Shown: positions 1-64,000 of the stretch, in pieces | How positions within the stretch are numbered: the stretch's first letter is position 1 | How the letters are laid out: every line of letters begins with the position of its first letter | NCBI GenBank assembly: GCA_964016885.1 | Contig: OZ024741.1 | Span: forward strand, 238,328,001-238,392,000 | From: Eledone cirrhosa | Lineage: Eukaryota | Length of the DNA: 64,000 bases | Direction: 5' to 3' | Position numbers and translations under genes: made by a program | Notes under the pieces: model-generated | Databases searched by the model: none | The model's input: only the letters and a program-made list of their open reading frames with translations | What the model was told of the DNA's origin: nothing

Positions 1-1717
1 AAGACACTTGAATGCTAACAACATAGGGTATTGAGCACTCTTCAATAATACTAACAGCTTGACAACCTCTCTTGTACTGGTACCACAAAAGCATTCAGTA
101 TACTCTAAAAAATGGTTGGTGTTAGGAAGGGCATCCAGCTATAGGAAACCTGCCAATTAGAGGGTCGCAAAGGCTCTTCAAGGATATGAAAATATCTCTA
201 GTGCTGGTACAATGATAAAATATACCAGGTACACTCTGTAAAGTGGTTGGCATTAGGAAGAAAGTTCTGTTAAAATTGAATGTATCTGAGCAAGACCATA
301 ACAATTTTATGTAAGATTATGATCTCATTTTTATCACCTAATCTATGCCATATATACATGCCATAATGCTTTTCAACAAAATATTTGTTGTTCCTAATCT
401 CTCGTCTTTATCAGAAGTCATATTCTTAAGATGTAAATAGTGTTATTCAAATAAATTCTATTTTTAACCTATGTCAATCTGCTTTGCTTTTATTAGTCTT
501 TGTCTATATTTTCCATATTTCACATATTATCATTTACATACTTGATATAGTTTGTATTTAAAATTGTAAATATATCTTTCAAAACTTTGAAGTTGCAAAA
601 TGGAAGGATCATTAGTGTGTAGAACAAAGTTCCTTGTAGCATTTGTTCCAGATCTCTGCTGAGATCAACTTTGTCTTTCATTCTTTTGGGGCTGATAAAG
701 TACTGTATCAGTTCATGTCTTATAGTATTTGTTGCTTGCTTGCATGGTAGACTTAATTTGTTGCCTGGTTTAACGCCATCACCTGGCCCTTGGGTGCCTT
801 TAACAGAATCCATTCTGTTGCAAGCATTTAGGTCAGGTCTCCTTTTCTTTCACCAGTCTCAGGGCCCCTGGGAATGGTTATGGACCCTGCCCTTTCCACC
901 TTGACTAAACAGTAAAATAAATAGACCGATTTAATGAAAGAAATAAGATATCTCAACTATTACTCTTATCATTGCAATACTGAAAACTTTTCTAACTATC
1001 AGCTTATTGCTTCCTTCTAAATGTAATATTTTCAATTAGTTTACTATATTAATAATATGCAATAACTTGCCTTGTTGTATATAGTTACATCACTTACCAC
1101 TTCATATTCTTATCTCATATCCAGCTGGGATTGAATTTACCTTTCATCCTTCAAGGTTCATTCAACTCAATCCATTCACAAAGTTTTTGTGTTTGTGAAA
1201 ACATGCAAATTTATTTAATTTTGTTGCTAATTATTATTTTTTTGAAGAAACTTTGTATTAAATTAATGTTAACTATTTTGTGGTTAATTATTGCTTGTTA
1301 TTTTTTTTATTTTTTTAAATTAATATTATGAGTAAAATGAAACATTTGATTTTTAAAATAAAACTTGTATAACTTAGTCTTATACTAGAAATTAATGAAC
1401 TTTGTTTAAAATATCACAAAAAATATCTTATAGAAATATAATTTCCTTATTTTCCAAGTACAAATAAATGTTTACTTATTATAAATAAAAGCTTATTTTA
1501 TTTTTAAAATACATTATACATCAATATTTATATAAATATTATTTGTATAAAATATATTCAAGCTTTACAAAAGGCATAGAACTATTTAGGTATGTCTGAG
1601 CAGTGTATATCTGGTGAGGCACAAACTAAATTTCTTACCAATCACTGATATTAAAGAAAGTTAAGGCTAAATACGTGCACACACACACTTTCTCTCTCTT
1701 TCCTGTTATAGTAGTTC

Positions 1718-1771
<54 letters not shown>

Positions 1772-1855
1772 TTTTTACTTCTTTTTATGAAATATATAAA
1801 AATTATATTTTATCTGAGAATTTCTAGTGAACGAATACAATGAGGAGAAACTTAC

Positions 1856-1985
1856 TTGTGCTTTTGTAGAAGTTTATGGTATGTGACAAGAGGACTACAT
1901 CATCTATGCACTGTTCGATGTAACTGCTGCAGCAATAATGTAAAAATGTTGATGGACTAGAAGAGGTGTGAGTCAGATAGGGAAG
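1856..1985 (-). promoter_or_regulatory. Protocadherin-type first-exon/promoter module, orphan copy 1
   Basis: Donor CAA|GTAAGT; + strand block TGTAACTGCTGCAGCA; TGAGTCA at 1969-1975 followed by GATAG. Same layout as the modules upstream of genes B-D. Confidence 0.6.
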
Positions 1986-4900
1986 AGAGAGCAGTTAACA
2001 TTTTTCTCTGCATTTCTATTATTGCATGATCTCCAAGTACAGTGAAAGTTACTTGAGTACAGAATAGCTCATTGTTCCATACATAAAATAGAAACTTCAG
2101 TTTGTATGCAGAGGGTATTCATAAATGCTTCCATAAAAACTTTACAAGTGAAATCATCTTTACACAAAAATTTTGTTTTGGTTCATTACATAGTGATTTA
2201 AATCTCAAGTTTTATCAAATAAAGTATACTAATTTTGCCCTGTCATATATAGTATATATATCAATAAGCAAGGGGAAACGAATATTGAAAACTTTCGCTA
2301 AATTCATTGTATATAAAGAACTATTAAATCAATGGTATAAATTAGTTTATGAAAATATTTTAAATAAAAACGTTTATGGGGGAATGATATTATTTGAATA
2401 TATTTCCACTTATTAGACAAAAATTAAATAGTAACTCAAAACGTAATTGTTTTGCTATACAGGTAAAAATGATTTAAAATGTATATTTTAATCTTTAATG
2501 GGTTGACTGAAAAAATGTTGACAGTACGATTCTTCCTTTGATAACTTCTGTTTCTTTAGATTATTCTTGAGTAGAAAACAAACATAATTTAGAAAATATT
2601 TAAATTCCTTATCTTTTGTTCATATTTACATGCTTTAATTCATGTTACAATCATCAGCAGATACCATAACTTATCAATATATATACATTATATTTGGTTG
2701 GGATTGAACTCATAACTCATAAAGGTTACAAATAAATTTTGATATATACTTGTAAAAGCTTTCGATATATAATGTGTACATATAAGTTGTTACATTTATT
2801 TATTTCTAAGGGGCCTCATAGCACCAGGAGAGGCCAAAGACTATAGCCAAACACAAAGATAAAAAATGAAAAAGCTATAAATAAATAAAGGAAATATCCA
2901 TAGAAACTTCCATCTAATAGCTGCTATTTCAGGATCTCTCATTTAATTGGATAAGTGATCATTTTAGTCTTTCTCTAAAAAGTTAACTCTCTGAAGAGAA
3001 AGAAATCTTTTACCATAAACAGAATTTTTAGCACAATTTGCAAGAAGCTTTACATATGTGGAACCATCAACTGGTAACATTTACACACATTAAAGAACAC
3101 ATAAATATGTCAGTCTCATCACAACAGTTACCATACTCTAGTTATATGTACCTGAGAACAGAACCATCCGGTGGTTACATTTACATACGTTAGAAATCAC
3201 ATAAGTATGACAGTTCCAGCATTCTCCTCTGTTAAGTCAACCCCAAAACTACCAAAATACAAAAATTATAGATAGTGTCAAAGCCTTCACTAGAAATATT
3301 GGTGACATTGAATTTATAACTCTAAGGGTTAGGGTTACAAATATAGTTTGATATACACTTGTTTATAGTGATATACACTTCAGTATATAGTGATGTGTAA
3401 AAGAAAGTTGTCACATATATTCCTTTCCAGAGGTTCCATAGCATCAAGAGAGGCATATATTAGAATATAGGTAAATGTAAGCTTAATAAAACCCAAACCA
3501 CCTCGGGGGGAAAAAAAAAAAAAAAAAAAAAAGAAATTTCAACAACTATCAAAATAATTATGAATATTCTCACTAGAAATAGTGGAGACTTATGTATAAA
3601 AGAAGTAATATTTATTGGTTGTCTGCAACCAGTTTATCAATCAACAAAAGCTTCTTAACTATCACCAATTTATTGCATAATTTAAATATTGCAGGCCTAA
3701 CATTCTTGCCATGCCTATGTGTCTCTGAACATACCTTAACAGATTTAGTATTGTTTACCGTATACTGCCCATTTAAAAAATTTTAGTTTAAGGTCAGAGC
3801 TTGTTAAAGCTGAAATAACTAAATATATTGGTTTTCTTTTTCCATTTATCTATAAAGCAACTTTTATCAACTTCCTCTTATTTGTTGCAATGACAAGTCT
3901 TCATGTATATATATATGTGTGTGTGTTTTAGCATCGTATATATTACTAAAATTGAACAAACTGCTACTCCGAGTTCATCTTTTGAATTTTTAGGCAATAG
4001 TGGAGTTACTATTGAGCATAAACGATGTATATATGGATATATATAATCATTATTTTACTCATGCTTTTTATGTTGCATGGTTTTGGCAGAGTGATTTGGT
4101 CTGTCAAATCCTATTTAGAATTACTGTTCTTGTAGACATTCTATCTATTTTTGGTATGGTTTCTGTGGCTTGATGCCCTTCTTAACACCAATCACTTTAC
4201 AGAGTGTACTGGGTACATTTTAGCATGGCATCAGTACTAGTAAGATTGTCTTGTGCTTCATTTTCAGGGCAACATGAGCATGAGGGTGAATAGAAGAATG
4301 GGCAATAACAGAAGAACCAAATTGAGGAGTTGAGAGGAACAGAACAGAGGAATAGGAGTTAGAAGGTAGTAGAGGAGAGAATATTGGAAGAGAGAGACAA
4401 TATATATATATCTTTCTTTTAATTTGTGTTGCTTAAGACAAGAGAAGCTTTTATCATAATTTCTACTATGCATTAAATAAAACAGGGTTAGTTATAAAAT
4501 ATGTAGCACTTTTTTGGCTTTATAGGAATATTATTTCAGCATTTCAGAGCATAAACATTTTCTGCTTTTTTGATGCTATATACATTTAATTATTTTTAAA
4601 ATATCCATACTTTATTTCTTTTGTAATAAACAGGTACTCTATCAGTTTCTTGATTTAGAAAATTTAGCAAATATCACTTAAATTGAATAATGTACCTAAT
4701 AGAACTGAATAATTTGAATCTTTTTATTCCATACTTTGGATGGAGACATCTCACCAAATTCTTTCTTCTCCCCTATTCCTGTTTTTGTCTCCCTTCACCT
4801 CTGATAATTTCACCCTGCTAACAGAAATGATTTTTCCCCAATGACACATAGTATTGGCATTCATGTTTTAGATTATATTTTTCTTTGGAATTTTATAAAA

Positions 4901-6222
4901 TTATATCTTCTGGAAAATTTATAAAATAAAAAAAATAAACATTTATTTGTTAATCTTTCATTTTTATTTGATTAAAAAAAATATCTTTAAATTAATCTGA
5001 CTATTCTCTAAACGATTTTTCTCTTTAGGTGATGAGTCAGTAGAAATCAGTGGAATTTTCAATGATTTGTGAACAGAAAATATAGTTTTCTTTTGTGTTG
5101 AATGTTGTTGGGAAAATATTAATCAAAATGCAAATAACTCATTTCCTCTGTTTTAAATGCAAATATAATCAAGAGAAGTAATGAATATAATTACATTTGA
5201 AACAGACCATTCATTACTCAGTTAAAACTTAAGTAGTATTATGTGATATATACTCATGTATGAAACATTTACAATGCACCATATATTTTGAATTGAGGTT
5301 TTGTAGGTACAGTAGATAGGTTGTGTGTTGGTTTTTCATGTTGAATTTCCATGGAAATAGGTGTGATTTAGACAAGTATATATATGGTGTATTGTAAATC
5401 TCAACTCCATTATCACTTTAACTTAATGTTGAATTTCTTCAAAAAAATATTCCCAATTTGTTAATTTATTAAAGTATATCTTCAGTTTTCATATAATTTT
5501 TATCTTACTTTTTTGATAACGAATTTCTCATAAAATAGAAAAATGTAGTCATTTAAAATATTCTATACAAACACCATGGATATGTTATATCATGGGATCA
5601 TAGGATTATTATTGCACACTGCTTTTCACAGTGATGACAGTTTGTCATTATAACATTCCACATTCTTTTATAAAGGGACAAAGGATTTGCCATTCCTTTA
5701 TCTTTATTTTTCCCCTACTTCATTCACTGCATCTCTTTGCCCCACTTTTAAAGTCATTGTTCTCTTCCATCTCTTTCATCATTAGTAGGATCCCTTCCCC
5801 AAATTTCTTTCTGCTTTATGATAGGTTCTATCTAAGGTTGTAGTTATCACTGTCATGACTGCTTGTATCTAAGGCTGTATAGTTGCTCCTTGGCTGCTGT
5901 TGTTGCAGCTTCTATAATAGCCACTACATGCCTTTTTCCCATCGGGAAATTATGGATTTTTCAATTTTGTTTTTTTATTCCTGACTGTTAACACTAAATT
6001 TTAACTGTATTATTAGAGTTTATTATTTTGTTAACTTTGCCTTTCATCCTTACGGGGTCGATAAAATAAAGTACCAGTAATGTACTGGGTAATAGCTGGC
6101 CTTGTGCCAAAAGTAGAAACAATTATTTTGGTATTATATTTTGCAGCTCATATTGACATATTTAATATAATTTTCACTGAACCAGTTGAAATAATTGACA
6201 AGTTTACTTATAATGTATAATG

Positions 6223-6560
6223 GAGGCACATGGTTCAGTGGTTAGAGCATTGGCCTTGCAATCGAAAGGTTGTGAGTTCAATTCCCAGAGCAGGTGATGT
6301 GTTGTTTCCTTGAGCAAGACACTTCATTTCACATTGCTCCAGTTTACTCAGCTGTAGAAATGAGATGATAGGGACTGGGGTCCATATCATTCCACTGCAA
6401 AGTGGTCGTGGAGGTGCCACGGCAAAAAAGCACCCAGCACTCACTGTAAATGAGGTTGGTGTTAGGAAGGGCATCCAGCTGTAGAAATCAAGCCAGAATC
6501 AGTTCCCGTCCCACCCTTGCAAGCAGGGAAAAAAATGGACGTAAAATGAAAAAAAAATAA
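6223..6560 (+). mobile_element. tRNA-derived SINE with a CORE-like middle and an RTE-derived 3' tail
   Basis: A box TGGTTCAGTGG and B box GAGTTCAATTCC; CCTTGAGCAAGACACTT middle; tail matches the 3' end of the RTE at 14.7 kb; TSD AATGTATAATG at 6212-6222 and 6561-6571. Confidence 0.8.
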
Positions 6561-8004
6561 AATGTATAATGTATTCAGGGTAGGGGATTATCTTTACCCT
6601 GGCAAGCTTTAACTGCAATTAAGGAAGGCCTACAGAGGAGCAAATAAGATTTATTTGCCAAGAATGAATAAAAAATGAATTTATACTACTTCTACTTACA
6701 ATAATAACAGTGATTTCTAATTTAGGTATGGGGGGAGGACAATTGGGAGGGAAAGTCAATATTGACTCCAGTACTTGACTGGTACTTATTCCATTAACCC
6801 CAGATTTGGGACAAATACCACATAGGATTATATTTGATGCTCTACTGATTCTGACACTTAATCACCCTAAATAATAATTTCTAAATAATAGAAAAATATA
6901 TATCAATTCTATTTGTCTTCTAGTTCACCAGTTTTCCTCTTGAGTAAAAGTTGTTAATCAAGTTATATTTTATTATACAGTTAATGTTTAGCTAATGATA
7001 AGACTACCACTTAATTAAAATAAGCATATGATTAAAATCATTAAACCATCTTTTATTCATAGTGTATCTTGGACTACATTATATGACTTGCCCTTTCTCT
7101 TTTAAGATGTTATAATTTGAGGTAAATTTGTTAGCTATTCATATCAAATTGAGCAACCACATAGAGAGGCTCTATTTTTATTTAATATAATTTAATATAT
7201 AGTTTTGTATATTTGTGTCAAGATCTACTGCTCCTTGTAGATGTGCTATTAGTTATTGATGTATGCAAATGTGTTCAACGAGATAATTAGATTCATGAAG
7301 CTGACATATCCATGTTAGTAATTGATTCTTGCAGTGGAATCTGTTGGGTTTGCAATTGTAAGTAATTTATATTAAATCGATGGTAAGTTAGGAGAAATAG
7401 TGAAATGCTATGAAGAACCTTCATATATCTTGTCAGCATATGCAACTGCACCTAGAAATTTAATCTCTAAATGCAGGACTAGGTAAGGTTTTTCATGCAT
7501 GATCTACAGTTGCCCATGCATGCAAGTCTCACCCCACCTCCATGCTACTGATGCTCTCCTAGAGAAAAGCAAAAGCAGATGTGTTTTGGCAACTGTGATA
7601 TTACAGGCATTGCAATCAGAATGCAGAGACAGGTGCCACAAGAATCTCATCCAATGCGCTGACGATTTTGTTAATCCACTGTCCTGTATTAGTACTCTAT
7701 CTGCTCAGAAAGGATGAAAATCAAAGCTGAGCTCAGTGGGATTTGATTTTAGCGTGCTAAAATCCAGAATAAATACTGCAAGATATTCTTGTCCTTGTTT
7801 TAATGACTCTGCTGATTTGCTACTTTTAACAATAGTAGTAATGATGAAAGGAAAAATGATTACCAGTAGTGTAATGTGGAAGGTCAGAACAAATCAATAA
7901 AAAAAGTGATCAAAATTCATGTATAAATAAATTAGTTTAACTAAAAACTAATTTACTTGTACATGAATTTTGATGATCACTTTCTTTTTTATAGTATTTA
8001 ACTA

Positions 8005-8580
8005 ATCTCCAACTTGCACTTAACAGGTTTGATGCCGAGTGCTGCATGGCTGGAATGAAAATCAGTGCTGCGAAAACTGAGATACTTGTCCTCTCAAGGA
8101 AACCTGCACAGCGCACTTTACATGTGAAAGGAGTTCTACTAAAACAGGTGGAGAAGTTCAAGTGTCTCGGGGCCATGTTCATGAGTGATGGAAGGCAGAA
8201 GGCTGAATTAGATGCAAGAATTGCAGAGGCTGGTACAGTAATGTGCCTGCTTCAGCATTCAATTCAATAATCGGAAGGGAAATAGGTGTAAAAGCCAAAC
8301 TTGCTACCTTTAATTTGGTATTTGTGCTATGGTTATGAATTTTGGGTAATGACCGAAAGAATACAATTGGAAATAGAAGCGGCCGAAATGGGGTTCCTCT
8401 GAAGGGTCTTTAGAGTAATGTTAGTTGATAACATGCATGGCTTGGAGATCAGTGAGTCACTCAAGGTAGAGCTGGTTCTTCTCTGAATTGAGAGATCACA
8501 GCTCCAATACTATGGACATGTGTTGGAGATGGTTGCTTTTGGCAGGACCTGCTGGACGGAGTGTTTGAGGATTCTGTCCC
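8005..8580 (+). mobile_element. Decayed RTE-clade LINE reverse transcriptase fragment
   Basis: ORF 8046..8270 GMKISAAKTEILV...VEKFKCLG...ELDARI; further degenerate AAEMGFL and QYYGHV motifs interrupted by stops. Confidence 0.75.
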
Positions 8581-8889
8581 CATGACCTTTTCAGGAATGA
8601 GTGAGTGAAGAAGAAGTATTTAACTATGCTAAGAACTATAACATTTTCTTAAAAACTTGGCCCTCAGTTTAAGGATGAAATCCTTATTATCGCTACATCC
8701 CTCCCTCCAGTCCAGAACAATGGTCTCTTTTATGAATATAACTGCATAATAAAAAAGAAAAAGAGACTGGTTATAAAAGCATCAATATAATATATTAACT
8801 GACTAATACCATTAATTTCAACATATCATTTTAAAATTATATCTAATATTCCTTCAAGGTTATCTAGACATTTTTGTCATTAATTTCTC

Positions 8890-9180
8890 AACATTATTTT
8901 ACACTTGCTTTTCCATGCGTGCAAAGATTGGGTGGGTCCTCTTCTACACAGTCTACTTCTGTATTTCTTCATCTCTGTGAAGCCTAGCATTTTGAGATCA
9001 GTTCTAATCCATTCTGCCCAGGTTTTCCTCAGTCTTCTCCTACAGCTACCTGGCACATCTTCACTAAAAGAAAAATCATCAGCCATACGCATTACTTGAC
9101 TATATCAGTGTACAGTTCTCTCCTGCACATTTCACTTGATTTTTCTTATATCCTGTTTTTCTTTCAATTCATCTACACCG
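8890..9180 (-). mobile_element. RTE LINE 3' end fragment
   Basis: RRRLRKTWAEWIRTDLKMLG resembles the C-terminus of the RTE at 14.7-15.1 kb. Confidence 0.65.
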
Positions 9181-9189
9181 TTTAACCAC

Positions 9190-9505
9190 CAAGGACAATT
9201 ATGCTGACATGGTTTCTACATTAGAGGATGACGCTCCACCTTTATCAACAGTGCAAACGAGGGTAGCTGAATTTAGGAGGGGAAGGGAGAGTCTTGAAGA
9301 TAACCCATGGTCTGGACATCCTACAACTGCCCCCTCTGAGGAAAACACTGATCGTGTTCACCACAGTGTTGAATGACAGGCAACTGATTATAAATGAAAT
9401 AATCAATGCTATTAGTATATCCCGTGTGAGAGTTGAGAATATTTTGCACAATGAACTTGGCATGATGAAGGTTTCTGCTCGATGGGGGCCTCATCTTCTG
9501 ACAGC
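9190..9505 (+). mobile_element. Mariner transposase N-terminal (HTH) relic
   Basis: AEFRRGRESLEDNPWSGHP followed, after a frameshift, by ILHNELGMMKVSARWGPHLL (WVPHxL-like motif). Confidence 0.8.
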
Positions 9506-10930
9506 TGGTGTTTTAATTAAGCAAGAAAAATAATACAGTTTGGACAAAATTAAAAATAAGCACACCATTATAATTTGTTTCAACGATTTTGTAAAATGAT
9601 AAAAATATATATGTAATGAATGAAAGCAACAGTAAACAATATTTTTTGTTGTCCAGGAGCTGATATTTTATTATAATTCCAAGAATTTCTTACATTAGTC
9701 GGAAAGCAGTGAAGTTCACGACGAGACTCCTCATTTACAGTGGGATTTATTTTTAATTCCATGAATGCAAATAAATAATCATTCCAAGGCAGTTAATGGA
9801 AATTTCAATTTGTACATTAAAATAATTAACTTAAAAAAAATATCATGAAAAATAAAAATATGTTGGTGTATATGAATAGTTATTTAGTATTGACTGCCAA
9901 AGGCTTTAACATTTAAACAAGATTTTCTTATATTCTTACAATATGAAATTCCAAATTGGTATTTAATTTTTTATAAATAACACTAGTTTTATACACAATA
10001 TTTTAAAATCATTTTTTTTTAAAACATAACCAGAGTATTAATTTATTTATTAATTTATTTGACACTCTTTATCACCAATGTAATTTGAAACAGTTTCTTT
10101 AAAAAAGAAACAAAAAACTGCTTTGTATAATTGAGCTGGCCAATAAGAAAACATTTTTACATTTCTCTCCATATTTACAAAATTTAATTACAAATGAAAA
10201 AAAAAAAAATTCTACTGTACAACATCAGACAATCTATGATGGCATAAAATTACATAAAATGGCAGTTAACATCATACATGTTGATAGTTATGTATAGCTC
10301 ACAGCCTGGGTAAAAATATCAGGTTGATTTGGAAAAATTGGTGAATCATGTTTGCGATGTTTTTGTACTTATGAAATTTTAATGAAATCTTGAATTTACA
10401 TTAAGATTTGTGAGATGATTCTATGCAACATTTCCTTTAAACCTATTTTATCATGCATGATATTTATTACAACAAGAATTTTACACCGATTAGTGAGAAC
10501 CTTCCAATTTAAGATTTTTTACTAAGAAAGATTTTGAAAATGAAATGCACTTTCTTTAGTTTGTTTAAAATGTTAACATTAAAAAAAAATAAAGCCTTTT
10601 AATTTATTTCTCTAAGATTCCTGGAAAATTGTTCTCAGATACCTAGTTTTTGAAAAGTTATCAGTTGTTATGTTTTGTTTCCTTTTGAGATAATAGGCAA
10701 ATTTTTCTTTAATTTAATTGTTTTTGTTGTGCATCCATTGGAAGAATATGTGCCTGGAATTTGAAGAATATTGTTGAAAATGATAAACAAATATACATAT
10801 AAATTCCGTAAACAAATTATTTAAAGTTACAAACTTGAATAAATAACAATTTGCTAAATACAGGTTATACTATAGTTTTATTAGTATTTAAATGACAGTT
10901 ATAGTGCTTCTATATTTTGTCATATTTTCG

Positions 10931-11263
10931 CCATCACAACCACTTTACAGCCCATACTGTAAAGTGGTTGTGATGGTGACACGACAAAAAGCACCCAGCT
11001 CACAGTAAAGTGGTTATGATGGCGACATGGCAAAAAGCATGCACTCCACACTGTAAAGTGGTCGTGTAGGTGTCACGACAAAAAGCACTCAGTACTCACT
11101 GTAAATGAGGTTGACGCTAGGAAGGGCATCCAGCTGTAGAAACCAAGCCAAAATAGGTTCTGTATGAGCAAGACATGGTCACCTGATATGGCATCGCTCA
11201 CAACAGGATAACACATCTAACCCATGCCAGCATGGAAAAATAAAAGTTAAACGATGATGATGA
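10931..11263 (+). mobile_element. 5'-truncated RTE-tailed SINE with internal ~45-bp tandem units and a (GAT)n tail
   Basis: Repeated CTGTAAAGTGGTTGTGATGG...CAAAAAGCAC units; AGGAAGGGCATCCAGCTGTAGAAA; GATGATGAT tail. Related copies near 0.1-0.3, 4.2, 14.1-14.4, 17.7-17.9, 27.8, 32.0-32.3, 35.8, 53.8 and 59.5-59.7 kb. Confidence 0.75.
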
Positions 11264-12038
11264 TTATATATATAATCAACTACATATCGCTAGTGATTTA
11301 AGTCATCCAGTTTATGAGTTAAGATTTGTAATTTTATTTTTTTATAAATGATATCTAGTTAATTTAAAATCTGCTTTTAACCAAGATACTGTTTCCACTT
11401 TTAGACCAGTTTTCCTACTACTCTTGAAACACCTAAAAAAATCGGGGATATACCTGATAAATAAACCTTTTCTCACAAATATCATTTAATCATGAACCTG
11501 TTGTCAAACTTTCTGCTCTTAAAAAAATATTAAAGAAATGTCATATGCCTTTCTAAACAGATACTACTCAACATTTGTATAATACTAATTCTTCTATTTA
11601 TCATTTCTGTATGAATGGATAATAAAACAATAATTGTTTCTACTTTAGGCACAAGGCCAACAATTATCCAGTGCATTACTGGTACTTTATTTTATCGACC
11701 CCGTAAGGATGAAAGGCAAAGTTAACCTCAGCAGGATTTGAACTAAAACAATAATGACAAATAGTGTTAAGGGCAAGAGCCCAAATGTTAGTATTTTTTA
11801 TTTCCTCATGGCAACTTTATTTTTCTTGTTACCAATGCAAACTTACACTAGGTTTCTTCAATTTTGGATTTTACCCTAAACAATATCTGTAAAAGAACTT
11901 TAAAAAAGTGGATGCCTCATATTGTTACAACTTCTAGGTTATTGTTTAATACTTCTGGAAACATTTTGAGTATATTATGTGAAACTTATATAGGGTCATT
12001 GCAGAAAAGTTGAGAAGAAAAGCAATTAGAAGACTTAC

Positions 12039-12190
12039 CTACATAATTAACTTTTTTATTGTTGTTGGCTGTGATTGAATATGTCTTCCAATAGAACACT
12101 TCATATGCCATGTTAAAATAATTTTAATCTGATGGTTAAATATTGACTTAGTTGAAATAAGTATCATTACAACAGAGTTGTATTTGTGAG
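12039..12190 (-). promoter_or_regulatory. Degenerate first-exon module, orphan copy 2
   Basis: Perfect donor TAG|GTAAGT. Flanks align by eye to the 20.4 kb copy (TTAGAA-GACTTACC..CAT..TTAA..ATTGTTGTTG..AATATGTCT..AGAA). The CTG-rich block and TGAGTCA are not intact. Confidence 0.4.
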
Positions 12191-12912
12191 TGTTGAAATA
12201 TATGTGTGTTATATATGAGCTTTATATTTTCTTTGTTAAAATCAAGTTGATTCATTAGTTCCTTTTAATAGGAAATAGATCTAATGAAAACATTATCTAT
12301 ATTTTGATTTTTAGGAGATTGCCCTTATTTTTATGATGTAAATATTTCCATTATTATTTGGTTATTCAAAATGTTAAATAAAATATAAATGTCAAACAAA
12401 ATAATTTAATTTTGCATATAATTTATATAAAGATTGCTTCAGAATATGGTATTTAAATGAAAATCATAAGCTATTAATCCAATATACAGTTTACAATTTC
12501 TGGTAGAAGTCAAAAAGATTATTTGTTGATAATTATCATCCTCAATCTGTAAATAGTTTTGTTTTTTTTTACTTCAGAAATACTTTTGGTTGCTTGTTTT
12601 TTTAATTTTTTTTTTAAATCTGAAATACAAAAATGTAAGAGCTTTTATTTGATGTGTATATTTATTCTGATATGGTTTGTATATAAAAAAATCCAATAAA
12701 TTAACAATATTTTGATCTGATCTGATCCAAAGGTGATATGATAATCTCAGGTGTGCGTGTACGTGCGTGCACACACATATGTTTGTTTCTATATTCACAT
12801 GGTGATAATGCATAGCAATGGTTTTGTAAAATTTGAAATTTAATAATTTTTTTTTTGAGTAATTTGAGAAGAATCTGAGAATCATCTTAGTGTATTATGA
12901 GTAATGAATAAT

Positions 12913-13099
12913 TGTTTCTATTTTTGGCACAAGGCCAGCAATTACCCAGTGTATTACTGGTACTTTATTTTATCGACCCCGTAAGGATGAAAGGCAAAGT
13001 TAACCTCGGCGTAATTTGAACTCAGAATGGCAAGGGCCGTAACTCTATGCGTCACAACATGGCGTCCGACCCTCTACCGATACTGCCAATCCACCGCCC
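12913..13099 (-). mobile_element. Full-length tRNA-derived SINE, second family
   Basis: B box GAGTTCAAAT; core GTTAACTTTGCCTTTCATCCTTACGGGGTCGATAAAATAAAGTACCAG; 17-bp TSD TATGAGTAATGAATAAT at 12896-12912 and 13100-13116. Other copies near 6.03, 11.63, 31.5, 42.5, 43.2, 52.1 (two in tandem), 58.0 and 61.95 kb. Confidence 0.88.
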
Positions 13100-13377
13100 T
13101 ATGAGTAATGAATAATGTGATTAAATTAGAATGCCTTATGTAATAATGTAAATATAACTTAATAGTCTATAATAATAAATGCAAATGTGTGTGCAGACAG
13201 TCAGCAAATATAAGTATCATACCTAAGTGTTAAAGTAAACTCCAAAATCAAATATGAAGTCATGAATTCGTGGCATTCAACACCATGAAAGATGTTTTGA
13301 ATTTTGATTATAAGTAATTCACTATACACTGCCCTCTTAGAAAAGAGGCTACAGAGAATCCAAGAGTAAAAAAAAAA

Positions 13378-13987
13378 TTGTTTTATTTAAAGCTGTATAT
13401 AGCTATGGTGCAGCCACACATAGAATTTGCATCACCAGTCTGGAACCCCTATCTTGCTCAGAACATTGACCACCTGGAAACTGTTCAGAGACGTGCAACC
13501 AAGCAAATACCCTCCATCAGGCATCTACCGTACTCTGAACGCCTTGCTTCCCTGGGCATGGATACATTGAAGCTCTGACGCCTGGCAACTGACTTGGTAA
13601 ACACCCAGAAAATTATTAACCATCTTGCCAAAAACAACCCTGAGCACCTTTTTGATTTCCATGTGCCTACAAAGTCAGAAAACAGCACAGCTCCCATGAC
13701 TTTCAGAAACGTTTTTTCATCTCAGAGTTGCTGAAGCATGGAACAAACTACCTGCATCGGTTATTAGCTATCGAGACACTGCATTCTTTAAAACCTCCAT
13801 GCTGCCTGAGATTCGCCAACACTACACCTGATGCCCCCCCCTCCATACACACGCACACATGTATTTCATGACTCGTATACTGTTCATTTTCCTGACATTT
13901 GTATATTATTCTATGTACTATACAAGCACCTTTGATGAGTTGTAGTGCACCTGAGCACTGTACACTATAATTTCATTATTATTATTA
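13378..13987 (+). mobile_element. CR1-clade LINE 3' fragment
   Basis: KLYIAMVQPHIEFASPVWNPY...LETVQRRATKQIP...YSERLASLG, followed by a 3'UTR and an (ATT)n tail. Confidence 0.88.
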
Positions 13988-14117
13988 AAATTGGTATACA
14001 TTTAAATCTCATTGAAGGTACTGTACTGTTTTACTTATGCCTTTGCTAATTATTGGTTCATATCTCATATTGCATAATCAAGTTGGGGTCACCATTTTGT
14101 AGAGAATAAACATAGTT

Positions 14118-14390
14118 CATCATCATCATCACCGTTTTACGTCCGTTCTTCCACGCTAGCATGGGTTAGACGGGTTGTCCTGTTGTGTGCAGTGTCTGGT
14201 CAGCTGACCATGCCTTGCTCATACAGGAACTGATCTGGCTTGATTTCTACAGCTGGATGCCCTTCCTAACACCAACCTCATTTACAGTGAGTGCTGGGTG
14301 CTTTTTCGTGGCGCCTACACGTCCACTTTACAGTGTGGGCTGGGTGCTTTTTTGCCGTGGCACCTCCACGACCACCTTGCGGTGAGGTGT
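14118..14390 (-). mobile_element. RTE-tailed SINE copy
   Basis: (CAT)n end on the + strand; body matches the 6.4 and 11 kb copies. Confidence 0.75.
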
Positions 14391-14668
14391 GTGGGGGCAT
14401 ATTGTTTATATGCTTCAGCATGTACCCATGGGAGGTCGGGTACTCTGTATTACTGCGTGACGCCAGAAGTCACGGTCGTGTGTCATTGTATTAAATAAAA
14501 GACAGAAATAGTTGACTTACTTCCCCAACCAACACTAAACACAATTAGGCTTTTCTGCAGTGCAATACATACTACTCCCACCATCAAACCTAGTTATGTC
14601 CCTTTATCATGAGATGCTGCCCACCACTTGTTTCTAAATGAGAAAAATTATTTGGAATGTAATCATTG

Positions 14669-14711
<43 letters not shown>

Positions 14712-14712
<1 letters not shown>

Positions 14713-17690
14713 CATCATCATCATCATTTTACGTCCGCTATTCCCTGCTTGCAAGGGTGGGATGGGTCCTATTCAGCACAGCATCTCTCCACTTGTCACA
14801 GTCCTTTGTCATCTCCTCGGTGAGTTTCAGCGATCTGAGGTCTGCTCTCACCACCGCCGCCCATGTTTTTCGTGGTCTACCTCTACTGCTTCTTCCTTCT
14901 ACTGGGATTTCTTGGAACTTCTTTACCCAGTGGTCATCCTCCATGCGCATCACATGTCCATACCATCTCAGCCTTCCCTCCTGCACACCACAACTTATCC
15001 CTCTTTTACTCAGTTTCTTTCTCAACTCGTCCATGCTTGGTCGTTCACGCACATTGACATTGCACATCCAACGGAGCATACTTGCTTCATTTCTCTCCAG
15101 CTGTCACATATCCTCTGTAGTTGCTGCCCATGTCTCACTACCATGCATCATATAACCGTCCTTTTGTACGCAGGGAGAAGCCCTTCTTTGTCAACAGCGA
15201 TTACTACTGCCAACTTTCCCTGTACATCTACTGCATACGTAGTTTTCCCTACCTGTTAGTTTACCTGCTATCCCACTACATCTCTTATGTACCCAAGATC
15301 TGCATTGCGTACATTTTATGGAATTTATGCCAGTTCCTTTCCTACATATAGAACATGGCCATTTCCCTTATGGAATCAGAGTATTGTCCTCTCTTCTACT
15401 TATCAACACTTTTGTCTTAGCTATGTTCACTCTCAGACCTCTTGATTCCAACTGCTGTTTCCATAGCCAGAATTTATTCTCTAGCTCCTCTACTGATTCT
15501 GCTATAAGAACCAGATCATCAGCATAGAGAAGTTCCCATGGGCATCCAGTCTTAAACTCCTCTGTTATGGCTTGGAGGACTATAATGAACAAGAGTGGGC
15601 TGAGGACCGAACCCTGATGTACACCTACTTGTATTCCTCACAAGCCATTCCTCTACACCTAGTTTCCTTAGGGACCACCAGATGACAGATCGGGGTACCT
15701 ATCAAAAGCCTTCTCTAGGTCAACAAAAGCTAAGTATAGTGGCTTATTCTTCTCTAAGAACCTTTCTTGTAGTTGCCTCACTAAGAAGAGGGCATCTGTT
15801 GTACTTTTCCAAGGCACAAAACCAAACTGCATCTCATCTTATTTGACCCCTTTCTCTAATCAGTTGCACTAATATTCTCTCTGCCACTTTCATAACCTGA
15901 TCCATCAGCTTTATGCCCCTATAATTGCTCCTCTAGAGCATCCCCTTTACCTTTGTAGCAATTTATGAGAATACTGCTGCACCAGTCTTTGGGTATGACT
16001 ACACCATATATAGTTGATTAATAATGTGTGCAACTAGTTTAGTGCCTACTTCTCCTGATGCCTTCAGCATCTCAGCAACTATCCCCGATGGTCCAGCAGC
16101 CTTACCATTCTTCATTTCCTTAATGTACCCTATATTCATCAATCTCAATAGCTGGTCCCTCTGTCGGGTCTACTGGGGGTAATTTCTCTCTCTCCCATTT
16201 GTTCTCGACATTCATCAGTCACTCATAATGACATATCCAGGCCTCCTTTTTTTTTTATCATTCGTGACACTAAGTACACTGGTATCATTCCGGACACACT
16301 TATCTCCAACAACATCCTGATTTGCACTGACACACTGCCTTGCAATGCGGAACACTGCACGTCTCTGATCTTCGCATAGCAGAACATTGGCAAACCTCCT
16401 ACTCTCAGCCTCCCTGCGTGCTAAGTAGACCTGATGTCTAGCTTCTCTCTTAGCAGCTGTGTATCCTTCTCTACTCCCACCATTTTTCCAAGCCTTCGAT
16501 GCCAGTCTTTTGTCTCTAAGGCCCTATCTACCGTGCTGTTCCACCACCAGGTCACTGTCTGGTTGGAGCTCTGCCCCAACCATAATTTCCTTCAGTAGCC
16601 TGCAGTAAGTTGTCACGCAAGAAATCGTCTTCTTTTTCATCATACACATCTTGAAGGGCTTTGCTAAATTTATATTTTAATAAAAGGACTTTTAGCTTCC
16701 AGACCTTTCTTCTCCACACCTTCCTGTATGTCTCATTCTTCCTCTTACTGAGATGTCACTAACAACTAATCTATGCTGTGGGGTACATTCTTCCCCAGGG
16801 TATGCCTTAGTATTTGACAGCATCTGTCTGTCTAACTAGCAGGAAGTCAATCTGGCTTACGTGCTCGCCTGATTTGTAGGTTATTAGGTGGTTGGTAGGC
16901 TTCTGGAAGTTAGTGTTGGTTAGTGCATTTACATCACAAAATTCAAGAAGCCTCACTCCTTCATTTCTTGAGCCATAACCGTGCCCACAATGTACCCCAG
17001 TGTATCCATCCTGGAGCTGTCCAACATGTCCACTGAAGACCCTGCTAGCATAACGATGTTTGTAAAAGTTGCTCGTAAAAGCAGTCTTTCTATTCTTTAC
17101 TTAGGCCTGCCTGGGGAGTATAGGCAGAGATGATTGTCAGTAGTCTCTTGCCTACAACTAATCTAAGCTTAATTATTCTATTACTAATTCTAACTACTTC
17201 TATTGTCTTATTGATCCATCTCTCAGCCAGTAATATGCCCACCCCACCTAACCCATCATCATTACCCACCCAGAAAAGCTTAGAACTATGATGTTTGCCT
17301 GCGATTAGTCTTGCAGAGGCACCTCTCCATCTCACCTCTTGCACACAGCACACATCCACATGCCTTCTCTCCAGCATCTCCGCTATCTCACCAGATCTAC
17401 ATTAAGTGTGGCAACTCTGAGATGCAACGTCTCATTCTTTTTCCTGTTATGCGATTGCCTGATGACGGTCATGGGGTTCTCACACATGGTCTCACTAGTC
17501 ACCCCACTACCGTGCGCAGCCCTAACATGGTTAGTGTTATTGCTGTTTACGCAGTTGTTTTTGTGCGATTGCTTGATGACGGTCGAGGGTGTTCTCGCAC
17601 ATGGCTGCACCAGTCACCCCACTACCGTGCGCAGCCCTAACATGGTTAGTGTTATTGCTGTTGACGCAATTGTTGCAAATTTCATTCATT
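14712..17690 (-). mobile_element. Near-full-length decayed RTE-clade LINE (APE endonuclease plus RT)
   Basis: LRVATLNV and DVCCVQEVRW (endonuclease), ELLYADDLVL (RT), LRWYGHVMR...RGRPRKTW (C-terminus); (GAT)n tail next to (TA)n; many frameshifts and deletions. Confidence 0.93.
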
Positions 17691-17940
17691 GCGCTCATAG
17701 ATTTTGGCAGTAGTATATATACTGGTTGGATGCCCTTCCTAACACCACCACCACTTTACAGCATGGACTGGGTGCTTTTATTCATGCCACCAGCGCTAGA
17801 GAGGTTGTCTTACTGGACTCAGGGGCCCTCTTTACCCCTCCATTTTATAGCATGGACTGGGTGCTTTTATTTGTGCCACCAGCACCAGAGAGGTCATCTT
17901 ACTGGACTTAGAGGCCCTATCCATCCCTCAATTTTACAGC

Positions 17941-17944
<4 letters not shown>

Positions 17945-18015
<71 letters not shown>
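17945..18015. repeat. (TA)n microsatellite
   Basis: Directly visible. Others lie at ~1720-1765, 14669-14710, 33014-33069, 33435-33486 and 41282-41310, and an imperfect (GT)n at ~29140-29230. Confidence 0.95.
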
Positions 18016-18019
<4 letters not shown>

Positions 18020-18404
18020 TGATATATGTAAACTTGGTTGTGATAGCTAAGTGGATAAAATTGTGTTATAGCTCTTTGGTTGTGAGGTTTTAGTTAATTG
18101 CACATTTTGGACATATTGCTGTCATAGACATGACAAAGAAAGTAAGATATGGAAGATGATTCTTTTAAATATATATTGGCTCAAAAGGTTAGGTTTAGCC
18201 TAGTTTCTGCATCAAATATCATATGTAAGTGTGTATATAATATATTCACTGAGAGAATATGAGAATAATTTTTTGTCAGATGCCTGTCAATGTTCTTGAA
18301 ATTTCAATCTGAACCATTTATTTAAACCATGGGGATAGATTGTTCTAATTCCTGTGTCCATGCTTGTTTGTTCTGTTTAAATTAGAGAACAAAACATTCA
18401 CACC

Positions 18405-18552
18405 AAGCATAGGCAACCTTTTACGAGCAGTGGGCTGCATGAGATATGGCTCATCATAAGGTGGACCACATGACTAAAAAACAGTTCAAGGTAATTTCTA
18501 ATTAGAAAGCCAAATGGGCCACATGCAACCAAAAGGCTGCAGTTTACACCTG
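18405..18552. mobile_element. Possible decayed hAT-type MITE
   Basis: GGCAACCTTTT...GGGCTGCATG and GGGCCACATGC...GGCTGCAGTTT resemble hAT MITE subterminal motifs; TIRs are poor. Confidence 0.3.
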
Positions 18553-19299
18553 ATTTATTATACACAAACCAAAGGATTAACTCACAACCTGCAGGTAGAC
18601 AAGTACACTTAACACTTAAATGGTTATACTGACTATATTGTCTTATAGGACAATAACATAGTCAGTGTCTTGTTGATATGTGAGAGAGTAAAAGGTTTGT
18701 TACAGAAAGTTAATTTATTTGTGTTGCAGAACTTAGATATATTTATCTTCTTAAACTAGGCTAAAGTACTTATGTACTGTGGATTTAAGCTGTATATTTC
18801 CTTAAAAAAAAAGAAAACTAATTTCTCTATACTCTCTTTTAAAGAAAGTTTTCATTAAGATATTGTGAAACGTTTTCTTCTATTTGTTACTCAATCCTTG
18901 TTGAATCTTAGGTTGAGTTTGTTTCAATGTTTGGAAATTTGCAACGGTTACTTAGCCAATTAATAAATTATTCCATTGATGATGATTGTGAAATTACAAC
19001 TAGATCTTACTATCCCTTTCTATCCCATATATGTTTATTACATTACAAGCATTTTAACTGCTATATATATATGTGTATATATATATTATATATAGATATA
19101 TAGTGTTTCAATATGAACATACACTGCATATACTCACATCTTTCCCATGAAAATACAAAAAAAACAGCATGGAAATCAAAATATATCATCATTTGTAAAT
19201 GTATGTAATATGGAGGTATAACTTTTCTACATGGGCACAACCTACAGAATATATATTAAACCACACCACAGTCCCTACCTTGCTTTCTTTCCTCCATCT

Positions 19300-20140
19300 A
19301 CACCTGCTCCACTTTGGTAGGTTACATCCTCTCCTTCCCAACTGGACTAGTTCCACCAGGGAGTTGGATGAAGCTTTACTACTGTGGAGAGAGCTGGGTT
19401 TGTCAGTCTCAGTTACTGATGAGGATAGACGGAAGCAGAGAGTATGGGACAATCTGCGTTTGAGGGGAAACTTCCAACTTTCTCTTTGATCTTTCCGATA
19501 AATTTTCTAGGTGCCGTTTACTTCTGCTAGCACAAAGTTCTCAGAGGACTGGATTGATGCCCTGCTTTTGGCCAACATTAGTGGCCTTCTCAGTCAGGGT
19601 AAACTCCGCATCTCCATTGCACTTTGTGTGGGAGCTGACGTCCGAGATGCCACTGTGGTAGGTCCCTTGACTCCACAGGTTTACATGGTTTATCCTGCTG
19701 CCTGAATGCTGGTCATTTATCCCATCACACCAAGCTAAACCTGACCATCAAACAGGCCATGGCTTGGGTTATTATCCCCACAGTTCTGGTTTATCCAGAA
19801 GTGATGGGGAGAGACCAGATGGTGAGAGGTAGGTGTCTCATCTGGGACATCAGTCATGGACGTCACAGTGAATGTTAGGGCCACTGCTTCTGCTGCCGAA
19901 CAGAATAAAATTCGGAAATACCAGGATTTATCAAACAATTATTTTTTCCAGCCTGTAGCATTCAAGATGTTCAGTGGAGTTGGACCGCTGACGGCAAAGT
20001 TTTTGTCTTCAATGGTGGCTCGCCTTACTTAGTTGTCAGGTGATGCCAGTGAGGGTGCCTGGTTATTTCAGCACCTTAGCCTCGCCATTTCCCATGGTAA
20101 TGCTGCAAGCGTGTTGGCTTGCCTGAAAGTGTGCAGTTAA
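19300..20140 (+). mobile_element. Decayed CRE-like non-LTR retrotransposon, restriction-like endonuclease C-terminus
   Basis: DWIDAL...LRISIALCVGA, RPDG..GRCLIWD, AEQNKIRKYQDLSNNYFFQPVAF and WLFQHLSLAISHGNAASVL read across frames. Confidence 0.7.
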
Positions 20141-20427
20141 CCCCCAAGGTGTGAGGTGTTGCAGATTGTCACACTTGGTCGTGAATTGCTCCCTCTCTTT
20201 TTTTCCTTCTTTTTTCTTTGCTTTATCATTTTTGTTCATGATTTATATTATTGTGTTATTATACATGGTTTAGACATATTTGTCCTTCTGCGCGAATTGT
20301 GAGCAATTTTTGGTGTTATTTATGCATTTGTTATGTTATTTATGTATATATTTAAAACATATTTGCAACGTTATTCTACTGTAAATTTATACAACTGTAA
20401 TAAAAGTTATAACTTAGAAAGACTTAC

Positions 20428-20545
20428 CGGCATTGTTTAATCCATTGTTGTTGTAATATGTCTAGAAACATGTATTCTTGTGTCATTGTAGCAGTAGTAG
20501 TAGTGTATATTGCTGGACCAGAGTTGTGAGAGTCAGATAGTGGGA
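20428..20545 (-). promoter_or_regulatory. First-exon/promoter module, orphan copy 3 (~600 bp past the gene A stop)
   Basis: Donor CCG|GTAAGT; CATTGTTTAATCC as in other copies; TGTAGCAGTAGTAGT; TTGTGAGAGTCAGATAGTGGG. Confidence 0.65.
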
Positions 20546-21134
20546 TTGAGTATATATTTATAGACGTATGGCTAATCATATTCAGATGTCTTCTAAACGT
20601 TTTCCTTCTCCCTTATTTAAAACTATATTTTAAATTTATTAAAGTGTTTTCCTTTTAATTTACTTTGAAGATATTTGTTATTCAAAATTTCTATTGAAAT
20701 GTTATCACTGTAAAAAAAAAAAGTAGCTGAGTTCCTTAAAGCAAAAGATAAACTGCTGGAATAGTATGTCTTTGAATCAGTTTCAGTTCAAAGTTATAAT
20801 CATTTCAGTATAATTGGAAAAAGCAACTAAATTATCTCTTTTTTTGTTAAGTCATTGATTATTATAAATATTAATTTTAGAAATGATTATTTATATGAAA
20901 TATATATTAATAAATGACAAAACAAATATTAAAAAAAATCAACTGAAGTTATAAGCCGGTATGAATATTAGATTAACTGCTATTTAGATTGTATATCAAC
21001 TATTGAAAATAACATATACAAATCTTTGTCGTTACTGAACTGAATATTGCAAGTGGAAATTATCAAATTATTGGTAGGATTTTGTGATTATTTGTGTTGT
21101 TCTCAAGAAGTAAACATAGTGTATTGGTTGTCCA

Positions 21135-21214
21135 CTATACAGGTTCTAGATAGGTTTCTTGTTCTTGGCTATGTTTTGGTGTTGGAGGTATGTTTGGTCG
21201 GTAGTTACTGTATT
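21135..21214 (-). CDS. PCDH: Protocadherin A, last coding exon (EYSNYRPNIPPTPKHSQEQETYLEPV*); spliced protein 879 aa
   Basis: TTTTACAG|AA acceptor matches the phase-1 donor; TAG at 21135-21137; conserved in all five units. Confidence 0.88.
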
Positions 21215-21847
21215 CTGTAAAAGATAAAAAAAACATAGTTTACTGTGATGTTTTCTAACAAGATGTATATTTCTTGTAAAGTTATTTACTAACTTTTTAT
21301 AAAGATACTAGTAGAAATACAACTTTCCAGGCAACTTCTTGCTGGTTTATTTTTGTGTGTGTGCATTTTGTGATGTATAGAAATGTATGAAAAGGGAAAA
21401 CTACATTTTTGGTATGTCTCGTGGTTTATTTAATATGATGGTGTATATCTTCTTCAAAATAGTAACCCCAACTTAACTAAGCAAAGAAGGGATATGAATA
21501 AATAAAAGCATGATAGAAACAGCGTAGCACCGCACCTCTAAAGAGATTCTAAATGAAATTATATTTTTATTGACACTCGAATACTATATAGTCACTATTC
21601 TAGGAAGATGTGGTGTAGCAAATCACTTATAGATATAAAAAAGGGTAAAATTTCTTTCATAATGTGTGAACAATACAAATTTGCAACAACATATCTAATT
21701 TTGGAGTATTTACATTAATACTAAAGTACGATACTTATATTTGCTATCATTTTTGTCAGCATGAATATACTTTGTGTGTTATATTTATCGTGTTTGCCTT
21801 TTCTTCAATTTAACCACAACAAACAAACTTCACTTTATATATATATA

Positions 21848-22705
21848 CAGGGTGCGGACAGTTCGCAATTTTCAACTGCTAATTTTATGCAAATTTTACT
21901 TCCATTGTCACTCTTGTCATAAAAACAGTGACTATATTTCCATTATTTATTTTCAGAATAATTGATTATGAATAATTTTGAACCTCCAAATTTGTGGAAG
22001 AGACACAGAGTTCTTCTTGGAATCCGCGCCGGGAGGACAAATAAGACCAGAAGATCAACTCCCAGAACAACAGGTGGCGAGGCTGTCTCATCCAAAGACG
22101 TGTCCAGAGTCATGCAGACAAAGTTTCCAGCGACAACATTGGTCTTAGGTGTCGTCATGCCACCTCACTTCTTCTCTGAGGGCCTCAAGCTGAACACCGA
22201 TGGCTACCTCTGCATTCTGAGCGAGGTAGTAAAGCCCTGGATCGACCAGCTGCAGGTAGGCCATAAGTGTGGCAGCAAGACTCAGCGCCCTGCCATACCA
22301 GTTGAAAGACCCAAGCCTGGCTGTCAGAGAACTTCGTCGACCACACTTCACCTGACATCTGGCCTCCCAGCTCGCCTGACTGCAACCCCCTCGACTTCTT
22401 TGTGTGGGGCGCAGTGGAACGAGACACCAACAGATCTAGCTGCAATACAAAAGATGATCTGAAGGCCAGGATCACAAGTGCCTTTAGGGGCCTAAGTCGG
22501 GGTACAGTGACGAAGGCCTGTAGCCGGTTTCGAGGCCGCCTTGAGGCCGTCATCAAAGCCAATGGCGGGTTTATCGAGTGAGATCGAAAGAACAAGTCAT
22601 GAAGACAAACTGACCCAAGTTTGATAAATATATCTTAAAAAATAAAACTAGTGTGTTATTTTTTCCTAGACAGTAATCTTGCAAACAGATATTGTCCACA
22701 CCCTG
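21848..22705 (+). mobile_element. Internally deleted Tc1/mariner element of DD37D (maT) type, in the last intron of gene A
   Basis: TIRs CAGGGTG(C/T)GGACA flanked by TA; WQQDSAPCH...WPPSSPDCNPLDFFVWG with 37 codons between the catalytic aspartates (one is a stop). Confidence 0.88.
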
Positions 22706-23216
22706 TATATATATATAATGTGAGTAATATTAAATATTATCCAATAACAAGTATATCACAGAGTCGAAATACTTTATAAATAACAAAGAGTGTTTAAAAT
22801 ATTTACAATCGTTTCATCCTAGCTCAAGGCTGGATTCATCGGAGTATATAATATATATATATATGTTGGTGGCTGAGTCGTGTATTGCTTATAAAAGTGA
22901 ACATAATGTTTTGATTACAACAGTAATTTGAACTCACACTAATGAGATTTGATTTCTCAGATCAATTTAATACTGTCTGATATATCAGAAATCTGTGCTG
23001 ACACTTGCACAAAATTTCACATTATTATTATAGATTTTTGTTTCACAGAAGCAAAATAGCTTTGTTATTTAGCTAAATAAAAAAAATTCATTTATATAGT
23101 TTATTTATTTTATAGTTTATATTAAAAAAAATAGTATAAATCAACATTTGAATTGGATTTTTGAAATGGGTTTTGATTCTTTCCAGTTTGAATATTCTGA
23201 ATTATTGTGTCATTAC

Positions 23217-23376
23217 CTGATGCTCCACATTTCTGATGTGTAATATCTCCTTCACTCCACCCACGGTTCCGTTCTTTCAAAGAAGGTAGTGTATCATTCA
23301 GGTTGTTTGATGTCACAGTACTAGTATTATAACATTTTTGTTCAGCTGAACTCTCTGCTGCATCTTTATTGTAATG
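23217..23376 (-). CDS. PCDH: Protocadherin A, cytoplasmic exon 2 (160 nt, HYNKDAAESS...RNRGWSEGDITHQKCGAS)
   Basis: GACAG|CAT acceptor and CAG|GTAATG donor; in frame with the large exon; homologous exon found in all five units. Confidence 0.88.
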
Positions 23377-24225
23377 CTGTCAGATAACAAAAGTTACTTT
23401 CAGTATGTTATACAAAGCATTTACACATTAATTTGATGATCAAAACAAAAATATATTCTCATACAACTATAAGTAACATGGACTGATCAAACACAGCATA
23501 GAGTGCCTTTATTATTATTATAATTTTACATATGTTTTTCCATATTTGTATTGGTTAGACAGGATTTTCTCCAGTACAGTATCTCACTACTTATTGGAGT
23601 TCAACATAATCTGCTTTAAGAATTTCAGTACCTGAGATCAGTTTTAACCTATTATTTCTACGTCTTACTTGGTATTCCACTTGGATCTTTTGGCACTTCT
23701 TTACAACTGCCATCATTAATGTGCATCACATGTCTACACCAATTGAACCAGATGTATTAGTGAATTGATTAGTGTCACTTAAGTATGATCTAAAATGTAT
23801 GTGTGTATGTGTATTTTGTAGTAATCTCATATAGAGTAGGTTTATGTTGCATTAATGGAAATCAGTTAATTTAAAATGAAAAAATGACTTTGAACCATTT
23901 TTGATGATGTGAAGAATTGTGTCTAAGGATTGTAATTTTCCTCGGATAGAAGAAATAACTTTGCTCTGAGATTTGTAGTGTACTATTAGTTCTATCAATG
24001 AGAAGAATTTCTAAAATAAAAATAAACAAACATTACTGGAAAAGTATGTAGTTTATAGAGAACTAATGAAAACAAAAAGTAGTAATTAATTTTGTCAACT
24101 ATTGAATATCTAAGGTGAAACAGAAAAAGTGTATCTTTTATAGGTATATCGTTACTCAAAATTGTCAATCTTTAATAACATATGGCTATGTTCTCAATAA
24201 AACTAGTAATAAATGAGTACTTTAC

Positions 24226-26625
24226 CTGAGGAACTGGTGGAAGTCTTCTGGGTGTTGTTGAGAATTTCCATTCATTTTGTGTCTGTTCCATCTCTGAGTA
24301 ATAAGAACTTTTGGGATTTATTGACTGAAGATTTCTAGCAAATATATCGTCTGCATTTCTGGTTATTGCAACAGGATTGTTGGTGTGATACAGTATTTGT
24401 CTCATCTCAGTCGGAGATAGGAATTTTGGATTATCTGTTGTTGTGGGTGAGTTATTGGTGTGATTAATACATCTGAAAACACACAGTGTTATTGACACTA
24501 CAATAGCCACAGATATTATTACAGCTGCTGCTACAATGATAATTACCCAAGTCATATTGAGGTTGTTACCAGTCTGTAAGTGGACAGCAGTTAACATGGG
24601 AGATGTATCATTACTAACAAACAGTGTTAGTATGATAGCAGTTGTTGCTGATTGAACTGGAGTACCACCATCTTTTACTATAAACTGTAGGTCATATGTT
24701 CCTGCATCATTTTGGTAAACTGTCCGAGAGAAAGATAAGACACCAGTATGGGAGTTGACTGTAAACAGGTTTTTATCATTAGATCTCAGTATTCCATATG
24801 TGAGGAACGCATTGTTTCCAGTGTCTTTGTCAGAGGCTTTCAGAATTGTGATGTCTTTCTTACTGTGTGGATGGTAGTGGGCATCTAGATTGTAAGGGTC
24901 ATTAATAGGAAAGGTAAAATAGGGAGCATTATCATTTTTATCTAGAATCTCAATAAGAATTTTGGCAGTGTTATTCAGAGAAGGTGTTCCATTATCTTTG
25001 ACTAAAATCTGGAATTTATAGATGTCTTTCACTTCCCGATCTATTGATTGTGATGTAGAAATAAATCCATATTTTGTAAGTTGGAAAGGAATGTTATCAT
25101 TGTTGTTATCATTGATGATAGAATATGTAAGTTGACCTCCATCTCCAAGATCAGGGTCTGTAGCATTGATGAAGCCAATAGGGAAGTCAACTTTCTGGTT
25201 TTCATAGGTGAGAAATTGGAATGTATCTTTGGTAAAATGTGGCTGTACATCATTGACATCAGTTACTTTGACAGAGAATTGTTTCTTAGTTTTTAACTGA
25301 GGTGATCCCATGTCATGACATACAATAGATACAACATAGTGATCTATAGTTTCTCTATCAAGAGGTTCTTTCACCAATATTTTATATTCTTTAGAACCCA
25401 TATTAGAAAGTTGAAACATTTTATGATGAATATTACATTTAATTTGTCCATTAGGTCCACTATCTGTGTCAATGACCATAACATAAGCTATAAAACTTCC
25501 AATTTTACTTGCTTCTGAAATAACAGTAGAGGTCTCTGTTAAAGGAGATACAAAATCTACATTTATAATTGGAGCATTATTTTGGTTGTTAATTACATTA
25601 ATAATTAACATTGCCGTAGAACTTAAAGAAGGTTTTCCTCTATCCTTAGCTTGAATATATAATTTATAGTTTGGTTCCTTATTTTTGTAAAAATGTTCAT
25701 TTAAGAAGATTTCACCATTTGGTTTCAGTTTGAAATAAATTTTGACATATGAGCTTGTCTTTTGGTAAAATTTATATATGATGTCACCATTCTTTCCTGA
25801 ATCTAAATCTGTAGCTGATAAAACAAACACAGGAGAAGATTTGTGATGTGTATCACTGATGGTGATATTGTATGTTTGTTGAGAAAATGTAGGTCTGTTA
25901 TCATTAACATCTATAACAGATATTTGTATGTTTAAAATTGCTTCTTTTGGAGGTGAACCTCCATCTTTAGCCACTAACTGTAACATATAAGTGTCTTTTA
26001 GTTCTCTGTCTAACATTCCTTGTAGAGTAATTTTAAGTATATTCATTCCATCAGATTCTTTAAATATGGATAGTGAGAATTTTTTACTTTTATCTTTAAG
26101 TTTATATGTGATGTTTGAATTGAGAACACCAATGTCTTTATCAACAGCATTTGGTATTGATTTTGTTGATCCTTTTACATCTGTTTCATAAAATTCTAAT
26201 TTTATGTGATCTTCTGGAAATTCTGGCTGATGGTCATTAATATCTTCTATGAATATTTTAATTTTTAATATCTTTATAAATGTTTCTTCTCTCCTAACTG
26301 CCACTTTGACAATTTTAAAACATTCTTTTTTGAAAATACAAAGTGTTTCAGTATCCAGTGTCTGTGTAGTGTATATTTTTCCTGTATTGGTAACATTAAA
26401 TAAGTGAGAACCACTTGTCACTGTCCTTTGTAGTTGTGTAAATGTAATGAGAGTGTGTTGTTGATGTGCGAGAGAGTGTGTTAAGTTAACATCAACAGCA
26501 ATGTCTCCTATATATGTGTGAGGACTGTCTTCTTCATTGACATGGTAAGTGATGTCTGCACTTATGACACTGGATAGTAAAGCATACAACAGTAGACAGG
26601 CAAGTAAGCTACGTGTTTTCACCAT
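24226..26625 (-). CDS. PCDH: Protocadherin A, large coding exon (800 codons: signal peptide, EC1-EC6, TM, juxtamembrane)
   Basis: ORF 24172..26625 has cadherin motifs (DINDHQPEF, LDRE, AxDxG, DVNDNRP, DVNDVQP, DKNDNAP), the EC1 C-x5-C motif (CIFKKEC) and a TM helix WVIIIVAAAVIISVAIVVSITLCVF. Donor CAG|GTAAAG at 24226/24225 (phase 0). Acceptor TTTTAG| puts the exon start at 26663, 38 nt upstream of the ATG. Confidence 0.95.
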
Positions 26626-28029
26626 TGTTATGATTCTTCAAAAGTCCTGCACGCTGTCAGTATCTAAAAGAAGAATGGAAACTTTTAAAAATAGTGTTGT
26701 TATGTATAAATTACATTTGAATTATCTTTACTTAATACTGTTATACCTATTGACAATAGTTTTAGGATAAAATCAACATTTCATATGTATATAAAATCCA
26801 GTTGTCATTCTTCAAAAACAGAAGCAACTATTTTAAACATTTGTGTTATGAAGATATTAAATTAAAAAGAAACCAAGTAACATCTATTTGAATGTAGTAC
26901 TATTGATATTTTATATCCACTGTGTAATTCAGAGATAAAGTATTGTCAACATCATTGCAACCTGTTGCTTATATTGTTGTTGTTTTCTGAGATTTCACCA
27001 TCAATAACAACTACATCTTATACATTAAATGGAGGTAACATGTAATACATAATGAATTACATCTTTGGAAAATCATATAGATTGTAAAGTATGAACTGTC
27101 CTTTTAAATGGTATGAATGAATTGGCTATCACCACTCCCATAATTATATAATAATGGAGAGATTTTGTAATCTAATTGATATGAAGTTAAATGAAAACCT
27201 ACAAGCAAGACACTGACTGTAGATAATTTAGGATTCAAAATTAATTCAACATTTCATAAGAGTTATAAAGTGTTGTATGTAAATGAGAGAAGAAAATGTA
27301 TTCTTGATGAGACCATATAGTATGGATTATATAACAAGGGTACCAGTTTTACTTGGTTCTCATATATTCATTAAAAATCATTAAAAATAGATTTCTTTAA
27401 AATGTTCTGAATGGAAGTCATTTTTCCAAGCGTTATATTATAACAAAGAGATTCCAAAGTCTAATCGATATGAAGTCAAAGCATATTTCACATGTGGCAT
27501 GAACTGCACATATGCTAGGATTCAAAACCAAATTCGATGTATACTTTAAAAACATTTTATGTACATGTGTGTGAAGGTCTGCTTGAGTATATATATTATA
27601 TCGAGCTAGATAACTCAGTATCAAGTATTTTCATTTAAATATTTATTTGAATGTATTCATGCATTATGTATTATTTATTTATTTAACAAATAATTTAGAT
27701 TCAAAACTATCAAATTCCTTTGGGAATTCTGAAAGGTTTTATAATAAATTGTATTTTATTTTGAGAATAGATGCACCATATTCCTATTGGTCAGAAAAGG
27801 TGATTAAATGTGTTGGCATTAGGAAGGACATCCAGCCATAAAACAAAGCCTAAAAAAAACCCTTCCAACTAATGCTAGTATGGAAATGTAAATATAAAAG
27901 TGATGATGAATGATGATAGCTTCTAACATTTATTTTTAACTAATTAAAAAATGTTAGTTACAAATATAATTCATAACATTTCATAATGAACTATTCTATC
28001 AGATAATTGAGTATAACAAACTAGGTTGA

Positions 28030-28480
28030 TTATTAATAATAATGAAATTGTTGTTTACAGTGCTCAGGTGCACTACAACTCATCAAAGATGCATGTATAG
28101 TATAGAGAATAATATACAAATGTCAGGGAAGTGAATAGTGTATGAGTCATGATATACATGTGTACGTGTGTATGGAGGGGGAATATTAGGTGTAGTATTG
28201 CTGAATCTCAGGAAGCATGGAGGTTTTAATGGATGCAGTGTCTCGACAGCTAATAACTGATGCAGGTAGTTTGTTCCATGCTTCAGCAACTCTGAGCGTG
28301 AAAAAATGTTTCTGAAAGTCATGGGAGCTGTGCTGTTTTCTGACTTTGTTGGCATGCCAACATATGTTAAGACACATGGAAATCAAAAAGGTACTCAGGG
28401 TTGTTGTTGGCAAGATGGTTAATAATTTTGTGGGTGTTTACCAAGTCAGTTGCTAGAGCTTCATTGTATCCATGCCCAAT
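28030..28480 (-). mobile_element. CR1 3' fragment, same family as the 13.4 kb copy
   Basis: KHFFTLRVAEAWNKLP; near-identical 3'UTR. Confidence 0.85.
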
Positions 28481-29321
28481 CTTTGTTCTATCATCACCAT
28501 GGTCATCATCATCGTCTTCAACAGTATTCTTATCATCAATATCATTAAAGATATTATCACTTTAGTTCATATTTTAGAATGATCTATGTTCAAATTAGCA
28601 TCCATTTTCTACTCATTTAAAAGATCTTCATTTTGTTGACGACAAAAAAAAAAAAGAAATAGCTGTTGTTAAACCCATAGTCAGCCCTAGTAAGATAGAA
28701 CAATAAATAAAGGCATTCCAGCCATGGCCTTCCCATCGTATTTCAGGCATTGTGTACATAGGACTAGTTTATGAAATTATACCTTACTGTCTTTAAAAAA
28801 TGGACATGTTGGATAAAGATTTTGATATTATTTCTGGCAACTATGTGAAGGCTCCCTTCAATCCATAATTAAAAGTATATTTTGAAATCAAAAGAATTCT
28901 CTATAAATTTATTATTTCATGAATTGAATTTGGCTATAAATTACATTATAGCAATATATATATATATCATATTGATTTACTACTTTCTGATCAGTGTTTG
29001 TCTTCATAAGGGAAATTGATATGGAAATAATTCTTCCTTTTGGAAGTAGTTGCAATTCCATTATGGCTACTATTGTTGGAAATTGGAAATAATGGCTGTG
29101 TTCTAGCTCCAATACATATATATTTGGATGTATTTATGCATGTATGTGTGTGTGTGTGCGTGTGTGTATGCGTTTGTGTGTGTGTATGTGTGCATGCGTG
29201 TGTGTGTTAATGTGTTTGTGTGTTTGTGTTTATATACAAATAGCTATTTTAGCTGTTAATTTATTAGATTACTAGACACATTTTAATAAAAACTAGCAAT
29301 TGAGTGTAAAAAAAAACATAC

Positions 29322-29455
29322 CTGCATTTTAAAATCCTTCTCACATGTTAAACTGCGAGGGGGAGATAAATACTGATGTAGTGTTCTTCTTTGACTGCTG
29401 CTGTAGTAGTTCAGCAATAGCTGTGGGATGGGGAGGGAGTGGGAGGCAGAATCAC
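29322..29455 (-). promoter_or_regulatory. Non-coding first exon/promoter of protocadherin A
   Basis: Donor CAG|GTATGT; shared block GTAGTGTTC...ACTGCTGCTGTAGTAGT at 29378-29410; no clean TGAGTCA. Confidence 0.65.
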
Positions 29456-29944
29456 GACCATTCATGTGTAACTAATGGGGATGTGTGTGTGTTCATGTAT
29501 AGGTACAATATATTATATCTTGGTGTTACTAATGGTGTTGTGTGTATGTATAGGTACAATATATCATATCTTGATGATAAACTTTAATGCAAATGCTAAA
29601 GATGATATCAACTGTAATAGTTTGCATTCACCCACGATGTGTCTAAATCAAATGCATATGCATTTTCAATTCTATAGAATATTTTTTTTTATTTTTATGC
29701 TTTGATTTTTTAAAATTATTTGTTATTTTGAGTTTAGGCAATGTTTCTATTAAAAAAAAATGTTGCTTTGAATTTATGTCATCAATACCAAAACAAAATA
29801 TCCTAAAGCATATCAGGTTTTATGAATATCCTCTGAATATTATCTTAGGGTATTTCTCATATTATTGCTTGAATGCATGTTATCAAAGAAAAAATATGTA
29901 ATTATTTTTGAAATTATTTCTGTTAACAAAATATATTGATTATG

Positions 29945-30024
29945 TTATACAGGCTCTAGATAGGTTTCTTGTTCTTGTCCGCTCTTTGGTGTAGGGGGTA
30001 TGTTTGGTCGGTAGTTGCCATATT
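29945..30024 (-). CDS. PCDH: Protocadherin B, last coding exon (EYGNYRPNIPPTPKSGQEQETYLEPV*); spliced protein 872 aa
   Basis: TTCCAG|AA acceptor; TAA at 29945-29947. Confidence 0.88.
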
Positions 30025-30413
30025 CTGGAAAATATATAAAATCGTAAGATCACTCTACGAGATGAAGTTAGATTTCTTTCTGTGACAAATATTTGAAGGC
30101 AATTATTGTATACATTTGTGTATAAGTCCCCTTGGCTGATAAAGGGAAGTTCTATTTTAGATGCAATAATTACAATGTAACATGTTTTGAATCAAATTAT
30201 TTTAGGTCCAGTAGATATTTTCCATGCTTATTTTTTTCATGTCATATTTTTGTGTAAAAATATGACTTATACATGAATATATACAGTAGATACTTTTAAA
30301 AGTTCATTATTTTACAAATTAATAATAAAAAATGACTTTTACGATAAATGTGCTTCTTTAGAGAATATTTTGATTCTTTGCTGTTTGAATTTCCTCATTT
30401 ATTTCATTATTAC

Positions 30414-30570
30414 CTGATGCTCCCATTGTTTGATTTGTGATATCCCCCTCACTCCAACCACGGTTCCGTTCCTTGTTATAGGGTAGTGTGTCACTCAGAT
30501 TGTTTGATGCCACAATACTGTCACATCCTTTCTGTTCAGCAGAACTCACTGCCACATTCTTATTGTAATG
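30414..30570 (-). CDS. PCDH: Protocadherin B, cytoplasmic exon 2 (157 nt, HYNKNVAVSS...RNRGWSEGDITNQTMGAS)
   Basis: TTTCACAG|CAT acceptor and CAG|GTAATA donor; overlaps ORF 30358..30555. Confidence 0.88.
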
Positions 30571-31230
30571 CTGTGAAATATATATATGTTAGAAATACAA
30601 TTTGCTTCAAATATGTTTTATATTCAGTGTTTATTATATACTAGATTGTTAGCCATCATATGATGGATAATTTGAAAGTATTTGCTACTATGGGTAACAG
30701 TAAGTAAATAAATAAAGATGTACAAATATTTAAATTAAAAAATAAATATATGAAAAATAAATGCATTCCCTATGCCCACCTTTGGCCAAAACGGTACATA
30801 ATTTTGCTCAAACGCTACAAATATAGCATTAAGGAAGTGTCTATTTGAGAAAAAGGAGATATATTTTAATATATGTGCATTCCATTTGTCAAAAATAAAA
30901 ATGGAAGAGTGAAAGTAAATATTAGCTTCATACAAATGCTCAACTAACCACAATTATTTGTAGGTATATGTACATGTGCATATGTGTTCATAACTGTGTG
31001 CATAAGTGTGTCACTCACTGTAGCATTCGTTTACCTTTCTATTTTTCTCCTACCCAACTCTATGTATACTCCTTCTTCAACTCATGTTATCTCTCTCTCT
31101 CTCTCTCTCATATATATACATATATATATCTCCAGGGAGTGTAACTTGGAGTTACTGTAGGTTCACCCGGGTGAGCACTCGATGTTTAGGTTCACTTCTG
31201 TGTCGAGGTGTAGAGCTCTAGACAGTGTAT

Positions 31231-31493
31231 TATAGTAAAATAAAACAAGAATGAGTGGTTACTCTTTCATTATGTTTATTGGTTGGTGACACGTGTTTCA
31301 CCACTGATCAGCTCAAGGTTCGATCTGTATTGATCTAGCCCGACTCTGTAACCCATGGCTCGTCTGATGAGCCATGGATTACAGAGTCAGGCTAGATTGA
31401 TATAGATCAAACCTTGAGCCGCTCAGTGTCGAAATGCGCATCACCAACCAATAAACGTAATGAAGGAGTAACCACTCGTTTTATTTTACTATA
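31231..31493. repeat. ~260-bp imperfect palindrome containing hammerhead-like cores
   Basis: Arms are reverse complements around 31365; CTGATGA at 31364; GAAAT-GCGC-ATC at 31431-31442; GAAAC-ACGT-GTC on the minus strand at 31288-31299. Confidence 0.8.
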
Positions 31494-31504
31494 TATATAT
31501 ATAT

Positions 31505-31685
31505 AATTTTCAACTTTTGGCACAAGGCCAGCAATTATCCCAGTGTATTACTGGTACTTTATTTTATCGACCCCGTAAGGATGAAAGGCAAAGTTAACCT
31601 CGGCGGGATTTGAACTCAGTCCGTAAAGGGACATAACTATGCGTCAAAGCATGGCACCCGACCCTCTACCGATACTGCCAATCCA
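31505..31685 (-). mobile_element. tRNA-derived SINE, second family
   Basis: Matches 12913-13099. Confidence 0.85.
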
Positions 31686-32329
31686 CAATGTTATCAAACA
31701 TGACATGAAACCAATGCACTGTCATATCAGGAATTATATGTTAAAGATTATTCATACTAAATATTTGATATATATGAAGTATGCAAGGTATATCAGCACA
31801 GGCATGGATATGGGGTTAAGACGTTTGCTTCACAACCACACGGTTTCAGGTTCAATCCTAATGCATAGCACCTCGGGCAAGTGTCTTTTATAACTTCAGA
31901 CTGACCAATGCTTTTTGAAGTAAATTGACTGGCAGGGACAGTGCAGAAGCCAGTTGTGTATGTTCATATATATATATATATATCATCATCGTTTTAACGA
32001 AGTGGAGCCACTGATCTCCCATTATCTGTGTCTCGCTTTATATATGGTCAATGCTTCATTAAGTGCATAGGAGAGGTTGACATGTCTTTGACACAACCAA
32101 GGGTTCACCTGACTCTTTTGTTTGGGAAAATTTCTAAGGATGGATGCCCTTCCTATCACCAACCACTTTACAGCATCAGCATGTACTGGGTGTGTTTATC
32201 ATGTAGATCACCAACACTAGGGAGGCTGTCATGTCCTTGACACATCTGAAGAGTCCTCCCAACCCTTTGTCTGGCAAACCTTCTATGGCTGGATACCCTT
32301 CCTATCACCAACCACTCAACAGTGATATA

Positions 32330-32960
32330 GGACGAGTTCATAGCTCCTGCTATCTAGGTGACTTAATCAGCAGTAGAGGAAGGTATCTGAGAGCATAATA
32401 GCTAGAATAACAATAGGATGGAAGAAGTTTAGAGAGCTACTTCCATTGTTGACTGTATGATGCCTGTGTGTGAAGTGAAAAGTTGTATGGTAGTGAAACA
32501 TGGGCAGTGACTGCAGAAGACATGGATACACTGGAGAGAAATGAAGCAGCCATGCTTTGTTGGATGTGCAATGGAAATGTGAGAAAAAGGCAGAGCTTGG
32601 ATGAATTGAGGGGAAAAGCTGGGTTTAAAAGGAATCTGAGGTGGTGTGCTGGAGAGAAGACTGCGTTGGTATAGACATGCGATGCACATGGATTATGATC
32701 GATGGGTGAAGAAGTACCAGGAAATGTCAGTGGATGGAAGCCACAGTAATGGTAGACCCAGACAGACCTTGGCAGAGGTGGTGAGAACTGACTTCAAATC
32801 GCTGAGACTCACAGAGGGGATGAAGAAGAAATGCAGCAAGTGGAGAGATGCCATGCTGAAAAGGACATGTCCAACCCATGCAAGCATGGAAAAGTGGATG
32901 TAAAATCAATGATGATATATGTATGTATATAAAAACGGATGTTAAACGGTGATGGTGATG
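32330..32960 (+). mobile_element. RTE LINE 3' fragment
   Basis: YGSETWAVTAED...MLCWMCN and RRLRWYRHAMHM; duplicated GATGAT tail. Confidence 0.88.
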
Positions 32961-32962
32961 AT

Positions 32963-33012
32963 AAATATAAGTATGTATACGTACATACATATATGTATAC
33001 AGACGTACAGTA

Positions 33013-33073
<61 letters not shown>

Positions 33074-33431
33074 CTTATATTTAAGTAACAGCCATACTAA
33101 GAGTGAGAAATGAAATTTCGTTTCATTTTTTCCGTTTATCGTTTTCGGTACCCCGGCTGATTAACTCACTCGATATGCAAATTAGGCTGCTCAGCCGTTA
33201 ATATGCATAAGGAAAGTATATACTTTCAGACGTTCAACCATCTGGCAGGAAGGTTGCTGACGATAGCTAATAAGCTTGAAACTAGTACAGCGTTCCTTTG
33301 TCAGTGTTGAACAAATGAGCAACGATGGTTGCTAGACACTGTACGGCTTAATTCGGGATGTTTGTTTACAAACACACCGAGCATTATAATAAATGTTCGG
33401 TGAATCCATACGTACATATATATATGTGTGC

Positions 33432-33490
<59 letters not shown>

Positions 33491-33593
33491 CTACTGTACG
33501 TCTGTATACATATATGTATGTACGTATACATACTTATATTTAAGTAACAGCCGTACTAAGAGTGAGAAATGAAATTTCGTTTCATTTTTTCCG
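32963..33593 (+). mobile_element. Non-autonomous Penelope-like/retrozyme-like element
   Basis: 65-bp direct repeats at 33070-33134 and 33529-33593; inverted 5' segment; flanking GATGATAAATATA duplication; internal hammerhead. Confidence 0.65.
33248..33296 (+). ncRNA. Minimal type I hammerhead ribozyme motif
   Basis: GGAAGGTTG-CTGACGA-TAGCT aata AGCTT-GAAA-CTAG-TA-CAGCGTTCC: stem I with one mismatch, stem II AGCT/AGCT, palindromic stem III, GUA cleavage triplet. Confidence 0.65.
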
Positions 33594-34489
33594 ATGATAA
33601 ATATATATATATCCTCCTAGACATTCACTCTGCCTGTTGCAGACTGCACATCAATATGAGATATTCTTCTCCACAAAGTTTGATTTCCAACAGCAGAGTT
33701 TAAAGAGCAAAGGTCAAGTCCAGTCCATAAGTTGACACCACCAAGCCAGCATTTTGGCTGTTGACTCTTGCTTCTCTTATTGGCTAACTTTCCTTCTAGG
33801 CATAACTTACTCACACCACGAGTTGATCTTTTGATATGACCATACAGTTTAAGTACTCTTGACTTGATAACATTACCAAGCTTAAATCAATCACATCAGT
33901 TGAGTAGCTCATTGATAGTAATATGGTCATTGAATCGTTTATTTGTCATAAGTCTCTTGATGTGGTTCTAGAATGTAGAGAGCTTTGGAAGTGAGCCTTG
34001 GGTCATTTCAAATTTATATATGTAATATATAATGTAATATGCACGAGAGCCATGAGAAAAACTAAACAAAAATCAAAAGTGAGTGACTGCAAAAAGAAGT
34101 TGCTGATTATTGCTTTTAATGATATCATTCTAACACATTTGCATATTTACATATCAAAGGAAAAAAAGATTTTTTTTCATGGCATTTTGAAAATAAGGTG
34201 ATAAATCTATATTTGTGGAATTTTTTTTAATGAAAAGACATTATATTGATAAGTAAGTGGAGATATTGTTATACTTTGGGCTGTAAATTTGGGTTTGTGA
34301 TTGTGATAAGACTTGCAAATACAGTTAAACTTTTTCATTAAGTGGTTAGATATATCTGAATTTAAAACATATTGACGGATTTCAATTAATTGGGTTTGTA
34401 ATCTTATATTCTGTGCAATGGAGTTACCTGTCATAAGATAATGGAAATGAAACAGTGAACAAAGAATTGACCCAATTACTGATGAAACC

Positions 34490-35400
34490 CATTCTCAAGA
34501 AAGGCAGCTTGAAACCTTGCCAGAATTACAGAACCATCAGTTGGATTACCACCCCAGTAAAGTACTGCTAAGAGTTCTACTAAATAGATTTAAAGGCAAG
34601 GTAGAAGAAATACTTGTAAAAACAGGTAGATTTCAGTGAAAAAGGAGCACAGGAGAGCAAATATTTAACATCAGACTACTAGCTAAGAAATATCTGCAAT
34701 ACCATTTGATCATGTTTTGCAGGGGAGTTTGTGGCAAGTGATGAGGTATTACAACTTAAACAACGACCTCATTCAAGTAATTCAAGCACTACAAAAACAT
34801 AAACTTCAAGACAATATTCGATGTTGGTCAAGGATGTCTCTTCTCTCTAGAGCTTTTCAAAATCTTCCTCAAGAGCATCATGAAAGAGATACTCTGGGAC
34901 TTTCACATCCCCATTTCCATTGGAGGATAGCCTCTTTCCAACCTGTGCTTTGCTGATGATATAGACCTCCTGAGAAGCAGTGAGCAGAATTCCAAGAACT
35001 CACCACCAGACTAGAAAGAGTGTCAGGAGTAACCAGAATACAACAATTAATGTCATTCAATTTCAAATACCTAGGATTAACTTTGATAAAAGACAGCAGC
35101 TCAATAATGGAGATAAAGTCAAGACTCAGCCTAGCCTCATCTACCATGATGAAACTGAATGTCATATGGAAAAGCTATTCCATTTCCCAGCGAGGCTCAA
35201 AGTGTACAAGTCTCTGGTGATTTCTATCCTTCCATATGAGTATGAGAGCTGGATTCATAGCTGACAGGTATTCAAGCATAAGTGCTTCTGAAGGCTGCTA
35301 TGCATTCCATACACAGAACACAAGATGAACAGCTTTGTCAGACAGCAAGTCTTGTGGTGGTAAAAGACAGCTTTCTTGGTATGATCATGTTGGTATGGAC
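34490..35400 (+). mobile_element. Heavily decayed RTE-like LINE RT region
   Basis: LCFADD, FKYLGLTL...EIKSRLSLAS, KVYKSLVISILPYEYESW fragments in shifting frames. Confidence 0.7.
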
Positions 35401-36089
35401 ATGTTAAATGTAAGTAGAGCAGGAGTTGTATAGAGAAGTTGAAACCCATAGTACAGGGAAACCAAGGAATTAAGTTGTGAAGAATGACCTCAAGAAATTG
35501 AATCTCACGAAGGAGATGAAAAAGGATTGTGAGAATATAGAATTGTGATTTGCTGTCAAGAAAAAAAACATACCCACTAATATAAGCTAAAAGTAAATGT
35601 GGTGAGTCATCAGATGTTGTCCTGTCCACTACTGGCTAACAGAGTCTGCAATAAATGGAACAACCTCTCTAATGTTGATGTTATGATGGAATGAACTGAG
35701 CCAATTTAGTGCAAAGAGGGTTCTTCAATCTTGCTGAGCACATAACTTCTTATTTGCTGGTGCCATGATAAAATGCACAAACTACATTCTATGCCACAAT
35801 AAAATGCATTCAGTACAATTTGTAAAGTGGTTGGCATTAGGAATGGTATCTAGCTGTAGAAGCCATGCCAAAATATGGAATATTTGAGCAGGGCATAGTT
35901 ATCTGAAACATCTTGTCCCAGATCATGTCAGTCCAACACATGCCAGCAAGGAAAACGGATGTAAAATGCTGATATAATTAAAAGCTAGCATTTATAGAAA
36001 ATTCAATTGACAATTTAAAACAAAATTAATACATGATTTATATTTTATAGAGATCATATTTTAAATGAAAAGTAAAAAAATATTTATAC

Positions 36090-38471
36090 CTGAGGAACTG
36101 GTGGTAATCTTCTGGGTGTTGTTGAGAATTTCCATTCATTGGTTAACTGTTCCATCTCTGGATAATATGAACTTTTAGGGTTTATTGACTGAAGATTTCT
36201 AGCAAATATATCGTCTGCATTTCTGGTTATTGCAACAGGATTGTTGGTATGATACAGTATTTGTCTCATCTCAGTCGGAGATAGGAATTTTGGATTATCT
36301 GTTGTTGTAGGTGAGTTATTGGTGTGATTAATACATCTGAAAACACACAGTGTTATTGACACTACAATAGCCACAGATATTATTACAGCTGCTGCTACAA
36401 TGATAATTATCCAAGTCATATTGAGATTGTTACCAGTCTGTAAGTGGACAGCAGTTAACATTGGAGATGTATCATTACTAACAAACAGTGTTAGTATGAT
36501 AGCAGTTGTTACTGATTGAACTGGAGTACCACCATCTTTCACTATAAACTGTAGGTCATATGTTCCTGCATCATTTTGGTAAACTGTCCGAGAGAAAGAT
36601 AAGACACCAGTATGAGAGTTGACTGTAAACAGGTTTTTATCATTAGATCTCAGTATTCCATATGTGAGGAAAGCATTGTTTCCAGTGTCTTTGTCAGAGG
36701 CTTTCAGAATTGTGATGTCTTTCTTACTGTGTGGATCATAGTGGACATCTAGATTGTAAGGGTCATTAATAGGAAAGGTAAAATAGGGAGCATTATCATT
36801 TTTATCTAGAATCTCAATAAGAATATTGGCAGTGTTATTCAGAGAAGGTGTTCCATTATCTTTGACTAAAATTTGGAAGTTATAGATGTCTTTCACTTCC
36901 CGATCTATTGATTGTGATGTAGAAATAAATCCATATTTTGTAAGTTGGAAAGGAATGTTATCATTGTTGTTATCATTGATGATAGAATATATAAGTAGAC
37001 CTCCATCTCCAAGATCAGGGTCTGTAGCATTGATGAAGCCAATAGGGAAGTCAACTTTCTGGTTTTCATAGGTGAGGAATTGGAATGTATCTTTGGTAAA
37101 ATGTGGCTGTACATCATTGACATCAGTTACTTTGACAGAGAATTGTTTCTTAGTCTTTAACTGAGGTGATCCCATGTCATGACATACAATAGATACAACA
37201 TAGTGGTCTATAATTTCTCTATCAAGAGGTTCTTTCACCAATATTTTATATTCCTTGGAATCCATATTAGAAAGTTGAAACTTTTTATGGTAAATATTAC
37301 ATTTAATTTGTCCATTAGGTCCACTATCAGTATCAATGACCATAACATAAGCTATAAAACTTCCAATTTTACTTGCTTCTGAAATAGCTGTAGAGGTCTC
37401 CGTTAAAGGTGCAACAAAATCTATATTTATAGTAGGGGCATTATTTTGATTGCTTATTACATTAATAATTAACATTGCTGTAGAACTTAATGAAGGAATA
37501 CCACCATCTCTGGCTTCAATATATAATTTATTTTGTTGCATATTTTTGTAAAAGTTCTCCTTTAGGAAAATCTCTCCATTTGACTTTAGTTTGAATCTTT
37601 TTCTCACATAAGAATTTGTTTTTTGGTAAAAGTTATAGGCAATATCTCCATTTTGACCAGAATCTTTGTCTGTAGCTGATAAAACAAATACAGGAGAAGA
37701 TAGGTGATGTGTATCACTGATGGTGATATTGTATGTTTGTTGAGAAAATTTTGGTTGATTATCATTGACATCTGTAACAGATATTTCTATGTTAAGAATT
37801 CCTTGTTTTGGTGGTGAACCTCCATCTTTAGCCACCAACTGTAACATATAAGTGTCCTTTTCTTCTCTGTCTAACACTCCTGCTAAGGCTATTTTAAGTA
37901 GATTTCTTCCATCAAATCCTTTAAACATAGACAGTGAGAATTTCTTACTTTTATCTTTGAGTTTATATGTGATGTTAGAATTGAAAACACCAATGTCTTT
38001 ATCAACAGCATTTGGTATTGACACTGTCGAACCTTTTCCATCTCTTTCACTAAACTCTATTTTTATTTGATCTTTTGGAAACTCTGGCTGGTGGTTATTA
38101 ATATCTTCTATAACTATTCTTATTTTCAATATCTTTAGAAATGTTTCTTCTTTCCTCACTGCTACTTTAACAATTCTGAAACATTCTTTCTTGTAAGTAC
38201 AAAGTGTTTCAGCATCCAGTGTTTGTGTAGTGTATAGTTTTCCTGTGTTGGTGACATTGAATAAATGAGAACCACTTGACACTGTCCTTTGTAGTTGTGT
38301 AAATGTAATGTGTTGTTGTGTAAGAGAGTGTGTTAAGTTAGAATCAACAGCAATGTCTCCTATATATGTGTGAGGACTGTCTTCTTCATTGACATGGTAA
38401 GTAATATCCATGGACACAACAGGTGACAGCATTGTATATACAAGACACAGTAGTGGGATATTCCTTGTCAT
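36090..38471 (-). CDS. PCDH: Protocadherin B, large coding exon (794 codons)
   Basis: ORF 36084..38471 has the same domain layout. Donor CAG|GTATAA. Acceptor TTTCAG| puts the exon start at 38508. Confidence 0.95.
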
Positions 38472-41278
38472 TGCTGTAATCTTAATGAGTTTTAAAAATT
38501 GTTAATATCTGAAATTTAATAGAATATTCATTTTTGAATAGCATAAAATTAGCAGTGCACTCTTGAAACAAAATATCTACATTTCAAAGTCTCACATTTT
38601 GAGACCTTTTTACATTCTCATAAAATTTCTCAAAATCTACTCATTTGTTTAATGTATAATGGATTAATTTGTAGATAAGTGACAATTGGAATGTTTCCCT
38701 TCACCTTAATTGATGGATGGAAACATTTTGGTAAGAATTAGTTTTAATGTGCAGTTTGAATTTATAAAGGCCATTTATTGAGTAGAAAATACAGGAAGTT
38801 ATTTACTTATAGTAAGGATGAAAGAATGATCAGTGTGATTTGTGTAGTATCTGGATGTGATCCACTGGAGATTGAGAATAGGAGCTATATGTAAGACATG
38901 TTTATAGAATTTGCAAGTTCAGTATATGAAGGCATATTTAATGTTTATAAATTATAAAAGGCTTATGGCCTGGAATTATATTTAATGTTTAGAGTATGCA
39001 CCACATGCTTGATGTATGTGTTTTAAATTGTGCATATATATTTTAGGTACATTTAGATGTTATAAACATTAAGAATGAATGCTGTATGGCATTCCATAAA
39101 ATATTCTATGGTAGTGGCAGAAGAAAGAGTGAGGATGTGGCAATTAGTTTGAGTTTTGGTGAGTTCTGGATTGTTTTTGAGGCAGATAGCCATTTTCAGG
39201 ATGCTATCTATAATACGAATCTTTGGTGAGACCACTATCACAAATCATTTGATCAGTGCAATCAAAGACATAGCAGAACCTCTTGTACTTAAAGTTACTG
39301 TAATTCACCCTCTATTATCCTGAGCATTATTGCCAGCAGATACTTCTCATCCCAGAGCTATTTGCAAAAGATAAGTGAAGCCGCTGAGATTCTTAATGTT
39401 TCTCATTAAAAAATTTAGTTAATGAAATGTTTTTTCATTCTTTTGAGCATATGTATTTTCAGTATTGACTGAATAAAGTAATACATGAAGGTGAATTTGT
39501 TTAAATTATTAACTTTTCACAAAATTCTGCCATCAGAGCTTTCACTCAATTTATTGCTATTTTTACCTGAATGAAAGAAATAATTTACTTAAAATAAGTT
39601 ATGTCATTCCTGTAAATCTAGTTCAATAATGTTATATTATATTCTAGATGAAAGAAGGCAGGAAATGGTGAAATGTTGACTAAATGTAATACAATAAAGA
39701 CGATTTAAGGAGATTCATTTTTATTCCCTTATATTTAAATCTCCTCTGTGTGTGTAAGCTGTTAAAGAACTTGAACAAAAGTGGATGGCCTATGCTGAAG
39801 TGAAGTGAGGAGCTAAATGGGGGATGTTAATTTACTTCCAGAATGGACTCCCAAAGAGACTCTTACCTGTGAGGGATGAGGACGTGTATGATTGTCAAAA
39901 GCTGGGCTACTAAGCCACAGAAGACATTATATTCATGGAAATGACATCTTTGAATACCCTATATACTTTGGTTTTGCATGTAGCATCTATCTATACTGAA
40001 GTGTGTTGCTCTGCAGGATGGCTAAGATGTCACTGCAAAGCATGCCATGCCAGTGAAACTCAAGTAGACAGGAAACTTAATTCCACACTGTATGGAATGA
40101 CATGTAAGTTAGTTTCACGTTTGATGAGCTATCTAAGTTGGCATCAGCAACAGCACATTTTTGTCAATGTCTGTTTTTTCTAAGATATGGTTGTACATGG
40201 ACACAAGTTGGATTCCACTAAGTATGCATATCAATGAACTCATGGAAACACATATAGAACAATAGATATATTAAGCAATTTTAACAATCTCTTAATGACT
40301 TCATGGCTCTCTCCTGTTGTCATTTTACATTTGTCATAATAAAATCAAACTTAATGTATTGATTAAGGAAGGATTTGGATCTAGACTCTGGAGATAAAGG
40401 TGATTTTACTGATATTATTAATATATACAAAGATACCTATTTTCTTATACTGAATTTATAATGAAATAGAAGCACTTGATGAAAAGGTATTAATAAGCTG
40501 CAAAATGTTCCTATAATTATATTTTTTTGTAAATATATGTATATTGGAATATATATGTGTGTGTTCATCTACACACGCATATTGACACACATCATAATTC
40601 ATCAAAACATGAGGTGAAAATATTTAAAATGAAATAAAGAGTTATCTAAGTAATAGACATGGAACAGTTTTGAAAAACCAAGATTACTCCTGGCAAAATA
40701 TATATGATAAAGACTTTTGTGAATGATAATTAATGTATGGATGCATCTAGTTATGAGATTTTCTATTTGTATAATTATATAACAGATTCGACTCAGATGT
40801 TAGATTATTAAAAGATATTTGTATTTTCTTTTATTTTGATAACTAATCATTTGGGTTATTCAAAATGGATTTCTAAAGCAAATAAAACAATTACCCATAA
40901 AATGGTAATTTTGTTCATTCTCTAAAATTTTCACATTAAAGAAAAAGATGTTTAAATCATCATTATGATTATAGCTGTTATTAGAAATAATATTGTGCAA
41001 CATTAGTTTTGTAATTTGTTTTTTTCTAATATTAATTTGCAAGCATGTGTATGTGTGTGTGATATTTCTTGATTACCATAAGTTGTTTCCATAATTGAAA
41101 GATTTGTTCTAGAATTAAAAGAATTATACACACACAAATACACACATGGACACATATATTATATAGAAAGAGGAAGCCATTATTTGAAACAAATCCTATA
41201 TTACTAGTGATCAAACATTGTTTTCTGTTTAAACTACATCATTTCATGCCATAGCAATATATAAAACATTATATATTC

Positions 41279-41313
<35 letters not shown>

Positions 41314-41497
41314 TTGTTTAATTAATGACTGTATTGTAATTATTCTGCAACAGAAATATGTCGTCTCTTGACTGTTGTTTTCAGTAATGGTGAAAATTAT
41401 TGCTACAGCTCTCTATCATTACCTTTTGTCTAGAATATCATTTGTTGTCTACTAAAATATCATTAAATAAGAAAAGACAAAACAGAGAGAGATTTAC

Positions 41498-41640
41498 CTT
41501 CATTGTTTAATACATTGTTTCCATGGTATGTCACTAGAGACATGAATATTGGTGTAGTGTTCCAGTGTAGCTGCTGCTGTAGTAGTCCAGTTAACGCTGT
41601 GTGTTGATGGACTGCAGTTGTGAGTCAGATGATAGGAAGT
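41498..41640 (-). promoter_or_regulatory. Non-coding first exon/promoter of protocadherin B
   Basis: Donor AAG|GTAAAT; GTAGTGTTCCAGTGTAGCTGCTGCTGTAGTAGT; TGAGTCA at 41621-41627. Confidence 0.7.
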
Positions 41641-42786
41641 AGGAACCTTAGATAGAGATTCAGCTTGTATGCATCTAGTTGGGTGTATGAATGTGTAGTT
41701 GTATGTTTTTTTGTACAAATGTATTTATTACTCTACATTGCATCTAAGAAAGTAAATTCTAAAATTGAAAAAATATTTTAATTCTAATAAGGGAACCTAT
41801 TTAATAGTAAATGTTATGAAATTATAATAAAATTATGAATTGCATTATTCACAATTAATATTTTACTATAAGGAATATAATGGATAAAAAAAAATGATTA
41901 GAACTTCAGACAAGATAGCTTGCCTCTTTAATTATGGCCCTTTATTTTCTCAGCTCAAATCCTGTCAACTTTGTGTTTTGTCATAATGAGGATTGAAAAA
42001 TAAGTATTTGTAATCTACTGAAGATGATTTAATTGTATATATCACTCTCCTAAATTTGTTAGAAATTAATACTTTATAATTAGGATAGTTTTATTTTCAT
42101 ATTGAAGATTAGTAAAAAAAAATAATTGTCATAAAGTAATAATTTTAAATGATTTTAATTTACCAAGTTTTTAGATATTGCTGGAAAAACATTGGGTTAT
42201 ACTTTGTATTGAGAGAGAGAGAGATGGGTGGAACATGTGAAAGTAAAAAGATTTTTTTGTGTTGCTTAATGTACTATGACTAACACTGTTTTCTTTCCTA
42301 TTTTGATGTTATTATTGTTTCCAATAAAATTCTAATCTGAGGTTTTAGCTTTTCTCTATTAAATGATTCTAGACGTATGTTCTTGTAATGAAATTGGTAA
42401 TAAATATGAAAGGCATATATATATATATAACTTCCATTTTATAATTTCTGAAAACTATAGAAATAGCCTAACAATAAATATATATGTAATAATGGTTTCT
42501 GATTTAGGCACAAGGTCAACAATTTTGGAGGAGGGGAAAGTCAAATAATAATTTTATTGTAAGGATGAAAGGCAAAGCTAGCCTTGACGGGATTTGAACT
42601 CAGAACATAAACGACCATAACTATATGCCTTACATCATGCTGTCCGACTCTCTAATAATATTGCCAATAAACTGCCCTAAAAATATATGTAATAATAATT
42701 ATCAATAAATTTAAATATTATCAGTGAACTATCATGTTATTTGTTGGCTTGTTCTGTGAATTATGAAGTAAATATGATGTATATTG

Positions 42787-42866
42787 TTATACAGGTTCTA
42801 GATAGGTTTCTTGTTCTTGTCCACTCTTCACTGTTGGAGGTATGTTTGGTCGATAGTTGCCATATT
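42787..42866 (-). CDS. PCDH: Protocadherin C, last coding exon (EYGNYRPNIPPTVKSGQEQETYLEPV*); spliced protein 879 aa
   Basis: TTTTACAG|AA acceptor; TAA at 42787-42789. Confidence 0.88.
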
Positions 42867-43216
42867 CTGTAAAATATATAAATATTAAAATGATATAGTT
42901 TTATTTTTCTGTTTTATTAGGGAGGGAAGAGGAGTGCCCACAAGCATTTTTAAGGTTCTCTGATATTGATTAAAAGGAGAGAAGTTATCCTCAAACCAGA
43001 GACCTGATTTGAATGTTTGCAAAAATGTGGACTTTGCTAAATGTGCCCAAGGGCCAAGTAGGGATATTAAGCTGGGTAGGAGATTAAGTACCAATTTGAG
43101 ACAGAAAAAGAGAAACAGACCAATTGATGAGGCTTGTTTGACATATTTAATGTTAGTTTCTATTCTAAATTAATTCAATATTTTTGTAAAATGTTTTATG
43201 CTTTGTGGAAAATATA

Positions 43217-43400
43217 ATAATTGTTTCTACTTTAGGCACAAGGCCAGCAATTACCCAGTGCATTACTGGTACTTTATATTATTGACCCCGTAAGGATGAA
43301 AGGCAAAGTCAACCTCGGCAGGATTTGAACTCAGATCGTAAAGGGACGTAACTATGCTGGAAAGCATGGCGTCCGACCCTCTACCGATACTGCCAATCCA
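43217..43400 (-). mobile_element. tRNA-derived SINE, second family, in the last intron of gene C
   Basis: Matches 12913-13099. Confidence 0.85.
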
Positions 43401-43535
43401 TATAATAATATTGTGCATTACATGTTGAAAAACTATTATATTTATAATAATGAATATATTTTATTTTCATTCAGTTCAGATTAATATTATTTTTTTATAA
43501 CTTCCATTAGAATATCTTGATTATTCTGTAATTAC

Positions 43536-43695
43536 CTGATGTTCCATATGTCTGATGTGTAATATCTCCTTCACTCCATCCACTGTTACGTTCTTTCTGA
43601 GAAGGTAAAGTATTATTCAAGTTGTTTGATGCCATAGTATTATCATTATAACATTTTTGTTCAGTTGAATTCTCTGACACATCTTTATTGTAATG
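43536..43695 (-). CDS. PCDH: Protocadherin C, cytoplasmic exon 2 (160 nt, HYNKDVSENS...RNSGWSEGDITHQTYGTS)
   Basis: CTGACAG|CAT acceptor and CAG|GTAATT donor; translated by hand with no stops. Confidence 0.88.
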
Positions 43696-46600
43696 CTGTC
43701 AGAAAAAGATAAAAAGAAAAATTAAAGTTTAACGTGCTAATTATATACAATTGATGTATTACATATGCAATGGAATAGTGAAACAAACAATATTGGAATG
43801 ACAGTTCAATGTTAGCTGAATGACTATCTCTCTTTATATATATATATAGTAACATAGGTTTTACCATCCTAGTATTCTTTGAATATGAGAATATATTTGA
43901 ATAAAATATTGGACCAATTATTTTATGGCTTGGTGACTTTTCTAATATCCCTTATAACAAGGTAAAATAGAATAGTATTTTTTTCTTCTTATGTTCATTG
44001 TTGTTTCTAAAAAGCAACAACTGTGCTGATAATCAACTATTATAATATGGTTTCTATATTTATAACTCTTAAAATTTACATACACAAACACACTTTTAGC
44101 AGAAAAATAATATTTTATGTATGTTTTTATTAAAGATAAATCTAAGAAGTTTGGTTGCAAGTCCTGTAGCCACGAAAGAAGTGCATCTGTTGCTGTAGTG
44201 ATAAGAACTCTGGGAAAGGATTTTCCATATCACATTCAAAGGCAATGGCTGTGGTAAAAGTATCATAAAATCTTATGACTTTTTACATGTTTTATTTACA
44301 AACCGATTACAAAAGTTGAGTTGACATTCCATTTAAAAAGGAACAAACAAATTAAGAGTTAAGAAGTAAAGAAAGGCACTGTGCCTGGCTGAATGAGGCT
44401 GAAGTGAAACTTTACTGTTACATGATGGCAAATGTTGACTTCTCGGAGTCCAAGGCAGCAACTGTTTAGTGTAAACAAAAGAAGTGGGAAAATCTTTGTT
44501 TGGGCGGAAATTGATATATATCCATATGCGGCTCACGATTGATCTAACATAACCAAATCATGCAAGTAGCTCCGCTATACACTCATAGACACAATGCATT
44601 TCGTGTCAAAATGTCTTGGATTCTAATGCTACATTTTCCCCAGTAAATAGTTATTTTGACTAGGTTATGCATACATTTAATCCTGTATGGCATTTGTACA
44701 TATATGTTGAACATTTATATAATCATATCCTAGAAATAAATGATTAAAATATCATTCTTATCTTATCATTTCCACATGTCAGTAACAAAATACACCAGAG
44801 CGTTTCTTTCATACAAACCATTAATCTATCAAAACACAATTTTCCTTGTTTGTATGATTGTTCATATATCTGGTATTCCTAGTATATGTGGCATACCAAC
44901 CCAGGCTCCAAAAATTAAATATGTTTGATGCTATTGCTGCCACCATTGATGGTGAGAGCTCAATAGTACATCGGAATTATTTCATGAGAGAAGACTAAAC
45001 ACAATGAGTAAAATAAATGTGTAATGTGATGTGTAACATGAAATTTGCTGTTAGCATATATCAGTAAAATGGGATGAAATCTTCAGTCCTAATAATGAAA
45101 AAAATTCATTTGCTGTTTATTATGGAATTCAAAGATAGGAAGTATATGGGTATGATAAACTAGGAGGTGAATATAAAGAATGGATTTGAACAGAAGTAGA
45201 GTGATGGTGGAATAGATGGAAGATTAAATAGCAGTGCAATTTAGATGAGATTGAATGTTTTCAATTAGTAAACTTTTCTTAATTTCATGGAAAGATTTTA
45301 TTTCTGTGTTAAATTTTGATTTGTAGTAAAGAAAGGTTGTGCACTTCTCTGACTATGGGAATTGAAACTAGTAGCAGTGCATTTTGGATTTTGTAGAGCA
45401 GTAGCTCAGGACTAAAGTGTTTGATGTCCCCAAAACATTTAGCCAAATCTTTGCTATGTTGTTAAGATTATCAAGTCCCTAGAAAAGGTTAACATTGAGT
45501 GAGTTTTAGCATGTGTACTGAAAGAGTTACATTATGTTGGAAGATTTTGTTTGGAGTTATGAAGTTCTTTCAAATAATTGTTATAGTCTGAGGATACATT
45601 GGTTGGTGCTTGAAGGAAACAGTTAAGTTGATGACAAAATATGACAAAGAAGTGCCACTGATATTAAGATTGAAAACATTTGATTTTAATGGTGTAAGCA
45701 ATTATATGTCTATCTCAATGGAATAAAGATGAATGATGAGGGTTGATGTTATTTTTTCTTTTCTTTTCATCAAGAAGCATGACACTTTGAATCCTCCTCT
45801 TGAAAAATTACTTAATCAATTTTGGCATTTAAAACTTCTATACTACAGTTACTTTTCTCCCTTTTTTTTTGTTTTTGTTAACTTTCACTCAAGTAAATGT
45901 GATTAGATAAATACAGACGTGCTTCATTTTCTGCCCGTGGTGAGTGCAAGTGAATAGGTATACATACATGACACTTCCCCATAAAGCTCGATATTTCATC
46001 TGCTTAACCATTGTTATTTCATATTGATAGTATATTAAGAATAGAGATTACCTCTAAAAATATTTGGAGCAACCGCCATAAACAATCTGACAAAGATATT
46101 TGCTACAACTTCAGAATTGTAGTGGTCCAAACTTATTTTGTGGTAAAAATTGCTTCTAAATAAAATACCTTTCTTTGTATAATTAACTTAGCTTCACATT
46201 TGTAATACTGTACAAAATAATACCTATTTATATATCTGTATAATCAAGAAATGTACAGAATCACAACAAATTATTCTTGCTTAAATTGCTGTTTTATCTG
46301 TACTTCATGCTACCTTTAAAGATTATTACCCTGATTATATATTGGATGATTATTCACTAGAAACATGTTCACTTACAATTTTTCAGACTTAAACCACCAA
46401 ACTCTTATATTGTTGCAATCACTCTTTTATTATTAAAATGATAGTCACAGTGAATCTGGAACTTTTGTATGTGCTCTGTTTCAACTCACATATAACAATT
46501 GCAGTTATCTTTTTGCTTTCCAAAATAGAAGTGATGTTTGTTTTTATGGAATCTCAACAAATCACTGCACCAAACCTGCCAATCCAGCTATTGTCTCACT

Positions 46601-46895
46601 GTTTAATCCTAAGTATTTCATCCAAGGAATCCAAGTGTCCATGGTTATGTTAATTATAGTACTTCAATCTGTCCATACTGAGAAGTACCACTACAAAATA
46701 TTTTCGATATTTGTTCATATCCATCATATATACATTTAGAATAAAAAACATTTTTTAAACTTCAAATCAATGTAATGGTCCCCTGGTAGATATTTAGTTT
46801 CATATGATATTAAGTTCAATTATATCAATTCTAATGATTTACTATTTTATAATGAATATATATATATTTAGTTGCTTATAGATGATGATACATAC

Positions 46896-49295
46896 CTGAG
46901 GAACTGGTGGTAATCTTCTCGGTGTTGTTGAGAATTTCCATTCATTGGTTAACTGTTCCATCTCTGGATAATATGGACTTTTAGGGCTTATTGACTGAAG
47001 ATTTCTAGCAAACATATCGTCTGCATTTCTGGTTATTGCAACAGGATTGTTGGTATGATACAGTATTTGTCTCATCTCAGTCGGAGATAGGAATTTTGGA
47101 TTATCTGTTGTTGTAGGTGAGTTATTGGTGTGATTAATACATCTGAAAACACACAGTGTTATTGACACTACAATAGCCACAGATATTATTACAGCTGCTG
47201 CTACAATGATAATTACCCAAGTCATATTGAGGTCGTTACCAGACTGTAAGTGGACAGCATTCAACATTGGAGATGTATCATTACTAACAAACAGTGTTAG
47301 TATGATAACAGTTGTTGCTGATTGAACTGGAGTGCCACCATCTTTCACTATAAACTGTAGGTCATATGTTCCTGCATCATTTTGGTAAACTGTCCGAGAG
47401 AAAGATAAGACACCAGTATGGGAGTTGACTGTAAACAGGTTTTTATCATTAGATCTCAGTATTCCATATGTGAGGAAAGCATTGTTTCCAGTGTCTTTGT
47501 CAGAGGCTTTCAGAATTGTGATGTCTTTCTTACTGTGTGGATCATAGTGGACATCTAGATTGTAAGGGTCATTAATAGGAAAGGTAAAATAGGGAGCATT
47601 ATCATTTTTATCTAGAATCTCAATAAGAATATTGGCAGTGTTATTCAGAGAAGGTGTTCCATTATCTTTGACTAAAATCTGGAATTTATAGATGTCTTTC
47701 ACTTCCCGATCTATTGATTGTGATGTAGAAATAAATCCATATTTTGTAAGTTGGAAAGGAATGTTATCATTGTTGTTATCATTGATGATAGAATATGTAA
47801 GTTGACCTCCATCTTCAAGATCAGGGTCTGTAGCATTGATGAAGCCAATAGGGAAGTCAACTTTCTGGTTTTCATAGGTGAGGAATTGGAATGTATCTTT
47901 GGTAAAATGTGGCTGTACATCATTAACATCAGTTACTTTGACAGAGAATTGTTTCTTAGTCTTTAACTGAGGTGATCCCATGTCATGACATACAATAGAT
48001 ACAACATAGTGATCTATAGTTTCTCTATCAAGAGGTTCTTTCACCAATATTTTATATTCTTTAGAACCCATATTAGAAAGTTGAAACATTTTATGGTGAA
48101 TATTACATTTAATTTGTCCATTAGGTCCACTATCAGTGTCAATGACCATAACATAAGCTATAAAACTCCCTATTACACTTGCTTCTGAAATAGCAGTAGA
48201 GGTTTCTGTTAAAGGAGACACAAAATCTATATTTATAGTAGGGGCATTATTTTGATTGCTAATTACATTAATATTTAATATTGCTGTGGAACTTAATGAA
48301 GGAATCCCCCCATCCCTGGCTTCAATGTATAATTGGTATTTACTTTCTATATTTCTGAAGAAGTTATCATTAATAAAAATTTCTCCAGTTTTGGAATTTA
48401 ATTTTAAATGTTTTCTAGCATATTTATTTGTATTTCTATGTAAATAGTAAGTAATATTTCCATTTTGACCAGAATCTAAATCTGTAGCTGATAAAACAAA
48501 CATGGGAGAAGATATGTGATGTGTATCACTGATGGTGATATTGTATATTTGTTGGGTAAAAGTAGGTCTGTTATCATTGACATCTATAACGGATATTTCT
48601 ATGTTTAGAATTCCTTCTTTTGGAGGTGAACCTCCATCTTTAGCCACCAACTCTAACATGTAAGTGTCTTTTAATTCTCTGTCTAACTTATTTTCAAGCA
48701 TTATTTCTAATATGTTTATTCCATCAGATTCTTTAAATATGGACAGTGAGAACTTTTTACTTTTATCTTTGAGTTTATATATGATGTTAGAATTGATAAC
48801 ACCAATGTCTTTATCAACAGCATTTGGTATTGATTTTGTTGATCCCTTTCCCTCCCTTTCACCAAACTGTATTTGTAATTGATTTCTTGGAAATTCTGGT
48901 TGGTGGTCGTTGATATCTTGTATAATTATTTCAATCTTTAATATCTTCAGAAATGTTTCTGACTTCCTCACAGCTACTTTAACAACTCTGGAACATTCCT
49001 TGTTATATGTACACAGTAACTCAGCATCCAGTGTCTGTGTAGTGTATAGTTTTCCTGTGTTGGTGATATTAAATAAGTGAGAACCACTTGACACTGTCCT
49101 TTGTAGTTGTGTAAATGTAATGAGAGTGTGTTGTTGATGTGTGAGAGAGTGTGTTAAGTTAGAATCAACAGCAATATCTCCTATATAGGTGTGAGGACTG
49201 TCTTCTTCATTGACATGGTAGGTAATATCTATGGACACAATGGAATACATCAATCCAAAGAGAAGGTAAAATTGTAAGGTGTTGATTATAATCAT
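46896..49295 (-). CDS. PCDH: Protocadherin C, large coding exon (800 codons)
   Basis: ORF 46842..49295. Donor CAG|GTATGT. Two candidate acceptors upstream of the ATG (exon start 49328 or 49334). Confidence 0.95.
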
Positions 49296-51211
49296 TGTTG
49301 TAATTCATTATTATTCATGAATATATATCTAAACCTATAAAGAAAGTAAAGCAAATTGATTTAATCACACAATCATTTGTAAATGTTTAAATTTATTCCT
49401 TCTTTAAACCTAGTATATCACATTTAAAACCTAAGCAATAATGCATTGGAGACTTCTCTAACATTCTCAAATAATGGGTTAATTCAATAAATCAAAAATT
49501 GTTAGATAAAATTTGGTGGGCTATCACCTTTGCTGACAACAAAGATTTTTTTGTCTGTGCCTAGGCCAGATTGTCCCATGTTTTTTGTATATATGTGTTT
49601 CTCTGTGGAGTGAGATGTAGGTCATGAATGTTGTTAAAGTGTATAAAAAAAATACTCTGCTTGTATGAATATGTGATGTCAGTTGTATAAAGAACAGCAG
49701 AGTTCTCAAAATGGATTGAACCTATTGAAGTGGGAGTCTACAGAAGAAATGTTTCAAAATGAAGACTGATCCGAAGATGTTGAAACAAACAAAGAAGTTG
49801 GCAAAGAACTGTGATTAATGGTATGGTGCTATGCCAGAATGAACCCATCCAACTCTTGCCAGCATGATAAAACACACAAGTATGATTGATGATAATAGTA
49901 ATAGTGATAAATATTGGGAAGCATAGTATTAACATTTAGCTTTTTTCCCAACTGTTATACTCATATTAAGTCTTATAGCACTCTTCCACTTTCTTCATTA
50001 GTGTCTCATCTATTTCTCACCCAATCTCCTATCAATGTATAAAATTATGAATGTTAAGGCAAAGGTGTATTGCTTACAGTGTTAAATTTAAATGTAATGC
50101 CATTTGTGTACTAAGGGATGGCATCACATTAGATCTACCTATATGTAATCCCAATTTGCCATCACCCCTTTTTATTGCTAGCCATCACTCTCTTTCTTCT
50201 CTCCCCGATCACTCACTATTGATTTCTATCAGTCCTATTATTAATTATTTTAGTATAGTCGAAATGTGATTATTTAATTTGAAAGATCAGTTTAAAATTT
50301 GGATGTTACATTACTGATGTATGCTAGAAATGAAACAAAATTCTTCAGTAAGCACCCCCTATAAAAGTATGAATGTTAAGACAAAGGTGTATTGCTTACA
50401 GTGTTAAATTTAAATTTAGCCATAGAATTTATGGAAAAGAACGACTGTGCATCCTCTAAGAAATTTGTTGAGAGCAGCATTAGCTCATGGAAAAAAGAAT
50501 GAAGCCCAACTGCAGAAAATTCCAAATGATAAGCAATCTATAAAGGGATGAGTTTTTGTAACAACATTGTATGTAAAATTACAAACAAATATATACAAGC
50601 TAAATCAAGATGGCGGGAATTACTTGGAGATGATGAAAAAGGTTTTGATGGTTTTTAAGTGATAAACTCATTTTGTGAAAAATGAATGTTTTTTAACCTA
50701 CCCTATGGATAATAATATATAACAGAGATTATCCTTACCTCTGGAAATTAATATATATTTATATTAGTGAAATTAATTAAAAAAATATGTACCTAAGGGT
50801 CAAAACCAACATTTAAAATCTGTTTAATGTGTAACTTAATGCTGAATGAAATTATATTATATTTATCTATGCAGATGATACAATATGTTTTGGTGAATGG
50901 ACAATATTTCCTGTTTAAACTGACATAGAAAAATATATTATGCTATGGAATATAACATTATATATCTAAATACAGTCAACTGAAATCAGTAATTGAATAA
51001 TGGTAGTTGTTAAAAATATCTTCCTTCTTAAACTGACTATATACACTACTGCAGTAACAATTGCCTATGGTAATGGCTAAATCTTTATAAGTATCTCTAT
51101 TTCTGACTCTATATGCATTATAATGAATGACACTTTAGCTATTATCTATTATCGTACTTCAATATCAAACATATAGTATCAAATATAAAATTGCAATGTA
51201 AAATGACTTAC

Positions 51212-51350
51212 CTACATTATTTAATCCTTTGTTTGTGTCTCTTACAGAAGACATTTATTCTGACGTAGTGTTCCAGTGTAACTGCTGCTGTAGTAGTGTG
51301 ACAATGGCAGTATCTTGATGATGTAGATTTGTGAGTCATAGTGGGAGCCA
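51212..51350 (-). promoter_or_regulatory. Non-coding first exon/promoter of protocadherin C
   Basis: Donor TAG|GTAAGT; GTAGTGTTCCAGTGTAACTGCTGCTGTAGTAGT; TGAGTCA at 51332-51338. Confidence 0.72.
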
Positions 51351-52132
51351 ACTACACACTAGAGGATTTCATTTATTTGTGCATATTGTATACATTAAGC
51401 TTAATTTATTTAAAACAATTACTAAAACATTTAATAAAGAATTTTGAAATTAGTAATTCAAATTTATTTTAAACTACAGAAAACTATATGTGACTAATAA
51501 ATTATCTTTTGTATATGTATACACATTGACACACGGAGCATATAAAACATTAACCTTAATGGCAATTTCATAACTCTAACCTTAATGGCAATTTCATACA
51601 AATTGCAATGAATTGCATTATGAAATATTCATTAAAATTATATTATTGTTTCTATTCCTTTTTTCTGTTCCTTCATTATTTATTCATAATTTAAAACTTT
51701 CAATTAGTATTTTTTGTATTTAAAATCGTATATTATTTGTAAATATTATATAGATAGTGGCAGGAACTGCATAATTTTAAAGTAAATGTTTTCCAATAGT
51801 TTTGTTCCTATATTTTCTAATCTATGATTGTATGAGGCTGAAATTCTATTTCTTGTGAGTATCAGTAATATACTGGGCAGAATTCAATATATTATAACCC
51901 TGGAAAATTTTGACCTGCTGTATGATCAAAATAAAACAATCATGGTTTTTGCAAATATTTTGAATTTCAGTTATCTAATTTGTTTACTCTTAAGTTTAGA
52001 TTTAATGGAAATATTTGCAAATGCATATTTATAAATATATAAATGTGGATTAATTATTTGTTGGTATGGAATTGCTGGTTAATTTAATTTTATTCTAAAT
52101 CAACCATAATGTTCTATTTCTATTACATTATT

Positions 52133-52345
52133 TATTCAAATCCCGCCGAGGTTAACTTTGCCTTTCATCCTTACGGGGTCGATAAAATAAAGTACCAGTA
52201 ATGTACTGGGTAATTGCTGGCCTTGTGCCAAAAGTAGAAACAATTATTTATTCAAATCCCGCTGAGGTTAACTTTGCCTTTCATCCTTACGGGGGTCGAT
52301 AAAATAAAGTACCAGTAATGCACTGGTTAATTGCTGGCCTTGTGC
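52133..52345 (+). mobile_element. Two tandem 5'-truncated SINE copies in the 3'UTR region of gene D
   Basis: TTCAAATCCCGC(C/T)GAGGTTAAC...GTAGAAACAATTA occurs twice head-to-tail. Confidence 0.85.
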
Positions 52346-52436
52346 CAAACGTAGAAACAATTATTTATGTTAAAATAAAGAAAAAATATAATAATCTTCA
52401 GGACAAATAATTGTGGTTGTGCTGGCTTTGAGTATA

Positions 52437-52525
52437 CTATTTTTTATACACAGGTTCTAGATATGTATCTTGTTCATGTTCACCTTTTGGTATTGGTGGT
52501 ATGTTTGGTGTGTAGTTGCCGTATT
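52437..52525 (-). CDS. PCDH: Protocadherin D, last coding exon (EYGNYTPNIPPIPKGEHEQDTYLEPVYKK*); spliced protein 878 aa
   Basis: CTTCCAG|AA acceptor; TAG at 52437-52439. Confidence 0.86.
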
Positions 52526-52802
52526 CTGGAAGATAAAGAAACATTATAAATAGTATGAATAATGGATAGTTTTCTCAAAAGAAAATGCCTGCTTCTGAAT
52601 TAATATTACATGGGTATTAAATTAGTTTTTATGAAACATTTAGCTGCTTATATTGAAACACACCTTTTAAATAGTTTACATGTGTATTTTATATAATCCC
52701 TTTTGTATAACAATTAAAAAGCTTCAACATAATGAATATAGAATTGTATCAGTTAGATTATAAGGAATTTATATTCACTGCTATTGATATTTGGCAAATT
52801 AC

Positions 52803-52950
52803 CTGATATCTTATGCGTGATATCACCTTCACTCCATCCATGGTTGCGATCTCTTTGAGATGGTAATGTATCATTTAGGTTGTTTGATGTCCCAATACTG
52901 CTATTATCCTCTTGCTCACGAGACCCATCTGAAATCTGTTTATCATAGAT
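52803..52950 (-). CDS. PCDH: Protocadherin D, cytoplasmic exon 2 (148 nt, IYDKQISDGS...RNHGWSEGDITHKIS)
   Basis: GACAG|ATC acceptor and CAG|GTAATT donor; in frame. Confidence 0.86.
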
Positions 52951-54694
52951 CTGTCATTGAAATAATAAGGATTTAGATACATATTTGAGAGGTTAACATA
53001 CACACTGTAATATTATTATTATAGGCATGCTAAAATAGTTGCTTTGGGTAACAGATTCTCCAAAACCATTAGGAAGTTTGGAATTATTTAATATGAGTAC
53101 TTTGATAGAAGTGAATTAAATATCTAAACTAATATAAGACTTGAATTCCAGTGATTTTGTTTTATAATGTTTGTCAAACTTGACCATGCATACCTATAAT
53201 AGTTATGGAGTCCAATGAATAATAAGGTTGGATTCACCTACACTAAGTGACTGCCTAGTTGAAGATCACACTGAGCACTATATAAAAGTGTAGCAAATTG
53301 ATATACACTAAATATTTGGATAACAAATTCTGATTTTGAATTAGTTGAATTTATGTTTTTCAGTAATTACAGCTTTGCAAAAAATGTATTTATGTATTTG
53401 CAGTTTTCACATTATGTTGAAATTGTTTCACACAGTTTTAAAATTAGAAATTCTGAAATGGTAGAATGTTTCGTTTTGATAGCATAATCAAATTGGTATT
53501 TGCACATAATGTGTGTATTATTGTCTACAAGTTAAAAATATCAAGATGGACATAAAAACCAAATAAGTTTCCAGAGGACATTAAAAATATGATTGTACAA
53601 CTTAGAGCCTAAAAGAATGTAAGGTCATACAATTATATATCATCGTCATAGTTTAACTTCTGTTTTCCTTACTAGCAAAGGTTGAGCATGTCATTACAGA
53701 TTGGTTAGTGCTTAAGCAGAAACTCTGGCCTCCAGGTGGGCCAACGGCCCAACATGTGACTGGAAAGTTGTCATATCTTTGACATAGCTGAAAGGTCTTT
53801 GTGACCCTTTGTTTGGCAGATTTTCAATGGCTGGATGTACTTCCTATATACTGGGTGTGTTTATCATGTAGAGGACCAACACTAAAGAGGTTGTCATGTC
53901 TCTATCCCAACTGAAGTGTCTTTGCAAGTTTTCTACAGTTGGAAAACCTTCCTACCCCAGTCACTTTACACCCACCCACACATAGTGAGGTTCATTTACT
54001 AGTCGACTATAATGATTATAATTGGTTGGTTAGCCACATGATCAAACGGAAAAAAACTCATTGTGAGGCATTACAGATGAGGTAAAATATAGGACAGCCA
54101 TTGTGTTATGTTACAAGATATTCAAATGAGTACACACCCTAGAACTGTGCAAGCAAGCTACTTTCACTGTATCCCTATTTCAGAAGAAAATGGTGGTTTC
54201 CTTCACAAATAAGGTAAACATATTTGGCATGAAAGCTACAGGAGGAACGATTATCTGTTAATAATGAAATACTTCAACATTTTCTGATGAAAGATGGCTG
54301 GTTAGAACTTTAAAAGAAGCATACTGATCCAAAGATGTTATTTTTGTTATGACCTGGGGAGGGGGGTATCATTTCTTAGACAGGTTAATAACATATAGAC
54401 TAAAGCATGATCATCTCTGAATATATTTGGCTTGATGAAATGGAACTTTGAGAAAAAGCTCCAATATTCAAACTATGCATGAGTTGTTTACATTTAACTC
54501 TAACATATAAATTTCATTTTCTCCAGAATATATTATATTTTTACACAATTCAACAATTTAGTGAATACTAACAGCTTTAAAGTTGAAACATTTCACAAAA
54601 CACTGGGTAACCTATTTTATTTGCAGGTAGATTATTGAGCTTCAGTTGCATCAATGAGATTTGGAATTCAAGAAAGTTTTAAATTGTTTTGTAT

Positions 54695-55065
54695 CTCATG
54701 AGCACCTTTGTGAATTCCATGTCTAACACCCGTGGATATATTTACAAAATTAGAAAACAGTACAGCTTCCAGGACTATCGGAAACATTTTTTCATGCTCA
54801 GAGTTGATGAAGCATGAAACAAACTGCTTGCATCAGTTGTTAGCTATTGGGACACTGCATCCTTCAAAACTTCTATGCTTCCTGAAATTCGCCAACATTA
54901 CACTTGATATCCCCTCTCCACACACACACATGCATGTGTGTGTGTATGTCATAAATCATACACTGTTCACTTTCCTGGCATTTGTACATTATTTTATGTA
55001 CTATACATGTACTTTTGATGAGTTGTAGTGTACCTGAGCACTGTACACAATCATTTTCATTATAT
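54695..55065 (+). mobile_element. CR1 3' fragment
   Basis: Matches the 13.6-14.0 kb sequence, including TTGTAGTG(T/C)ACCTGAGCACTGTACAC. Confidence 0.82.
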
Positions 55066-55554
55066 TATATGCTTTGGGGGATGGTTAAAGAATTTACTTC
55101 ACAACCATAAGGTCTGAAGTTCGATCCTGTGTGGTATTTTGAACAAATGCATTTTACCATAGTTTTAGGCTGACCCAAGACTTTTAAGTAAAATTGGGTT
55201 GATGGAAACTTCAGGTGGACAGCATTTGTAATGCAAAATGTCAGCATTGTCATACATAAGGACACAGTGACTCTACCTGAGGAATACATCTGTGGAATAA
55301 ACTTAACTACTTGCACAATAATGAGTAAGCAGCTTAGGTGAATAAACAGTTGAAATACTTTTGTCAAAGCTTAATATCTAATTATAGTTATAAGAAATAA
55401 AAGTGTGAGAACTGTGAGCATCCTATGAGATAAAATATCATACTTTAGTAGATTTTAATAAAGTTTAATAAATAACATAAATTGAAATAAATACATACAC
55501 ATAAACGAAGAAAGAAAAACAATACATTTGAAAAACGAAATCTTGTATAGGTAC

Positions 55555-57954
55555 CTGGGGAACAGGTGGCAGCCTCCTGGGTGTTGTTGAGAATTTCCAT
55601 TCATTGGTTAACTCTTCCATCTCTGGATAATATGAACTTTTAGGGTTTATTGACTGAAGATTTCTAGCAAATATATCGTCTGCATTTCTGGTTATTGCAA
55701 CAGGATTGTTGGTGTGATACAGTATTTGTCTCATCTCAGTCGGAGATAGGAATTTTGGATTATCTGCTGTTGTAGGTGAGTTATTGGTGTGATTAATACA
55801 TCTGAAAACACACAGTGTTATTGACACTACAATAGCCACAGATATTATTACAGCTGCTGCTACAATGATAATTACCCAAGTCATATTGAGATTGTTACCA
55901 GTCTGTAAGTGGACAGCATTCAACATTGGAGATGTATCATTACTAACAAACAGTGTTAGTATGATAGCAGTTGTTGCTGATTGAACTGGTGTACCACCAT
56001 CTTTCACTATAAACTGTAGGTCATATGTTCCTGCATCATTTTGGTAAACTGCCCGAGAGAAAGATAAGACACCAGTATGGGAGTTGACTGTAAACAGGTT
56101 TTTATCATTAGATCTCAGTATTCCATATGTGAGGAAAGCATTGTTTCCAGTGTCTTTGTCAGAGGCTTTCAGAATTGTGATGTCTTTCTTACTGTGTGGA
56201 TCATAGTGGACATCTAGATTGTAAGGGTCATTAATAGGAAAGGTAAAATAGGGAGCATTATCATTTTTATCTAGAATCTCAATAACAATATTGGCAGTGT
56301 TATTCAGAGAAGGTGTTCCATTATCTTTGACTAAAATCTGGAATTTATAGATGTCTTTCACTTCCCGATCTATTGATTGTGATGTAGAAATAAATCCATA
56401 TTTTGTAAGTTGGAAAGGAATGTTATCATTGTTGTTATCATTGATGATAGAATATGTAAGTTGACCTCCATCTTCAAGATCAGGGTCTGTAGCATTGATG
56501 AAGCCAATAGGGAAGTCAACTTTCTGGTTTTCATAGGTGAGGAATTGGAATGTATCTTTGGTAAAATGTGGTTGTACATCATTAACATCAGTTACTTTGA
56601 CAGAAAATTGTTTCTTAGTCTTTAACTGAGGTGATCCCATGTCATGACATACAATAGATACAACATAGTGATCAATAGTTTCCCTATCAAGAGGTTCTTT
56701 CACCAATATTTTATATTCTTTAGAACCCATATTAGAAAGTTGAAACATTTTATGGTGAATATTACATTTAATTTGTCCATTAGGTCCACTATCAGTGTCA
56801 ATGACCATAACATAAGCTATAAAACTCCCAATTTTACTTGCTTCTGAAATAGCAGTAGAGGTCTCTGTTAAAGGTGATAAAAAATCTATATTTATATTTG
56901 GAGCATTATTTTGATTGTTAATTACATTAATTATTAACATTGTTGTAGAACTTAATGAAGGAATGCCACTATCCTTAGCTTCAATACACAATTGGTATTT
57001 ATTCTCTATATTTTTAAAGAAATCTTCATTAGCGAAAATTTCTCCACTTTTAGGATTTATGTTGAAATATTTTCTAGCATGTTTATTTGTATTTCTGTGT
57101 AAATAGTAAGTAATATTTCTATTCTGACCAGAATCTAAATCTGTAGCTGATAAAACAATTACAGGAGAAGATATATGGTGTGTGTCACTGATAGTAACAT
57201 TATATGACTTTTTATTAAATATTGGTGGGTTATCATTGGTATCTCTAACAGATATTTCTATGCTTAGAATACCTTCTTTTGGTGGCGAACCTCCATCTTT
57301 AGCTACCAACTGTAGCATATAAGTGTCTTTTAATTCTCTGTCTAACATTTCATTTAAAGTTATTTTAAGTAGTTTTATTCCACCAAATCTTTTAGACATG
57401 GATAATAAAAATTTCTTACTTTTATCTTTGAGTTTATATGTGACATTTGAATTGAGAACACCAATGTCTTTATCAACAGCATTTGGTACAGATTTTGTTG
57501 AGCCTTTTACATCTGTTTCATCATATTGTATTTTTAAATGATTTCTTGGAAATTCTGGTGCTTGGTCATTAATATCTTTTATTAATATTTTAATTTTCAA
57601 TATCTTTATAAATGTTTCTGATATTCTTATTGCGACTTTAACAACTCTGGAACATTCCTTGTTATATGTACACAGTAACTCAGCATCCAGTGTCTGTGTA
57701 GTGTATAGTTTTCCTGTGTTGGTGACATTGAATAAGTGAGAACCACTTGACACTGTCCTTTGTAGTTGTGTAAATGTAATGAGAGTGTGTTGTTGATGTG
57801 TAAGAGAGTGTGTTAAGTTAGAATCAACAGCAATGTCTCCTATATAGGTGTGAGGACTGTCTTCTTCATTGACATGATATGTAATGTCTATGGATACAAC
57901 AGAATATATCAATCCATAGAGAAGGTAAAATTGTAAGGTGTTGATTATAATCAT
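55555..57954 (-). CDS. PCDH: Protocadherin D, large coding exon (800 codons)
   Basis: ORF 55465..57954. Donor CAG|GTACCT at the homologous position. Acceptor TTTTCAG| at 58172, displaced by a SINE in the 5'UTR. Confidence 0.93.
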
Positions 57955-57982
57955 TGTTCCTTTTCATTATTATAACTCATAA

Positions 57983-58145
57983 TGGATTGGCAGTATCAGC
58001 TTTGCAACAAAGAGTTACGGCCCTTTATGGTCTGAGTTCAAATCCCGCAGAGGTTAACTTTGCCTTTCATCCTTACAGGGTCGATAAAATAAGGTACCAG
58101 TAATACATTGGGATAATTGCTGGCCTTGTGCCAAAAGTAGAAACA
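57983..58145 (+). mobile_element. SINE inserted in the 5'UTR of protocadherin D, antisense to the mRNA
   Basis: 17-bp TSD ATTATTATAACTCATAA at 57966-57982 and 58146-58162. Confidence 0.9.
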
Positions 58146-59934
58146 ATTATTATAACTCATAAATCCATATATCTGAAAAAATAGAGGGCAGAAATTATAC
58201 TCAGTTTGATGAACCAGCCTGACTGCTTGCAATAAAGTGGACTAAAGGCACTCAAGTGCCGAGGGATTCAGTTGAAGGATTGTTACGCTTGTTGTTACAG
58301 TATTTAAATTCAGATCACAACTAGAGACTTGGAAAATCTACAAATACTGATGATGTAGAAAGCTCATACAAAAAATATTAAAAAACAACCATAGATTGAA
58401 CATTTCTCTTACTTTGAGACTATATTATCACTTATTTTAAAATATGATAATTACATTCTATTTTCTGTTTGATGTTGTATTGCTTTAAAAATAATTCAGA
58501 AATAATCACTAGTTCTCCAGAATTGTATTTTTGCAGTCTTCCAAAACTATTCCGAGTTATCTCCCCCTCTCAAGATTGCATATTTCATTGAATCTTTTTG
58601 TTTAGGTAATTAATGTATGTAGAAGTTTCTATGGAAGATGACACGATTTTGTTCTATATTATATTGAAATGTTTAAACTGTCTTAACATGGTGGAGATTA
58701 GTTTCTGTTGAAATTCAATGTTTTTAATCTATGTCGAAAGGAATTCTGTTATAAGATAAATTGTATCTATGATATATAAAAATAAACATCTATGTTCATG
58801 ATGTTAAGTTTAGTTTGAGTAGATCTAATCATCTTTGGTCATGAACATATAACAGACGTAGTCCTATAACAGATGCCTGTTGATATTAAAGTCAGTTACT
58901 CACTTTCATATCAACAGGCATCTTTAGGATCAACTAGAGTTGATACTCAAATACTGAGCATGAATATATGGCTATTAATTGTGATTATTTTGGTGTATAT
59001 GCGTATTTTGTTAAGAGTAGGTCAGTTAATGTTTTTGCTTGATGTTTAAATATTTTTCTTGATGTTTGTATGTTTGAACTTATAAACATGTGATATGTGT
59101 TGTTGTGGACTTTGATGCATCATAATCCCCATATGTTCATGTTTCTATATGTTGTGTATTTTTAATATTTGGTAATATGAAGTGTGTGATTTGTGAAATT
59201 ACTAGACATGTTTGACATAATACTTGATAGAGATATTTGTAGTTGATTGGAAACTGTGTATTTATTTAAATAAAATGTTGACTGAATATTGGTTAGCTCT
59301 GTGCATATGTATTTAATGATCATTATAATTCGGTTTTTATGTTCACTATATCTGTGAAAATACAGTTCAGAAGCTTTACAATATATAGGTTTTTGTTTAC
59401 AAATCAAATTTGTTCAGGCCTAAATGAGTAGCAGTAATGAGATAGTAATTACTGATTATTTAATATCTCTTGGGATTCATATATATTGTAGAAAACTGAT
59501 CAATCATCATCATCATCATTTAACAGCCATCTTCCACGCTAGAATAGGTAGGACGGGCTATCCGTTTGTGAGAGATCAGGTTGGCAGACTGAGATTCGCT
59601 CACACAGAACTGATTTTGGTTTGGTTTCTACGGCAGGATGCCCTTACTAACACCAACCACATTTACAGTGTGTGCTGGGTGCTTTTTATCATGACACCTA
59701 CACGACCACTATATAGTGTGGGCTGGGCTCTTTTGTCATGACTTCAGTGGGGATCAATATATATATAAATCCTCATTACTTGATCAAAATGGGGACAGAA
59801 GGTTTTAATTTAACCCCAGATGAAAATATAAAAAAAATCAAATTTATTTATATTAGTGGGCAAAAGAAAAGTAATTGCAATTATATCATGATCATCATCC
59901 TTTTACATCTATTTTTCCGAGCGTCTAAAGTATA

Positions 59935-60215
59935 TCTGAAGCCTAGGGCCTCACTAGATTGGTGCTTATCCTGGTTCCCTTGGTGTTTAGTGACTGAGCA
60001 TAGAAGACTTCCCCCTGGACAGATTTAAACCCCCAGCTATGGCTAGTATACATTTTCAGCTGAGTACACTTGAGCAATGTGAAATGAATTGTCTTGCTCA
60101 AGAACACAACACATAACCTGGTTCTTAATGTTGTGTGTTTGATTCTTATCAAACACACAACATTATGACTGTAAGTCGAAAACCCTAAACACAGGGCCAC
60201 ACACCTTCACCATGC
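59935..60215 (-). mobile_element. Diverged CORE-like tRNA SINE
   Basis: Reverse complement contains GTTGTGTTCTTGAGCAAGACAATTCATTTCACATTGCTC, as at 6.3 kb. Confidence 0.7.
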
Positions 60216-60748
60216 TTACATAATAATAAATATAAAAAATATGATGAATTAAATTTCAAGGAAATGCTAATGTCTTTTTAGTTTTTATAAAGGTAAATTT
60301 ATGAGAAGTAGAGTTAATTGGTTGATGAGTAATATAGTATATAATTATTCTATATCTTGAAACTTTGAATAATATTCAAGCAGTACTTGTAATTAATAGA
60401 CTAAATGTAAAGAAATGATGATAATAATAATGTCCCCAGTTGAAAAAAAAATGTTACATTAAGAAGCAGAGCAATAAATATGAAATTATATTCTTAAATA
60501 CAATAAATTGACAGATCAATATTTTCATCATGGTTGTTGTTAAATATATCTTCCTTCCCAAAGTAATTATACTACTGTAGTAGTAGTAATTGTTTGTGGT
60601 AATGGCTACATCATTCTCTGGCTATCTATTTTCTAGTTTGTATATATTATCATGCATACACTTTCATTTATTATCTATTTATATAAATCGCTATTAAATA
60701 TATATTACCAAAATATTCAATACAAAATTGCAATGTAATGTGACTTAC

Positions 60749-60890
60749 CTATATTGTTTAATCCTTTGTTTGTGTCTCTTACAGAAGACATTTATTCTGA
60801 CGTAGTGTTCCAGTGTAACTGCTGCTGTAGTTGTGTGACAATAGCAGTATCTTGATGATGTAGTTTTGTGAGTCATAGTGGGAGCCAACT
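60749..60890 (-). promoter_or_regulatory. Non-coding first exon/promoter of protocadherin D
   Basis: Donor TAG|GTAAGT; nearly identical to the 51.2 kb copy; TGAGTCA at 60869-60875. Confidence 0.72.
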
Positions 60891-61719
60891 ACACTCTAGA
60901 GGATTTCATTTATTTGTGCATATTGTGTTCATTAAACTTAATTTATTTTACACATTTACTAAAATATTTAATAAGGAATTTTGTAATAAGTATTTCTGAT
61001 CTATATTAAACTACATTAAAATGTATATAAGTAATAATTATTCCTTGCATATGGATGCTTATAGCACACTAACATTTTTGCACACACACATGTACATATT
61101 CATTCACTAAGTATTGTAGTATATAAATCCTTAATTTCGAAACTCAGTGGCAATTTCATAAGATATATTGCAGGGGATTAAACTATAAAATATTTATTTA
61201 GATTATAAATTATAGATTTTCTGCAATTTCTTTGGTTATTTTATTATTTATTCATAATTTCAAAGAAAATCTAAAATATTAACACATATTTCAATACTTA
61301 AAAGAATAGTTTAGTAATTGTTAGAAATGGTAGATTGTTGTTGGACTAAAATGTTTCCAATATTGTTGTTTTTATATTCTATTCATTACATATTATATGA
61401 GTTTCCCTTCAACTATTGAAACCAGTTAGATACTAATGATAATCATATACATTAAATGACTATTTTTGGCGATTTTTGAACTAGTGTATGGTCAAAATAA
61501 ACAACCGATTATATTTTTGAATAATTTAATTTGTCTACTCTTTAGTTATAAATTTAATGAAAATATTTGCAAATATATATATTTTTAATATATTTATTTG
61601 AATTAATTATGTTTGTTGAATATATTTTGTTAATACAAAAGAATATTCTTATTGAATATCATTCTTGGTAGTAACATTTAAAAAAAATGTAAATCTCCAA
61701 AACAAATAATTGTAGTCTA

Positions 61720-61808
61720 TTATTTTTTATATACTGGTTCTAAATATGTGTCTTGTTCATGTTCGCCTTTAGGTGTTGGTGGTATATTTGGTGTGTAGTT
61801 ACTGTAGT
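61720..61808 (-). CDS. PCDH: Protocadherin E, last coding exon (DYSNYTPNIPPTPKGEHEQDTYLEPVYKK*)
   Basis: TTTTCCCCCCAG|AC acceptor; TAA at 61720-61722. Confidence 0.85.
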
Positions 61809-61950
61809 CTGGGGGGAAAAAATAGAGAAATACATTATAAATATTATTGAAAAAGGCTACTTCTTTTGAAATGTCTTTTAAAAAAAAAAAATGTTTTCTA
61901 AATTAATTTTACACCACTGTAGTATTTTGTAGTATTTTTTTATTTTTTTT

Positions 61951-62140
61951 AGGGCGGTGGATTGGCAGTATCAGTAGAGAGCCGGACGCCATGCTTTCCA
62001 GCATAGTTACGTCCCTTTACGGTCTGAGTTCAAATCCCGTCGAGGTTAACTTTGCCTTTCATCCTTACGGGGTCGAAAAAATAAAGTACCAGTAATGCAC
62101 TGAGTAATTGCTGGCCTTGTGCCTAAAGTAGAAACAATTA
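61951..62140 (+). mobile_element. Full-length tRNA-derived SINE, second family
   Basis: GGGCGGTGGATTGGCAG head, B box GAGTTCAAATCC, shared core and tail. Confidence 0.88.
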
Positions 62141-62719
62141 TTTTTTTTATTTTTATTTTTTCAGCTTCATGTAACTTTTACCTGATTAAAATAGTTTACA
62201 CTTTAACTCTTAACATCCTATAATGATTTAGCAGAAAAGTACAGCTTTATTAATTCAAATGTGTATAATATCTTCACTAGAGGACAGATCATTGTGAAAA
62301 TTTGCATTATCAAAATGAAGATGTAAGTATTTAATTTGGTGGAATCAGTTATGCTAAAAATAGTGCTGCATATGCAAGATTGTTAATTGATTCTAAACAT
62401 CTTGTAATGATTTCACAGAATACTGTGTCTAAAAAGAAATCTGTTAATTCAAATGTTTATAGTGTCTTTATTAGTGGACAGATCATTGAATATTTATATT
62501 AAAGACTTCAATTTTTAATGTGATGCAGTAATAGTGATATTTTGTACATTTCAAGACTGTCTGTTATTGTAGTTTCATGTAGCACAGGGTATAAGTTAAG
62601 TATTTTATGTAATACATGTATATTACAATAACAAGTGTTACTGTTATAAATATGATAGAACTGTGTCAGTATGTTTATAAAACATCAATATCAACTATTG
62701 TTAATATTTAGTAAATTAC

Positions 62720-62867
62720 CTGATGTCTGGTGTGTAATATCTCCTTCACTCCATCCACGTTTATGCTCTCTCTGAGATGGTAATGTATCACTGAGGTTGT
62801 TTGATGTCACAGTACTGCTGGTGTCATCTTGCTCACACGATCCATCTGAAAACTGCTTATTATAGAT
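62720..62867 (-). CDS. PCDH: Protocadherin E (large exon expected beyond the window end), cytoplasmic exon 2 (148 nt)
   Basis: GGCAG|ATC acceptor and CAG|GTAATT donor; IYNKQFSDGS...KRGWSEGDITHQTS lies within ORF 62691..62909. Confidence 0.85.
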
Positions 62868-64000
62868 CTGCCAGGAAATAACATGCACATTTGAGAGTTT
62901 AGAAGACACAACATTATGTATTTATAAGAAAACTAGATTGACAATCATTCAACTGTAAAATTGAAGAGATTTATCTTTAATACATTCAAATGCATATATA
63001 TGTTTCTTTATTTCATTTTCTGATCTATAGTTGTTAAATTTACATTATTTACAGAGATCTCATCTCCATACTCTATACTTCAACTTCTCTCCATACTCAT
63101 ATCTATACTTCAACCCATATACATACTTTTATAGTTCAACTAATCTCAATATTCTATACTTCAAATCATCTCTATATACTTCATAGATGACTTGATCAAA
63201 CACTTTTGAATTAACTTAGATACATGAGGTTGTATTTCTTTGAGATGCGATATCTTATATTGAGGTAAATTTCTTGTACTTAGAATTAATTTCAGTGTTT
63301 TTTGTGATATTTGTAGTGTTGCTTAGATTGATCAAATACACTTAGTCAACATTAATGAAGCGGCCAAAAATGAAGGACTTTCCCACCATGGCTGTCCTGT
63401 CATCTTCATATATTAAGGTGGGGGTGTGTTTGACTACATTATTTAAAAAAAGACACATAAATATATCTGATCTGGTAAAATTAAGTATATAACAAAATCT
63501 ACAGTTAGGTTTATTTTAAAGAAAATTTTATTCAATGATAGAAAGATCTTCCAGAAGTTTGACATCTATAGGATTAGACACTTAAAATGGGACATTACAG
63601 GAGAATATAAAGAAAAGAAGAAAGATGTCTTAACAAAAATAGTGCACATAAAAATAATGATTTTCAAGGTAAATCAAGCTCAAACTGACCACACTAGCTA
63701 CAATTACATAAATCAATTACAGTAAATCAATAACTAGTAAATATAATAAACCTGATGTTAGTATGGATGTTATTCAACTTCTGAGATAATGATCATGCTT
63801 ATAATATTTCAGATTTGAGTATACAGAATACTTCTAAGGGGATGATGTATATAAAATCGGAAAATGTTCATTTTCTTTTTTAACTTTACTGATTTTGAAT
63901 TACTATTTTTTAAAGATCTATGAAATTTTGTTAAGATAAGACAGGAATACATCTAAAATAAATTTTACTGATATTATTAAAACATATCAAAACAATATAA

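What the first reader, a model, noticed from the sequence alone, without database searches (positions are those of the whole stretch)
1856..20545. Three orphan protocadherin first-exon/promoter modules with no gene bodies between them
Seen: the module that precedes each intact gene also occurs at 20428, 12039 (degenerate) and 1856, all on the minus strand with intact GTAAGT donors. They are spaced 8-10 kb apart, like the gene units, yet I find no cadherin exon, GWSEGDIT exon or YLEPV exon from 1 to 21 kb, only repeats. Inference: either two gene bodies were lost while their promoters and donors survived, or these are tandem alternative promoters splicing to one protocadherin left of the window. 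The second case would be promoter choice through non-coding variable exons, a partial analogue of vertebrate clustered Pcdh promoter choice in a lineage described as having stand-alone tandem genes.
Basis: partly seen in the sequence, partly recalled or inferred. Interest (0 to 1): 0.78.

Follow-up and report, generated by a model that had tools for sequence, protein, structure and literature searches.

The report
Spare first exons between octopus protocadherins
In an octopod protocadherin gene array, one of three supposedly orphan leader exons sits 2 kb in front of its own gene just outside the window, and the other two are surplus, partly eroded copies, likely left over from gene turnover, that would at most swap the leader of that same protein.

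Summary
Partly confirmed. The three modules are homologous to the short exon before each gene of a minus-strand octopod protocadherin array. 20428 is a clear copy, 1856 is clear in its 5' part, and 12039 matches in its 3' third only. No cadherin or tail-exon relic lies between them, and the module is not a dispersed repeat. But 1856 is not orphan: an intact single-copy protocadherin (gene Z) begins 2.0 kb to its left, just outside the window. Over 1.65 Mb, 61 of 69 gene intervals hold one module, and every gene checked has its own tail exons, so there is no vertebrate-type variable/constant design. The surplus here is one clear copy and one weak copy. Both have lost an internal block that 61 of 61 paired modules keep, and 20428's upstream ATG fits other genes' leaders, not Z's. 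Best reading (0.5): eroding leftovers of birth-and-death turnover at a sub-array edge. Main rival (0.33): 20428 is a retained distal promoter of Z. Either way the ectodomain would be unchanged. No usable RNA covered the surplus modules.

The parts
1856..1981 (-). Proximal module, predicted to be the working non-coding first exon of gene Z; donor GTAAGT follows base 1856. The 5' two-thirds are conserved, the last 26 nt diverged, and there is no ATG 6 nt before the donor
   Evidence: HMM E 6.6e-6 and 8.2e-4; internal block 14/19, inside the paired range; donor-core PWM -1.6 bits; 2,029 bases from the Z exon
1..1855 (-). In-window part of the predicted 2.0-kb first intron of gene Z. Z's acceptor is at G000:C2:238327827 and its ATG at 238327782, both left of the window; its third and last exons lie about 3.9 and 8.6 kb left of the window
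   Evidence: spliced joint of the large exon to exon 3 in 4 of 4 RNA contig sets of a related species
12031..12083 (-). Weak surplus module: only the 3' ~50 nt and the donor are recognisable (last exon base 12039); ATG followed directly by a stop
   Evidence: HMM E 0.013-1.2; donor-core 20.7 bits vs control maximum 15.7; exon-only 35.7 vs null maximum 34.4; internal block 10/19, null level
20420..20551 (-). Clear surplus module (last exon base 20428), 807 bases after the start of gene A's last exon, the usual place of the next gene's first exon. Donor core intact, internal block and TGACTCA element broken, ATG 6 nt before the donor present
   Evidence: E 1e-7 to 4e-12; 34.4 bits, inside the paired range; block 12/19, below all 61 paired modules
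1982..20419. Gap without any protocadherin coding relic; the wider gap scanned is 37% repeats
21129..21235 (-). Last (YLEPV) exon of gene A
   Evidence: loose ends at 21217 in related-species RNA contigs mark its acceptor
23206..23398 (-). Third (GWSEGDIT) exon region of gene A
24223..26625 (-). Large coding exon of gene A (signal peptide, cadherin repeats, membrane segment), last gene of the right-hand sub-array
   Evidence: Pfam PF00028 x5 plus PF08266
29322..29479 (-). Paired module of gene A (donor GTATGT)
41498..41635 (-). Paired module of gene B (donor GTAAAT); closest relative of the 20428 copy among those compared
51212..51362 (-). Paired module of gene C
60749..60895 (-). Paired module of gene D

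Best explanation
The modules are copies of a short exon that precedes nearly every gene of a tandem array of stand-alone octopod protocadherins and is predicted to be its non-coding first exon; 1856 lies 2 kb before its own intact gene Z and is likely Z's working first exon, while 20428 and the weak 12039 copy are surplus and likely eroding leftovers of gene turnover at a sub-array edge. Shown: homology, positions, gene Z, one module per gene in 61 of 69 intervals, absence of coding relics, loss of the internal block. Inferred: an out-of-register unequal crossover (deletion from a first intron to just before the next module, or a duplication of the module alone) stranded the copies before the split from Octopus species. 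Any residual transcript would splice to Z's acceptor, the first protocadherin acceptor downstream, and give the same ectodomain.
For: Gene Z starts 173 bases left of the window. Census over 1.654 Mb: 61 of 69 intervals hold one module, 4 hold two, 1 holds three (this gap) and 3 hold none. Turnover is visible in the array: frameshifted genes at about +257 kb, +119 kb and -171 kb, and relics at -28.8 kb and -286.9 kb. The -28.8 kb relic has a degenerate module 17 kb upstream, so gene death does leave modules behind. The 19-nt internal block scores 13-19 matches in 61 of 61 paired modules and 14 in 1856, but 12 in 20428 and 10 in 12039; 15 of 1000 null sites reach 12 or more. 33 of 35 paired modules with an open ATG 6 nt before the donor face a leader of 3n+2 bases. 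20428 has that ATG, but Z's leader is 45 bases, and 1856 lacks the ATG like 7 of the 8 modules whose leader is 3n. 20428 sits 807 bases after gene A's last exon, the standard place of a next gene's module, and is closest to B's module. Z is a single-copy outgroup between two related sub-arrays (quick tree, SH-aLRT 92). PMC9068888 reports full-gene duplication and scattered fragments in these clusters (passages).
Against: The donor core of 20428 scores 34.4 bits, as good as paired modules (lowest 17.6, next 28.3), and by every HMM 20428 is closer to the family than 1856 is. A and Z orthologues are consecutive in two O. bimaculoides annotations, so any loss is old and a neutral donor could have decayed (accession order only). 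No last-exon remnant precedes 12039 or 1856, although modules normally sit 0.7-2.1 kb after one and an old relic keeps its tail exons. Two other gaps also hold tandem modules before single-copy-type genes. In one, the two exons are 90% identical while their flanks are at 47-53%, which looks like constraint or gene conversion rather than decay. Paired modules are related duplicates, so the counts are not independent. No RNA shows that 1856 is used or that 20428 is silent.
Confidence: 0.5

Rival explanations
1. 20428 (perhaps also 12039) is a retained, working distal promoter and first exon of gene Z. Z would have tandem alternative 5' leaders that tune where or how much it is made; the 20428 form would add 17 residues before the signal peptide and leave the ectodomain unchanged.
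For: Intact donor core. No intervening gene here or in O. bimaculoides annotations. A 20.6-kb first intron is modest: another single-copy gene's only detected module is 82.6 kb away. Tandem modules recur before two other single-copy-type genes, all with GTAAG donors. The 20428 ATG would be in frame and open into Z.
Against: Internal block and TGACTCA element are broken. The in-frame open leader is expected by chance about 1 time in 9 (my estimate from base composition). The full-length annotated Z orthologues start at the ordinary ATG or further downstream, without such an extension. No RNA support (uninformative).
Confidence: 0.33
2. The duplicated unit is phased at the first intron (large exon, tail exons, then the next gene's module). 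20428 would then be Z's ancestral and main promoter, trailing the sub-array, with 1856 a secondary one.
For: Modules track the previous gene's last exon closely (0.7-2.1 kb in most) and the next gene loosely. The last genes of both flanking sub-arrays are followed by a module (20428; -307729, next gene 225 kb away), and the first gene of the right sub-array has none detected.
Against: 1856 keeps the internal block and 20428 does not. The leader frame fits 1856, not 20428. An assembly gap lies upstream of that first gene. The model still needs an origin for two extra modules.
Confidence: 0.08
3. The module belongs to the 3' end of the preceding gene (a 3' UTR element, or an exon of read-through transcripts), so 20428 is simply part of gene A.
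For: Tight spacing after last exons. Only three AATAAA/ATTAAA hexamers lie between A's stop and the 20428 donor, none shown to be used.
Against: 1856 and 943230 have no last exon in front of them. The frame link between the module's ATG and the next gene's leader ties it to the downstream gene. Every large exon shown has an acceptor-like site just before its ATG. A junction after a stop codon would invite nonsense-mediated decay (general knowledge).
Confidence: 0.05
4. Vertebrate-like promoter choice among variable exons that splice to shared constant exons, generating isoform diversity.
For: Several homologous first exons face one gene.
Against: The exons hold no ectodomain. The genes of the left sub-array each have their own tail exons. 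CGCT/AGCG occurs near 1 of 53 donors, and a recalled CTCF consensus matches once in 1.65 Mb, 6 kb from the nearest module. PMC9068888 states that cephalopods do not use this design.
Confidence: 0.02
5. The matches are a dispersed repeat or chance, or whole gene bodies decayed in place between them.
For: 12039 is borderline on the exon-only score.
Against: 24 of 24 genome-wide exact matches to a 21-nt donor-core pattern lie in C2:238.05-238.49 Mb on the minus strand, 20428 among them, and the reversed control pattern has 0. No relic is found where an older relic is detected at 138 bits.
Confidence: 0.02

Closest known systems
Coleoid cephalopod tandem protocadherin sub-arrays (Albertin et al. 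2022, PMC9068888; passages read)
   Same: Head-to-tail multi-exon full-length genes in one orientation, sub-arrays of close paralogues, fragments and pseudogenes among them; orthologues of A and Z in O. sinensis, O. vulgaris and O. bimaculoides.
   Different: The passages read do not describe a shared non-coding first exon, its upstream ATG, or surplus copies of it.
Vertebrate clustered protocadherins alpha/gamma (review PMC7811963; passages read)
   Same: Tandem homologous promoter regions in one orientation; one large exon for ectodomain and membrane segment.
   Different: There each promoter drives its own coding variable exon, joined to shared constant exons, with CSE/CTCF sites. Here surplus first exons are non-coding, face one large exon, and each gene has its own tail. 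The design is nearer Pcdh-beta-type stand-alone genes (recalled), but multi-exonic.
Tandem alternative non-coding first exons of long neuronal genes (general knowledge, recalled)
   Same: Several donors upstream of one acceptor, same protein, long first intron.
   Different: Here the copies are paralogous first exons of a gene family and two are eroded; use as promoters is not shown.
Chelicerate sDscam tandem 5' cassettes (as cited in PMC6339937; passages read)
   Same: Invertebrate convergence on tandem promoters.
   Different: There promoter choice yields different isoforms; these modules would leave the ectodomain unchanged.

Membership tests
Coleoid stand-alone tandem protocadherin array | Cadherin-repeat ectodomain with protocadherin N-terminal repeat | tested here: met
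   PF00028 x5 plus PF08266 in genes A and Z; best hit O. sinensis protocadherin at 87%
Coleoid stand-alone tandem protocadherin array | Full-length multi-exon genes, same orientation, each with its own terminal exons | tested here: met
   All minus strand; own last exon per gene, own third exon except eight genes where none was detected
Coleoid stand-alone tandem protocadherin array | Fragments and pseudogenes within the cluster | tested here: met
   Frameshifted genes and two relics
Vertebrate clustered Pcdh alpha/gamma promoter choice | Each promoter drives a coding variable exon with its own ectodomain | tested here: not met
   Modules are ~130-nt exons with at most two codons in frame with Z; no cadherin exon follows 20428 or 12039 before Z
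Vertebrate clustered Pcdh alpha/gamma promoter choice | Shared constant exons | tested here: not met
   The left-hand genes each carry their own tail exons
Vertebrate clustered Pcdh alpha/gamma promoter choice | CSE with CGCT box / CTCF site at each promoter | tested here: not met
   CGCT or AGCG within 300 nt of the donor in 1 of 53; recalled CTCF consensus once in 1.65 Mb. A crude exact-match test; start sites are unknown
Vertebrate clustered Pcdh alpha/gamma promoter choice | Stochastic single-neuron promoter choice | not testable with these tools
   No single-cell data available
Alternative first exons of one gene | Two or more donor-bearing exons upstream of one acceptor with no gene between | tested here: met
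   cryptic acceptors or poly(A) sites in the gap were not examined
Alternative first exons of one gene | Capped transcripts from each exon spliced to that acceptor | tested here: inconclusive
Dispersed repeat | Copies scattered through the genome on both strands | tested here: not met
   24 of 24 pattern matches in a 0.44-Mb stretch, one strand

The most novel reading that the evidence does not exclude
Octopod protocadherin genes share one ancient non-coding first exon whose ATG opens a junction-spanning upstream ORF ending on the main start codon. Single-copy genes at sub-array edges (Z and two others) have kept two or three tandem copies of it as alternative promoters, giving a regulatory, not ectodomain, form of promoter choice; the 20428 form would also extend Z's N terminus.
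Probability: 0.33. Interest if true: 0.5.

Novelty: new member of a known kind. Interest (0 to 1): 0.27.

Why it matters
As most likely read, this is ordinary turnover in a known type of array and a window-edge artefact for one of three modules. If 20428 works as a promoter, it is a common kind of alternative 5' leader and adds no recognition diversity. The more useful by-product is the map of a conserved first exon in front of some 65 octopod protocadherins, with a frame-conserved upstream ORF. It points to where their promoters are and makes the open question of how single octopus neurons choose protocadherins easier to test. I found no description of it in my searches.

Tried and rejected
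Shared constant exons for the left sub-array: suspected when the GWSEG/YLEPV words were missing there, rejected when each gene showed divergent tail exons of its own. Dispersed repeat: rejected. Relics in the gap: none by tblastn, DNA HMM or protein HMM. RNA: no RNA holder on record. Contigs of 4 runs of a related species (one study) gave no cover over 20428. One of the 4 had slight depth in the bin holding 1856, which also holds a TA repeat. Neither result is evidence. O. vulgaris CAI9733461, between the A (462) and Z (460) orthologues, was not found among the clusters looked up, and a search with gene A showed no new close O. vulgaris cluster (440-1400 aa only). The tree is the quick method; the careful search did not finish. 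Albertin 2015 is not held. The one held supplement of PMC9068888 had no hits; unseen supplements may describe exon structure. Look-ups in the scan's own notes by place and by sequence were empty.
Full report
Setting. The window is G000:C2:238328001-238392000 in a 3.0-Gb genome. It holds four intact minus-strand protocadherin large exons, A to D (open frames 26637-24175, 38501-36087, 49304-46845, 57963-55468), each followed by a GWSEGDIT exon and a YLEPV exon. Pfam finds five PF00028 stretches and PF08266 in A and in the gene just left of the window. The closest named proteins are octopod protocadherins. I read 1.654 Mb around the window. Coordinates outside it are given on the window's scale; add 238328000 for the contig position.

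Observation. HMMs that never saw them score 20428 at E 3.6e-12, 1.1e-7 and 1.2e-9; 1856 at 6.6e-6, 0.073 and 8.2e-4; and 12039 at 1.2, 0.017 and 0.013. A fourth HMM, trained with 1856, gave 12039 E 0.81. 12039 matches only its last 50 bases or so. Its donor core scores 20.7 bits against a plus-strand maximum of 15.7, but its exon-only score of 35.7 barely passes the best of 1107 null sites (34.4), and non-module sites in other gaps reach 38.7. It is probably a real, degenerate copy. A 21-letter donor-core pattern matches 24 times in the genome, all 24 on the minus strand within C2:238.05-238.49 Mb, 20428 included; the reversed control matches 0 times. The module is not a dispersed repeat. No coding relic lies in the gap (tblastn best E 0.25; DNA HMMs best E 0.98, protein HMM nothing), while the same search finds a relic 29 kb left of the window at 138 bits. 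That relic appears with the same 5' start in O. bimaculoides fused gene models, so old relics remain visible. Repeats cover 37% of the gap.

The correction. An intact protocadherin, here called Z, starts 173 bases left of the window, 2,029 bases from the 1856 donor. The 49 other paired modules lie 1.7-12.9 kb from their genes. Z has its own third and last exons. A close relative of it is spliced from large exon to third exon in RNA contigs of 4 of 4 runs of a related species, from one study. Z is single-copy, 87% identical to O. sinensis XP_036365163.1 over its first 360 residues, and falls outside the two sub-arrays that flank it (quick tree, support 92). So 1856 is not orphan, and the surplus is one clear and one weak module.

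What the module is. Across 69 intervals defined by 68 large-exon starts, 61 hold one module, 4 hold two, 1 holds three (this gap) and 3 hold none. Of the four doubles, one is explained by a frameshifted gene that the start search missed, and one second hit is low-complexity (E 0.56). Two look real: 947369 with 943230, and 516649 with a weak 407988 (E 0.035). Each large exon shown has an acceptor-like site shortly before its ATG, so it needs an upstream exon, and the module supplies a donor. Most modules have an ATG six bases before the donor. Of 48 paired modules scored, 35 have it open, and 33 of those 35 face a leader of 3n+2 bases (lengths 29, 32, 35, 38 and 41 were seen); of 9 without it, 7 face 3n. 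The set leaves out 20428, 12039, -307729, one module before a broken gene and one with no acceptor candidate. In 27 of 53 modelled junctions the upstream ORF stops on a TGA that overlaps the main ATG. These are related duplicates, not independent events, but the frame link ties the module to the downstream gene. That it is the first exon, with a promoter in front, is inferred; no start site was observed. First introns can be long: I predicted that the single-copy gene at +575.6 kb would have its module just after the previous gene's last exon, and found a strong one there, 82.6 kb upstream.

How the surplus most likely arose. The array turns over: there are frameshifted genes at about +257, +119 and -171 kb and relics at -28.8 and -286.9 kb, and the -28.8 kb relic has a degenerate module at -11828. 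20428 sits 807 bases after the start of A's last exon, where the next gene's module normally sits (0.7-2.1 kb in most), and is closest to B's module. It keeps a consensus donor core (34.4 bits). But it has lost the 19-base internal block: 12 matches, against 13-19 in 61 of 61 paired modules and 14 in 1856; 12039 has 10; 15 of 1000 null sites reach 12 or more. The TGACTCA element kept by 1856, B and C is broken in 20428, though only 22 of 53 modules have it and A lacks it. Its ATG suits a 3n+2 leader, whereas Z's leader is 45 bases and 1856 has no such ATG. I read 20428 and 12039 as first exons stranded by out-of-register crossing-over at the sub-array edge and now eroding (0.5). Decay in place is excluded; a clean deletion or a module-only duplication cannot be told apart.

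Against that reading. The donor core of 20428 is intact although any loss seems old. In two O. bimaculoides annotations a fused model ending in the A orthologue is numbered next to one beginning with the Z orthologue (XP_052828959.1 and 960.1; XP_014767705.1 and 704.1). In O. vulgaris the A and Z orthologues are CAI9733462 and 460, with 461 unseen. Accession order is only a hint of gene order. No last-exon remnant precedes 12039 or 1856. The tandem pair at 947 and 943 kb is 90% identical in the exon but 47-53% in the flanks, which suggests constraint or gene conversion. A stranded exon with a live promoter would also splice to Z, so origin as a relic and present use are compatible. I give a retained distal promoter 0.33, 20428 as Z's main ancestral promoter 0.08, a 3'-end element of gene A 0.05, and the rest 0.04. 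RNA could not decide: the only RNA-like runs are from another species and do not cover 20428.

Comparison with what is known. PMC9068888 (passages read) describes coleoid protocadherin sub-arrays of full-length multi-exon genes with scattered fragments, and states that they do not splice multiple first exons to shared final exons. This locus fits. Vertebrate clustered protocadherins (PMC7811963, passages read) use coding variable exons, constant exons and CSE/CTCF sites; all three tests failed here (the CTCF consensus was recalled). PMC6339937 (passages read) mentions promoter choice for vertebrate Pcdh and chelicerate Dscam only. Even under the rival reading the ectodomain would be the same; joining 20428 to Z would add 17 residues before the signal peptide. 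Eight library searches (listings and abstract starts seen) showed no paper on a shared non-coding first exon or upstream ORF in cephalopod protocadherins. Albertin 2015 is not held, I did not look up Wang and Ragsdale 2017, and supplements I could not see may cover exon structure.

Verdict. The feature is real but overcounted, and most likely ordinary birth-and-death debris with a fair chance of a plain alternative promoter. New member of a known kind; interest 0.27.

Noticed in passing
window 29322, 41498 and most modules from +250374 to -290820 (window scale): A conserved ATG six bases before the first-exon donor would open an upstream ORF across the junction; leaders are 3n+2 in 33 of 35 such genes and the ORF ends on a TGA overlapping the main ATG in 27 of 53 modelled junctions. 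The frame drifts where the ATG is lost.
   Followed up: partly
G000:C2:239275369 and 239271230 (window scale 947369, 943230): Two tandem modules with intact donors after the last gene of a third sub-array, 90% identical in the exon and about 50% in the flanks, with no last exon before the second. The best candidate for retained alternative first exons.
   Followed up: partly
G000:C2:238844649 and 238735988 (window scale 516649, 407988): Two modules 201 kb and 93 kb upstream of the single-copy gene at +315 kb; the second is weak.
   Followed up: partly
window scale -307729 (G000:C2:238020271): Strong module after the last gene of the left sub-array; the next protocadherin is 225 kb away.
   Followed up: partly
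window scale -28784 to -30612 (L004), module at -11828 (L003): 5'-truncated gene relic with intact tail exons directly after gene Z, shared with O. bimaculoides fused models; degenerate module 17 kb upstream.
   Followed up: yes
window scale +144902 to +92899 (L024-L030): Eight open frames (seven genes, one frameshifted) show a last exon but no GWSEG word; the third exon may be lost or diverged. Their modules also lack the upstream ATG in most cases.
   Followed up: no
window 24223-25700 and the same part of B, C, D: The 3' parts of the large exons are 92-99% identical between neighbours while the 5' parts are about 69-86%, as expected from gene conversion of the membrane-proximal half.
   Followed up: no
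left sub-array modules, e.g. window scale -49.6 kb, -290 kb, -307 kb: The 5' part of the module has expanded into tandem copies of its internal block.
   Followed up: no
window scale +257340 and +263984: The first gene of the right sub-array is frameshifted, has no detectable module, and a 200-N assembly gap lies 6.6 kb upstream.
   Followed up: partly
L106, window scale 571866-571759: A short duplicated piece of the 3' end of the large exon inside the intron of the gene at +575 kb.
   Followed up: no
window 21830-22723: An element with 31-bp inverted ends and a degenerate transposase-like reading frame in gene A's last intron; the Tc1/mariner-like label is my recollection, untested.
   Followed up: no

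Follow-up and report, generated by a model that had tools for sequence, protein, structure and literature searches.

In the 64,000-nt stretch of the Eledone cirrhosa genome analysed here (contig OZ024741.1, positions 238,328,001 to 238,392,000; hereafter the window), a non-coding block of ~130 nt recurs alongside tandem protocadherin genes, raising the question of what this block is and what has kept it. A first-pass annotation had described it as a shared promoter cassette with an AP-1-like heptamer at a fixed position. Our analysis points to a different emphasis: the conserved block is probably a per-gene non-coding first exon, and in most copies an ATG beside its splice donor would open a short, dampening upstream open reading frame (uORF).

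The protocadherin genes of the window lie on its minus strand and are referred to here by the position of their start codon. Their large coding exons are located at 55555..57954 (from the ATG to the PPVPQ donor), 46896..49334 (ATG 49295, 39-nt lead included), 36090..38508 (ATG 38471, 37-nt lead included) and 24226..26663 (ATG 26625, 38-nt lead included); in the 57954 gene the acceptor of this exon is found at ~58172, past a repeat insertion. Protocadherin coding is complete within exons P, C and B, as judged from the spliced ORFs. The 57954 gene has its own cytoplasmic exons at 52437..52950 (C 52803-52950, B from 52525 with the stop; spliced ORF 878 aa), as do the 49295 gene at 42787..43695 (C 43536-43695, B from 42866; 879 aa), the 38471 gene at 29945..30570 (C 30414-30570, B from 30024; 872 aa) and the 26625 gene at 21135..23376 (C 23217-23376, B from 21214; 879 aa). 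Shared constant exons were ruled out, since exon B is private to each gene; exon C is also present in 24 genes, from the window rightwards.

Searches of the window with four profile HMMs returned six full copies of the module, at 1850, 20421, 29316, 41492, 51205 and 60742, rather than the seven previously counted; the remaining match, at 12031..12083 on the minus strand, is a weak, degenerate candidate comprising the donor half only (ATG-TAG, then GTAAGT; E = 0.004, window). All six are on the minus strand. The copy at 60749..60885, likely the non-coding first exon of the 57954 gene, carries TGACTCA at 60869-60875 and the donor GTAAGT, and has lost the upstream ATG. That of the 49295 gene, at 51212..51348, has TGACTCA at 51332-51338 and a start-stop ATG-TAG at 51212-51217, followed by the donor GTAAGT. 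The 38471 gene is preceded by a copy at 41498..41638, with TGACTCA at 41621-41627 and an upstream ATG at 41501-41503, from which a 10-codon uORF is predicted that stops 10 nt before the main ATG. The copy of the 26625 gene, at 29322..29455, has TGCCTCC in the place of the heptamer and an upstream ATG at 29325-29327, with a predicted 13-codon uORF stopping 2 nt before the main ATG. The module at 1856..1986 belongs to a protocadherin gene just left of the window, with the acceptor 2.0 kb off; it has TGACTCA at 1969-1975, a lost upstream ATG and a 45-nt lead. The module at 20428..20548 has no protocadherin exon of its own, and contains TGACTCTCA, an intact donor and an upstream ATG at 20431-20433. 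Splicing it in silico to the gene left of the window gives a 20.6-kb intron and an in-frame 17-residue extension, and it is a candidate alternative first exon of that gene.

Much of the earlier description of these copies held. On the forward strand, TGAGTCA occurs at 1969, 41621, 51332 and 60869, at 113, 123, 120 and 120 bp from the minus-strand donors at 1856, 41498, 51212 and 60749; the variant reported at 20.5 kb is present (TGAGAGTCA at 20527), the 29.3-kb copy lacks the heptamer, and the one pair of introns said to be alike, those of the 51.2- and 60.7-kb copies, align over ~1.1 kb at 72%. On the forward strand, the shared 33-bp block is exact in the copies at 41554 and 51265; it differs by one change at 60802 and by seven at 29378, and has degenerated further in the 20.4- and 1.9-kb copies. 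One point applies less widely than described: TAGTGGG, said usually to follow the heptamer, follows two of the four perfect heptamers, and also the 20.5-kb variant.

To place these copies in context, 82 modules from the array of the window (S1) and from sub-arrays S2, S3 and S4 were examined. Over 864 kb, S1 contains 52 modules and as many protocadherin N-termini; a single module separates neighbouring genes in all but three cases, and homologous modules are present in the three further sub-arrays, one per gene in the S2-S4 samples. The module lies on the strand of the gene, and all 82 copies end in a canonical GT donor (GTAAGT 64, GTAAGA 7, GTAAAT 7, GTATGT 4). An acceptor is found ~30-60 nt ahead of each main ATG, leaving an intron of ~1.7-13 kb between module and ATG (acceptors were chosen by a fixed rule, with 9 left without assignment). 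The genome holds at least 121 EC1 matches, mostly on contig C2. Across the genome, two core patterns matched solely inside protocadherin arrays (79/79 and 36/36 matches, all on the minus strand; reversed controls gave 0). A 25-nt block has 23 positions identical over 43 S2 and 27 S3 copies, the pattern having been picked after viewing the alignment; the donor-side pattern is less specific, with 44/77 matches in arrays at ≤2 mismatches and 31/33 at ≤1 (control 13).

Another reading is that the module belongs to the gene upstream, as its 3' UTR or a read-through exon at its 3' end, or else that it is a dispersed repeat. Among the S1 modules, 51 of 52 lie 0.6-4.5 kb beyond the final coding exon of the gene before, the module at the array end comes after a gene with none nearby downstream (it and the 20.4-kb copy of the window are among several modules without a nearby protocadherin exon), and read-through fusions are mentioned for octopus PCDH models (PMC9712504). 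However, the 1.9-kb copy precedes a gene and is more than 19 kb from any exon B, the acceptor of each cadherin exon requires an upstream donor, and stand-alone module copies occur 83-93 kb upstream of single protocadherin genes. The restriction of core matches to the arrays and to one strand speaks against a dispersed repeat or transposon. We therefore consider a 3' end or a repeat to be very improbable.

Several observations favour the first-exon reading. The module can be aligned between sub-arrays at 51-61% identity and its flanks cannot. For an S1-right representative compared with S2 and S3 (55-58% protein identity), the module scored z = 7.4 and 10.3 against shuffles, and the upstream and intron flanks z = -1.8 to 0.7. 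Donor columns +1 to +3 show no changes on a 75-row protein tree. Since the bulk of the module lies between heptamer and donor, it reads as an exon and not as an upstream promoter, unless transcription starts far inside it. A coding exon was ruled out, as the copies have no common frame and vary in length. A TATA box was found in only 2 of the 82 copies, the window has no Rfam matches, and a consensus fold of nine copies has no consensus pairs. Transcription would start near the 5' edge of the module, ~130-140 nt before the donor, and the module exon would then be spliced onto the large cadherin exon. The module would have spread by whole-gene tandem duplication, and purifying selection is likely to have kept it.

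Weak RNA support came from two runs, X1 and X2, available as contigs only and over a stretch that does not reach the 20.4-kb copy; they were guessed to be RNA and carry the label of another organism. Depth is 14 and 17 in the bin with the 60.7-kb module but falls to 0 in bins 58675-59241 and 60943-61500, although, given the guessed RNA status and the foreign label, divergence may explain why these intron bins are empty. At the 51.2-kb module, position 51250 is covered by an X2 contig. None of the 15 joints listed connects a module to a cadherin exon, in a set swamped by repeats that has a further 959 joints, and this speaks neither for nor against such a splice.

The first-pass annotation had made the AP-1 site the key element of the cassette, with possibly activity-regulated transcription and paralog-specific loss. 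TGACTCA, an exact match to the AP-1 (Fos/Jun) TRE consensus, TGA(C/G)TCA, is found at a homologous position in 30 of the 82 copies. Its spacing is regular: it sits 116-133 nt from the donor in 19/19 S1-right and 9/9 S2 copies, and likewise in two more lineages of S1. S3 has TGACGTG, which we take to be bZIP-like, at the same place, and the TGAC half-site common to three sub-arrays would fit a bZIP protein. However, the fixed position follows from homology between the duplicated genes, and the heptamer is not array-wide: it is absent from S1-left (0/29), where the genes are mostly intact, from S3 (0/10) and from S4 (0/10). It is also no better kept than neighbouring words: of the 139 7-mers of the module, 20-31 persist in an equal or larger number of deep lineages. 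The window contains 8 such sites where base composition predicts 7.1, so the heptamer shows no enrichment there. The same letters can also be read as an initiator-like TCAC, a consensus with ~2.4 chance matches per module. Of the cassette model, what holds is that the module is per-gene, at the 5' end, confined to the arrays and conserved past the flanks, but AP-1 is not supported as its defining element. AP-1 control of these genes is unsupported, and we think the activity-regulated cassette improbable. TGACTCA would instead be one of several semi-conserved words in the presumed start region, one that at least two entire subfamilies apparently do without. Should transcription start at TGACTCAC or slightly upstream of it, this would be an initiator region; a start 30-70 nt downstream would make it a proximal promoter site.

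At the opposite end of the module, an ATG overlooked by the first-pass annotation lies six bases before the donor in 58 of the 82 copies. All 58 have a purine at -3, compared with 51% of intron ATGs. It is missing from the other 24, including all 10 of S3, and takes the form ATG-TAG in 4 S1 copies. After in silico splicing, 32 of the 34 scorable S1 copies that hold the ATG have leads of 2 mod 3 (29, 32, 35, 38 or 41 nt), and in 27 of the 34 the uORF stop overlaps the main start exactly (ATGA); among S1 genes without the donor-side ATG, the lead is 2 mod 3 in only 3/10. Two distant single genes have leads of 47 and 56 nt, both 2 mod 3, on the assumption that they pair with modules 83 and 93 kb away. 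In nine non-redundant leads, a single stop was found in the uORF frame, against 9.4 in shuffled leads (P = 0.0005) and 8.0 in random frames (P = 0.002), with start-stop copies left out; including them gave P = 0.05 and 0.11, and because the leads are homologous these values overstate independence. GAA/AAT slippage in the leads favours 3-nt indels regardless. The exact ATGA overlap occurs in 0/6 window copies. The uORFs of S2 and S4 stop 9-72 nt earlier, S2 leads are not frame-locked, and one S2 case reads in frame under the fixed acceptor rule.

We hypothesize that scanning ribosomes would reach the donor-side ATG first and translate about 8-16 codons, stopping at the main start or shortly before it (with the ATGA overlap in most S1 genes), and that protocadherin would then be made through leaky scanning or reinitiation. 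Alternatively, the leader exon and a core promoter could have been kept for transcription and splicing, with the donor-side ACAATG a binding word (we take the ACAAT next to the donor to be a Sox-type word) or neutral, and the uORF incidental. On the tree, the ATG columns change 3, 4 and 7 times and are no better kept than the adjoining GGATT, the neighbouring columns -14 to -12 changing 3, 4 and 4 times; the copies without the ATG, the whole of S3 among them, fit this alternative, as do the many further upstream ATGs that the leaders contain and tolerate. Yet the ATG survives where the ACAAT core is broken (AATAATG in 7 copies; TAAAATG, AACCATG and AGTAATG in 1 each), and column -8 changes 10 times and column -9 4 times. 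The S1 frame lock and stop deficit also argue against an incidental uORF, as does the finding that 0 mod 3 leads belong mainly to copies with a lost or stopped ATG. We regard an incidental uORF as unlikely, and favour a leader exon with a dampening uORF.

A broader and rather doubtful proposal, offered as speculation, is that an ancestral leader exon in cephalopod arrays combines a 5' start-site code with a 3' junction-spanning uORF setting paralog dosage at translation. If so, the 5' code would consist of the TGAC half-site, CCATCAACA and GCCATTGTCAC, retuned by subfamily to an AP-1-like site, a CRE-like site or no site. Keeping, stopping or losing the uORF would set this dosage, with eIF2-alpha signalling or RNA editing as possible inputs in neurons; the whole would be a CTCF-free counterpart of vertebrate promoter choice. 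Octopus neurons express about 21 protocadherins each (PMC9712504). An array-specific leader exon would provide a handle on the regulation of the 150-300 cephalopod protocadherins, usable for start-site mapping, for reporters and for gene-specific 5' ends that distinguish paralogs. Were the uORF translated, it would amount to a translational brake built into a large neural gene family and kept, shortened or lost per paralog, and natural paralog pairs would allow its variants to be compared directly.

The tandem organisation seen here is the same as that of the coleoid arrays of Albertin et al. (2022), described in the available text of PMC9068888 as multi-exon genes duplicated whole and arranged head to tail, in sub-arrays of a single chromosome. 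The presence of cytoplasmic exons in each gene also agrees with that text, and differs from vertebrate clusters with shared constant exons. That text describes neither a leader exon nor a promoter element or uORF common to the genes, and in the literature searched, with supplements and subscription papers outside its scope, no cephalopod protocadherin leader exon, promoter motif, uORF or shared control element was found. The vertebrate clustered-protocadherin CSE, a CTCF site with a CGCT box, is, in the available text of PMC7811963, a conserved non-coding element at the 5' end of each tandem paralog. It binds CTCF and keeps a fixed distance to the start codon downstream of it. The module shares the once-per-paralog 5' non-coding placement, but an intron of 1.7-13 kb lies between it and the ATG, and it terminates at a donor and is CpG-poor (0.66 per 150 nt). 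The CTCF/CSE parallel drawn in the first-pass annotation thus fails on distance, and also on sequence: a CGCT box occurs in 1/82 copies, and CTCF-like matches in 28/82, with no excess over the 32.6 expected from shuffles. The predicted uORF can also be compared with uORFs with AUGA or UGAUG stop-starts (coupled termination-reinitiation, the SLAMF1 uORF, ATF4 uORF2), with which it has in common a stop overlapping or abutting the main start. According to the available text of PMC5972666, AUGA is such a stop-start arrangement, and ordinary reinitiation is not expected after overlapping uORFs. Unlike these examples, the uORF predicted here is split by the first intron, with two codons in exon 1, and is repeated over dozens of paralogs with a peptide that is not conserved.

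Four long ORFs on the minus strand of the window encode protocadherins; both of the two that were scanned carry Pfam cadherin repeats and Cadherin_2, and most of the nearest Atlas clusters are molluscan. The 3.0 Gb genome yielded at least 121 EC1 matches (150 of 255 candidates scored), most of them in arrays on contig C2, which fits the coleoid arrays described in the available text of PMC9068888. The ATG of the cadherin exons is closely preceded by an acceptor, and every large exon closes with PPVPQ followed by GT. Conserved blocks C and B represent coding exons, and with them the proteins reach their full 872-879 aa, so every gene has its own cytoplasmic exons. From the fourth cadherin repeat onwards the four window proteins (24226-57954) hardly differ up to the end of the exon; most of their differences fall in repeats 2-3, a pattern expected under gene conversion or diversifying selection. 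Protocadherin copies with frameshifts or partial deletions, or reduced to fragments, lie at C2:238155030-238156815, 238299048-238299188, 238445139-238447639 and 238582711-238585298 and are either pseudogenes or assembly errors. One intron of the gene that lies left of the window contains a 554-codon ORF (L031, C2:238320428-238322089) that resembles, by eye, a retroelement reverse transcriptase.

We documented the anatomy, copy number, conservation and array specificity of the ~130-nt module 5' of these genes. The heptamer positions, donor distances, 2-bp insertion and heptamer-less copy reported in the first-pass annotation were all recovered from the window sequence; of its seven copies six were found, plus a weak donor-half candidate at 12031-12083. 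The window contains 8 instances of TGA(C/G)TCA (7.1 expected), so the fixed heptamer spacing is a product of homology. The 864-kb sub-array around the window (S1) holds 52 modules, 52 protocadherin N-termini and 52 exon-B matches, with a single module per interval between neighbouring genes, except that two modules (1.9 and 20.4 kb) precede the gene left of the window and none was found 5' of two upstream genes. In 100-kb samples of sub-arrays S2 and S3 an S1 HMM recovered a homolog for each gene, and in S4 weak donor-half matches at 4 of 10 genes, the other copies there being recovered by a family motif; with a stand-alone copy (S5), the analysis set comprised 82 copies. All 79 genome-wide matches to the block common to S2 and S3, and all 36 to the S1 core, lie in arrays on the genes' strand (reversed controls, 0), so the spread away from protocadherin genes that had been named as evidence against the original model was not seen with these two patterns. 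A DNA search gave at least 31 matches, and those listed all lie at C2 238.0-239.0 Mb.

The module is probably a non-coding first exon of the protocadherin genes. At the donor, all 82 copies read GTAAGT, GTAAGA, GTAAAT or GTATGT, and this was the only conserved donor found from the stop of one gene to the next acceptor. The module is A/C-rich and variable in length, without a common reading frame, and no consensus fold was found; it aligns between sub-arrays of 51-61% protein identity where the flanks mostly do not (S1-right versus S2/S3, z 7.4-10.3; weaker with S4, z -1.2 to 5.1). Contigs that are guessed to be RNA and carry a different organism label overlie the module bins (identity >=90%) and leave two neighbouring intron bins uncovered; the joints displayed contain no module-exon junction. 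The 18 kb below the 20428-20548 copy, whose donor and ATG are intact, hold no protocadherin remnant; splicing this copy to the gene beyond the window's left edge would extend the protein by 17 in-frame residues. Stand-alone modules also lie 83 and 93 kb 5' of single genes; long first introns are compatible with such placements. In 29 S1-left genes (C2:238.02-238.30 Mb; L034-L050, L071-L081) the leader exon has grown by tandem repeats of a CAGCAGTTACACTGGAACAC core, and the HMM found no exon C.

Homology fades ~10 nt 5' of TGACTCA, which leaves little conserved upstream promoter, the exception being a start site within the module itself. The word GTGAGGCTG lies 5' of the module in both S1-left and S2 (L037-L050 and L111-L120), and many S1-left copies have ATTGG, a CCAAT-box-like word, farther upstream; both words are possible promoter elements.

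AP-1 is not the defining element of the module. TGACTCA is present in 19/19 S1-right, 2/4 S1-middle and 9/9 S2 copies, and absent from all S1-left (0/29), S3 (0/10), S4 (0/10) and S5 (0/1) copies. When retention was scored at any position within the last 260 nt, 20-31 of 139 7-mers per reference exon were kept in at least as many deep lineages as TGACTCA, with GCAGCAG, TCCCACT, CATCAAC, TGTCACA and AACAATG ranked above it. The S2/S3-identical block adjoins the heptamer without including it, and all 10 S3 copies examined (C2:239.95-240.23 Mb, L121-L130) have TGACGTG in its place. The heptamer position may be a bZIP half-site; the AP-1 account as such should be marked down.

An ATG lies six bases before the donor in 58 of the 82 copies (none in S3), with a purine at -3 in all 58, which represent one ancestral site rather than 58 independent cases. 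Splicing in silico by a fixed acceptor rule made 34 of the 40 S1 copies with this ATG scorable; the six left out are the 20.4-kb orphan, three without an acceptor by that rule and two lacking a called neighbouring gene. The untranslated lead from acceptor to main ATG is 2 mod 3 in 32/34, and the upstream frame (uORF) ends in a TGA overlapping the main ATG in 27/34; the others comprise four ATG-TAG start-stops, one ending at +1, one at -2 and one reaching 89 nt into the coding sequence. The only copy that combines the upstream ATG with ATGG at the main start has its uORF stop 2 nt earlier. In seven of the ten scorable S1 copies lacking the upstream ATG the lead is 0 mod 3, and in seven the main ATG is followed by G; most of the ten belong to one clade. 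Stops in the uORF frame are scarce in non-redundant leads (1 versus 9.4, P=0.0005 with start-stops left out; P=0.05 with them included). Against a uORF, the neighbouring GGATT is as well conserved as the ATG columns, the ATG has been lost more than once, on several occasions, and slippage by 3 nt in GAA/AAT runs could produce the appearance of a kept frame. S4 uORFs stop 9 nt upstream; S2 uORFs stop earlier and lack the frame lock. We put the chance that the uORF is functional at roughly even. A short high-copy repeat, with a 15-bp direct repeat on both sides, lies in the lead of the 57954 gene (window 57970-58160). The lead that pairs with the C2:238460064 module carries a similar insertion, and the upstream ATG is gone from both genes.

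We propose that transcription would start close to the 5' edge of the module, which would be spliced onto the next cadherin exon. Ribosomes would initiate at the upstream ATG and terminate at or before the main start, the main ORF then being translated via leaky scanning or reinitiation. AUGA is a stop-start arrangement, and overlapping uORFs are expected to block ordinary reinitiation (available text of PMC5972666), so damping of main-ORF translation would be the likelier net effect.

The CTCF/CSE features of vertebrate clustered Pcdh promoters, as given in the available text of PMC7811963, were looked for in the module and are missing from it. No published description of a leader exon or uORF of cephalopod protocadherins was found in the titles and abstract openings covered. 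Cephalopod tandem arrays of whole protocadherin genes are already known (PMC9068888, available text), and leader exons and uORFs as such are familiar kinds of element; the probable array-wide leader exon, with its predicted junction uORF, gives a testable lead of moderate interest.

Follow-up and report, generated by a model that had tools for sequence, protein, structure and literature searches.

Domain-restricted homogenisation in a tandem protocadherin array of the octopod Eledone cirrhosa

The window, a stretch of 64,000 nucleotides of the Eledone cirrhosa genome, contains four minus-strand cadherin open reading frames at the positions that a sequence-only reading had claimed for them (genes A to D). 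According to that reading, their membrane-proximal parts are nearly identical and EC2-EC3 diverged, due to gene conversion that converges on the vertebrate protocadherin barcode. The question raised by this locus is what keeps one part of these genes alike and leaves another part different.

Array layout and window genes

The four genes belong to an octopod protocadherin array of about 50 genes, composed of two old sub-arrays. In 0.55 Mb, 49 full-length large exons are arranged in tandem on the same strand, with a median spacing of 9.7 kb; a frameshifted gene (g38) and two broken copies were excluded as rows. Exons 2 and 3 were located for 47 of the 49 genes, and each gene has its own copies. 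The organization is that of an octopod clustered array, i.e., tandem same-strand copies of whole genes, a large exon encoding ectodomain and TM, and downstream exons of their own; given these own exons 2 and 3, vertebrate-type splicing to shared constant exons was not seen. A contig from run X1 presents the gene A large exon spliced to gene A exon 2. The large exons of A to D are closed by GT donors at 24226, 36090, 46896 and 55555, and the promoters lie farther out than an upstream intron. Five Pfam Cadherin domains plus Cadherin_2, and protocadherins as top PDB matches, assign the genes to the protocadherins, and the single-chain structure model (pLDDT 74) presents six beta-sandwiches and a TM helix. 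The coordinates are presented in Table 1.

Table 1. Coordinates of the protocadherin features in the window.
Feature	Positions	Strand	Description
Gene A (g29) large exon, coding part	24226..26625	-	signal peptide, EC1-EC6, TM, proximal tail; 800 codons; GT donor at 24225
Gene A array-wide homogenised core, ~residues 455-720	24466..25263	-	end of EC4, EC5, EC6, stalk, TM
Gene A EC4, sub-array-only homogenisation	25240..25569	-	dS 0.17 and 0.14 within, 0.45 between sub-arrays
Gene A EC2-EC3, old, gene-specific, short exchanged tracts	25570..26220	-	dS 0.41-0.50 within, 1.47 between sub-arrays
Gene A hypervariable segment, residues 138-156	26158..26214	-	EC2 strand A, A-B loop, strand B; strands from model
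Gene A back of EC1 (strands F-G), spared	26221..26355	-	dS 0.41-0.58 in 4/5 gene sets, 0.07 in fifth
Gene A front of EC1 (strands A-E), second array-wide homogenised tract	26356..26559	-	between-sub-array dS 0.13, 0 fixed differences
Gene A second coding exon (own)	23217..23376	-	run X1 contig links 24226 to exon start
Gene A third coding exon (own)	21135..21214	-	
Gene B (g30) large exon, coding part	36090..38471	-	
Gene B second coding exon	30414..30570	-	
Gene B third coding exon	29945..30024	-	
Gene C (g31) large exon, coding part	46896..49295	-	
Gene C second coding exon	43536..43695	-	
Gene C third coding exon	42787..42866	-	
Gene D (g32) large exon, coding part	55555..57954	-	
Gene D second coding exon	52803..52950	-	
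Gene D third coding exon	52437..52525	-	
g33 (next gene) coding exons 2 (62720-62867) and 3 (~61732-61809)	61732..62867	-	g33 large exon just past window end

Silent divergence by domain, sub-array and species

The stretches of 1.3 kb said to be near-identical present 96.7-97.8% identity in all six pairs of A to D. Among these genes dS is low in EC5 (0.015), EC6 (0.042), EC4 (0.168) and the front of EC1 (0.175), and high in EC2 (0.37), EC3 (0.75), the back of EC1 (0.73) and the signal peptide (1.4), with introns at background identity. Uniform dS along the exon had been set beforehand as the result speaking against conversion, and dS is far from uniform. Between sub-arrays, EC2 and EC3 present a dS of 1.45 and 1.49 versus 0.041 in EC5 and 0.062 in EC6, and the EC5 and EC6 values equal those found within sub-arrays. 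In EC5-EC6 the sub-arrays share 30 polymorphisms and have a single fixed difference, EC4 has 30 fixed differences, and pS between sub-arrays is at most 0.11 in every 30-codon window from residue 451 to 735. Silent and fourfold sites give a 5- to 36-fold contrast among domains (12- to 14-fold within sub-arrays, 36-fold between).

The homogenisation is nested: EC5-EC6-TM and the front of EC1 are homogenised array-wide; EC4, the tail and exons 2-3 sub-array-wide; and the signal peptide and the region from the back of EC1 to EC3 are spared. Hence, the EC4-TM core of the sequence-only reading holds array-wide for EC5-EC6-TM, starting at the end of EC4, and within a sub-array for EC4. Similarly, exon 2 is diverged among A to D, as claimed (69-86% identity; exon 3, 80-90%), but not in the neighbouring sub-array, where exon 2 is ~99% and exon 3 ~98% identical across 26 genes. 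The claimed abrupt stop at the donor is a taper over the last 120 nt of the large exon (identity 0.99, 0.93, 0.88) followed by a drop to the background of 0.57 in the first 30 nt of the intron. The recurring shadow frames were found as well: five off-frame stretches of at least 50 codons in the gene A core, all five recurring in C and D and three in B. As they are a consequence of nucleotide identity, they are no separate evidence.

Three marks of concerted evolution were found: silent divergence is lost in limited regions of otherwise old paralogs, variants are mosaic with discrete shared tracts, and protein trees (below) group paralogs by species in the converted region but by ortholog group elsewhere. 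Comparison of 47 cores in all 1081 pairs yielded no identical pair and a median of 13 differences in 633 nt. The four-gamete test fails for 290 of 595 site pairs, linkage is lost past 10 nt, and only 2 of 31 sites are of CpG type. In EC2-3, gene A and g33 have ~210 nt in common with one difference, gene B and g34 ~300 nt with two, and recent tracts within EC2 end at the hypervariable segment. A GENECONV-like runs test yielded significant tracts in 2 of 6 pairs from the window, 19 of 190 from alpha and 54 of 351 from beta, the alpha and beta tracts falling within residues 96-352; given that conserved linkers can mimic such tracts, weight was placed on the explicit shared tracts (200-300 nt). 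Derived variants presented no clear GC bias in five gene sets: GC at fourfold sites is 0.22-0.26 in homogenised tracts versus 0.14-0.23 in EC2-4, with a frequency bias that is inconsistent across the sets.

The two sub-arrays are found in Argonauta and in three Octopus species as well (Octopus has both plus the singleton g28 type; Argonauta hians has both), and the same domain contrast is present in four other organisms and in annotated Argonauta and Octopus proteins. Protein-level trees were built from 123 of 165 units, after removing 42 incomplete or mis-annotated ones. The EC2-3 tree groups genes by sub-array across species (1 sub-array label change, 13 lineage changes), whereas the EC5-TM tree groups them by lineage (11 and 2, respectively); support is 77-78 for the own-species clade and 99-100 for the Argonauta clade. 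On a 40-row subsample, the AU test rejected a single alpha clade for EC5-TM (p 1e-5) and one clade per species for EC2-3 (p 9e-52, 2e-40). All 47 own genes carry residue I704, which is found in none of the 72 foreign genes, and Argonauta has 17 lineage-specific residues of this kind. The EC2-3 of g01 is nearest to an Argonauta gene (distance 0.30; own paralogs all at least 0.48), whereas its core is of the own-species type, 0.008 from the nearest paralog. In Octopus, EC5-6 distance is 0.046 between sub-arrays versus 0.011-0.018 within, so exchange across sub-arrays is weaker there.

Three further arrays (22, 23 and 18 genes; gamma and delta partially sampled at 200 kb each, with four microsatellite ORFs excluded from gamma) present EC5-6 dS of 0.03-0.06 and EC2-3 dS of 0.28-0.63. 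Core distance is independent of gene spacing in all five sets, whereas EC2-3 distance depends on it in four. In contrast, every domain is saturated in 20 dispersed genes (pS 0.67-0.81), and in the 13 gene pairs that do have a domain of low pS, this domain is never EC2 or EC3. Together with the results above, the likeness of these arrays and the saturation of dispersed genes make domain-restricted gene conversion well supported.

The odd EC2-3 of g01, g25/g27 and g28 were considered as imports from another array; no donor was found, with ~42-53% identity to all other groups.

Candidate causes of the pattern

The proposal that conversion preserves a constant membrane-proximal part is strongly supported by the dS profile, the conflict between the trees, the mosaicism of the variants and the dispersed-gene control. 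Non-allelic gene conversion at the DNA level is, judging from these sequences, very probably the cause, and would yield a virtual constant region without shared exons. Short conversion tracts would repeatedly rewrite EC5-EC6-TM and the front of EC1, whereas conversion is likely selected against in EC2-EC3, sparing predicted specificity surfaces; short tracts in EC2-3 would shuffle tags into new combinations. Templating by RNA, which would act on exons only, was set aside as unneeded because the short beta second intron is similar between copies (68-92% identical) and identity tapers into the flanks (24 genes).

That the cores were made alike by assembly collapse or polishing is hardly credible. 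Such repeats can indeed disrupt assembly, as in Octopus bimaculoides, for which many public models end before EC5 or are fused, but all cores here are distinct, their variants present a dN/dS of 0.14-0.36 and are mosaic, and the contrast recurs in the other organisms and annotated proteins above. The consensus artefact did not appear in read-derived unitigs either: core unitigs of 189-195 nt from run X2, which may be the source sample, carry the same multi-copy core at a depth of 271-333 versus ~9 for two gene A-unique pieces, depth being a rough guide (the 36 reads of RAD-seq run X21 were left out). Recent whole-gene duplication followed by rapid adaptive change of EC2-EC3 is extremely improbable. 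Whole exons of the same array lie close to each other (median JC distance 0.06-0.08), the accessible text of PMC9795677 dates a burst to 8-14 Ma from distances of this kind, and some own-species EC2-3 clades are recent; however, the 5- to 36-fold contrast is at silent and fourfold sites, introns are at background, and sub-arrays and even single EC2-3 lineages are common to Argonauta, these trans-species clades contradicting a recent origin. Equally improbable are EC5-EC6 silent sites that are intrinsically constrained or slow to mutate (RNA structure, regulatory element). Core pieces of other organisms are only ~1-4% off gene A, yet these very sites approach saturation when arrays are compared with each other (pS 0.34-0.77) or dispersed genes among themselves (0.67-0.69), and each lineage has its own fixed core residues. 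Repeated unequal crossing-over within the conserved core, which would produce chimeric genes and homogenise them instead of conversion, is quite unlikely. It would fit near-identical neighbours (the closest pair has 9 differences across the whole exon), EC2-3 distance growing with spacing, and a gene between two arrays with EC1 in common with one and EC6 with the other. It does not fit the front of EC1, homogenised though both flanks are divergent, nor linkage decay within 10 nt, tracts of 200-300 nt inside pairs divergent elsewhere, or EC5 alone in common between genes up to 1.9 Mb apart. Unequal crossing-over likely contributes to gene number.

A neutral escape of EC2-EC3 also takes conversion as real, but has these domains tolerate more change and drift beyond the homology threshold, after which divergence sustains itself without selection on tags. 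This is unlikely, though several results agree with it: dN/dS is below 1 throughout, pS tracks pN along EC2-3 in four of five sets (as a homology barrier predicts), the face test described below is negative in two of five, and EC5-EC6 are the most constrained among dispersed genes (pN 0.16-0.17), so that conversion would be favoured there regardless. Constraint is nevertheless insufficient, given that the front of EC1 is as variable among dispersed genes as EC2-3 (pN 0.29) yet homogenised, whereas the more constrained back of EC1 (0.21) is spared in four of five sets. Moreover, the same divergence island exists in four arrays with different cores, and the recent EC2 tracts stop at the hypervariable segment. 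The reading as a whole, in which conversion maintains a shared scaffold and is disfavoured by selection where predicted specificity surfaces would be lost, is probably correct.

Predicted recognition surface and comparison with known protocadherins

EC2 strand A, which in vertebrate protocadherins is part of the EC2:EC3 trans face according to the accessible text of PMC7082078, is the most variable segment in all five gene sets (amino-acid heterozygosity 0.53-0.62). With faces taken from the single-chain model and published definitions, and with g01, g25 and g27 excluded from face and segment tests, exposed residues are more variable on trans faces (0.30, 34 positions) than on other faces (0.17, 27 positions), p 0.02, in a test that leans on EC2 strand A and on non-independent positions. 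It is significant in three of five sets; the window's own sub-array yielded p 0.19 and the delta array p 0.44. Variable EC3 positions are mostly in loops and strand D, away from the expected face. No dN/dS above 1 was found anywhere, including the hypervariable segment (0.29-0.56), so positive selection is not demonstrated. The claim that EC2-EC3 diversify hence stands as to divergence; mostly, however, they are old sequence that escaped conversion and exchanges short tracts. We lean towards antiparallel homophilic EC1-EC4 binding in which the EC2 A-B segment and EC3 would be predicted gene-specific tags, with homogenisation selected against.

In vertebrate clustered protocadherins, variable exons are spliced to shared constant exons (alpha, gamma), promoters are chosen stochastically via CTCF sites, and strictly homophilic antiparallel EC1-EC4 trans binding is governed by EC2-EC3. 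Their cis pairing needs EC6 residues L557, V562 and R597 (gamma-B2 numbering), which align to D591, K596 and S631 of gene A, as counted by hand with the first position one residue outside the printed alignment. They are not conserved in the octopod genes, and the claimed convergence on the full vertebrate barcode is not demonstrated; any convergence may end before the vertebrate zipper mechanism, this difference suggests. Domain-restricted conversion is itself known from vertebrate clusters (Noonan 2004 as cited in PMC4978886). In the accessible parts of PMC4978886, dS is highest in EC2/EC3 and lowest in EC5/EC6, and in mouse Pcdh-alpha EC1 and EC5 are low (0.31 and 0.27 versus 2.1). The octopod genes are alike in this order of silent divergence and in encoding ectodomain and TM in one large exon, though their 12- to 14-fold and 36-fold contrasts are stronger than the values of 2.0-7.9 given there for Xenopus and mouse, obtained with a different estimator. 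They differ in that their expansion is independent according to the literature, whole genes were duplicated with own tail exons, and conversion extends to the TM and the tail and, for one sub-array, to exons 2-3. As far as those sources extend, the pattern was already known in vertebrates.

The consulted parts of PMC9068888, PMC6339937 and PMC9795677 describe similarly tight same-strand coleoid arrays of related multi-exon genes, and propose homogenisation by gene conversion from whole-gene trees. Here, in contrast, it is domain-restricted and nested, the sub-arrays predate the Argonauta-Octopus split, and whole-gene distances underestimate the age of EC2-3. The octopus texts at hand contained only suggestions of whole-gene conversion and no per-domain analysis, and other texts may already cover part of this. 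Whole-gene dating, short-read assembly and single-cell read assignment in shared core or tail exons are likely biased. Across four arrays and several species, there is a sign at the sequence level that domains equivalent to the vertebrate ones are shielded from homogenisation, which singles out EC2-3 and residues 138-156 on a naturally constant scaffold. Tentatively, and with slightly less than even confidence, an octopod barcode may have been built independently, several arrays keeping a virtual constant region by conversion alongside old, protected and sometimes reshuffled EC2-EC3 cassettes, the published burst being partly a conversion artefact.

Non-clustered delta-protocadherins, whose EC1-4 dimers are antiparallel and which lack the cis dimer of the clustered type, are dispersed single genes without a tandem array, and the available text of PMC7082078 describes no such homogenisation for them. 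They are nevertheless the best matches to the octopod genes in sequence and fold, namely Xenopus Pcdh8.1 and human PCDH10.

Organisation of the array

The window contains four minus-strand ORFs of 795-829 codons, belonging to genes A-D (g29-g32), with a protocadherin architecture according to a domain search and a structure model. The closest proteins are octopod protocadherins, the best of which (Octopus vulgaris) presents 83% identity. No protocadherin ORF was found in window positions 1-21000; this region and the introns hold dispersed repeats of 100-450 nt and AT microsatellites, and a 1.1-kb segment occurs twice in the window with 72% identity. Tiling 864 kb around the window yielded an array of 0.55 Mb with 49 full-length large exons, 48 of them frame-intact, and two broken copies. 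It is composed of a "beta" sub-array of 27 genes (g01-g27), the singleton g28 and an "alpha" sub-array of 21 genes (g29-g49); both labels were coined in this analysis and are unrelated to those of any paper. Three broken copies (one internal deletion, two frameshifts) are placed in the table, followed by a 200-N assembly gap.

Coordinates of the features discussed (window positions, or contig positions where G000:C2 is given)
Feature	Coordinates	Strand
Gene A (g29), large exon, coding part	24226-26625	-
Gene B (g30), large exon, coding part	36090-38471	-
Gene C (g31), large exon, coding part	46896-49295	-
Gene D (g32), large exon, coding part	55555-57954	-
Repeated 1.1-kb segment	50949-52063; 60477-61618	
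g28	G000:C2:238325383-238327749	
Broken copy	G000:C2:238155057-238156852	
Broken copy	G000:C2:238445229-238447618	
Broken copy	G000:C2:238582777-238585307	
Assembly gap	G000:C2:238591985	
Array L121-L140	G000:C2:239.99-240.19 Mb	
Dispersed genes L144-L147	G000:C2:251.3-253.2 Mb	

Each large exon terminates at a GT donor and is followed by two downstream coding exons of the gene's own; a contig from sequencing run X1 links the large exon of gene A to that gene's next exon. In 38 of 48 genes an acceptor-like site precedes the ATG by no more than 90 nt, and the alignment of a 1027-nt X1 contig to gene A ends at about 26665. On this basis the large exon is an internal exon, and the same observations suggest that untranslated exons lie upstream and that the promoters are distant. 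The singleton g28, between the sub-arrays and just before the window, has one-to-one Octopus orthologs; the front of its EC1 and its EC5 are partly converted, the remainder is not, and a motif search did not detect its exons 2-3.

Domain profile and origin of homogenisation

The sequence-only reading had described near-identical 1.3-kb stretches in the four genes, and these do present 96.7-97.8% identity. Genes A-D differ little at silent sites in EC5-EC6 (dS 0.015-0.04), more in EC4 and at the EC1 front (0.17), and more again (0.37-0.75) across the block that starts with the back of EC1 and ends with EC3; dS is hence not uniform along the exon, and the variability claimed for EC2-EC3 is borne out. 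The claimed abrupt stop of identity at the splice donor holds insofar as background level is reached 30 nt into the intron, but identity already tapers over the final 120 exonic nt.

The dS values between alpha and beta are high for EC2-EC3 (1.45-1.49), lower for EC4 (0.45), the tail (0.30) and the front of EC1 (0.13), and in EC5-EC6 (0.04-0.06) they equal those measured inside the sub-arrays. Given this profile, homogenisation is nested: EC5-EC6-TM and the EC1 front are common to the whole array, the tail and EC4 to one sub-array at a time, and the stretch from the back of EC1 through EC3 is spared, as is the signal peptide. The constant EC4-TM core proposed earlier must thus be narrowed, since EC4 is homogenised only inside each sub-array. 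Across 26 beta genes, identity is 99% in exon 2 and 98% in exon 3, and copies also resemble each other in the short intron separating these exons.

Annotated proteins from three Octopus species and from Argonauta hians were divided into gene units for comparison. In these units, EC2-3, EC4 and the tail sort into the same two sub-arrays, and EC5-6 sorts by lineage: the EC5-6 distance between Argonauta alpha and beta (0.025) equals the within value, versus 0.109 between Argonauta alpha and own-species alpha. Trees (123/165 units) give EC2-3 and the core opposite histories, as confirmed by AU tests (40 rows), with modest support (77-78) for the own-species core clade. The EC2-3 partner of g01 is an Argonauta gene, and its core is of own-species type. 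Three further arrays in the genome each present their own homogenised core (dS 0.03-0.06, with EC2-3 at 0.28-0.63); silent sites are near saturation between arrays, and in 20 dispersed genes they are saturated in every domain. Single domains recur in both members of 13 gene pairs, in some cases across as much as 1.9 Mb; in no pair is EC2 or EC3 the domain concerned. The likeness is very probably due to gene conversion and not to recent duplication or to constraint on silent sites, and the claim that conversion keeps the membrane-proximal part alike is strongly supported by the opposite trees, the AU tests, the g01 mosaic and the recurrence in three more arrays. Exchange also reaches EC2-3 itself, where tracts are common to gene A and g33, adjoining the window end (about 210 nt), and to gene B and g34 (about 300 nt); both tracts reach no further than the hypervariable EC2 segment on one side and end short of mid-EC3 on the other.

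An assembly artefact is a very improbable source of the core likeness: no two EC5-6 cores are identical (0/1081 pairs), four-gamete incompatibility affects 290 of 595 informative site pairs, linkage among core variants is gone beyond 10 nt, core unitigs of run X2 are covered at a depth some 30-37 times that of two gene-A-unique pieces (a depth not equal to copy number), and four other organisms present the same contrast. Many public Octopus models of the array (P0124, P0128, P0155, P0166 and similar) are fused or end short of EC5, as would happen should the shared core disrupt assembly or annotation.

Sparing of EC2-EC3 and earlier work

The spared block begins at EC1 strand F and ends where EC4 starts; variability peaks at EC2 strand A in all five gene sets (alpha, beta and the three further arrays). 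In the vertebrate trans dimer, the C-F-G face of EC1 meets the A-B-E-D face of EC4, and the A-B-E-D face of EC2 meets the C-F-G face of EC3 (PMC7082078); specificity is set by EC2/EC3 (PMC5001838). Comparison with dispersed genes indicates that the position of the block's boundary in EC1 does not follow from intrinsic constraint. We consider it somewhat probable that EC2-3 would be selectively protected from homogenisation as recognition tags. Against this count the EC5-6 domains, which are the most constrained in any case, and the EC6 residues required for vertebrate cis pairing (PMC5106212), which alignment finds not conserved here. Two further results weigh against it: dN/dS stays under 1, and the trans-face variability test fails in the alpha and delta sets.

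Domain-restricted conversion with high EC2-3 dS is established in vertebrates (PMC4978886), and conversion has been suggested in coleoids from whole-gene trees (PMC9068888; PMC6339937). No per-domain analysis of cephalopod protocadherins was found in the incompletely covered literature searched, including the accessible portions of PMC10084454, PMC7811963, PMC6472339 and PMC12682272, such that a prior description is possible. The pattern is real, strong and repeated: a process known from vertebrate clustered protocadherins, domain-restricted conversion, recurs in octopod arrays that expanded independently and follow another gene design. A burst at 8-14 Ma was dated from whole-gene distances in PMC9795677, the accessible text of which does not contain the term "gene conversion". 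Here, the whole-exon distance (median JC 0.06-0.08) is a mean over EC2-3 (0.12-0.19) and core (0.02); since it mixes divergent EC2-3 with a near-identical core, whole-gene dates of expansion are likely biased. About 21 protocadherins are expressed per octopus neuron (PMC9712504).

Observations on other loci

In array L121-L140, genes of two EC2-3 types (7 of one, 16 of the other) are interleaved; pS is about 0.6 between the types and about 0.04 in the scaffold that they share. Against array L081-L100, array L121-L140 presents pS of 0.21-0.24 in EC4 and 0.3-0.7 in other domains, suggesting an old exchange between the two arrays. The lone gene L141, between two arrays, resembles the window's array in the front of EC1 (pS 0.21-0.23) and the next array in EC6 (pS 0.17). 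The four dispersed genes L144-L147 have EC5 in common (pS 0.04-0.14) and saturated EC2-3, in apparent conversion across megabase distances.

Follow-up and report, generated by a model that had tools for sequence, protein, structure and literature searches.

Organisation of the locus

The window, that is, the whole stretch of 64,000 nt analysed here, falls inside a same-strand tandem array of ~39 protocadherin heads, all on the minus strand and together spanning ~450 kb, and holds genes A, B, C and D whole as well as the tail of E. Genes in the array follow a plan of three exons: a first exon of 2.4 kb coding for the signal peptide, the ectodomain repeats EC1-EC6 and a putative membrane span, a second of 148-160 nt and a third of 80-89 nt. 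In genes A-H, whose models are predicted from sequence, the splice borders are canonical (AG/GT) and the joined coding sequences intact, and predicted splicing places an own exon 2 and an own exon 3 behind each gene, with no shared constant exons; last exons were located behind 23 of the array heads. The array genes are octopus-type protocadherins, a kind of neuronal adhesion gene, in which tandem cadherin repeats come after a Cadherin_2 domain at the N-terminus: PF08266 (Cadherin_2) is matched in D and C with E = 1e-8 and 2e-9, and PF00028 (Cadherin) in five stretches with E = 3e-70 and 5e-69, respectively. The translation further shows a hydrophobic run, WVIIIVAAAVIISVAIVVSITLCVF, as a candidate for the membrane span. 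The best protein matches come from O. vulgaris (83-84% identity), Argonauta hians (77-79%) and O. sinensis (73%), and the nearest octopod protocadherins are 852-884 aa long, in line with the three-exon models. The single orientation, the own downstream exons and the cephalopod nearest relatives identify the locus, as far as gene models can, as a cephalopod tandem protocadherin array of full-gene duplicates. The own tail exons of each gene, and the differences between these tails, do not fit a vertebrate-type clustered locus with variable exons and shared constant exons. The features are as follows.

24226-26625, minus strand: gene A exon 1; tail exons at 23217-23376 and 21135-21214, type I
36090-38471, minus strand: gene B exon 1; tail exons at 30414-30570 and 29945-30024, type I
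42787-42866, minus strand: gene C exon 3, 80 nt, ending QEQETYLEPV and then a stop (type I)
43536-43695, minus strand: gene C exon 2, 160 nt, of the 'type I' tail kind, as in A and B
46896-49295, minus strand: gene C exon 1, a head of the D-H kind (MIIINTL signal peptide, YYLHRNTNK)
50949-52063, minus strand: conserved 3' flank of gene D, likely 3' UTR, with 'type II' tail homology
52135-52368, no strand given: two tandem copies of a ~118-nt dispersed repeat, in D's 3' flank
52437-52525, minus strand: gene D exon 3, 89 nt up to the stop, ending YLEPVYKK
52803-52950, minus strand: gene D exon 2, 148 nt, AG/GT borders
55555-57954, minus strand: gene D exon 1, from the ATG to a GT donor directly after PQ, 800 codons (open frame and donor, Pfam)
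55555-56905, minus strand: homogenised part of D exon 1, ~nt 1050-2400, EC4, membrane span and juxtamembrane part (domain labels approximate)
56906-57954, minus strand: variable part of D exon 1, signal peptide and EC1-EC3
60477-61618, minus strand: conserved 3' flank of gene E, type II tail homology
61720-61808, minus strand: gene E exon 3, 89 nt, ending YLEPVYKK
62720-62867, minus strand: gene E exon 2, 148 nt

Exon 1 of gene D codes for a signal peptide, six cadherin repeats (the Cadherin_2 and five Cadherin stretches), a putative membrane span and a juxtamembrane part, and its three-exon coding sequence gives 878 aa with no internal stop. The head of E lies just beyond the window (64083-66479 in window numbering).

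Tail lineages and head/tail pairings

The tails of the array fall into lineages: A, B and C have tails of type I, D and no fewer than 17 other genes tails of type II. The tail tree separates A, B and C from D, E, F, G and H with a support of 100/100, D standing outside E, F, G and H at 83/83. A genome search with the conserved 3' flank of D, which is ~1.1 kb long, gave 18 further matches (E <= 1e-37) on this contig, all upstream and on the same strand; that of E is one of them, and D's tail type is thus not specific to E. Elsewhere in the 3.0-Gb genome this search found nothing but short weak matches inside the same array region.

Heads and tails are not always paired in the same way. In gene G, which lies outside the window, the promoter, exon 1 and the initial 79 nt of intron 1 are of H type and 90-95% identical to the H unit, whereas below this point, with the switch at 90412, identity to H falls to 76-81% and the tail is unrelated; H-type heads number seven, H-type tails six. 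G is best described as a recent and clean hybrid of head and tail, situated where a block of ~96%-identical units ends. Gene C joins a D-H-type head to an A/B-type tail and gene E an A/B-type EC2-EC3 to a D-H-type tail, and C-like and E-like pairings are both present in other octopods too. For these C-like and E-like genes head and tail trees are significantly incongruent, the head tree rejecting a clade of the type-I-tail genes (p = 3e-5) and the tail tree one of the A/B/E-type heads (p = 8e-6) in approximately unbiased (AU) tests whose groups were named after the trees had been seen.

The odds are about even that C is itself a recombinant, in which a D-H-kind head with ~60-100 nt of 5' flank was set on an A/B-type tail by a crossover, or by a long conversion whose end fell in the homogenised tract, at a time before the sampled octopod lineages separated. 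C's 5' flank, signal peptide and EC1-EC3 lie among the D-H-type heads, and its exons 2-3 lie in the type I clade (100/100 within the genome, 99/96 across species). When the trees are rooted with a more distant subfamily, both the type I tail and the A/B/E head type come out as derived clades, so that C's pairing alone needs an exchange, although this rooting rests on two outgroup proteins and a 78-column tail alignment, and E may be the recombinant instead. Proteins with a YYLHRNT-type head and a type I tail are found in Argonauta hians (P0008) and O. vulgaris (P0033); the variable head of C, however, does not form a clade with both of their heads (AU p = 0.007), a grouping with P0033 alone being unrejected (p = 0.35). 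For nt -100 to +300 alone, a position of C outside all type-II-tail genes is likewise unrejected (p = 0.42). A recombinant origin of C is compatible with the best explanation for D, given below, and refines it.

The origin of gene D

D is read here, with a probability of about 0.8, as a regular three-exon member of the array, whose likeness to C in the head and to E in the tail likely reflects two array-wide features instead of a recent offset duplication. The original prediction was that D carries C's head on E's tail, through unequal crossing-over in the homogenised tract that duplicated a unit running from the tail of E through intergenic DNA to the head of C. The pattern of types fits such an origin: a D-H head stands with a type I tail in C but with a type II tail in D, and E's tail is type II too. 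Several of the resemblances named in favour of this origin are real, if less exclusive than supposed. C and D both start with MIIINTLQFYLL and both contain ELLCTYNKECSRVVK and YYLHRNTNK, but only ELLCTYNKECSRVVK is confined to these two genes; YYLHRNTN occurs in 17 of the 20 genes examined, and the MIIINTL start is also that of E. The first exons, described as near-identical, are 97-100% identical at ~nt 1100-2300, like those of every other pair, but 78-87% at nt 280-955, in EC2-EC3. D and E do have a 148-nt exon 2 and the ending YLEPVYKK in common, yet an exon 2 of this length with a YLEP[VI]YK[KT] end is also present in F, G and H, and 18 genes have this last-exon ending.

The non-coding homology reported between ~51.0-52.5 and ~60.5-61.8 kb holds for the exons and the 3' flank, but not for the intergenic DNA. 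The two conserved flanks (50949-52063 and 60477-61618) are 71.6% identical over 1181 columns (E = 7e-155), and further pieces match at 52431-52556 and 61714-61847 and at 52684-52965 and 62600-62881. These matches are collinear, with offsets of 8.7-9.9 kb, as a duplicated unit would have them, but the units of F, G and H, and 14 others, are linked to D's in the same collinear way. Comparison of the intergenic stretches 49296-50948 and 57955-60476, and of the first introns with each other, yielded no match at E <= 0.01 beyond a single 16-nt chance word, although both would belong to the duplicated unit proposed, from tail of E through head of C. Between the H and p110 units, on the other hand, identity is 96.3% over 9.98 kb. 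The ~118-nt dispersed repeat, copies of which also lie at 58013-58151, 62005-62146, 43210-43400 and elsewhere, explains some of the apparent likeness of the non-coding DNA. Its summed contig depth in DNA run X5 exceeds 2 million, against 10-100 nearby, and a search of Rfam with it gave no match.

Separate trees for heads and tails, in which C and D on the one hand and D and E on the other were expected to pair, recover neither clade: C and D form no head clade in any segment, and D and E none in any tail or 3'-flank tree. In AU tests both clades, though unsupported, are unrejected (C+D heads p = 0.25-0.38, D+E tails p = 0.07-0.18), which leaves room for an old offset duplication. The best match of D's 3' flank is indeed E at 71%, but its identity to every other tail of its type is 67-71%, and the tail of E is closer to those of F, G and H than to D's, its flank being 71-74% identical to theirs over 1.4-1.8 kb and closer to the H group (74-75%) than to D. 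Over the whole head, E is not closer to D than C is, as the prediction had required (D-E 90.0%, D-C 92.5%), and the lower value for E is explained by its A-like EC2-EC3. Exclusive exon 1 nucleotides number two for C-D, against eight each for F-B and E-A, and the C-D dS in EC2-EC3, 0.50-0.51, equals the family mean. The variable head of D forms a long end branch with no supported sister. The head and tail types of D make up the commonest pairing in the sub-array, which needs no special origin. With likenesses to C and E that are array-wide, neither clade recovered and an average C-D dS, a recent chimeric origin of D is improbable.

Head and tail of D may nonetheless differ in history, or conversion within this species may have altered part of the head, as D's tail pairs with an O. 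bimaculoides protein (support 87/91, not starred) while its variable head is rejected from the head group of that protein (p = 0.002).

The homogenised EC4-to-membrane tract

Across the 39 array genes the tract from EC4 to the membrane span is 94-99% identical, and its edge lies near the exon-intron border. Among 19 genes, dS is 0.055 in EC5, 0.070 in EC6 and 0.019 in the membrane span, as against 0.37 in EC2 and 0.53 in EC3, so that it is 5- to 25-fold lower inside the tract than outside. Cross-species trees of the tract, made at the protein level only, group by species, with genes A-H together at 97/89, all Argonauta proteins, one from another subfamily included, at 100/99, and those of O. 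vulgaris and O. bimaculoides together at 98/95, which indicates concerted evolution. Within a species the paralogues resemble one another more closely than presumed orthologues of different species do, and all of them carry the substitutions specific to that species. Distant genes also have short stretches in which identity rises to 98-99%, at nt 430-650 for E-A and at nt 505-655 for F-B. From this pattern of divergence, the likeness of the tract is likely kept by repeated gene conversion, that is, by concerted evolution. Repeated conversion would keep the EC4-to-membrane tract identical across the array, while EC2-EC3, by analogy with vertebrates the recognition surface, would escape conversion and diversify, and tails and 3' flanks would mostly retain their own lineage.

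Purifying selection on protein or RNA alone, acting without gene conversion, might be invoked, as dN/dS is low throughout (0.13-0.53) and the tract stops near the exon-intron border, but the drop in synonymous divergence, the closeness of paralogues within species relative to presumed orthologues and the species-specific substitutions found in all paralogues make it very improbable. Least credible of all is an artefact of assembly or polishing in which paralogous reads were collapsed together since, difficult as repeated 1.3-kb tracts at 97-99% identity are to assemble, the copies have gene-specific patterns of difference at 1-6% of sites, the annotated proteins of three other octopod genomes show the same pattern, and contigs from an independent DNA run of the same organism have 0 differences from the unique flanks that they match, the border between C exon 1 and the intron among these.

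Comparison with other protocadherin arrays

In the clustered protocadherins of vertebrates, dS is highest in EC2-EC3 and lowest in EC5-EC6, a profile taken to mean that gene conversion leaves out the domains that determine specificity (PMC4978886, in a passage citing Noonan et al. 2004). The alpha, beta and gamma clusters thus have the same profile as the array described here; their alpha and gamma variable exons, however, are spliced to shared constant exons, in contrast to the own exons 2 and 3 of each gene here. The two expansions are independent according to passages in the literature. For cephalopod sub-arrays (O. bimaculoides, O. vulgaris, squids), 'Homogenization through gene conversion' has already been proposed in passages of PMC9068888 and PMC6339937, which hold no domain-resolved account of the homogenised part, the tail lineages or hybrid genes. 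The present array is alike, the nearest proteins to D being octopod protocadherins at 73-84% identity, although the species differs from those among the protein matches (best identity 84%).

Unequal crossing-over in tandem arrays is the source of the Lepore and anti-Lepore globin hybrids. Like these, G shows a one-sided switch of nearest relative within the gene, at the edge of a duplicated block, whereas in D no single partner reveals such a switch.

The idea of the tract as a hinge that re-pairs heads and tails finds support at G and in the incongruence of C-like and E-like genes, but not at D: the process proposed is partly supported, being right in kind, though D is the wrong gene for it. 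All units share the tract as a long stretch of near-identity, and a rare crossover or long conversion through it could therefore join a head to a foreign tail. Such an exchange is plain at G, with an old event placed most parsimoniously in the C lineage and none seen at D. It is possible, though rather doubtful, that the tract acts in ~39 genes as a built-in recombination hinge, by which heads with their promoters have repeatedly been put onto foreign cytoplasmic tails, with one recent exchange (G) and at least one old enough to be common to Argonauta and Octopus (the C-like or E-like genes). If so, octopods would shuffle in DNA the head/tail pairings that vertebrates shuffle by splicing.

Organisation of the array

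The window, G000:C2:238328001-238392000 in a 3.0-Gb animal genome, is AT-rich (GC 26-44%) and holds four long minus-strand open frames, mutually 90-92% identical. Their closest public proteins come from octopods and are protocadherins of O. vulgaris (83-84% identity), Argonauta hians (77-79%) and O. sinensis (73%), levels that suggest an octopod other than these species. For genes C and D, Pfam recognises Cadherin_2 at the N-terminus and five cadherin stretches. A survey of 450 kb around the window makes them part of a 39-gene array that spans roughly -208 kb to +245 kb (window numbering, which extends beyond both ends), with 39/39 genes in minus orientation. Three coding exons per gene are predicted from sequence, every border being AG/GT, and the joined coding sequences of genes A-H are open over 872-879 aa, in agreement with the 852-884 aa of annotated octopod relatives. 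Exon 2 of gene Z could be placed only weakly (tblastn E = 0.5-1.0), and Z was therefore left out as root of the DNA tail tree.

Predicted exons (minus strand)
Exon 1, general: ATG to PQ/GT donor, about 2400 nt
Exon 2, general: 148-160 nt
Exon 3, general: 80-89 nt, to stop
Gene C: exon 1 46896-49295; exon 2 43536-43695; exon 3 42787-42866
Gene D: exon 1 55555-57954; exon 2 52803-52950; exon 3 52437-52525
Gene E: exon 1 64083-66479 (just outside the window); exon 2 62720-62867; exon 3 61720-61808

Between -208000 and -34000 lie 19 more protocadherin genes, in two interleaved groups with signal peptides starting MTTYIG or MSGNII; they are only 56-63% identical to the window genes in EC2-EC4 and 94-98% in the EC5-to-membrane tract, and their tails are without the TYLEP ending. 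Sequencing contigs of run X5 over 43400-61500 behave as DNA of the same organism; those of runs X1 and X2 are exon 1 pieces only, 95-99% identical, and could stem from paralogues or from a relative. These contigs show no junctions between exons and have no bearing on expression; their joints fall in a 118-nt dispersed repeat. In the DNA run this repeat reaches an extreme abundance, with a summed depth > 2 million, and the single copy tested has no Rfam match. Separately, 14100-18100 has a GC content of 43-44% against about 30% around it, strong negative GC skew and open frames on both strands that look like retroelement remains; a 554-aa frame at -7572..-5911 resembles them.

Copies of the dispersed repeat (about 118-190 nt, both orientations)
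6030-6141
11624-11747
12903-13100
31497-31686
43210-43400
52135-52368
58013-58151
62005-62146

Gene D and its neighbours

Gene D is a regular, fairly diverged gene of the array at the border of two tail lineages. The original prediction had made it a chimera, combining a C-like head (exon 1) with an E-like tail through offset tandem duplication, and the shared motifs and non-coding homology that prompted this reading are present but not specific to C, D and E. The signal-peptide start considered a mark of C and D also opens the head of E (MIIINTL), and YYLHRNTN occurs in 17 of 20 genes; the string ELLCTYNKECSRVVK is indeed private to C and D, the only head motif so restricted. Near-identity of the two first exons holds over the 3' 1.3 kb, but there every gene pair is 94-100% identical, and C and D share 78-87% in nt 280-955. 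Exclusive exon-1 nucleotides number 2 for C-D, 8 for F-B and 8 for E-A. The 148-nt exon 2 and YLEP[VI]YK[KT] ending, thought to link D with E, are common to D, E, F, G and H (type II tail), the ending standing behind a total of 18 genes; the tails of A, B and C are of another kind (type I), with an exon 2 of 157-160 nt and a last exon ending QEQETYLEPV.

The non-coding homology had been described as continuing through intergenic DNA. It is strong between 50949-52063 and 60477-61618 (71.6% identity, E = 7e-155), but 49296-50948 and 57955-60476, the intergenic stretches, have nothing detectable in common, nor do the first introns mutually. The 3' flank of D has 18 further matches (E <= 1e-37), all of them on that contig and strand and spaced like the genes, between E and about +250 kb, and so represents a common tail or UTR-like region rather than a relic specific to E; with its strong matches all in the array, on one strand and so spaced, a transposable element is ruled out. 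An Rfam search of the D tail region gave no match. A conserved stretch of about 90 nt (positions 767-859 of the queried type II 3' flank), possibly a 3' UTR element, also lies 3' of the C stop (41491 region, G000:C2:238369491-238369586) and behind at least eight genes of distant blocks.

The clades that a chimera had been expected to leave, (C,D) for heads and (D,E) for tails, are not recovered. In none of the within-genome head segments do C and D pair: nt -100..280 gives a polytomy (C,D,E,F) at 93/96, nt 280-1050 place E with A at 95/93 (99/98 with 20 genes) and leave C, D, F and (G,H) without resolution, and the remainder of exon 1 yields a star tree. Exons 2+3 with flanks split A, B and C from D-H at 100/100. 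The exon 2-3 tree puts D outside (E,F,G,H) at 83/83; it rejects C+D (p = 3e-84) but not D+E (p = 0.17). Over the 1.6 kb 3' flank D is 67-71% identical to every other type II tail, and E is 72-75% identical to F, the tail t164 and the H group; here too a D+E clade fails to appear, yet is not rejected (p = 0.18).

Homogenised part of exon 1

Divergence along the coding sequence varies strongly by domain. For C and D, dS is 0.50 in EC2 and 0.51 in EC3, equal to the family mean, so their heads are not recent copies of one another.

dS by domain (Nei-Gojobori, mean over 19 genes; domain labels approximate, from Pfam positions)
Signal peptide: 0.60
EC2: 0.37
EC3: 0.53
EC4: 0.19
EC5: 0.055
EC6: 0.070
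Membrane span: 0.019
Juxtamembrane part: 0.12

When 21 octopod proteins are added, a tree of aa 450-760 groups by species, with A-H together at 97/89, all Argonauta proteins together at 100/99, a distant-subfamily member included, and O. vulgaris with O. bimaculoides at 98/95. In these alignments such grouping is the signature of concerted evolution. The observations made at D probably reflect array-wide conversion and a shared tail type adding up.

Individual patches were also seen. A (25976-26196) and E (L003:1830-2050, on a flank piece), 40 kb apart with three genes in between, are 98-99% identical over exon-1 nt 430-650, flanked by segments of 79-92%, and B and F are 99% identical over nt 505-655; the former is likely a gene-conversion patch and the latter shows the same. 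A short second island in EC1 (exon-1 nt 150-300; 57655-57805 in D) is 97% identical across 39 genes, including the MTTYIG/MSGNII blocks and gene Z, which is otherwise 78% identical.

Probable exchange between heads and tails

A cross-species tree of the variable head (aa 100-360) contains a clade of A, B, E and the octopod proteins P0004, P0011, P0046 and P0056 at 98/97, and the tail tree a clade of A, B, C, P0004, P0008 and P0033 at 99/96. The tail grouping is rejected on the head tree (p = 3e-5) and the head grouping on the tail tree (p = 8e-6), the groups having been named after the trees were seen; all four pairings of head and tail are therefore present, which requires one exchange or more. 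With the distant subfamily as root, both clades are derived, so that the C-like combination of majority head and type I tail most parsimoniously needs an exchange. Since this combination also occurs in Argonauta (P0008) and O. vulgaris (P0033), and the E-like one in Argonauta (P0011) and O. bimaculoides (P0056), the discordance is likely old. A clade of the C head with P0008 and P0033 jointly is rejected (p = 0.007), with P0033 alone it is not (p = 0.35), and a search for the C breakpoint did not locate one, as the genes are all near-identical in the 3' half of exon 1. In the tail tree the partner of D is O. bimaculoides P0016 (87/91, not starred), but the variable head of D is rejected from the head group of that protein (p = 0.002).

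Outside the window, gene G is, on sequence comparison, a clear case of a recent head/tail hybrid. From 90412 upward, a span taking in the opening 79 nt of intron 1, all of exon 1 and the whole upstream sequence with the promoter region, G matches the H unit at 90-95% identity (L005:6412-10000 plus L006, window numbering 90412-96500, against 99449-105354); below 90412, where the rest of intron 1, exons 2 and 3 and the 3' flank lie, identity is only 76-81%. Over 9.98 kb the H and p110 units share 96.3% identity, and the H-type block counts seven heads (p144, p136, p128, truncated p118, p110, H, G) and six tails. An offset tandem duplication with its breakpoint in or beside the homogenised tract would produce both G's pattern and this surplus head. 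The truncated p118 head (118377-119639, in the L009-side flank; 421-aa open frame), whose tail exons remain at about 116.6 kb and 115.9 kb, is probably a pseudogene. The mechanism proposed for D thus appears to operate in the array, at G; an old offset duplication as the origin of D is unlikely, with nothing specific in its favour.

Implications

The chimera claim for D contributes nothing new. Whole-protein trees of such arrays blend three histories, those of variable head, converted tract and tail, and likeness between neighbours is therefore no evidence for recent duplication. Gene conversion in cephalopod arrays is suggested in general terms in PMC9068888 and PMC6339937; a search covering part of the literature found nothing on concerted evolution of cephalopod protocadherins or on unequal crossing among those of octopus. 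The dS profile, diverse in EC2-EC3 and homogenised from EC4 to the membrane, is like that of vertebrate clustered protocadherins described in PMC4978886, and the expansions of octopods and vertebrates are, according to the literature, independent. The same profile in independent expansions would amount to a convergent evolutionary regime in a neuronal recognition family, directly measurable in this array.
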